From NCBI RefSeq assembly GCF_004010195.1, contig NC_057749.1, forward strand, positions 15,706,256 to 15,745,198: a stretch of 38,943 bases of DNA, given 5' to 3'. The stretch is from Chiloscyllium plagiosum (lineage: Eukaryota). Positions 1 to 38,943 of this stretch are shown piece by piece (positions within the stretch are counted from its first letter, which is position 1; each line of letters starts with the position of its first letter). A model generated the notes under the pieces. It was not told where the DNA came from, made no database searches, and worked only from the letters and a program-made list of their open reading frames with translations. The translations under genes were made by a program, and so were the position numbers.

Positions 1-64
1 AGGGGAGAGAGAGAACGGGGGCAGGGGAGAGAGAGAACGGGGGCAGGGGAGAGAGAGAACGGGG
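1..64. repeat. 22-bp purine-rich tandem repeat (ggggagagagagaacgggggca), about 3 copies, cut by the window edge
   Basis: Exact 22-nt periodicity by inspection. Confidence 0.9.
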
Positions 65-432
65 TTGGGAAAGGCATGGGGAGCGAGAGAGACAAGTGGG
101 AGGGGAGTGCGTGCGGGGGGTGGAATCTGATCCAGCGTTCAGGCAGCACATGCACTTTCTGGAGGCCATTTACTCCGAGTGCTACATGCTCATGGCCCTA
201 CAGCCATTACCATGGCAACTGCCCTCCCTGCAGGGCACTGGGCCTTTCTCATGGGAGATGGTGTTAAAATGGATGGTAAAACATCACACCCAAACGCCAC
301 AGTTCCATTAAAATGTGACAGCAGCTGCTCATCACTGAAGGGAGGGTGTTAAAGCCTTCACAACCCAGAGAGCAGGATTCACCTCAGGAAGAGGTAGCTC
401 AACCCTTTCAGCTCCTTCCTAAATTTCCACAA

Positions 433-542
433 GTGTGCACGCACATGTGCATGGCTGTGTGCACGCATGTCTGTACACGTGCATGTCGATGCAAACGTGT
501 GTCTGAACGTGCATCTCTGTGGTGCAGTGCACATGTATATGC
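433..542. repeat. Degenerate alternating purine-pyrimidine tract (gtgcac/gcatgt units)
   Basis: Near-continuous RY alternation with short palindromes. Confidence 0.7.
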
Positions 543-633
543 CCAAATTTCCCTGCAGAGTTTGGAGCGAGGATAGACTTGGAAAATCAGTGATGCCTGC
601 CATAGTCAAAAGGCCTCTGGTTCTCAGTCGATG

Positions 634-969
634 ATTGATTAGATTAGATTAGGTTCCCTACAGCGTGAAAATGGGCTATTTGGCCCAAAATGTCCACACC
701 AACCCTCCAAAGAGTAACCCACCCAGTCCCATTCCCCTACCCTACATTTACCCCTGACTAATGCACCTAACATTATGGACAATTTAGCATGGTCAATTCA
801 CCCTGACCTGCACACCTTTGGGTTGTGGGAGGAAACCGGAGCGCCCGGAGGAAACCCACGCAGACACGGGGAGAATGTGCAAACTCCACACAGACAGTCA
901 CCCGAGGCAGGAATCGAACCCAGGTCCCTGGCGCGGTGAGGCAGCAGTGCTAACCACTGAGCCACCGTG
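634..969 (-). mobile_element. HE1-type tRNA-derived V-SINE, near full length
   Basis: Reverse strand shows A box (tggctcagtgg), B box (ggttcgattcc), central gtgtggagtttgcac..ggtttcctcc domain, HER1-like tail and (ctaat)n end. Confidence 0.92.
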
Positions 970-1128
970 GCACCCAGTTGGTCAGTTGTGGTGCGGTGCC
1001 AAGAGTTCAGTGAAGAGGAATCAGTCAGGGCTCAGGGGATGTTCGGACGTGGGTGGGATTGGGACGGGGAGATTAAAGTTGAACACGGGCGATTTGATCA
1101 GCGTCCTGCCTCCTGCCCGTGATCTTAC

Positions 1129-1338
1129 TTTCGAGACTGAAGACGGCTGAGTGGTTACCGTCCTCCTGGACCGGAGTCTCCAGCTGCATCCTCAGACAGA
1201 GTTTGCCATTGGCTGTGGCGGCTGAGGGGGACTCTGGGCTTGCCGTTCCTCGTACACTTCCCTCCGCTGTAACATCACTGGTTGCCATGGCATTGTCAGG
1301 CGTGACATCTGTCGTTGCTATGGCACGGTCTTCAAGCT
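1129..1338 (-). CDS. TP53BP1: 53BP1 exon 14-equivalent, ELEDRAIATTDV...GKLCLRMQLETP...FSLE (210 nt, phase 1->1)
   Basis: ttttgctcttcAG acceptor, AAA|GTAAGA donor; matches human IATSDV..DKLCLRMKLVSP..FNLE. Confidence 0.94.
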
Positions 1339-4300
1339 CTGAAGAGCAAAACAACAGACAAGAGGAATAGAAGGAGTTACTCTGTTGGATTTTAGCTCAG
1401 AAATGGATGGAGGTCCCTCCTCATCCTCTCTGACAGTGATAGTCATGGAGCTGTCTGTACCCAACACACTGCCTTTGTGCTAAAGCTTTCCAACAAACCT
1501 CAAGATGATCAAACGCAGTTATCCACTGGCCTCAGCAACGCTCTCCCTCTCTTGTGTCTGAGGCTCCAGTACCACGCCACAGACTCAAGCTTGGCATGCA
1601 GAGGAGCACTCCCAGTGCAGCGCTGAGGGACTGCTGCACCGTCACAGACCTCAGATCGTCTTGTTGCCCCCTCAGGTGGGCAACACAGATCTCTTGGTCT
1701 GTTCTGAAGCCCAGCTGTTCTCCGCAGTGAAGATTAGAGTTTTGCTGGAAAAGCACAGCAGGTCAGGCAGCATCCGAGGAGCAGGAGAATCAACGTTTCA
1801 GGCATGAGCCCTTCATCACATCTCCATGGCTCTCAGCCATGCTTGAATGTTGAAATAGGCTGGAGGCGCTGAATGGTCTCCTCCATTTCCTTTTGCCCGA
1901 AATGTCGATTTTCCTGCTCCTCAGATGCTGCCTAACCTGCTGTGCTTTTCCAGCACCACTCTAATCTTGACTCTAATCTCCAGCATTTGCAGGACCCACT
2001 TCTGCCCTGTTCTGCACAGTGCCCTTCTTTACCATGGTAGGAGTTTCCTTTTTCAACAGACACCAGCATGGGTGACTCAGTGGTTAGCACTGCTGCCTCA
2101 CAGCGCCAGGGACCCGGGTTCAATACCAGCCTCGGGTGACTGTCCGTGTGGAATTTGCACACTCTCCCCATGTCTGTGTGGGTTTCCTCAGGGTGCATTG
2201 GCCATGGGGAATTGCCCGTAGTGTCCAGGGATGTGCAGGCTGGGTGGGTTAGCCACAGTTAATGCGAGGTCACCGGGATATGGTGAGGGTCTGGGTCTGG
2301 GTCTGGGTGGGATGCTCTTTGGAGGGTCGGTGTAGACTTGATGGGCCAAATAGCCTCTTCCTGCACTCTGAGGGCTCTATGAGCTTTGAACCTGAGCACG
2401 ATCGATACAAGATCCATCACCAATGAATCCAATCGGGAATTCAGGACAGACAGGAGTGAATTGGGGCTGAAGTGAATCCAATTAAAGGGAAGGCCAGATA
2501 TACTCAGGAGGGAGAGGGGATTAAAAACTGGGTGCTGCTGATTGGGCAGGTTGAAGGGAGAAGGCTCAAAGGGCAGAATGGACTGTAAATACTGCTTCGC
2601 TGGGAACTTACCAATGGGAGTGCTGTGCCTGGGGCCTTGCTTCAACGAACCAATGAGAGGCGGGGTACCACCAACTATCGGCTGGATAACATCACCCTCT
2701 TTCGGTAATGTGAAGTGGAAAGGAATTTCTGGAGGGGGGCGGGGAAAGAGGGGAAAGACGAACATCCACAATTGGTTGTGTCAAAGGAGAACCACATCAC
2801 CCACAGCCTGTCACTGCCCCCAGCTCCAGCAGGTTTACCATCACTCCTCCTAATTGGAGGGGCCCTCGCCACACCCACACACGCACACGCCTACTTCTCC
2901 TTCCTTCTGGAAGTTTCCAACTGTCCCCTCCTGAAAGACTTCCGAAAGGCACGGCCTCAGGTTATCCCCTCATTCTGCCCCTTTCCCACAGGCAAGCGCA
3001 GCTATGGGTGGGGAACCCTCACTCGACCCAGAAGCACTGAATTCTTACAGACACGGCTGGGACAGGCACAGTGGGCTGAATGGCCTCCTTCTGCACCCTC
3101 TGGACAGCAGGATCAAATGGGAGCTACAGCTAGTGCACCAGGCCAGCTCAGCCAGCTTCAAACAGATCGACTGCTTCCCCACCACTGGCTCTGCAATCCC
3201 GTGCCAATCTCTAGCCGTTTCCCCATATCCCTATCACTATCCAAAACAAATCCAACCTCCGGATGCCTCAATCGAACCTGCCTCCACCACATTTCCACGC
3301 AGTGCTGTCCACACCCTACCCACTCACTTTGCTCACTGCACAGCTCATGCCAGTGTCTGGGTCCATGTGTGTTTGATTTGATTTGATTTATTATTGTCCC
3401 ATGTACCTAGGTACAGTGAAAAACCTTGCTTTGCATGCAGTACAAACAGATCATTCTCATAAAAAGTGCATTAGAGAAATAGGCCAGAGCGAGGAATACA
3501 ATGTTACAGCTGCAAGGAAGGTGCACAGAGTGAGATGCCCCTTCAAAAGACTAATAACAGCAGGGAAGAAGCTGCTCTTGAATCTGTTAGTACGTGTGTT
3601 TAAACTTTTGTATTTTCCACCTGATGACAGAAGAGGTTGCAAGAGATTATTACTGGGGTGGGTTGTGTGTGCATGTGTAAAAGAGAGAGAGACAGACGAT
3701 AGACAATAGACAATAGGTGCAGGAGTAGGCCATTCAGCCCTTCGAGCCTGCACCGCCATTCAATATAATCATGGCTGATCATTCAGTCTTTCAGTGTAAG
3801 GTAATCCTGCCATTCCAGGAATTGACCTCGTGAACCTACGCTGCACTCCCTCAATAGCCAGAATGTCTTTTCTCAAATTTGGAGACCAGAACTGCACACA
3901 GTACTCCAGGTGTGGTCTCACCAGTGCCCTGTACAGCTGCAGAAGAACCTCTTTGCATTGTTGCCATCTTGGATCCCCTTACTTGTCCAATTTAATGTGT
4001 CCCTGCAATTAGAGTCATAGAGATGTACAGTACAGAAACAGAACCATTGGTCCAACTGTTCCATGCCGACCAGATATCCTAACCTAATCTAGTGCCATTT
4101 AGCCCATATCCCTCTAAACCCTTCCCAATCATGTACCCACCCGGTTTAATTTAAATGTTGTAATTATACCGGCCTCCACCACTTCCTTTGGCAGTTCATT
4201 CCACACTCGCACCACCCTCTGCATGAAAAACTTGCAACTTAACTCCCTTTTAAATCTTTCCCCTCTCATTGTAAACCTCATAGAGATGTACAGCATGGAA

Positions 4301-7300
4301 ACTGACCCTTCGGTCCAACTCATCCATGCCAACCAGATATCCCAACCTGATCTAGTCCCATCTGCCAGCACCCAGCCCATAGCCCTCCAAACCCTTCCTA
4401 TTCACATACCCATCCAGATGCCTTTTAAATGTTTTAAACCTATGTCCTCTTGTTTTGGATTCCACTACCCTGGGGAAAAGACCTTGTCTATTTACCATAT
4501 CTGTGCCCCTCATGATTTTATAAACCTTTCAATTTTCAATTATAATCAATATTTGCCTCTATGTGAATTTTCAATAACAGCAACATTTTATCTTGCAGCT
4601 GAGCCAAAATTGATTCGTGCGGATTAAACATGGACTGCTTGGGTAGAATTGTGCACTGTAGTTAGTTTTGGTTGGAGATGTTTCCTTTCAAACAGATGCT
4701 ACAGCTATGGATTGAATGTTGTGTGAATTCTGAATCAAATCTATTGCTGAAGCCAGCTGGACTAGACTCCCTGGGAGTAATGTGGAAACGGAGAGTGAGT
4801 GTGTGCGTGTGTGTGTGGAGAGAGTGTGTGTGTGTGTGTGTGGGAAAGAGAGAGAGAGAGAGACAAGGAGGGGGAGAGCAAAGAGAGGTTTGTAACGATC
4901 CTATCCCCCCTTTCCCCTGCCTAGTCCGCATTCTCCAAGCACAGACTGCGTTTACCTCAGCTCCTCCCCAGCTTTCTCCACCCAGGGTGTTGCCCTCTGA
5001 CCCCCTCCATCCAGACTGTTTTACTTTCAGCTGCTCTTCCTTCCACAGAATGTTGGCATCCTCAACAATCCTGGTGTTTAAGACCCATCCGAAATAGGAA
5101 CAGCAGTAGGCCACTCAGCCCCTCGAACCTGCTCCACCATTCAACAGGATCATGGCCCACCCAACACTCTTCGCATCCATTTTCCTGCAATTTCCCCGTA
5201 ATCCACAATTCCCCAACTCGCCCTTTAACATACACAGGGACTCTGCCACCATAGCTCTCTGCAGCACAACCTTAACTGTTGCCCATCTCTAACTACCCTT
5301 GAACTGAGTGACTTGCTCAGCTATTTCAGAGTCAACCCCATTCGCGTGTTTGGAGTCATGTGTAGGCCAGGCTGGGTAAAGAGGGCAGATTTCCCTCCCT
5401 GAAGGGCATGAGTGAACCCTGCAGGTTTCTAACCAGCTCCAATGGTGAGATTCTAAGGCCTGAGGATTACTGACCCAGAAGCTGTGCCAACCTCATTCAC
5501 TAAAGTGTCAGCGCTCACGTGGCATCACTACAGCGTACCTACCACCAGAACTGTCCAGAAGGCTCTTGGCGGACTGCTCCGATTGTGGAACATCTGCCAA
5601 TCCCGTGCTCCGACTCTGCTCATCAGCTTCCACCTCCGGCTTCGGAGGTCCCGTTATCGGGCCAACGCCACGGGGTTTTGGGAATTCCGTGGCCTCAAGT
5701 TGGTGGTTCTGTCCCCCTGGGTAACTCCGGTCGTGTCTCGGGCTCTGGCCGCTCACGTTCTTCGGATCCATCAGGGAGGCCCGATCTTTAGGCTGCACCT
5801 TCGGTTCGGCCTGATCTCCAGCCTGCATCTTGATGACCAGCTTTGCCTGGAGATGCTTCCCGGGCTCAGCCGTACCGACGGCCGGTGAAGGCGGCAGCTT
5901 GCTGTCGATGGGGCGAGCGTCGCGGTCTCCTGGAGACGCTCTGTGGAGTTTCTCCGATATCAGCAGGACCCCCTCCAGCGGTTTCGGCCGCACCATCACA
6001 ACCAGCTCCCCGCCCTCCTGCCGACTCCCGCCAACGGCCCCAAGGCTCCGGGAAACAGTAGCTGCCCCCTCGCCCTCCCTGCTTCGGAAACGTCCAGAAT
6101 TTGTAACAGGAGGCTCCGGGGACTCAGAACATTCCGGTTCAGCGGAGACTGGGGCCCTCGCCTCACTGGGGCTCTCCTTTAATCCCAAGTCAGACGGAGC
6201 GTCCAGCTCCTGCTCCATCAGCTCCTCGTCCTCCTTCGGTCGTGATGTCTTGCAGAGTGTCTCAGATTGTGCAGCTTCGAGAAGGAGGGTCACTCCTTGG
6301 ACAGTCCCACTCCCGTCCTCTTTGACAGTTCGTCTCACCTCGTGCTCCTCCACTCTGGGAGCCCCGGGTCCACCCTCTGCCTCACACATCGACATCTCCT
6401 TCACCGCTGCTCCTTTCACCAGGAGGACGGGTTTGGGCGGGTCCCCGTGGGGAGAGCTGGGGCGAAGGAGGGGAGAGGGGGGCGACACTCTGCTCGATTG
6501 CTCAGATCTGCCGGGCGCCTCACCCGCAGCTAGCTCACCCGCACTGTGTTTGACATCCGGCCCCTCGGCAGCACTTTCCGGAGCATCTGTAACCGCGGCT
6601 CGATGGCTGGGCTCTTGGCTCTCTCCCGTCAATCGGAGGTGAACGCTGTGGTTTCCCTCAGACTCTCCTTTCACGGTGGGATCTTCACCAGCTCCTCCTT
6701 CGATCTGCGTGGCCTGGCTATCCTCCTCAGCCTGGGACTCACTGTCGTCCGTCTCCATCAGCTGCAGGCGCTCGCTGGCCGACAGTCTCAGTTCAAAAGG
6801 CTCCCCGGCCCCATCGTCGTGTTTCTTAAACCCCCCAAGGTCTGAGCTCCCAGTCCGTCCTCGGTCTTCCCTCTCCCCCATCGCCTCTCTGTCCTCGGGT
6901 ATGCTAGAGGGGTTTCCCTTCAGATCCACAGCAGACGTGACCCCTCCACCATGGCCACTGCCTTCTCTCAGGCTGGGTGTGGGCACGAAAATATCCTTCA
7001 AAAACAAACACACTGCAGTTACTTCGCCGACTAGAGAAACCCGTAACTTGGACAAAATACAGCAACAAAAACACAACCATTCCGACGGAGGGTCACTGGA
7101 TACGAAACGTTAACTCTACATCCCTCACACCCTCCTGTCTCAGAGACAATGCTGTCCCTTCTTCCTCCCTCCTGTTCCTTTATGTGGTACCTGTTCGTTA
7201 AACGAGATATTTTATCCAAGTTACACACTTAACAAAAAAAAAAGGACAAACTTCAGGCGCTGGAAATCAGAAAAAAAAACAGAACCATTCTGAAAGGGTC

Positions 7301-10300
7301 ACTGGACCTGAAAAGTTACCTCTATACTGTATCTCTCTCCACAGACACGGCCAGGCCTGCTGAGTTCCTCCAGTAATGTCCATTCTTGTTTCTGATTTCC
7401 AGCATCCAAAGTTCTTTACTTTTTTTGTGCTTAGTGGCTAAATGTTGCGTGCAATCTGGTCCTTCCGATAGGAAGGATGTTGTGAAACTTGAAAGAGTTC
7501 AGAAAAGATTTACAAGGATATTGCCAGGGTTGGAGGATTTGAGATATAGGGAGAAATTGAATAGGCTGGGGCTGTTTTCCCTGGAGCAATGGAGGCTGAG
7601 AGATGACTTTATAGAGGTTTATAAAATCATGAGGGGCATGGATAGGGTAAATAGGCCAAGTCTTTTCCCTGGGGTGGGGGAATCCAGAACTAGAGGGGCA
7701 TAGGTTTAGGGTGAGAGGGGAAAGGTCTAAAAGAGATCTAAGGGGCAACTTTTTCACGCCAAGGGTGGTACGTGCATGGAATGATCTGCCAGAGGATGTG
7801 GTGGAGGCTGGTACAATTGCAACATCTAAAAGGCATCTGGATGGGTATATGAATAGGAAGGGTTTGGAGGGATATGGGCCGGGTGCTGGCAGGTGGGACT
7901 AGATTGGGTTGGGATATCTGGTCAGCATGGACGAGTTGGGCCGAAGGGTCTGTTGCCGTGCTGTACATCTCTATGACTAACTCGGATAAAATATCACGTT
8001 TGACATACAAATACCGCAGAAAGGAACAGGAGGGAACAAGGAGGGGACAGCATTGTCTCGGAGGCAGGAGGATGTGAGGGATTGGAGTTCAGAATGCAGG
8101 TTAAAACAGCACTGCCCAACAGCGACAGTGCTGCTCTGTCAGTTATGCCATCATTCAGCTAAGATGTACCAACTTCTGAATTGTCCCCGGGGACCTGGTT
8201 AAAAAAAGAATCCCAATCTCAAAGAATAGCAGGGAGTTTTACCCAAATGTCATGACAAATATTTATCCATCATCTCACATCCAAAACAAGCTCATACAAT
8301 GACTACTAAGTCATTATAGCACAGACAAAGACCATTTGACCCATTGTGTCTGTGCTAGCCCACCTGGGCAGCAATTCATGTCAAAAGCAAAGATTAATTT
8401 CCTCACTGACAGGAAGGGGGCTCCCTTGTGCGATTTGGTTGCCATGTTACAACAGGAACTACATTTTTATTTTAAATTTAAAAACGCATGTTCAGGAGGA
8501 CACTCAACCCATCAAACGTGTTCCATTGTTTCGTGAGATCATGGCTGACTTCTACCTCCGGGCCATTTACTTCTCTTTGCCCTCCACAGCCCCGATCCAA
8601 CAAAAATCTCATCATTCCAAGATTTGGAAGCGCCAACAGAACTTGGAATAAAATTAACTGCAATTCGCCCACTATTAACGCTGGGTAAATGATGTTCAAA
8701 GAGGCTGGATCAGTTAGATCTATAGAGTTTACAGGAATGAGGGGAATCTCAGAAGAATCCTATAAAAATTTAACAGGACTCGACAGGGTAAACACACAAA
8801 GGACGGTCCTGGTGACCAGAGTGTCGAGGATCAAGGGTCTCTCCCTCAGGATAGAGGTTCAGACTAAGATAAGGAAGAGTAGGCCATTCTGGACTGAGAT
8901 GAGGAGAGCCTTCTGCCCAGACAGAGTGAGCCTGTGGAATTCACTGCCACAGGCAGCAATGGAGACCGAAAAAACAGAACATTTTCAAAAATGAGTTAGA
9001 TATTGTTCTTGGGTTTAAAGGGATCAAAGGGTATGGGGGAGAAAGTAGGAAAAGGCGACTGCGATTGCACAATGAGCCACGGTCATACTGAATGGCGGGG
9101 CAGACTCGAGGGGCTGAATAGCCTCCTCCTGCTTCCTTATTGCTGTGTAAACCGACGAGTGATTTGGGGCCAATATGGGGTGTCCTGTGGACAAGTAATC
9201 ACCACAAACCATTGGACAACTCGTAGCCATTTCACCACCAGCTTCCTGAAAACAGGACGTCACAGTGGTTAGCACGGACGCCTCACGGCGCCAGGGACCC
9301 AGGTTCGATTCCAGCCTCGGGTCACTATCGGCGTGGAGTTTGCACATTGTCCTCATGTCTGTGGGGGTTGCTCTGGGTTAGGTGGGTTAGCTATGGGAAA
9401 CGCAGTAGGGGAGGTGTGTCTGGGTGGGATGCTCTTCAGGGGGTCTGTGCAGACTCAGTGGGCCGAATGGCCTGCTCCCACACTGCAGGAATTCAATTTG
9501 ATCACAACAACCCTGTCAGAGCCAGGGGGTTCCTGCATTTCTGCCCTAGATACAACTTCAACCCTCCGTAAAAACAGTTATTTGATCAAGTGGCTTTTTA
9601 CAGTCAAATTTATGATCCTGAGGCATCACCAATCTCTCTGCAGCTAAACAGGGGGCCACAGAGCTTTGTAAAACCCTGAACAAGCCCCGATCACTTACAT
9701 GGGAGAGGTCTGGCAGCGAAGGCACAGGGAGCAGCTGTCCAGCTGTGAAAGCGGGAATGCTCTCAGATACTGGAGTCGATGCCTGTGGAGCTCGGAGGGA
9801 AGCGCGCTCAGTCTGCTCCACCGGCTGGTCCATTTCCATTGGCTCCTCCTCCTCACATGGAGCTTTCCCCGATTGGCTGGTAAGTGGCACGGAGGTATCC
9901 ATTGGCTCCTCTGCTGGAACAGAATCACGGAAAACATTTCTCTCAGCTGGACGCTTGCACTCTTGCTCATTTCCATTTCCCCCTCGGAATTTGGAACAAT
10001 GGCAGATTTTATTTTAGATCACTCAAAGTAAAACACACTTCATCATGGATACCATTTCATCTGATCCAGCATCTATCTAACCCCATGCTGTCCCTGTCCT
10101 GGGAGTGTTTGATGGGGACAGTGTAGAGAGAGCTTTACTCTGTATCTAACCTCATGCTGTCCCTGCCCAGGGAGTGTTTGATAGGGACAGTGTAGAGAGA
10201 GCTTTACTCTGTATCTAACCTCATGCTGTCCCTGCCTAGGGAGTGTTTGATAGGGACAGTGTAGAGAGAGCTTTACTCTGTATCTAACCTCATGCTGTCC

Positions 10301-13300
10301 CTGTCCTGGGAGTGTTTGATGAGGACAATGTAGAGGGACCTTTACTTTCAACTTAAAAGAGTCGAGGGAGCTGTCACTCTGTGTCCTTTATAACAAAGTG
10401 CATCACCTCACACTTCTCCATATTTCATTTTATCTGCCTATTATCCACCCACTTTCTTCTCACCTTCTGAAGTTCCACACCTCACAGTTTACAATTCTCC
10501 CATTCTTCACACTCTCAGATACAATAAACCGAATTAAAACTGCGGTTCACGATGACCATGTTAATAAAGATCCTGTGCCCAGTGTGGCTCTGAGCTGTCA
10601 GAATAAAACAGTTCCCCAGTCCATGCAGTTACTTAGGCCTTAGTGAGACACAGATATTGTTTAGGAGAAAGTGAGGACTGCAGATGCTGGAGATCAGAGC
10701 TGAAAAATGTGTTGCTGGAAAAGCGCAGCAGGTCAGGCAGCATCAAAGGAGCAGGAGAATCGATGTTTTGGGCATAAGCCCTTCAGAGCCCAAGACCAGG
10801 TAGGTTTCAGGTCAGTCAGGATTCCTTTTCTAGAGACTACAGAGACATACAGCACAGAAACAGACCCTTCGGTCCAACTGGTCCATGCCGACCACGTTCC
10901 CAAACTTAACTTATCCCACTGTCTGCATTTGGCTCATATCCCTCCAAACCTTTCCTATTCGTGACCTTATCTAAAAGCTATTCAAATGTTGTAACCATAC
11001 CCACAACTGCTACTTTCTTTGGAAGTTCATTCCATACATGAACCAATGTGTAAGAAAATTGTCCCTTATATCCTTGTTAAATCTTTCTCCTCTCATCATA
11101 AAATCATGCCCCCTAATCTTGAAATCCCCCCACCCTAAGGAAAAGATACCTACCACTGACCCTGTCTTTACCACTCATGATTTTATAAACCTCTACAAAG
11201 GTCACCTCTCAACCTCCAGTGAAAGGTGTCCCAGTCTATCTCAAAGTCTTCCACACCCAGCAACATCCTGGGAAATCATTTCTCAACCTCCTGCAGATTA
11301 ATAATATCCTTCCTATAACAGGGTGACCAGAACCGGACACAGTATTCCAGAAGAGGCATCACCAATGTCCTGTACAACCTCAGCATGACGTTCCAACTCC
11401 TACACTCAAACGTCTGAGCAAAGAAGCCAAGTGAGCTACAAGTTAGCCACCCTGTCTACCTGTGACTAGCCACAGACTACTGTGCATGAGTAAAGCATGG
11501 AACAAAACTGGGACTCTCAGCATCAGATACACCACAGATATTTGCAGGAAATGTCAATGGAGATATGAACTGGGAATTACTGGGTTCTGTGGAACTGCAC
11601 CCCAACACCATGATCCCCCAGGATTTTGCAGAGACTGGGATACGGAATACAGTTCAGATCATCATAATTAAGGAAGAATACACCTGTGTTTAAGGTAGTG
11701 CAGGAGAAAGTGAGGACTGCAGATGCTGGAGATCAGAGTCGAGAGAGTGGTGCTGGAAAAGGATAGCAGGTCAGGCAGCATCCAAGGAGAATCGACATTT
11801 CGGGCATAAGCCGTTCATCAGGAATCAAGGACCTATTGTGCTTTTCCAGCACCACACTCTCGACTTTATGGTGGTGTAGCCCTGGTTCCCAGGGATTGTC
11901 ATGTTGAGAAGCCGAGCCAGTTAGATCTATCATCCAGCTCAATTCCAGAGTACAGGCAGTGAAATGTATGAGAGTCTGAAAGGGGTTTCACAAGACAGGC
12001 AGAGAGAGAACTTTCCTACTGATTGGGACATGGACTCAGATGGAACTGATCACTCAGGACTGAGATGAGGAGAGAGTTCTTCAGTCAAGAGGTTTGTGAA
12101 TCTTTGGAGTGCTCTCCCCCAGAGAGCTCTGGATGTCCCATTGCCGACTACACTTAGCGCGGAACAAATGGATTTTGGTCTCTCGAGTAATTTGAGGGAA
12201 ATGGGAAGTGGGCGGGAACGTGCAGGAGTGTGTGTGTGCGCACACATATAGGTTGTGGGATGGGACTCTAATCGACAATCTATCCTCAATAACCTCCAAC
12301 AAATCACTCCTTGGTCTCAAACTGCTACAGACAACAAATCAACTGCAATGATACAAGATGGAGGCTCATCACCACCTTCTCAAGAAGAAGCAGATGTTCA
12401 CTCTCGCTTTCAAATCCCTTCAGAGCCTCTGGCCTCTCTCCCTCATCCCCCAGCTCCACAATTCTCCGCACACCTCTAACTCTGGCCTCTGACGCATCCC
12501 TAATTATCATCGTCACTAATGGGAGGCTGTAGCCCGAAGCTACAAAATTCACTCTCACTTCCCTACTTTAAGACACTTCTTAAAGACCTCTGTAGTCAAG
12601 CGTTTGGTCACCTGACCGAGTCAATGCCTCCCTGTCATATTTGGTTTGACAGTACTCCTGCAAAGCGCCTGGAGACATTTCACAATGTCAAAAGGTGCCA
12701 CATAAATACAAGTAGCAGTTGTTGTTGTAAGCACAGAGATCCTCTCAATCAGCTGAAGCAAAAAGGACGTTCTGAGGCAGAGGGTGGTTACAGGTCAATA
12801 TTCCCCTGCCCATCACCGTTACCTAAATCTGGGTCTTGCTTGGTCGGGCTGTTGGGAACAATGATAGGGGTTGGTCCGAAGGACTCCTGGGATGGGTCAA
12901 TCACATTACTGGAACTTCTGTGAAAAGAATCAGCACTTTGTTAGGAATTACAGACAGATATTAACGCTTTTACCAGCAAAACGTCTCTAGGCGATCAACT
13001 CTGAGGCCTCACGCACAGCCCATTCCCACACCCTGCTCCTATACCGGACAGTTCCAGGAAAAGCCGTTGCCCTGGAGACGGCCAGAATTCGGCCTGACTG
13101 GCGGTCATGCCTCAGCGGCCTGGGGCCCAAGCTCTGGAATACTCTCCCTAAACCCCTCCTCCTCTCTGCCTTTCTGACATTTCTCAAAATAATAACTACA
13201 AAGTCATTACAGGTATCCCCCACGTTTCAAAAGTTTGCATTATGCCACCACTTCACTGACATTAGTACCTGTTTTTGCTAGCCAAAAGGAATCCAAAGAG

Positions 13301-16300
13301 GATTTTACCTTTTACAAGAAAAGTAATTGCTTCTCCACTTTATACCATTTCGGCTTACAAACGGTTTCAAAGGAATGCTCTATTTTAAGGGGAACCTTGT
13401 ATTGCAAGTACCTCCTCACAAAGTTTTGAGAAGGTTTGTAGCTCAGGTTGAGGTTCTGGATGTAGGTTTGCTCGCTGAGCTGGGAGGTTCACTTCCAGAC
13501 GTTTCGTCACCATACTAGGTAACATCTTCAGCGAGCCTCCAGGCGAAGCACAGCTGATGATTTCTGCTTTCTATTTGTGTGTTTGGGTTTCTTTGATAAA
13601 CAGAAAACAGATGGGTGATGAAACATCTGAAAATGAACCTTCCAGCTCAGTGAGCAAACCTACATCCAAGTACCTCTTCATCCGACTTGTCAAATTCTGC
13701 TTGCCTCTCGCTCCTCTCGGGATGCTTTGTTAACTTGCTACATAAATGCAAGTTCATGGTGGCTGAAGGAGACGGGCATCTCTGTGGATGGGGAAAAACA
13801 TTAAAATGCCACATTAGGATCACCCAGTGCAGCAGCAGTGTGTACCATCTACAAGAGGCGCTGCAGAAATTCATCCAAGATCCTCAGACAGCAGCTTCCA
13901 AACTCACAACTATTTCCATGTCAAAGGACAGGGAAATGAGGCCTGGGGCAGATCAGCCATGATCTTACAGAATGGCCAAGCAGACTTGATGGGCTGAATG
14001 GCCTACGTCTTCATGCCGTTGGTACCAATCTAACCCACACTGACCATTCGGCCAACCCACTCCCTCCATGCAGGAGACCAAGTTGCCATGACAACATGCA
14101 GGGTTGTAGACCGAAGCTCTGGGTAGTGATGGTGGACACTCCAATCACCCACGTGGTTGTCCAGGAATCTCTCATGCTCCGACCCCTGGCCTTTGGTGAA
14201 TATTGGAAGGACGGACACGTTGACCCTCAACATGTTTGACTGTGTTAAAGCAAGCTTGTCTTGACCCAGTCCAGCCTCAGAGTGGGACTCCAACCTGGAG
14301 CTTCAGGCTCAGAGGCAGGGACACTACACACTGCAGGCCTTCCATAGATTACACCCGGAAAATGGACAGGTTCAGAGAAGGAATTCCATAGCTTTGGACT
14401 TGGATAGTTGGAATCAAACCACCGACGGAAATACACAGGTGGCCAGGACTGAAGTTAAAATAGAATTGAATCAAATCAAAGCAGGTTTTCTTTGAGATGG
14501 TGATCAAACAGGTGGATGAGGGTAAAGCAGTTGATGTGTACATGGGTTTCAGTAAGGCGTTTGTTAAGGTTCCCCAAGGTAGGCTATTGCACAAAATACG
14601 GAGGCATGGGATTGAGGGTGATTTAGCAGCTTGGATCAGAAATTGGCTAGCTGTAAGAAGACAGAGGGTGGTGGTGGATGGGAAATATTCATCCTGGAGT
14701 TCAGTTACTAGTGGTGTTTCGCAAGGATCTGTTTTGGGCCCACTGTTGTTTGTCATTTATATAAATGACCTGGATGAGGGTGTAGAAAGATGGGTTAGTA
14801 AATTTGCAAATGACACTAAGGTCGGTGGAGTTGTGGATAGTGACGAAGGATGTTGCAGGTTACAGAGGGACATAGATAAGCTGCAGAGCTGGGCTGAGAG
14901 GTGGCAAATGGAGTTTAATGCAGAAAACTGTGAGGCGATTCATTTTGGAAGGAGCAACAGGACTGCAGAGTACTGGGCTAATGGTAAGATTCTTGGTAGT
15001 GTGGGTGAACAGAGAGATCTCAGTGTCCATGTACATAGATCCCTGAAAGTTGCCACCCAGGTTGATAGGGCTATGAAGAAGGCATATGGTGTGTTAGCTT
15101 TTATTGGTAGAGGGATTGAGTTTTGGAACCATTAAGTCATGCTGCAGCTGTACAAAATTCTGGTGCGGCCGCACTTGAAGTATTGCATACAGTTCTGGTC
15201 ACTGCATTATAGGAAGGATGTGGATGCTCTGGAACGGGTTCAGAGGAGATTTACTAGGTATGGTGGGAAGGTCTTATGAGGAAAGCCTGAGACACCGGAG
15301 GCTGTTTTTGTTAGAGAGAAGGTTGAGAGGTGCCTTAATTGAGACATATTATGGCGATGGCCAGCATGAGGGGACATAGTTTTAAATTGAGGGGTGATAG
15401 ATAATGGGACAGATGTCAGAAGCATTTTATTTTACTCAGAGAGTAGTAGGGGCATGGAAAGCACTGCCCGCAACACTAGTGGACTCGCCAACCTTAAGGG
15501 CAATTGAATGGTCATTAAATAGGCATATAGACAAGAATGGAATAGTGTATGTTAGATGGGCTTCAGATTGGTTCCACAGGTCAGCGCAACATAGAGGGCT
15601 GAAGGGCCTGTACTGCACCATAATGTTCTATGTTCTAGGCCATTTGGCCCATTGAGTCCACACCTACCCTCTGAAAAGCATCCTACCCAATAAGACCCAC
15701 CTCCTTACCCTATCCCCGTAATCCTGCATTTCCCATGGCTAACCCACCAAGCCTACACATCTTTGGATTGTGGGAGGAAACCGTAGCACCCAGGGGAAAC
15801 CCACACAGACAGGGGAAGAATGTGCAAACTCCACACAGACAGCCCACGGGTTGAATGGAACCCAGTCCCCGGTGCTGTGAGGCAGCTGGGCTAACCATGG
15901 AGCCACCGTGCTGGAGAGGCTACATAGATCGGGATATTCGAAAATCTGGACATTAGGATGGAAATTTTAATTGCGAGGCATTGCCAGATCCAGATTTTAA
16001 ATGACTATTGAATAACAGAGTATTGGTGAGCTCCACTGTGATGGACACTTACTCCGACAGACTCTCCTGGACCAGGGACTGCTGCCCAGAAAGATGCAGG
16101 ACTTGCAGGCGATCGACGTGAGCAACCAAAACACTTTCATTTCTCAGATGGATGGCTGCAGTGGGACCTGAGAGAGGGGGAGAGAGGGGGGGAGAAAAGA
16201 AAGAGAAAAAGAAAGAGAGAAAGAAAAAGAAAGAGAGACAGGGAGGGAGACAGGGAGGCAGGCAGAGAGTGGGAGAGGTGGTAAAAAAAACACCAGCAGG

Positions 16301-19300
16301 ATGGTCAAGAGATGAGCGATTCACTGCTGGGCACACAGACCCAAGGGAATTAATTCACCCATAATTCAACTCTCCCAAAGGTTCGATTTCTAGGTGCATA
16401 CGGCTGAAGGGAAACACACCGAGCAGTGCGCAGACACATCACCACCAGGACACTGACAATTCAACACAATCAAACTGATGCTCCTCACCCACAAACAGGC
16501 CATTTCACCGGATCGATCCACGTCAGTGCCCTTGCATCATGTGGGACACGTTTCTCTCCTTCCCGACCGCAACATTCCCCTGACACTCTTTAACCATTCC
16601 CCCCCCCCACCAAACCCCTCCACCAGGAAGTGAGCCCTACATTCTCACCATTCTCTCGATACCGAGCTGCCTCCTGAACTCTTCATTGGATTCATATCTA
16701 TAAAGAGCATAAAAAAACAAGAATAGGCCATTCAGCCCCTCAAGCCTCCTATCATGCCAACTCCTCATAGCCCTCAACTGCTGCTCGATCTTTCAAAACA
16801 CCTGTCTCCTCTTTAAATACCTGCAGTCAGTTAGCCTCCACAACTCTCTGGGGGAGAGAATTCCAAAGATTTGTTGCCCTCTGGAAATTGAAACTCCTTT
16901 GCACGTCCCAAATTTTGTTCCAGTCTCTTCCACATGTTATAGAGTCAGAGATGTACAGCATGGAAACAGACCAACCCGTCCATGCCGATCAGATATCCCA
17001 ACCCAAACCTAGTCCCACCTGCCAGCACCCGGCCCATATCCCTCCAAACCCTTCCTATTCATATACCCATCTAAATGCCTCTTAAATGTTGCAATTGTAC
17101 CAGCCTCCACCACATCCCCTGGCAGCTCATTCCAAACACATACCACCCTCTGCGTGAAAAAAGTTGCCCCTTAGGTCTCTTATATCTTTCCCCTCTCACC
17201 CTAAACCTATGCCCTCTAGTTCTGGACTCCCCGACCCCAGGGAAAAGACTTTGTCTATTTATCCTATCCGTGCCCCTCATGATTTTATAAACCTCTATAA
17301 GGTCACCTCTCAGTCTCCGACGCTCCAGGGAAACCGGCCCCAGCCTGTTCGAAATCTTATTGATCTTCACCAAGTCACCAACTGAGCTTTCTTAATGCAG
17401 ACAACTCCGGCCTGTAGAATCATAGTATAATCATAGAATCCCTACAGTGTGGAAGCAGACTATTCAGCCCATCAAGTCCACACCATCCCACCCAGACCCA
17501 ATCCCTCATCCTATCTCTGCATTTCCCATGGCTAACCGACCTAACTGACATCTCTAGACACTAGGCGCAATTTAGCATGGCCAATCCACCCTAACCTGTA
17601 CAGGAACCTGGAACAAACTCACACAGACACGGCAAGATGTGCAAACTTCACACAGTCACCCAAGGCTGGAATCGAACCCAGGTCCTGGGGCTGTGAGGCC
17701 GCATGGTCTCTCTGCCTTTTCCGATAGATGTATCCAGTCCATCTGGTACACATCTCCACAGCACTATGCCATGAACTCCATTAGATAAGACAAAAACAAT
17801 ATTTTCCACGAGGAACCTACATTTACATAGCACCTTTCACAATCTCAGCATGTTCCAAAACAGCCTTGAATTATTTTTGAAGTGCGTGCTCTCGGAAATG
17901 CAGTGGTCAATTTGTGCAGAGCAAGATCCCACAAACAACAATGTGACGTAAAACATGTAGTTGGCTATGATGTCAACTGACAGAAATTTCTTTTCCAGGA
18001 CACTCAAGAGAAAAACCTGACCATCCTGTCGAAAAGGACAGTTTCTCTGACAATGCAGCACTCCCTCAGTAATGCACTGGGACATACACCTGTCTAGATT
18101 TTGTTGTGGGACTTGAATCCCTGACTGAGGGCAGAGACCATGAGCCACAGGTGACCCCTGTGAATGAAACACGCGGTAAACCTACCTGACAAAGTGGGCT
18201 CCACAGCCTCCTCTTGGGACAGGATGGTCTTGGAATGTTCCGGGCCTGCTATGGATAGAGGTCCCTCAATCCGCAGTCCAGAAGGCATCAGGAAATGGGC
18301 CTGTGCGCCAGCTCCCAGCTCCCCCTGCCACGTGGATACACTCGAGGTAACCTCCGACCTGCAACATTTCACCTGGGCTTAATGTTGAATCGACACAGTC
18401 AGGGTTAATCGCTGCTCCAGATCCCTGCCTTTGGCCCACATCCCTTAATACCTTCACTTAACAAAAATATATTTATCTCAAATTTAAAATTAAACAAATA
18501 ATCTAACATCCACTTCCGCTGGTGGAAGAAAATTCCAAACCTCTCAAACCCTTTGTGTGTAAAAGTGCTTCCTAACATCTCTCCTGAACAGTCTGGCCCT
18601 AATGTTCAGACAGTGCCCCCAGTTCTAGAAACGCCAATCACTGGAAATTGTTTATCTTTAACTACCCTGTCTTTTCCTGTTAGTATCCTGAAGACCTTGA
18701 TCAGATCGTCTCTTAACCTCGCCATCTTTACACTGCAGTCCTCAGACACACAGCCCAGGATTCCATTAGCTTTCTTGATTACTTGCATTTATATAGTACC
18801 TTTCACATCCTCAGGATATCAGAAGTGCTTCACAGGCAGCGAACTACTGTCACAACTGGTGTAATGTGGCTAATACAGAATTCAATTAGTGCACAGCCCT
18901 CTCCCACAATGATCACCGAGGGAGCTAATGATCCAATTGTTTAATTAAAAAGTTGCTGTTTGCTGAGATATAAACATTGACCCAGGACACCAGGGAGTCC
19001 TCCACTGATCCTCCCTGAATGGTGGCCGTGGGATTTTTCACACCCATCTGGCGCAAGGCCTGTGGTTAACACCTCTTCCATAAGGCAGAGCATCCAACAG
19101 TGCCGGCACTCCCTCAGCACCGACCCTCCGACAGTGCGGCACTCCCTCAGCACTGACCCTCCGACAGTGCCGCACTCCCTCCGCACTGACCCTCCGACAG
19201 TGCCCCTTCCCTCAGCACTGACCCCCCGACAGTGCGGCACTCCCTCAGCACTGACCCTCCGACAGTGCGGCACTCCCTCAGCACTGACCCTCCGACAGTG

Positions 19301-22300
19301 CCGGCACTCCCTCAGCGTTGCAGTGATAGTGTCAGCCAGCACTATTCTGTCACATTTCTGGAGAGGATGTGAACACGTGTGGTCGAGGAGAGAGTGCATT
19401 TCCTGGCCTCCATCACCGTCAAGCAGCCGCAGTGGGTTTACAGAAGGGGCTTTGATAACAGAAGGATGTCCCAGGAGACAAAGCAAGGAAGGATGCTCCA
19501 TCATTAAAGGTGGAAACTGAAAGTATTTGAGGGAAGGAGGCATGGAGAACGCGAGATGACGTCAGCTGCTATCCCAACCAAGATAGACTGGGTAACCCAA
19601 CTGGAAACATCAGCAACACTGGGCTACTAAGGCTTCAAGTGAACCTACATTTTGGGGCATAGTCACCAATCCACAACCATCTCACGGGACTGAATGATAT
19701 CTTTGTGACAAAAGTCAAAAGTGTTGTTGGTCTTGTCTCCACGGTTTCAGAGGGAGATTATGGATCAACAATCACATCACCTATGAGTCACAGCTGAACC
19801 ATAGAACGTTTAGGAGGAGAGAGTCAAACAGCAAACACACCAACAGCCCCGCAAATCTCCCTTCCCATTCAACAAATGATGCCTGATCTGATATTGGCAC
19901 ATTCCCACCACCCTGATAACCTTTCACCCTCACAAACCCAAAACAGAAATTGCTACAAAAACTCAGCAGGTCTGGCAGCATCTATGGAGAGAAATCAGAC
20001 ATAACGTTTCAATTCTAGAGACCCCCCCCCCCCCCCTCCCCGACTCCCGCACACCCAGTTCTGAGGAAGGGTCACTCAGCCTGAAACATTAACTTTGCTT
20101 TCTCTCTGCAGGTACTGCCAGACCTGCTGAGCTTTCCCAGCAATTTCTGTTTTCCCTTTCTGATTTACAGCATCCCCAGTTCTTTCAGATTTTAACTTTT
20201 CACCCTCCTGGTTAATCAGGAACCTATCCAACCTTGGTCTTCAAAATATTCAAAGACTCTGCTTCCAGCATCACTGCAGGAGCAGGATTCCTAGACTCCT
20301 GACCCTCAGTGAGAAAATATTTCTCCTCATCTCTGTCTGAAATGGGCAAGCCCTTATTTTTAAACCGTGATCTTTGTTCTAGACTGCCCCAAGCACAGAA
20401 ACAGCCATTCCAGAATAACTTGTCAAGATGATCCACGTTTCAATTGTGCCTGTTCCGAATCCTCAATAGCCCCTCACTCAGTTCCCTCTCAAATATTTCA
20501 AAGGCACCTTGCAAATTCCAAGATGGATTTGACATCCTGTACTATCTCCAGTGGGAATCTCTCTCTGGGCGGCTCACTGGCCTTATCCACATCCTCGCCA
20601 AAGGAGTCAGACCGGTGCTGGACACAAAACCTTCAGGAAGGTGCACTGGCTCTGAAGAGAGTGGCAGTGCCCATTCCTCAGTATCAGGACAGGACTGAGG
20701 GTTAAATTACAAGGACAGGTTGCATCAACTTGACTCTCATTCCCTTGAGTTTAGGAGATTTATACACTTAATGGTGAGGTCCTAGGGAGTGTTGCTGAAC
20801 AAAGAGAACTTGGAGTGCAGGTTCATAGCTCCTTGAAAGTGGAGTCGCAGGTAGATAGGATAGTGAAGAAGGCACTTAGTATGCTTTCCTTTATTGGTCA
20901 GAGTATTGAGTACAGGAGTTGGGAGGTCATGTTGCGGTTGTACAGGACATTGGCTAGGCCACTATTGGAATATTGCGTGCAATTCTGGGCTCCTTCCTAT
21001 CGGAAAGATGTGAAACTTGAAAGGGTTCAGAAAAGATTGACAAGGATGTTGCCAGGGTTGGAGGATTTGAGGTATAGGGAGAGGCTGAACAGGCTACGGC
21101 TGATTTCCCTGAAGCGTCGGAGGCTGAGGGGTGACCTTATAGAGGTTTACAAAATTATGAGGGGCATGGATTAGGTAAATAGGCAAAGTCTTTTCACTGG
21201 GATCGGGGAGTCCAGAACTAGAGGGCATAGGTTTAGGGTGAGAGGGAAAAGATATAAAAGAGACCTAAGGGGCAACTTTTTCACACAGAGAGTGGTACAG
21301 ATATGGAATGAGCTGCCAGAGGACGTGGTGGAGGCTGGTACAATTGCAACATTTAAGAGGCATTTGGATGGGTATATGAATAGGAAGGGTTTGGAGGGAT
21401 ATGGGCCAGGTGCTGGCAGGTGGGACTAGATTGGGTTGGGATATCTGGTTGGCATGGACGGATTGGACCGAAGGGTCTGTCTCCATGCTGTACATCTCTA
21501 TGACTCTATGACTATTTTAGGGCGTGGACTGAAATGTTTAAATGTTAGAAGGAAGCAGACAGTGTGGCCATGGTGGAAGTTTCTCCAGAGTGGGAGAGGT
21601 TAGCCACTGGGGGTCAGAGTTAAAGGTAGGGCCAGTTTGACCACAGATGAAATTGAGAGTTCTTCATTCACACAGTGGATAACTGTAATGGTCTTTGGAA
21701 AAGTCAGCATTTGTACATCAAACACATGGCGAAACTCACAGGGTGTCTCAGGTAAATACATAACTTACATGTACAAAAACTAAAGTAATACAATAGATAA
21801 AATTAATATTTTAAAGACCCATCTAATTCACTAACGTCCTTTAGGGAAGGAAATCTGCCGTCCTTACCTGGTCTGGCCTCCACATGACTTCAGACCCACA
21901 GTAATGTGAGTGATTCTGAACTCCCCACTGAAACAGCAGAGCGAGCCACACTCCGCAGGCTATACTCACATCCCAAGAATAAAGTGACAGAAACAAAACT
22001 TTCCTCAGCATCAGGCCCTGCTGTGACTTAAATCACAGCTGAGGCAGGTCACAGCCAAATAAGTCAATATCAATCATCCAAGACAAAAGCAACTCATTTG
22101 ATCAATAGAGACACACAGCACAGAAACAGGCCCTTTGGCCCAACTAATCCATGCCAACCAGATTTCCTAAACTGAACTAGTCCCATTTGCATGCATTTAT
22201 TCTTGCATCTGTCCAAATGCCTTTTAAATGTTAACTGTACCAGCCTCTACCTCTTCCTCTGGCAGCTCATTCCATACCCACACCACCCTCTGTGTGAACA

Positions 22301-25300
22301 AGTTGCCCAAGTCACACTTTTGAATTTTTCCCTTCTCACCTTAAAAGTACCCCATACACCATCTTCAACACCTGCTCACTCCACCTCCGACACTCAGTAG
22401 CAGCGGTATGTACCACCTACATGACACACTGCCGAAAATGACCAAATGATCCGCAGACAGCATCTTCCAAACCCACGCCCAATTCCACATGGAAGGACAA
22501 GGGCAGCAGATACATGGGATTATCATCCCCCTGTAAGTTCCGCTCCGAGCTGCTCACCACCCTGAACTGGAGATATATCACTGTTCCTTCAGTGTCACTG
22601 GGTTCAAGTCCTGGAATTCAGTCACTAAGGGCACTATGGGTCAACGTCAACCCTATGGACTGCAGCAATTCAAACAGGCAATTTCTCCAGGGAAATGGGA
22701 ATAAATGGTGGCCAGCCAGACACATGCAAATCCTGTGAATAAATAACTGTATTTAGACATCTCCCTACATGATCACGTGTGAAACACTCTGACCCTACAA
22801 CATACCTCTCAGGCAGGTGGCTGCTTCCAGTCCCAGTTAAAGGCTTATCACTCACTGTTAGCCCAGCATTAGTGTCTGTAAGGAATCAGGAGATGGCATT
22901 GTAAAAAAAAAGTTGCTTTTCTTCATTGCGACAACACAAGCCTGTGGTAGAACCCTGCTCTTTAAAGTCCACAATTATTGGATCCGTTGTTAATTTTGAG
23001 TCTGAGACAGATAAATTTTTGTCAAGCGAAGTTATTACAGCTTATGGGCCAAAGTTAGACTGCAGATCAGCCACTGAATGGTGGTGTCGGCTCGAGGGGC
23101 TGAATGGTCTCCCCGTTCCTTTGTAACTTGGTGACTTTATCATCAAAACCAATGCACAATAGTCCGCTGTCCTAATGGTTCCCCCGACAGAAGGCATGAT
23201 CCTACAGGGTTCCACCACAGTCACGGGCCCCATCCCATGCCCACACAAATTATCCGACAGCACGTAATATAGAGAGTCAAACATCCCAGGTCCAACGGTT
23301 GCCTAGCAACATCACCAACCCCCCCAACCCCTCCGTCCCCAGACAGCAACCATTATCATCAGATTCAGTTGCCTTCAGCCAATGTCCGAGCACCTCCTAC
23401 CGGGTTCTGGTTCTTCACTGCAGGTGTCCACATTGATCTCCTCAGATCCATGAGTGCTCCCACCTGCCCTGTCGCCACTCGCCTCGGGATCACTCCCTTG
23501 GCTCTCTGATAATTCGAGCAATCCCAGACCAGCCTGGGACAAACCTGGGGGGAAAAAAAAATAAAAGCAAAACACGTCCGCAAGGTCTTCATGGATGAGG
23601 GAGGCCATTCAAAACAGTCTTGCCTGCCTCATCAAAAAAAAAGGAACTATACTTCCCCCCGTAGGATTTCATTTTAATCACTGGCTTTGGAATGAGGCTG
23701 GGCCAGGATTTCATGCCCATCTCTAGTCCCCTGTGAAAGGTGGCATTCGGCTGCCCCCATGAACTGCTCCTGCTGGCCATCTTGTGTACTGGCACCCACA
23801 CAGTGTGGGCGGGGGAGGGGGTTGCTCGGATTCTGACCCGGGTACACTGAAGGAACGGCGATCGATTCCCAAGTCAGGATGGAGGGGGAGCTTGCAGGAG
23901 GTGATGGCGTCCCCGCGTACCTGCTGCCCTTGCCCTTCTCAAATAAAGTACTTCCCAAACATCGTGACCCACCCCCATGTAGGTGGGACCCCAGGCCGGT
24001 GAGATCAGGTGGACAGGTGGGGGCAGAGGAAGGAGGTTTAAAAACGACATGAGGGACAATTTTTTTTTAAATTACAGACAGTGGCTCGCGTTTGGAATGA
24101 ACTTCCACAGAAAGTGGTGGATGCAGGTACAGTTACAACGTTTAAGAGACATTTGGATAAGTACACGGATGGGAAAGGTTTGGAGGGACATGAGCCAGGA
24201 GCGGGCAGGTGGGACTGGTTTAGTTTGGGATTATGGTCGGCAGGGACTAGTTGGGCCGAAGGGTGCGTTTCTGTGCTGTCTGACCCTATGAGGCCTGGAG
24301 GAGCAGCTGTGGGGGACCCTGTTTAACCCTCTGACTCTTTAATCAAAGGCACCTGGCTCTGGAGTCAGGATATGTGGTTGGCCAGTTAGGCTCCTCGTAG
24401 GAAAGAAACTATAAGATTGATCAGCTTTTCACACCACAGTCCGAGCTTCACAGCAATCCCTGCTGGGGGGAGCCTGACATTCTCTTGGGTTTGCCTGGGG
24501 GTCACGACCCAAGAGGAAACCCATGTTCGAGGGGTTGACGATCCCACATTTGGAAGCTGCTGTTGGAAAACCCTTGGCGAGTCACTGCAGTGTAGTTTGA
24601 AGATGGTACACACTGTTACTGCCACCAAAAGGTTTTTGGGCTCCTCTGTTTTAAATGTCCTAACTTCTTTCAATTTAACACAAAATAATAATCTGCTAGA
24701 GGAAACAAAGTTTTGTTTTCCTCCCAGTTATCATGATAAACGAGTCCACTGAGCATGGCAACTCTTTAACCCTATCTATACCCCTCTCTGATTTGACAGA
24801 GGTTTATGAAATCATGAGGGGTATAGATAGGGTTAATGGCAGGTGTCTTTTCCCTTAGGTGAGGAATTTCAAGACTAGGGGACATTTTCTCTTCAAGTGA
24901 GAGGAGAGAGATGAGGGGCAACTCCTTTTTTTAAAACACAGAGACCTGTTCACGTGTGGAATGAATTTCTAGAATAAGTGGTGCTTGCAGGTACAGTTAC
25001 AACATTTAAACGACACTTAAATAAGCGCAGGGATAGCAACGGTTTGGGCCAAGCACAGGCAGGTGGGACTAGTTCAGTTTGGGATTATGGCCAGCATGGA
25101 CTGGTTGGACCGAAGGGTCTGTTTCCCTGCTGTCTGACTGTATGTGAAATGCTGACACTTCACCCCAATGGTCCTTCCTCATATGCCAGTCAGGTCAACA
25201 ACCCTTTGCACTTTCAGGAGAAAGGTCAGGCCCCAGTACTCTGTAGCCAAGGCGCACAGCAGCTGAGGTAAACGATGCCTGATCCTCCGCTGGGTGAAAA

Positions 25301-28300
25301 CTGCAGACAGAAAGAATTCCCCTCTTGAGCGGCACAAGATTCACACACAGAGCCCCCGAGACCATCGAGGACACCCCCACCCCTCCCCACAAAACAAAAT
25401 AAAAACACACAATCAGGAAACAGCAGCCTTGGCCAACAACAGGCCTCAGGACTGGACCGGCTCCCTCACGAACAGGCCGAAGCCTACCTTCAGCAGTGAC
25501 GGAGTTGGTTGTGGAATCTGCAAATTCGGGGTCCACCTCCTGCGAGCTTGGCTGGACACTGACAGGACTGCTGGGAGAACGGGAAATAAATCCATCACAT
25601 CATCGCTTCCATTCCGGGCTCTCCAAGCACTCTTCCTGGGGGGAGGGGGGGAGGGACAAGGGGACGGTGGTGGTAGAGGGGAGATATAGAGGATACAGCC
25701 CCCACTTTGTCAGATGGTCCTGCATTGCCTCTGACAAAACCAAGCCCCTCAGCCATCTCCCAGCTCCACCGACTGCTCGGGACCACCCATCAACCTCAAG
25801 GATTTTTCAAAAATGATTTGTTCTTTCACGGGATACGGGCGTCACTGGCTGGGCCACCATTTGTTGCTTGTCCCTAACTGCCCCTGTAGGTGGTGAGCTG
25901 CCTCCTCAGTCCACTGCTGTCCTTGGGGAGTAGTCAGCAGTGGAATAGCGAGGGAGGGAATTCCGGGATTTTGACCCAGCAACACCTAAGGAACGGCGAT
26001 AGATTTCCAAGTCAGGAGGGTGATTGGCTTGGAGGGGAACACGCAGAGGGGGTGATATCCCCGTGGACAAATGAAAAGTGCAAGTCTGAGTCACCAGGAG
26101 GCGGTAGTGGTTGGTGAGGAGGGTGGGAGACAGGGCTGGGTGAGCAGGAAATGAGACTATCTCAGTAACATGACAGTTACTGGGTGAGCAGAGCTTGGCC
26201 AGGTCTTTGTTGATGGACAAACTATTTATACCATTTACGTAGCGGCTTTCACAACCTCAGAATGTACCAAATCAAAACCAAACCTGTTGGAGAAACTCAG
26301 CAGATCTGGCAGTGACTGTGGGGAGTGGGGGGAGAGACACAGAGCGGGGAAGAAAGGGGGTGCTGAGAGTGGGGGAGAGGGGAAGGGAGGGGAGAAGAGA
26401 GAAAGAGAGGGAGGTGTAGAGGGGTGTGGGGGGAGAGTGAGGGTAGAGGGGGGCGGGGAAGAGGGGGGCGCACGCACTCACACACACACAGCCACTCACA
26501 CACACACAGCCACTCACACACACACAGCCACTCACCGGCTTTGCACCTTTGGCTCTGACAGACCCTCCATCGAAGGAATGGATGGTTCACCAGACTTCTG
26601 ACACGCCGTTGTTTCCATGGTGCCCAGAACTGAAAGAAAACAACAAACACAAACGTAGTGAAGGGGGGGGGGTGTGTGGCAGAGTTGAAAGGCTCATCAA
26701 TGGCGATGAGGGCTCCACCGTAACGGTTCAGCTCTGGAGAGTGGAACAATGTCATCGAGTCACAGAGTGTGGAAACAGACCCTTCAGACCAACCAGTCCA
26801 TTCCAACTGAACTAGTCCCACCTGCCTGTTCCCGGCACATATCCCTCCAAACCTTCCCTATCCATGGACTTATCCAAATGTCTATTAACTGTGCCCTCAT
26901 CCATCACTTCCTCAGGAAGTTCATTTCACACACAAACCACCCTCTGTGTAAATACTTTGCCCCTTCTGTTTTTTAAAATCGTTCACCTCTCACCTTAGAA
27001 AAAACATGCCCCCTAGCTCCCCACCCCTGGCAAACAGACGGTTGCCATTCACCCTATCCATGCCCCTCCCGTTTATATAAACCTCTATATGGTCGCCTCC
27101 GATGCTCCGCATTTCCCCATACTGTCCCCAGCCCTCAGGAAGGCAGCTTCACCTCCACCTTAGCAGTTGCCAGAGTGACTGTGGTTATTGGATGCACTGA
27201 TGTAGTCTTCATCCTTAGCAACTGGAACTGGATTTGATTGGTCAACACAGCTAACATGCCCTTCCACCATCAAATGGTGATTCACCGTCATACGACAGAA
27301 CTAGAGCCATAGAGCTGTACAGTTGCACCCTTCAGTCCAACATTAATCTAGTCCCATTTGCCAACACTTGGCCCATATCCCTTTAAACCCTTCCTATTCA
27401 TATACCCATCCAGATGCCTTTTAAATGCTGTAATTGTACCAGCCTCCACCACGTCCTCTGGCAGCTCATTCTATACACGCACTGCCCTCTGTGCGAAAAG
27501 GTAAATCTTTCCCTTCTCACCTTAAACCTATACCCTCTAGTTTCTGGCTCCCTTACCCTGGGAAAAGAGCTTCACTATTCACCCAATCCATGCCCCTCAT
27601 GATTTTATAAACTTCTATAAAACCAAGGCTAGGGTGAATAGGCAAGGAATTGCCTGACTAAAAGGTATTCGGAAAAGAGTAGGCACAGCCCACACAACAG
27701 GCCTGGTATCACCATCAGCCCCTACACACTGCAACCTATCATCATTACTTTCCCTTTATTCATTCAGGGATGTAGGTGTCGCTGGTGCTGTTGTCCGTAG
27801 CTAGTCGCCCGGCTCACTGGGACACTCCAGCAGACAGTTAAATGTCATCCACATCGCTGTGGGACTGGAGTCAGATACTGGCCAGACCAGGTAAGGACGG
27901 CAGATTTCCCTCCCTAAAGAGCATGTGTGAACCCAATGGGTTTTTACAACAACCCATGATACTCTCACAGTCACCAACCCTGAAGCTAGTTTTCAATTCC
28001 ACTGTATTTTCTAATCAACCCGTTGGGAGTTGTTATTAAAGACCTCTGGAGCAAGCGGGACTTGGACACAAGCCTCCTGGATCAGAGGAAGGGACGCTAC
28101 CACAGTGCCACAAGAGGCCTCAGTCCAACTGAGCATTAAATTCCACCAGCCACTGCAGCAGGATTTGAACACATGCCCCAGACCATTAGCCCTCGATGGT
28201 CAGGAGAAAGTGGGGACTGCAGAAGCTGGAGACCAGAGTCGAGAGTGTGGTGCTGGAAAAGCACAGCCTGACGAAAGGCTTTTGCCCAAAATGTCGATTC

Positions 28301-31300
28301 TCCTGCTCCTTGGATGCTGCCTGACCTGAAGTGCTTTTCCAGCACCACACCACACTCTTGGCCCTGGATAATTAGCCCAGTGGGGGAACCAGGTACTGAC
28401 TTGGAAACGCTGGCATTATACCCATGGGGTGGCCATTCAGCCCCTCCAGCCCATTCTTCGCCGACCTCTGTCCTAACTGGCCAGCTTGCTCCTGTAACCC
28501 CTAACTCAAATTTGACATTTTTAATTGAACACCCCCCCACCCCGGTCTCAGCAGCCCTTTGGGGTAGGGTGGGTGGGTCTTGGTTACAAGTTTCACTGCG
28601 TCACCCCCTCCTGCCGTCACTGCTGGAGGGTCACATCAGTGGGTCCCCAATCTGACCCCACGTCCCCCTCCTCACACAAGAAAGACCCCCTCTGCATCTC
28701 ACTGATCCTAAAAAGTCTGGTTCGATCATCTCTGTAACCTCTGCTGTTTCAAGGGTGACAAACCCCCACAATCTGTCCTAATTATTTAACCCCATAAGCT
28801 CCAGTTTGAAGCCAATTCAAGGTGAGACCCCTACATCCAAGTGCAGAGCCCTCAAGTTAAAGGCTAATGTTCCAATCAACTTTCTACATTACCTGTGCAC
28901 TTCCCCAACTTTTTAGCAATTTTTCTCCCTCTCCCACTTCCCCAACCAATAAACATAGCTCCAGATTGCTGACCCTTCACACCTCCTGGTACATCACCAT
29001 GAACAGAACACTGTGATCCATTGTGCTTCAGTCCAGGCTGCCTGCTCCCTCAATCAATCATACCCCCTGCCAGGAACCCCCCAAGGCAAATCAGAGACTA
29101 CCCTGCCTCACTACACTGCCTCACCATGGGAATGCTGGGTATTCCTTTTTCCAGACCTGCATTTATATTGTGCCTTTCCCAAGTTCAGGAAGTTCCAAAA
29201 CGCTGTACGAACAGTGGGTGGCTCAGTGGTTAGCACTGCTGCCTCACAGCACCGGAAACCCAGGTTCGATTCCAGCCTCGGGTGACTGACTGTGTGGTGT
29301 TTGCACGTTCTCCCCGTGTCTGCGTGGGTTTCCTCCGGTGCTCCGGTTTCCTCCCACAGTCCAAAGATGTGCAGGCTAGGTGAATTGGCCAGGCTAAATT
29401 GCCGGTAGTGTTAGGTGCATTAGTCAGAGGGAAATGGTTCCGGGTGGGTTACTCTTCAGAGGGTCGGTGTTGACTTGTTGGGCCAAAGGGCCTGTTTCCA
29501 CACTGTAAGGGAATCTAATCTAAAAAATCCTTTCTGAAGTGCAGCCATAATTGTCGAGAGCAGCCAGTTCCCACAAACAGTAACGTGACAATGACTAGGT
29601 AGTCTGTGTGAGCAAAGTTCATCGAACGATGAATATTGACCAATGAGAACACCCTTGTTTTTCATCAGAATAGTGGGGCTGTGAGATCTTTCACATCTAC
29701 CTTTCAGGGCACCAGTGGCTTCATTTCAACATCTCATCCAAAAGACATCACCGCCATCCCCCAAAATAGTGCTGCACTCCGTCATAGAACAATACAGCAC
29801 AGAACAGGCCCTTCGGCCCACGATGTTGTGCCGAACATTTGTCCTAGTTTAAGCACCCATCCATGTACCTATCCAATTGCCGCTTAAAGGTCGCCAATGA
29901 TTCTGACTCTGCCACTCCCACAGGCAGCGCATTCCATGCCCCCACCACTCTCTGGGTAAAGTAACCCATCGTTACTGCTTAATCTCAGCTTTGCTGAGAG
30001 TGGTCAATTGGGACTTGAACTTCCTGAGAGGGGGTTACTTGTTCAGCAATCTGATGAATGCACGCTCACAGATCTGTCCCCCGAGCGAGGCTGCTGGTGG
30101 CAATGGGACTTCGGTTCCACCGTCACTCACCTTTGTGATGCATCTCCTTCCGGCCAGAGATCTCTTTGTCGCCTCCTGCCGAGGTCTTGGCTGCCTGTGG
30201 GCCAGCAATCAGCTCCTGCAACATCCAACACACAGGGACACCTCAGAGTCTCAGCAGTCACACAAACCACACCACATCTAATAGAGTCACAGGCACAGTC
30301 ATAAAGCACAGAAGCGGACCCTTCAGTGCAACCAGTGCATGCTGACTACAATCCCAAACTAAGCTAGTCCCATCTGTTATGCACTTTGCCCATATCCCTC
30401 CAAACATTTTTTATTCATGTACTTGGGACAGCACGGTGGTTTAGTGGTTAGCACTGCTGCCTCAAAGTGCCAGGGACCTGTTTCAATTCCAGCCTCAGGC
30501 GATTATCCATGTGGAGTTTGTACATTCTCCCCGTGTCTGCGTGGGTTTCCTCCGGATGTACTTGGGAGAGCACGGTGGTTTAGTGGTTAGCACTGCTGCC
30601 TCACAGTGCCAGAGACCTGTTTTCGATTCCAGCCTCAGGCGATTATCCATGAGGAGTTTGTACATTCTCCCCGTGTCTGCGTGGGTTTCCTCCGGGTGCT
30701 CCAGTTTCCTCCCACAGTCCAAAGATGTGCAGGTCAGGTGAACTGGCCATGCTCAATTGCCCGTAGTGTTAGATGCAATAGTCAGGGGTAAATACATGGT
30801 AGGGGGAATGGGGCTGGGTGGGTTACTCTTTGGATGGTAAGTGTGGACTTGGTGGGCTGAAGGGCCTGTTTCCATACTGTAGGTATTCTAATCTTATCCA
30901 AATGCTTTTTAAATGTCGCAACTGAATGGACATCCACCACGCCCTCTGGAATTTCATTCCAAACACAAACCACTCTGTGTGTAAAAAGGTTGCCCCTTAT
31001 GTCCTTTTTTTAATCTCTCTCCTCTCACCTTAAATATATGCCCTCTAGTCTTGAAATCCCTAGTTTGAAGAGTTTGGGAGATTTCTAGATGTTTTCTCTT
31101 TCCAAAATAAAAAACAATGATTAATGAAAAGATATCAGAACTTCTATTTAAAACGAGGCTCCTTGGAAATTGTGTGACTTGTTATAATTGCTGTTCTTGG
31201 TTGCCTGGACGAATCTTGGTTGTTTCACTTCATTGGTTTACCGTGGGTCTGTTGGCACAGTGTCTGCAGAGTCTCTGTTCTGGAGTTAGCTGGGGGAAAG

Positions 31301-32658
31301 CCTGCTAAGAACAAGCTGCCCAGCTCACTTCAGGTGAATTCAGGTTGAAACCTGAGTGTTGTCCTGGAAGAATGAGAGAAAATTTCTCACGCTTGTACTT
31401 CCTGAGCAAGCTGTGTCTGCCAAGACACCAGACCACCATGTATGATTAGTGACTTGACACATTTGTAAGACAGCAAGATTGACAGACTGGAGAACATTTT
31501 ACTCTTTTAAACCAGAAGTAAAGCTCCCCATAAACTGTCCCTATCAAACACTCCCAGGACAGCGACAGCACTGAGTTAGATTAAGAGTAAAGCTCCTTCT
31601 ACACCATCCATGTCAAAGACTCCCAGACTGAGACAGCACAGGTTAGATATAGGGTGAAGCTCCCTCTACTCTTTCAAAATAAAAGTAAATATAAAGTAAA
31701 GCTCTCTTGACACTATTCCCATCAACCACTTCCAGGAGAGGGACAGCAAGCGTCAGGTACAGAGTAAAGCTCCCTCTACCTGTCCCTCTGAGCAAACAAT
31801 CCCAGGACAGGGACAGCACAAGGTTAGATACAGAAAAAAAGCCATCTTTACGCTGTCCCCCATAAAATACTCCCAGGACAGGGACAGCACAGGGTTAGAA
31901 ATGGACTAAAGTTCCCTCCACACTTCCCGGACAATGGAAAGCACAGGGTCAGATACAGGAGTAAAGCTTCCTCTACACTGTCCCCCATCAAACACTCACA
32001 GCACAGGGTTGGATACAGAGTAAGGAGAAAGTGAGGTCTGCAGATGCTGGAGATCAAAGTTGAAACTTTATTGCTGGAACAGCACAGCAGGTCAGGCAGC
32101 ATCCAGGGAACAGGAGATTCGACGTTTCGGGCACAGGCCCTTCTTCAGGATACAGAGTAAAGCTCCCTCAACACTGTCCCCATGAAACGCTGCCAGGACA
32201 GGGACAGCACGGGGTTAGATACAGAGTAAAGCTCCCTCTACACTGTCTCCATCAAACACTCCCAGCACAGGGGTAGATACAGAGTAAAGCTTCCTCTACA
32301 TTGTCCGCCATCAAACACTCCCAGGACAGGGACACATTGGGGTTAGATACAGACTAAAGCCTCCTAAGCACATTCAATGCTTTACCATTTTGCCGTTGAG
32401 AATACATAGTCTTGGTCAGAAACTTTGTCGCCGATCCTGCAACCTCATCGAATGGTCAGAGAGTACTCACCAACACTGGGCTGTGTGTGCGGGGCTGCAG
32501 GTTCGACAGGCACCGGGCTTGGAGATTCCGGTAGCTCTGCTCAGGGTCATCCTCCGACAGCACACTCTCAGCCTGGGAGTCCTCTACAATCAGGCACGGG
32601 GTGTCTTGCTGCGAGAGCTCAGGTTCCAGCTGGGTGCCGTTCGGGTCCATGTGATGAA
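1129..32658 (-). CDS. TP53BP1: TP53-binding protein 1 (53BP1), partial gene model: join(32471..32658, 30131..30215, 26536..26629, 25488..25570, 23401..23544, 22806..22875, 18186..18358, 16053..16167, 12823..12917, 9699..9913, 5543..6995, 2612..2728, 1129..1338); continues 3' past the last exon found
   Basis: Colinear 53BP1 blocks: MDPNGTQLEPELSQQDTPCLIVEDSQ, LGLLELSESQ, LHLSGQQSLVQESLS, PIIVPNSPT, PMDTS, PQASTP, SH/DIFVPTPSL, EIPFHFTLPKEGD..TPPLIG..RHSTPI, KLCLRMQL. All introns are GT-AG and the phases chain 0,1,2,1,1,2,1,2,1,0,1,1,1 with no in-frame stop. Confidence 0.97.
1731..2002. mobile_element. Family A short element as an inverted pair (1731-1817 and 1891-2002), probably Penelope-like-derived, with degenerate hammerhead cores
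   Basis: Arms gctggaaaagcacagcaggtcaggcagcatc and its reverse complement; same family at 10663, 11702, 28202 and 32023. Confidence 0.75.
2071..2381 (+). mobile_element. HE1-type SINE
   Basis: A/B boxes, V-domain and LINE-derived tail. Confidence 0.9.
2612..2728 (-). CDS. TP53BP1: 53BP1 exon 13-equivalent, EIPFHFTLPKEGDVIQPIVGGTPPLIGSLKQGPRHSTPI (117 nt, phase 1->1)
   Basis: cccctccAG acceptor, TTG|GTAAGT donor; highly similar to human ETPFHFTLPKEGDIIPPLTGATPPLIGHLKLEPKRHSTPI. Confidence 0.96.
3374..3660 (-). mobile_element. Rex1/Babar-like non-LTR retrotransposon 3' fragment
   Basis: Translation HPSNNLLQPLLSSGGKYKSLNTRTNRFKSSFFPAVISLL is the typical C-terminus of this group; tail ends in (aaatc)n. 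Confidence 0.72.
3696..3958 (-). mobile_element. CR1-clade LINE 3' fragment, internally deleted
   Basis: Tail tgatcagccatgat..gggctgaatggcctactcctgc; coding remnant LYRALVRPHLEYCVQFWSP. Confidence 0.8.
4010..4527 (-). mobile_element. HER1/CR1 LINE 3' fragment with a second short HER1 tail nested at 4279-4434
   Basis: Two gtacatctctatg tails; the inner copy is flanked by taaacct direct repeats (4272-4278, 4435-4441). Confidence 0.85.
4793..4864. repeat. Compound (TG)n/(GA)n microsatellite
   Basis: Direct inspection. Confidence 0.9.
5543..6995 (-). CDS. TP53BP1: 53BP1 large exon 12-equivalent, DIFVPTPSL...SAKSLLDSSG (1453 nt, phase 0->1); acidic and disordered
   Basis: Core of the 522-aa ORF 5508..7076; tgtttgtttttgaAG acceptor before DIFVPTPSL; GTG|GTAGGT donor is in phase with the next exon. 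Confidence 0.93.
7112..8089. repeat. About 110-bp diverged inverted repeat (7112-7223 versus 7978-8089)
   Basis: gagacaatgctgtccc..ccctcctgttccttt..gatattttatcc.agtta recurs as its reverse complement. Confidence 0.9.
7438..7977 (+). mobile_element. HER1/CR1 LINE, 5'-truncated 3' end
   Basis: RKDVVKLERVQKRFTRILPGLE..EKLNRLGLFSLE..RGNFFT.RVVRAWN; 3' UTR ends in ctctatgact. Confidence 0.93.
8685..9140 (+). mobile_element. Degenerate CR1-clade LINE 3' fragment
   Basis: MRRAF..RVSLWNSLP remnant and gggctgaatagcctcctcctgc tail. Confidence 0.75.
9262..9495 (+). mobile_element. HE1-type SINE, internally deleted
   Basis: cagtggttagcac..ggttcgattccagcctcgg head and LINE-like tail. Confidence 0.8.
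9699..9913 (-). CDS. TP53BP1: 53BP1 exon 11-equivalent, AEEPMDTS...PQASTPVSESIPAF...PVPSLPDLSH (215 nt, phase 1->0)
   Basis: ttctgttccAG acceptor (CAGCAG), CAT|GTAAGT donor; matches human PMDTS..PQASTPISQSTPVF..PIPSQPQFSH. Confidence 0.94.
10072..10348. repeat. 69-bp minisatellite, about 4 copies
   Basis: tgtatctaacctcatgctgtccctg..gggagtgtttgat..ggacagtgtagagagagctttactc repeats with period 69; reverse complement of the array at 31505-32365. Confidence 0.95.
10663..10786 (-). mobile_element. Family A short element, single arm, with decayed hammerhead core
   Basis: aggagaaagtgaggactgcagatgctggag...gggcataagcccttcag. Confidence 0.8.
10834..11465 (-). mobile_element. HER1/CR1 LINE 3' fragment, diverged
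   Basis: Reverse-strand tail plus LYRTLV.PLLEYCVRFWSP remnant. Confidence 0.85.
11702..11866. mobile_element. Family A element with partial inverted arm; hammerhead-like core at 11790-11826 (-)
   Basis: Minus strand reads gattc CTGATGA a cggc ttat gccc GAAA tgtc gatt. Confidence 0.8.
12823..12917 (-). CDS. TP53BP1: 53BP1 exon 10-equivalent, SSSNVIDPSQESFGPTPIIVPNSPTKQDPDL (95 nt, phase 2->1); absent from the ORF track
   Basis: ttcttttcacAG acceptor, TAG|GTAACG donor; matches human NSSDLVAPSPDAFRSTPFIVPSSPTEQ. Confidence 0.94.
13422..13669. mobile_element. Family B inverted-repeat element (arms about 13457-13511 and 13614-13668), probably Penelope-like-derived
   Basis: tggatgtaggtttgctcgctgagctgg..gtttcgtcacc mirrored by ggtgatgaaac..ccagctcagtgagcaaacctacatcca; related copy at 36378. 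Confidence 0.8.
13494..13535 (-). ncRNA. Candidate minimal type-I hammerhead ribozyme (family B)
   Basis: Minus strand reads ctcg CUGAAGA u GUUACC uaguau GGUGAC GAAA CGUC^ugga: complete core and 6-bp stem II, weak stem I. Confidence 0.6.
14485..15637 (+). mobile_element. CR1-clade LINE fragment: decayed reverse transcriptase plus 3' end
   Basis: ORF 14497-15135: VDVYMGFSKAFVKVP..WIRNWL..RRQRVVV..SGVSQGSVLGPLLF.IYINDL..KFANDTK; the catalytic FADD is mutated to FAND and stops follow. Confidence 0.95.
15637..15911 (-). mobile_element. HE1-type SINE
   Basis: Reverse-strand head cacggtggctccatggttagc and V-domain. Confidence 0.85.
16053..16167 (-). CDS. TP53BP1: 53BP1 exon 9-equivalent, GPTAA...LQVLHLSGQQSLVQESLSE (115 nt, phase 1->2)
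   Basis: Long pyrimidine tract then ctctcAG; GGA|GTAAGT donor; matches human LHLLQLSGQRSLVQDSLS. Confidence 0.94.
16170..16278. repeat. GA-rich simple repeat forming a roughly 100-nt polypyrimidine tract before exon 9 on the minus strand
   Basis: Almost pure purine on the plus strand, abutting the acceptor AG at 16169-16168. Confidence 0.85.
16938..17350 (-). mobile_element. HER1/CR1 LINE 3' end
   Basis: SLERRRLRGDLIEVYKIMRG.DRINRQSLFPGVGESRTRGHRF; close to the reverse complement of the 20761-21513 copy. Confidence 0.93.
17428..17703 (-). mobile_element. HE1-type SINE, deleted
   Basis: B box ggttcgattcc on the reverse strand and LINE-derived tail. Confidence 0.8.
18186..18358 (-). CDS. TP53BP1: 53BP1 exon 8-equivalent, SEVTSS...LMPSGLRI...ILSQEEAVEPTLS (173 nt, phase 2->1)
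   Basis: gttgcAG acceptor, CAG|GTAGGT donor; LMPSGLRI matches human LMESGLQI and LSQEE matches STQED. Confidence 0.9.
19097..19316. repeat. About 33-bp minisatellite (cagtgcggcactccctcagcactgaccctccga), 6-7 copies, amplified inside an older SINE-like repeat
   Basis: Direct periodicity; single-copy relatives of the unit at about 18050, 34195 and 1620 (reverse). Confidence 0.92.
19939..20182. mobile_element. Family C inverted-repeat element with hammerhead-like core at 20057-20094 (+)
   Basis: Arms aaaacagaaattgct..actcagcaggtctggcagca and tgccagacctgctgag..agcaatttctgtttt; related pieces at 7076-7120, 7282-7408 and 26270-26312. Confidence 0.78.
20761..21513 (+). mobile_element. HER1/CR1 LINE, 5'-truncated, inserted into an older degenerate CR1 fragment (about 20600-21700)
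   Basis: ORFs 20815-21174 and 21238-21429 are CR1 ORF2 C-terminus; tail (ctctatga)n; the older CR1 remnant resumes after 21513. Confidence 0.93.
22806..22875 (-). CDS. TP53BP1: 53BP1 exon 7-equivalent, DTNAGLTVSDKPLTGTGSSHLPER (70 nt, phase 1->2)
   Basis: gattccttacAG acceptor, GAG|GTATGT donor; the only candidate I found giving the required 1->2 phase; ends in a split Arg as in human PPAR|SED. Confidence 0.8.
23401..23544 (-). CDS. TP53BP1: 53BP1 exon 6-equivalent, GLSQAGLGLLELSESQ...EEPEP (144 nt, phase 1->1)
   Basis: ttttttccccccAG acceptor, CCG|GTAGGA donor; matches human SQLGFGVLELSQSQ. Confidence 0.92.
24018..24291 (+). mobile_element. HER1/CR1 3' fragment
   Basis: RVWNELPQKVVDAGTVTTFKRHLDKY plus tail. 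Confidence 0.85.
24797..25143 (+). mobile_element. HER1/CR1 3' fragment
   Basis: gaggtttatgaaatcatgagggg..GTVTTFKRHL plus tail. Confidence 0.85.
25488..25570 (-). CDS. TP53BP1: 53BP1 exon 5-equivalent, SPVSVQPSSQEVDPEFADSTTNSVTAE (83 nt, phase 2->1)
   Basis: ttctcccAG acceptor (CAGCAG), AAG|GTAGGC donor; TTNSVTAE resembles human TTHSLGAE at the exon end. Confidence 0.88.
26474..26535 (-). repeat. 18-bp tandem repeat (GTGAGTGGCTGTGTGTGT) starting at the exon 4 donor
   Basis: actcac on the plus strand at 26476, 26494, 26512 and 26530. Confidence 0.92.
26536..26629 (-). CDS. TP53BP1: 53BP1 exon 4-equivalent, VLGTMETTACQKSGEPSIPSMEGLSEPKVQSR (94 nt, phase 1->2)
   Basis: Strong polypyrimidine tract ttgttttctttcAG, CCG|GTGAGT donor; phases bridge exons 3 and 5. 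Confidence 0.82.
26755..27620 (-). mobile_element. Two HER1/CR1 3' fragments (about 26755-27105 and 27302-27620)
   Basis: Reverse-strand tails and 3' coding remnants. Confidence 0.8.
28202..28358. mobile_element. Family A element folded as a hairpin; decayed hammerhead core on the plus strand at about 28268-28296
   Basis: gtggtgctggaaaagcac..CTGACGA aaggcttttgccc aaaa tgtc..gtgcttttccagcaccac; GAAA is mutated to AAAA. Confidence 0.78.
29217..29522 (+). mobile_element. HE1-type SINE, near full length
   Basis: A/B boxes, V-domain and tail gaatctaatctaa. Confidence 0.92.
30131..30215 (-). CDS. TP53BP1: 53BP1 exon 3-equivalent, ELIAGPQAAKTSAGGDKEISGRKEMHHK (85 nt, phase 0->1)
   Basis: tgttgcAG acceptor, AAG|GTGAGT donor, open frame and correct phases; low sequence conservation. 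Confidence 0.82.
30282..31062. mobile_element. HER1 3' fragment (-) interrupted by an HE1 SINE (+, about 30425-30895) whose head is tandemly duplicated
   Basis: Host sequence ttcatgtactt|atccaaatg is split by the SINE; duplicated units at 30417-30555 and 30556-30695. Confidence 0.9.
31505..32365. repeat. Degenerate array of the roughly 69-bp minisatellite (about 10 units), interrupted by a family A element
   Basis: Recurrent agagtaaagctccctctacactgtccccatcaaacactcccaggacagggacagcac..gttagatac. Confidence 0.92.
32023..32150 (-). mobile_element. Family A short element with 13-bp flanking duplication and complete hammerhead core (32117-32150)
   Basis: ggatacagagtaa at 32011-32023 and 32148-32160; minus strand reads CUGAAGA a GGGC cugu GCCC GAAA CGUC^gaau. 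Confidence 0.85.
32471..32658 (-). CDS. TP53BP1: 53BP1 exon 2-equivalent; ATG at 32650, MDPNGTQLEP...THSPVL (60 aa)
   Basis: Acceptor ttcaatctAG lies 8 nt upstream of the ATG; donor GTGAGT at 32470-32465; strong match to the 53BP1 N-terminus including the S13 and S25 SQ sites. Confidence 0.96.
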
Positions 32659-32949
32659 CTAGATTGAATCATAGGTACAATTAGACAAGAAACAGGAGCC
32701 CATTCAGCCCATTGTACATACTCTACCATTCAATACAATCACAGCTGGTCTTGGGCTTCAACTCCACTATTATGCCCAATCCCCATTTCTCTCGATTCAG
32801 AAAGACCCAGGCATGTCTACTACAGCGCTGAGTATATTCTAACAATAGGCAGGGGGCATTCAGATCATCGACTCTGCTCCATCATTCAATCCAATCAGAG
32901 TCCTCTTCCCCATAACCTTCGATTCCCTTCCTGATTAAATGGGTGTCTC

Positions 32950-33458
32950 CCTCTATTTGGGGGTGCAGAGGAGGTTCAGGAGACTGATTCCGGAGTTCAG
33001 GAGATTGGCTTATGAGGAGAGACTCAGTAGACTGGGACAACAGCCATTGGAATTTGGAAGAATGGGGGGGGCTCTTATAGTGACGTGAAATTACGAAGGG
33101 AATCAATACGATGGAAACTGGGAGGTTGTTTTCACTGGAGGGTCAAACTAGAACTAGGGGGTGTAACCTCAAAATAAGGGAGGACAGATTTAGGACGGAG
33201 TTGAGGAGGAACTTCTTCACCCAAAAGATTGGGAATCTGTGGAATTCCCTGCCCAGCGAAGCAGTTGAGGCTACCCTATTGAATGTTTTTAAGGTAAAGA
33301 TAGATAGGCGTTTGAACAATGAAGGAATTAAGGGTTACGGTGGGTGGGCGGGTAAGTGGAGCTGAGGCCATGAGAAGATCAGCCATGATCTTACTGAATG
33401 GCAGAGCAGGCTGGAAGGGTCAGACGGCCTACTCCTGCTCCCGGTTCTGTCGTTCTTA
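32950..33458 (+). mobile_element. CR1-clade LINE 3' fragment
   Basis: GVQRRFRRLIP..YEERLSRLG..RTRG.NLKI..RFRTELRRNFFTQ..NLWNSLP plus tail. Confidence 0.9.
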
Positions 33459-34525
33459 TCTCGGCTATTACTGTGTGACATGTTTAGGTGGGCAGTTACA
33501 ATGGAAGATGTAGACCAAGGAATTTATAAACAAGAAAAGGTGACACACCTGTGGGGGAAAAAAAGTCAACAGGAAACAGACTTTTACAAGCAGGAAGCAA
33601 AAGTTGCTTACCACACAGTGAATGTTCCGTAACACAGGCGTGAATCACTTACTACCTCGGAAAGCCAAGGAGAGAGACACATGCGCAGATTTATTGAAAT
33701 GTAGCTCTCAACAACCATCCAATTACATTTAACCACAATGTGAATCCAACAGCGTTGTCCTATTATTAATGACTGACAATTGTATAGCTCCTTTCACAAC
33801 TCGAGGATATTCCTTGTATCTCAAAGAGTTACTTCTGAAATGCAGCAGCCAATTTGCGCACAGCATGCTCCCCCATAAACAGCGCCCAAGAACCACCTGG
33901 ACGAATACATGAATGAGAAGGGAATAGAGGGATACGGGTCCTGTCAGTGGACACTGTGCAAAATGTGTCAGCATGGCTTGGAGGGCCGAAGGGCCTGTTC
34001 CTGTGCTGTATTGTTCTTTGTACAATGGGATAACGACCAGGTGATTTTTATTTGGGGGGCATTGTTTGTTGGAGAGACAAATATCGGGCAGGACACTGAG
34101 GATAACACCCATCCTTTAAGTGGCCACAGATCTTTCATCCAAAAGAGTAGAGAGTCATCAGCCTAACATCGCCTCTGGGAGTCAGCACCTTCAACACTGC
34201 AGCACTGCCTCAGCACTGTCATGGGAGTAGTAACCTGTATTTTTTTCTGTGATTTTAATATTTCCAAGCAGGGAAAACAGAATCTCAATGCAACATCTCA
34301 TCTGCAGGTTGGAGTTGAAAACTATTTGATTCCTACAATAAACACAGGTTGTGGTTTGTCCTTTATCCACAACTATTGGATATTCTGATTAAATGTCAGT
34401 AAAGACAAAGTGCCTGCCCTCACTCAAGTTAGGAATAACTGAAAGCAGGAGCAGACATATGTCATTCAGACATCGAAGTCTGCTCCACTATTTAACAGGA
34501 TATCACAGCTGATCACAAGGTGTCA

Positions 34526-34596
34526 TTCCTGACCGGGAATTGAACTTGGGCTGCACTGGTGACAGAGCCACATCTGAGCAACCACACGACCAGGGA
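34526..34596 (-). pseudogene. Degenerate tRNA-Glu-like pseudogene or tRNA-derived SINE head
   Basis: Minus strand tccctggtcg..gctctgtcacc..gcagcccaagttcaattcccggtcaggaa resembles vertebrate tRNA-Glu (TCCCTGGT...GTTCGATTCCCGGTCAGGGAA); the D and anticodon stems are broken. Confidence 0.65.
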
Positions 34597-34949
34597 GAGT
34601 AACGTGCAGCAAATGCATGCAATTAATGTGAGATTTTCAAACACCCATCAATTCCTAATCACCCGCAGTTAATGAGATGCAAGAGGTCCCTGAGCCGGTT
34701 GGAAGAGGGAATTGGAACACCGGTGAGGAACCGGTAGGATTAACCACATTGCAAATGAATCTTTTGATTGTCAAGGGGATCAACGGTTATGGGGAGAAAG
34801 TGGGAGAATGGGATTGAGTAATTTATCAGCCATGATTGAATGGCAGAGCAGACTCGATGGGTTGAATAGCCTAATTCTGTTCCTACGCCTTATGGTCTTA
34901 ACTGTGTTTGCAAGGACTGTGACTAAATTTACCACCACAGGTGCGTAGG

Positions 34950-35205
34950 CTGTGTGGAGTTTGCACATTCTCCCTGCATGGCTTTCCTCCGGGTGCTCCA
35001 GTTTCCTCCCACAGTCCAAAGACGTGCAGGTTAAGGTGGACCGTCAATGGGAAATGCAGAGTTATGGGGATAGGGTAGGGGCACAGGTGTGGATTGGCAT
35101 CCTCTCTCTCCCCTCACTACCCACATCCTCACTTTCCCTTTAGAGGGTCAGTGCAGACACGACAGGCCGAATGGCCTCTTTCTGCACTGCAGGGATCCAA
35201 TGATT
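34950..35205 (+). mobile_element. HE1-type SINE lacking the tRNA head
   Basis: V-domain ctgtgtggagtttgcac..cccacagtccaaagac and tail. Confidence 0.8.
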
Positions 35206-35715
35206 CGTTGAAAATTGAACCAAAATAGGAAGCTATTTTATGAATCTGTGGTGCAACCACACTCAGGAAGGTCCTGATCCCCGCAGGACAGGAAGGTCCT
35301 GGCAGGGACTAAGAGGGTTGGAAGATGACAAATGACTCGAGTGGCTGGAGAGATTGGGTTTAAAGGAGCAAAGATGTAAACTGGACTTGTTCTCACTGGA
35401 AAGCAGGAAGCTGCAAAGCAACATTATTGCTGTTTTGCGGATTCCAGATAGTGAAGACCGTGACCTGTTATTACCCCTCCTCCAGATCAGTAGAACACAA
35501 GGACACAGGATCCGCTTGAAGGAGGGTAAGCTGAAACTAACTGGCAAAAAGAACATCATTTCAGTCTGCAAGTGATAAATCTACGGGCCAGGTTCCCCTT
35601 CAGGGGTGGGTGGGGGGATGGGGTCTGAGCACTCGTTAATGTGTGCTTTAGGTAGATTTCTTACAGAAAGTAACGTTTTGAGATCCAGTGCATGGGTCAA
35701 TTAAACCATAGCAGA

Positions 35716-36221
35716 TAGAGTCATACAGCAATGGAAAGAGACCCTTCGGTCCAACCAGTCCATGCTGACCCTAATCCCAAACTAAACTAGTCCCACCTGC
35801 CTGCTCCTGGCCCATATCCTTCCAACCCTTTCCTCTTCATGTACTTATCCAAATGTCTCTTAAACGTTGTAACTGTACCCATTCTCACCACTTCCTCTGG
35901 AAGCTCATTCCACACACAAACCATCCTCTTGTAAAAAAAAAAATTTCCCCTCATGTCCTTTTCAAATCTTTCCCATCTCACCTTAAAAACCCTAGACTTG
36001 AAATCCCCCACCCTGGGGAAAAGACACCTGCCATTCACCTTATCTATACCCCTTCATGTTTTTATAAACCTCAATAAGGTCACTCCTCAACCTCCTACAC
36101 TCCAGTGAAAAAGGTCCTAGCCTATCCAGCCTCTCCCTATATCACAAATCTTCCATTCCTGGCTACATCCGGGTAAATCCTTTTTGAACCCTCTCTAGTT
36201 TAATAAAATCCTTCCTCTAAC
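35716..36221 (-). mobile_element. HER1/CR1 3' fragment
   Basis: ORF 35787-36038: WNELPEEVV..TFKRHLDKYM.RKGLEGYGPGAGRWD. Confidence 0.9.
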
Positions 36222-36377
36222 ACATGGGAGTAGATTGTGTTCAGGGAGAAGTAAGAGGCTTTTGTCAAATCTCTCTATCAGTGGGTGTTTGCCTCACCTT
36301 GTGTCAGAGCCTGGTATAGTCTCATTAGTAAAGCTTGGTAATTGGGATTAGTCAATAACACCATTACCAATTAGTGA

Positions 36378-36465
36378 GTTTTGAGAAGATCTGTAGCTCA
36401 GGTTGAGGTTCTGGATGTAGGTTTGCTCGCTGAGCTGGAAGGTTCATGAACCTACATCCAGAACC
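36378..36465. mobile_element. Internally deleted family B element (hairpin; hammerhead lost)
   Basis: Nearly identical to 13422-13491, followed directly by the inverted gaacctacatccagaacc. Confidence 0.8.
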
Positions 36466-36721
36466 ATGAGCAATGTATCACCTAATTACCAAGAATGCTC
36501 AGGTCTTTTTAAATTCAGGTCCTCCAATAAACTCAGGCCTGATTTTACAAGTGTTGAATCAATCTCCCCTCTGCCTCAACTACTGACCTGCTCTTAGTCT
36601 CTTTAAAATGCCTTTGCTGGTCCTTTTCAGTGGGTCAACCAAATCGTTGATCACATGATTTCCAAGTTGGCATCTGTGTGCCAGAAAGACAGTCGACATA
36701 CAATACCATGTGTAAACAGAA

Positions 36722-37110
36722 TCAGACTCCCACAGCATGGAAACAGACCCTTCAGTCAGCTCCCTTTTATATCTTTCCCCTCTCACCTTAAACCTCTATT
36801 TTTGGACTGCCCTCCCCAGGGGAAAAAACCCTCAGCTCTTCACCTTAACTCTGCTTCTCACGATTTTATAAACCTCTATAAAGGTCACCCCACAGACTCT
36901 GAGGAAAAATGTCCCAGCATCTCTCTATAACTCAGATCCTCCAGACCTGGTAACATCCTTGTAAATCTTTTCTGTACCCTGTCCAATTTAATAATATCCT
37001 TCCTTTAGCAGGGCGACCAGAACTGTACACAGTACTCCAGCAGTGGCCTCAATGTTCTGCACAGCTACAATATGACATCCCAACTCCTGTAATTAATGTT
37101 CTGCCAATGA
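36722..37110 (-). mobile_element. HER1/CR1 3' fragment, deleted
   Basis: Reverse-strand RPLLEYCVQFWSP remnant and tail. Confidence 0.8.
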
Positions 37111-37619
37111 TGTCAGCACATTGAGGGTTTGCTGTTCCAATATTTGGAGACTTTTTATCACATTGGCAATTGGTGTTTATTCTTGGGTGCCAGGTCCATT
37201 CCAAGGTGATGAGCCAAACCATCGACTTCCCTTCACAGTCAGAAAAAGTCTCTGGTGAGGTTGCTTGGGACAATCCCAACCTGATTTATGGAGACTGATA
37301 CAATTACAACATTTAAAAGACATTTGGTCATGGAAAGGAAAGGCTTAGAGGGAATGGGCAAAACGCAGACAAATGGGAATAGTTCACTTTGGGAAACTTG
37401 GTTGGCATGGACGGGTTAGGTTGAAGGGCCTAGTTCTGTACTGCATGACTATAACTGATTCCAATGTCGACTTCTTTTCATGAAGTAGCCCCCGTCAACT
37501 GATTCAAAAGATTGTCACTTCATTCAACTCAGGATAAAATTTTCTAAGTTTGTATTTATGTAGCATCTACACAACTGCAGCTCACCCTAAAGTATTTTTC
37601 AGATGGTGAAACACTCATA

Positions 37620-37941
37620 GGCGGCACGGTGGCTCAGTGGTTAGCATTGCTGCCTCACAGCGCCAGGGACCTGGGTTCGATTCCAGCCTCAGGCGACTGT
37701 GTGGCGTTTGCATGTTCTCCCCGTGTCTGAATGGGTTTCCTCCCACAATCCAAAGATGTGCAGGTTGGGTGAAGTGGCCATGCTAAATTGCCCATGGTGT
37801 TCAGGGATGGTAGGTTAGGTGCATTAATCAGGGTTAAATATAGAGTAATGAGGAATGGGTTTGGGTGGGCTACTCTTCGGAGGGTCAGTGTGGACTTGTT
37901 GGGCTGAAAGGCCTGTTTCCACACTATAGGGATTCTAAGAT
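37620..37941 (+). mobile_element. HE1-type SINE, near full length
   Basis: ggcggcacggtggctcagtggttagc..gggttcgattcc head and tail. Confidence 0.92.
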
Positions 37942-38701
37942 TGTAGTTGCAGTGTCCTCATCTAAAGAAAGATATATAACGATGGAGATAGTCCCAAGAA
38001 GGTTCACCCAGTTGGTACCAGGAAGGAGAGTTTGAGTAGATTAGGCTTATACTCATTGGAACGCAGGAAGATGCCAGGGGGGAGGTTTCCAACCTTACTA
38101 AAATTTACAAGAGTCCTCAGGGACTTGACAGAGTAGATGCAGACAGGTTGTTACCATTTGTGAGAGTCAAGGGCCAGAGGGCATCATCTCAGAATGAGGG
38201 GTCAGACAGACATGAGGAGGAATTTCTTCACACAGGATAGGGAATTTGTTCTAACTATTCTATTTCCATTTTCCAGCACTTGCCCCATAGTCGTGTAAGC
38301 CTTGGCAGCGTAAGTGTACGTCTAAACACTTTTTAAATATTAGGTGGGTTTGTGTCTCTCGTACTATTATTACACAGGTCACCAATTTAGAAACAGCAAC
38401 CTCCCACAACAGCCACAGGGCATCTGACTCCGTGATATCAATTGAGGGATCAATGCTGGATTATGGTTAGGGACACAGTGGAGAGGTTTGCTGCTCATTT
38501 TTGTGGGATCTATTAGGTGCACCAGAGGGGGCAGGAGGTGTTTTCATTTATCCCCAGGCAGTGCAACACTCCCTCAGCTGCAGCTCACACCCAGAAACAT
38601 ATGCAGCGAAAACTGTTTGGCTTCACTGTGAACAGAGTTTTCCCTGTGCCAATGATTATCAAAAAAAAACCTCCAATCAGATTATTATCGTATTGCTGTT
38701 T

Positions 38702-38943
38702 CCATAAGACCATAAGATATAGGAGCGGAAGTTTGGCCATTCGGCCCATCGAGTCCACTCTGCCATTCAATCATGGCTGATGGGCATTTCAACTCCACTT
38801 ACCCGCATTCTCCCAGTAGCCCTTAATTCCTTGTGACATCAAGTATTTATCAATCTCTGCCTTGAAGACATTTAGCGTCCCGGCCTCCACTGCACTCTGC
38901 GGCAATGAATTCCACAGGCCCACCACTCTCTGGCTGAAGAAAT
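38702..38943 (-). mobile_element. CR1-clade LINE 3' end running off the window
   Basis: Plus strand ccataagaccataagatatagg is the reversed tail; FFSQRVVGLWNSLPQSAVEA on the minus strand. Confidence 0.88.

What the first reader, a model, noticed from the sequence alone, without database searches (positions are those of the whole stretch)
1731..32150. Three independent short mobile-element families share a minimal hammerhead ribozyme core with compensating stems
Seen: family A (composite of the 11790 and 32117 copies) is AUUC-CUGAnGA-a-GGGC/GCCC-GAAA-CGUC-GAAU. Family B (13494) is CUGAAGA-u-GUUACC/GGUGAC-GAAA-CGUC. Family C (20057) is AGUU-CUGAGGA-AGG/CCU-GAAA-CAUU-AACU, and the 7082 copy retains CGUU. 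The stems differ completely between families while the core and pairing are kept. Known: Penelope-like retroelement termini carry minimal type-I hammerheads whose stem III is reduced to a short palindrome (ACGU) and which cleave as dimers; non-coding retrozymes have similar motifs. Inference: about 10 ORF-less copies in 39 kb point to very abundant non-autonomous, ribozyme-bearing PLE derivatives in this shark. I cannot tell whether these specific families have been described.
Basis: partly seen in the sequence, partly recalled or inferred. Interest (0 to 1): 0.8.

Follow-up and report, generated by a model that had tools for sequence, protein, structure and literature searches.

The report
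Penelope retroelement tails carrying minimal hammerheads
The short repeats are the end pieces of Penelope-like jumping genes, each carrying the small dimer-type hammerhead ribozyme motif already known from such elements; what stands out is that this shark genome holds them in six-figure numbers.

Summary
The window has 16 fragments of three repeat families. Three keep an intact minimal hammerhead core (32121-32148 -, 13498-13531 -, 20061-20090 +). The rest are decayed, mostly at CpG, or 5'-truncated.

In the 3.56 Gb genome, CUGANGA-N9-30-GAAACGUH occurs 169,715 times, against 2,607 for the reversed control. Of these, 88,357 are the exact family A motif.

The motif has the published traits of Penelope-like element (PLE) minimal hammerheads: one unpaired base after A9, no stem III, an ACGU palindrome, a short stem I. 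Stems I and II covary between families. No Rfam hammerhead model matches.

The families are not independent. A and C share a homologous tail. A and B lie on the same strand downstream of GIY-YIG endonuclease ORFs, in the order EN, 3'UTR, hammerhead, about 125 nt, ORF start.

Copies show PLE insertion signatures: two 3' ends about 35 nt apart, 9-15 bp target duplications (three ending in ATT), head-to-head inverted pairs and tandem arrays.

Many copies start exactly at the hammerhead's 5' edge. This leaves open a self-propagating mini-element or a transcript start there. Cleavage was not tested.

Verdict: new members of a known kind, in unusual numbers.

The parts
32024..32148 (-). Family A (subfamily with CUGU loop) mini-copy. 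The intact hammerhead core is 32121-32148, with the predicted cleavage site between 32121 and 32120. A 97-nt tail follows, ending at 32024. The copy is flanked by a 13-bp target-site duplication (about 32011-32023 and 32148-32160) and is inserted in a ~68-bp satellite.
10649..10785 (-). Family A copy with a full tail. The core is lost: there is a deletion in the CUGANGA box, and both CpGs have decayed (GAAACGUC to AAAACAUC).
11697..11830 (-). Family A copy. CUGAUGA is intact, stem II has one mismatch (CGGC/GCCC), and CGUC has become UGUC. An inverted piece of its own tail precedes it (11830-11861 on +).
1739..1818 (-). Family A copy with C3 mutated (GUGAUGA) and GUU in place of GUC. It is the left half of a head-to-head pair.
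1890..2010 (+). Family A copy 5'-truncated inside loop II. It is the right half of the head-to-head pair with 1739-1818.
28197..28349 (.). Family A foldback. An inverted tail (28197-28267, -) abuts a degenerate hammerhead with a short tail (28267-28349, +).
13404..13591 (-). Family B copy. The intact hammerhead is 13498-13531 (CUGAAGA-U-GUUACC/GGUGAC-GAAA-CGUC). Downstream is a tail of about 95 nt with an AGCUCAG/CUGAGCU stem around an AC-rich loop. Upstream is PLE 3'UTR-like sequence.
13613..13675 (+). Inverted, 5'-truncated family B partner. It starts in the 3' arm of stem II and lies head to head with 13404-13591.
36355..36447 (-). Family B tail-only fragment with a short foldback and no hammerhead core. 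It lies outside the span given in the finding.
20051..20194 (+). Family C copy. The hammerhead is 20061-20090, with both core boxes intact, 4 of 5 stem II pairs, and CAUU instead of CGUU (CpG decay). The tail is homologous to the family A tail.
19936..20018 (-). Inverted family C tail, running up to GAAACGUU. It is the head-to-head partner of 20051-20194.
7275..7437 (+). Family C copy with a degenerate core (CUGAAAG..., GAAAAGUU) and a full tail.
7089..7117 (+). Family C fragment. Stem II and GAAACGUU are kept; the CUGANGA box is mutated.
26265..26325 (-). Family C tail-only fragment.

Best explanation
The repeats are the 3'-terminal modules (pseudo-LTR plus 'tail') of several related lineages of endonuclease-bearing Penelope-like retroelements (PLEs).

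Shown:
- Each module carries the PLE-type minimal type I hammerhead. It has stem I of 3-4 bp, CUGANGA, one unpaired base, stem II of 4-7 bp, GAAA, and then ACGU-H with no stem III.
- In the parent element the order on one strand is RT ... GIY-YIG endonuclease, stop, 3'UTR (about 70-300 nt), hammerhead, about 125 nt of leader, and the ATG of the next ORF.
- The copy anatomy is as follows. The 3' ends fall about 60 or about 97 nt after the GUC. The 5' ends fall in the ORF or 3'UTR, or right at the hammerhead's 5' edge. An inverted copy often lies head to head with the first.

Inferred by analogy with the lizard element PAc:
- New copies are made by target-primed reverse transcription. It starts at one of two internal sites in a stem-loop of the leader and runs towards the 5' end of the RNA.
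- Priming on both nicked DNA strands produces the head-to-head pairs.
- The RNA motif cuts after GUC or GUU only when two copies pair through their ACGU palindromes, probably helped by the element's protein. This would trim tandem or read-through transcripts just upstream of the leader.

Most copies are dead: the cores decay at their two CpGs.
For: Abundance against controls:
- Family A exact motif: 88,357 against 0 in the reversed control.
- Family B: 1,009 against 0.
- Family C: 1,244 against 0.
- Any CUGANGA-N9-30-GAAACGUH: 169,715 against 2,607.
- Non-A types (gap 14-30): 35,521 against 2,086.

Match to the published descriptor (PMC4209133, parts 1-2 read):
- An extra base between A9 and 10.1.
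- A closing G-C.
- A palindromic 15.2-16.2.
- A short helix I.
All are seen in the motif instances.

Covariation:
- Stem I: 75% of cells paired against 46% in shuffles (0 of 500 reach it). Slid registers give 18-34%. All 4 pairs change on both sides (42 rows).
- A+C stem II: 92.6% paired. One pair is C-G in 15 rows and U-A in 15 rows (36 rows).
- Family B stem I switches between CUCA/UGA and CCCA/UGG among subfamilies.

Link to PLEs:
- Pfam GIY-YIG rings at C7:46413394-46413501 with 29.9 bits (cut-off 22.6). It is one of 47 matches among 150 scored of 14,403 candidates.
- That element's 3'UTR matches DNA just upstream of family A hammerheads on the same strand, in L021, L023, L025 and L016.
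- In L016 the ORF end ...QGINVDFNSF lies about 70 nt before the hammerhead.
- EN-like ORFs lie upstream on the same strand of family B hammerheads in L040, L043, L048, L050 and L056.
- In L092 the tail runs on into the PLE ORF start.
- A 486-aa homologue, 73% identical, has weak RVT_1 followed by GIY-YIG.

Insertion signatures matching PMC8557442 and PMC11167929 (passages read):
- 10 of 54 copies have flanking direct repeats of 9 nt or more, against 2.3% of mismatched controls. Three end in ATT.
- Tails measure 59-63 or 94-101 nt.
- 34 of 97 hammerhead-bearing hits have an inverted partner directly upstream, and 26 have PLE 3'UTR.
- Tandem arrays exist in L094 (224 nt x 2.6) and L044 (387 nt x 2).
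- Read and contig pile-ups show the same unit edges and opposite-strand joints.
Against: - No cleavage was measured.
- No Rfam hammerhead model matches. This holds at the gathering threshold and at E up to 10 over the whole window, and on 81-91 nt stretches around the two best motifs.
- Stem I of the commonest family A subfamilies has a U-U mismatch.
- Predicted monomer folds form stem II but not an active hammerhead. They are not more stable than shuffles for 5 of 6 units.
- In raw poly(A) single-cell RNA reads, no place stands out where molecules begin or end, so no ends appear at the GUC site. 93% of the laid reads run on into unrelated flanks, on both strands, which looks like passive co-transcription. 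That library is poorly suited to the question.
- The RT region of the two elements I fetched reads N, so RT was not seen in this genome's own DNA.
- The covariation rests on few independent lineages, and the seed copies were picked with patterns that fixed parts of stem II.
- Published PLE minimal hammerheads cleave poorly in vitro (PMC4209133). PAc hammerhead mutants still insert in vitro (PMC11167929). The motif's role in the life cycle is therefore open even for known members.
Confidence: 0.85

Rival explanations
1. The short copies are a self-propagating, non-autonomous lineage. This could be SINE-like mini-elements or retrozyme-like tandem units of about 90-225 nt that begin at the hammerhead and borrow the PLE enzyme. 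They would not be mere truncated or by-product copies of autonomous PLEs.
For: - The 5' boundary is sharp. In 8 of 10 copies with a target duplication, the 5' junction lies within -4 to +2 of the CUGA box.
- In the family A-iii listing, roughly 15 of 100 rows have unrelated flanks that abut the same ATTC (my by-eye count).
- In head-to-head pairs, both halves end near the same point.
- Tandem arrays of 224-nt and 387-nt units each carry a hammerhead.
- Non-LTR retrozymes have been proposed to be non-autonomous PLE derivatives, with one cartilaginous fish sampled (bioRxiv 10.64898/2026.07.22.740005, passages read).
Against: - Every subfamily examined also has copies attached to PLE 3'UTR. My first sample of the A-iii subfamily showed no copy attached to a PLE 3'UTR, but about half of the 100 listed rows share one upstream sequence. 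L093 shows that sequence to be PLE 3'UTR.
- No subfamily-specific diagnostic changes were shown for the mini-copies.
- No promoter was shown.
- The boundary could come from second-strand priming: a target end ...ATT-3' pairing with the element's own ATT. Three of the 10 duplications end in ATT.
Confidence: 0.3
2. The conserved CUGANGA...GAAACGU module is not kept for self-cleavage. It would be a protein-binding or reverse-transcription signal of the PLE RNA that happens to retain hammerhead shape, so the copies are ribozyme-like but catalytically idle.
For: - The module sits at a fixed distance of about 60-100 nt from the reverse-transcription start sites, as in PAc.
- PAc hammerhead mutants still insert in vitro, and no RNA-seq reads end at the PAc cut site (PMC11167929).
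- Some PLE clades thrive without hammerheads (PMC8557442).
- No read ends appear at the GUC site here.
Against: - The bases kept between diverged lineages are the catalytic ones, and the stems change by compensation. That is the signature of selection on the fold.
- PAc RNA is cleaved in a C3/G8-dependent way when its protein is present (PMC11167929).
Confidence: 0.15
3. The repeats are termini of DNA transposons or MITEs. The head-to-head pairs would be terminal inverted repeats.
For: Many copies form inverted pairs with the tails facing outward, which can look like TIRs.
Against: - The same sequence continues on one strand into a GIY-YIG ORF and its 3'UTR.
- Copies are truncated from one side only.
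- Single copies have 9-15 bp duplications of variable length.
- The centre of the inverted pairs varies from pair to pair.
Confidence: 0.02

Closest known systems
Minimal hammerheads (min-HHR) in the pseudo-LTRs of metazoan Penelope-like elements (Cervera and De la Pena 2014, PMC4209133; dimer cleavage also reported by Lunse, Weinberg and Breaker 2017, which I could not read here)
   Same: - The core boxes.
- One unpaired base between A9 and 10.1.
- A G-C closing stem II.
- No helix III, with an ACGU palindrome.
- A short helix I.
- Many consensus families per genome with compensatory changes.
- Most copies are single motifs from truncated elements, and some are pairs on opposite strands.
   Different: - Numbers. 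The paper gives about 4,000 for coelacanth and about 9,000 for Xenopus. Here 169,715 motifs keep both boxes and the palindrome in one genome.
- Stem II of family A is only 4 bp, where the paper describes 7-8 bp for Schistosoma.
- No cartilaginous fish is named in the parts I read.
Poseidon PAc of Anolis carolinensis (PMC11167929): hammerhead at the pLTR/ORF junction with internal start of reverse transcription
   Same: - The hammerhead lies roughly 60-100 nt upstream of two reverse-transcription start sites 30-40 nt apart (the 'tail').
- The starts lie in or beside a stem-loop, AC-rich in family B.
- Target cuts occur at ATT.
- Products are made on both DNA strands.
   Different: - In PAc the ORF starts inside the hammerhead. 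Here the ATG lies about 125 nt downstream of the cut site.
- Nothing was tested biochemically here.
General PLE insertion architecture (Craig et al. 2021, PMC8557442)
   Same: - Heavy 5' truncation.
- Partial tandems forming pLTRs.
- An inverted 5'-truncated copy at the 5' end.
- An optional 30-40 bp tail.
- The CxxC linker before GIY-YIG (CHRRNCKTC in L092 and L022; CNCKKCKTC in L012).
   Different: That paper cites copy numbers in the tens of thousands. By rough extrapolation, the count here is in the hundreds of thousands.
Non-LTR retrozymes (PMC7229834, search listing and abstract only; bioRxiv 10.64898/2026.07.22.740005, passages read)
   Same: Tandem arrays of short units, each with a type I hammerhead of weak helix III (L094, L044). 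A PLE origin has been proposed for them.
   Different: - Most copies here are dispersed singles or inverted pairs, not arrays.
- The motif lacks helix III altogether.
- Circular RNA was not looked for.

Membership tests
PLE minimal hammerhead (min-HHR) | Conserved core boxes CUGANGA and GAAA, followed by U-H at the cleavage site | tested here: met
   Window copies at 32121-32148, 13498-13531 and 20061-20090. Genome-wide 169,715 against 2,607 in the control.
PLE minimal hammerhead (min-HHR) | One unpaired nucleotide between A9 and 10.1 | tested here: met
   A in families A and C, U in family B. The best pairing needs the 1-nt bulge in 62 of the 68 distinct motifs listed, my count.
PLE minimal hammerhead (min-HHR) | Helix III absent, with positions 15.1-16.1 forming the ACGU palindrome for pairing in a dimer | tested here: met
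   GAAACGUC in A and B, GAAACGUU in C. Decayed copies read ACAU or AUGU. Dimer formation itself was not tested.
PLE minimal hammerhead (min-HHR) | Stems I and II supported by compensatory change | tested here: met
   and the subfamily switches. Caveat: few independent lineages, and the seed patterns fixed parts of stem II.
PLE minimal hammerhead (min-HHR) | Located in the pLTR of an element with RT and GIY-YIG | tested here: met
   for EN, the UTRs and the ORF start. RT was seen only in a public homologue, because the RT stretch of the fetched elements reads N.
PLE minimal hammerhead (min-HHR) | Self-cleavage, as dimers | not testable with these tools
   No biochemical test was possible. The RNA reads show no ends at the site, in a library unsuited to show them.
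Rfam hammerhead families (Hammerhead_1 and relatives) | A score against the covariance model | tested here: not met
   No hammerhead match at the gathering threshold or at E up to 10. My understanding, not checked here, is that the Rfam hammerhead models include stem III.
EN+ Penelope-like elements | [quoted passage not shown] | tested here: inconclusive
   - GIY-YIG is over the Pfam cut-off in the genome search.
- The linker is read.
- Homologue P0001 scores below the curated cut-offs for both domains: RVT_1 16.4 bits and GIY-YIG 21.7 bits.
- RT in this genome's own copies was not visible.
EN+ Penelope-like elements | Insertion signatures: 5' truncation, partial tandems, an inverted 5' copy, and an optional 30-40 bp tail | tested here: met
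Non-LTR retrozymes | Head-to-tail arrays of short non-coding units, each with a hammerhead, giving circular RNA | tested here: inconclusive
   Arrays exist elsewhere in the genome (L094 and L044) but not in the window. The L094 unit contains the first 21 codons of the PLE ORF. Circular RNA was not tested.

The most novel reading that the evidence does not exclude
A large share of the copies are discrete mini-elements of about 90-135 bp. They begin within a few bases of the hammerhead's 5' edge and end at one of the two reverse-transcription start sites.

This would mean that an abundant template RNA starts exactly at the hammerhead. In families A and C the base at that edge sits in an initiator-like YYANWYY context (family B fits only partly). 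The context is read by eye and the motif is recalled, not tested.

The PLE leader, made of hammerhead plus stem-loop, would then be a self-sufficient unit that is transcribed and reverse-transcribed. It would have multiplied to several hundred thousand copies: a hammerhead-headed SINE-like element bridging PLEs and retrozymes.
Probability: 0.3. Interest if true: 0.55.

Novelty: new member of a known kind. Interest (0 to 1): 0.35.

Why it matters
It extends the PLE minimal hammerhead to cartilaginous fish. I found no paper combining hammerhead ribozymes, sharks and SINEs or Penelope. The one preprint that sampled a cartilaginous fish looked at tandem retrozymes only.

It also shows a genome where one ribozyme motif occurs about 170,000 times intact. 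That is more than ten times the per-genome counts given in the 2014 paper. Such a genome is a natural library of hammerhead variants with their decay series.

The sharp 5' edge of the mini-copies gives a concrete, testable handle on two open questions. Where do PLE template RNAs begin? What, if anything, does the hammerhead do in the life cycle?

For genome annotation, these units and their inverted pairs are likely to be mislabelled as unknown SINEs or MITEs.

Tried and rejected
- Rfam scans. The whole window at the gathering threshold and at E up to 10, plus two short stretches, gave no hammerhead family.
- Pfam on 20 ORFs next to hammerheads in random genome copies. No PLE domain was found; one unrelated RT_RNaseH hit appeared. 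Most copies therefore lack an adjacent ORF.
- Pfam on two visible EN fragments gave nothing useful.
- Attempts to see a full-length element. The RT parts of L091 and L092 read N. I stopped there and used a public protein homologue instead.
- Sequencing runs. No RNA holder is listed for the stretch. In the lay, raw RNA run X20 laid nothing. X19 showed no place where molecules begin or end. Expression and cleavage remain open.
- A single column-wise structure for all three families. MAFFT does not align family B's longer stem II with those of A and C. Stem II was therefore counted on A+C only, and family B was judged from anchored pairing.
- The idea that the CUGU-loop subfamily (A-iii) exists only as mini-copies. 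None in my first sample was attached to a PLE 3'UTR, but rejected the idea: about half of 100 listed rows share an upstream sequence, shown by L093 to be PLE 3'UTR.
- A first automated search for target duplications missed most cases, because the 3' ends from nhmmer were imprecise. It was redone with wider windows.
- A dimer fold was not computed. The intermolecular ACGU helix inside two stem I closures is not a nested structure, so cofold programs cannot represent it.
- The match at 38085-38120 has no stem II and is taken as chance.
- Lunse et al. 2017 (PMC5785218) is not held. What I say of it is recalled.
Full report
WHAT IS IN THE WINDOW. The pattern CTGANGA-N3-30-GAAAC occurs four times: 13501-13531 (-), 20061-20087 (+), 32124-32148 (-) and 38085-38120 (-). 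The expectation is 0.98, and 1 of 100 shuffles reached four, so the window alone proves little. The last match has no stem II.

I read the cited places. I then searched the window with HMMs built from genome copies and read each hit on its motif strand. There are 16 fragments of three families. Their coordinates are listed under parts; the short inverted piece at 11830-11861 and the two halves of the 28197-28349 foldback are each listed within another row.

Only three fragments keep both core boxes:
- A at 32121-32148: AUC-CUGAAGA-A-GGGC-CUGU-GCCC-GAAA-CGUC-GAAUC.
- B at 13498-13531: CUGAAGA-U-GUUACC-UAGUAU-GGUGAC-GAAA-CGUC.
- C at 20061-20090, where CGUU has decayed to CAUU.

The other fragments are hit mainly at the two CpGs of GCCCGAAACGUC, are truncated inside the motif, or are tail-only. 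tblastn with the element's endonuclease and linker peptides finds nothing in the window.

THE GENOME SETTLES THAT THE MOTIF IS NOT CHANCE. Counts on both strands, against the reversed-pattern control:
- Family A exact motif: 88,357 against 0.
- Family B: 1,009 against 0.
- Family C: 1,244 against 0.
- Any CUGANGA-N9-30-GAAACGUH: 169,715 against 2,607.
- The same with a gap of 14-30, which excludes family A: 35,521 against 2,086.

I also counted copies that were not search seeds, in the 313,674 non-N bases I held (the window plus 92 loci). There were 77 family A, 23 family B and 30 family C fragments. Of the 77 family A fragments, 47 cover the hammerhead and 16 keep the strict motif. Scaling this up suggests several hundred thousand to about a million fragments genome-wide. 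That is a rough extrapolation, because the loci were chosen around seeds and come from the first two contigs of the assembly (C1 and C2).

IT IS THE PLE-TYPE MINIMAL HAMMERHEAD. Cervera and De la Pena 2014 (PMC4209133, parts 1 and 2 of 4 read) define the min-HHR and list traits that emerged beyond their search descriptor:
- many consensus families per genome with compensatory changes;
- a conserved G10.1-C11.1 pair;
- palindromic 15.2-16.2.

All four are seen here. The extra base is A in families A and C and U in family B. Stem II is GGGC/GCCC in A, GUUACC/GGUGAC in B, and GGGUC/GACCU in C. Stem III is absent, and A15.1-C-G-U16.1 forms ACGU.

The unbiased listings, in which only the core boxes were fixed, show further recurrent stem II types (pairing read by eye):
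- GUUACC/GGUAAU
- GUCACC/GGUGAC
- GUCACC/GGGGAC, with one internal mismatch
- GGGUC/GACCC
- GAGUC/GACUC
- AAGUU/GACUU

Pair counts support both stems.
- Stem I across all three families (42 rows): 75% of cells are paired, against 46% in shuffles (0 of 500 reach it) and 18-34% in slid registers. All four pairs change on both sides.
- Stem II in A plus C (36 rows): 92.6% of cells are paired. One pair is C-G in 15 rows, U-A in 15 rows and U-G in 4 rows.
- Family B stem I switches between CUCA/UGA and CCCA/UGG among subfamilies.

Two caveats apply. There are few independent lineages, and my seed patterns fixed stem II in A and B and part of it in C.

No Rfam hammerhead family matches at any threshold tried. 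That fits a motif without stem III, but it means membership in the Rfam families is not met.

THE FAMILIES ARE NOT INDEPENDENT, AND THEY ARE PLE ENDS. The tails of A and C are homologous. They share GAUGCUGCC(U/A)GACCUGCUG ... UUCCAGCA ... CCAGCAUC, and the family C HMM hits family A copies.

A Pfam GIY-YIG search of the genome gave 14,403 first-look candidates. Of the 150 scored, 47 matched. One match, at 29.9 bits against a cut-off of 22.6, lies in L092. There I read the following:
- a Cys-rich linker (CHRRNCKTC);
- a GIY-YIG region with in-frame stops, so this is a dead copy;
- an ending ...GINVDFNSF.

Its 3'UTR matches the DNA just upstream of family A hammerheads on the same strand in L021, L023, L025 and L016. 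In L016 the ORF end lies only about 70 nt before the motif.

More diverged EN-like ORFs, 37-45% identical, lie upstream on the same strand of family B hammerheads in L040, L043, L048, L050 and L056. Several family C copies have similar C-rich 3'UTR-like sequence upstream.

In L092 a family A tail runs on, 24 nt later, into an ORF start, MPALKKF.... L094 shows the same junction for another subfamily. The order on one strand is therefore EN, stop, 3'UTR, hammerhead, about 125 nt of leader, ATG. That is the pLTR of a tandem PLE.

The RT part of the two elements I fetched reads N. A public 486-aa protein, 73% identical to the visible C-terminal part, has a weak RVT_1 match followed by GIY-YIG.

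HOW THE COPIES WERE MADE. The anatomy fits what is published for PLEs.

Craig et al. 2021 (PMC8557442, passages read) describe:
- heavy 5' truncation;
- partial tandems;
- an inverted 5'-truncated copy at the 5' end;
- an optional 30-40 bp tail.

Work on the Anolis element PAc (PMC11167929, passages read) shows:
- endonuclease cuts at 5'-ATT-3';
- extension of both DNA strands;
- reverse transcription starting inside the RNA at two sites in an AC-rich stem-loop, with the tail being the stretch between the two sites.

Here the copies show matching features.
- The 3' ends fall 59-63 or 94-101 nt after the GUC.
- 10 of 54 copies have flanking direct repeats of 9 nt or more, against 2.3% of mismatched controls. 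Eight have 10 nt or more, against 0.5%. Three end in ATT.
- Of 97 hammerhead-bearing hits, 34 have an inverted partner directly upstream, 26 have PLE 3'UTR, and 34 have something else. About a dozen of the 97 are family C cross-hits, and both halves of a pair are counted.
- Tandem arrays exist: L094 has 2.6 units of 224 nt at 98% identity, and L044 has two units of 387 nt inside a larger inverted structure.
- Family B's tail folds into an AGCUCAG/CUGAGCU stem around an AC-rich loop. Family A's tail folds into a GGAUGCUG/CAGCAUCU stem. The short-tail ends fall inside that loop.

Reads and contigs of public runs laid on one family A copy give the same picture:
- depth of 300-700 on the unit, against 20-70 on the 3'UTR upstream of it;
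- loose ends at the two 3' ends and at the 5' edge;
- opposite-strand joints at the 5' edge.

WHAT IS NOT EXPLAINED BY PLAIN TRUNCATION. The 5' ends are not spread evenly.
- In 8 of the 10 copies with a target duplication, the 5' junction lies within -4 to +2 of the CUGA box.
- In a listing of 100 copies of the CUGU-loop subfamily, roughly 15 have mutually unrelated flanks that all abut the same ATTC (by eye).
- In head-to-head pairs, both halves mostly end between loop II and ATTC.

Three explanations are open:
- An abundant template RNA begins there. The edge sits in a YYANWYY-like context in families A and C (family B fits only partly). I read this by eye and recall the motif, so it is untested.
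- Second-strand priming from a target end ...ATT-3' on the element's own ATT.
- A self-propagating mini-element.

My early impression that one subfamily exists only as mini-copies was wrong.

FUNCTION. Cleavage was not tested. Several results count against activity:
- Predicted monomer folds form stem II but no active hammerhead.
- Family A's usual stem I has a U-U mismatch.
- In raw poly(A) single-cell RNA reads, 93% of the 1,861 laid reads continue into unrelated flanks, on both strands. No place stands out where molecules begin or end.

This is weak evidence against active processing, because such a library would hardly show it.

The literature itself leaves the role open. The min-HHRs cleave poorly in vitro even as dimers (PMC4209133). 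PAc RNA is cleaved in a core-dependent way only with its protein, and hammerhead mutants still insert (PMC11167929). Some PLE clades lack the motif altogether (PMC8557442).

COMPARISON AND NOVELTY. This is a known kind. I found no paper that links hammerhead ribozymes with sharks and SINEs or Penelope. Search one search returned one unrelated review. Search one search returned one review that uses 'shark' only for the shape of the motif. A whale shark genome paper lists Penelope among its repeats. A 2026 preprint sampled one cartilaginous fish for tandem retrozymes; its supplements were not seen and may name families.

The per-genome counts in the 2014 paper are about 4,000 and 9,000. I recall that Lunse et al. 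2017 reported on the order of 150,000 variants across all data, but that paper is not held here.

Earlier notes of this scan record the same kind in other genomes and none in this one.

The count here, and the clean mini-copy boundary, are the points worth a specialist's look.

Noticed in passing
window 31497-32375: A satellite-like array of units of roughly 55-70 bp (core ...GGTTAGATACAGAGTAAAGCTCCCTCTACACTGTC...). The family A mini-copy at 32024-32148 inserted into it, which makes its 13-bp target duplication easy to see.
   Followed up: partly
window 19077-19335 and 10074-10346: Two tandem arrays. One has a 33-bp unit (TCCCTCAGCACTGACCCTCCGACAGTGCGGCAC-like, at least 6 copies). The other has a 69-bp unit (3 overlapping 135-nt copies at 91-96% identity).
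   Followed up: no
window 2069-2380, 9254-9497, 29215-29517, 30481-30891, 37626-37938: A different repeat family in 5 copies. It has a tRNA-like B-box stretch (GTTCGATTCCAGCC...) and looks like a tRNA-derived SINE. It is unrelated to the hammerhead families.
   Followed up: no
window 4020-4552, 10842-11217, 16948-17319, 22108-22300, 26757-27109, 27337-27639, 30296-30424, 35719-36070: The most frequent repeat of the window (families D1, D3, D6-D8, D13, D14 and D20). It is a dispersed element of about 400-500 bp in about 8-9 copies, which I did not classify.
   Followed up: no
window 36906-37012 (-) and 7460-7568 (+): Weak U6 snRNA-like matches, at 23.3 and 16.9 bits against a gathering score of 44. 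They are probably U6-derived pseudogenes or chance.
   Followed up: no
L014:1250-1800 laid on public runs: Contigs of a run labelled as a different organism (X1, organism A) hold the family A unit at 90-99% likeness and at high summed depth. The family is therefore shared with at least one other species label.
   Followed up: no
L021:1600-1700: A family A copy is inserted in a sequence that reads in frame like a LINE-type reverse transcriptase (...LIEFFEKVTKQVDEDKAIDLVYMDF...). I read this by eye and ran no search; it looks like flank, not part of the PLE.
   Followed up: no
L094:1-801 (G000:C1:26521900-26522700): In the 224-nt tandem units, the first 21 codons of the PLE ORF run straight into the next hammerhead, whose UGA closes the frame. 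Further on, a longer N-terminal ORF piece is again followed directly by a hammerhead start. Units can therefore end at several points inside the ORF.
   Followed up: partly
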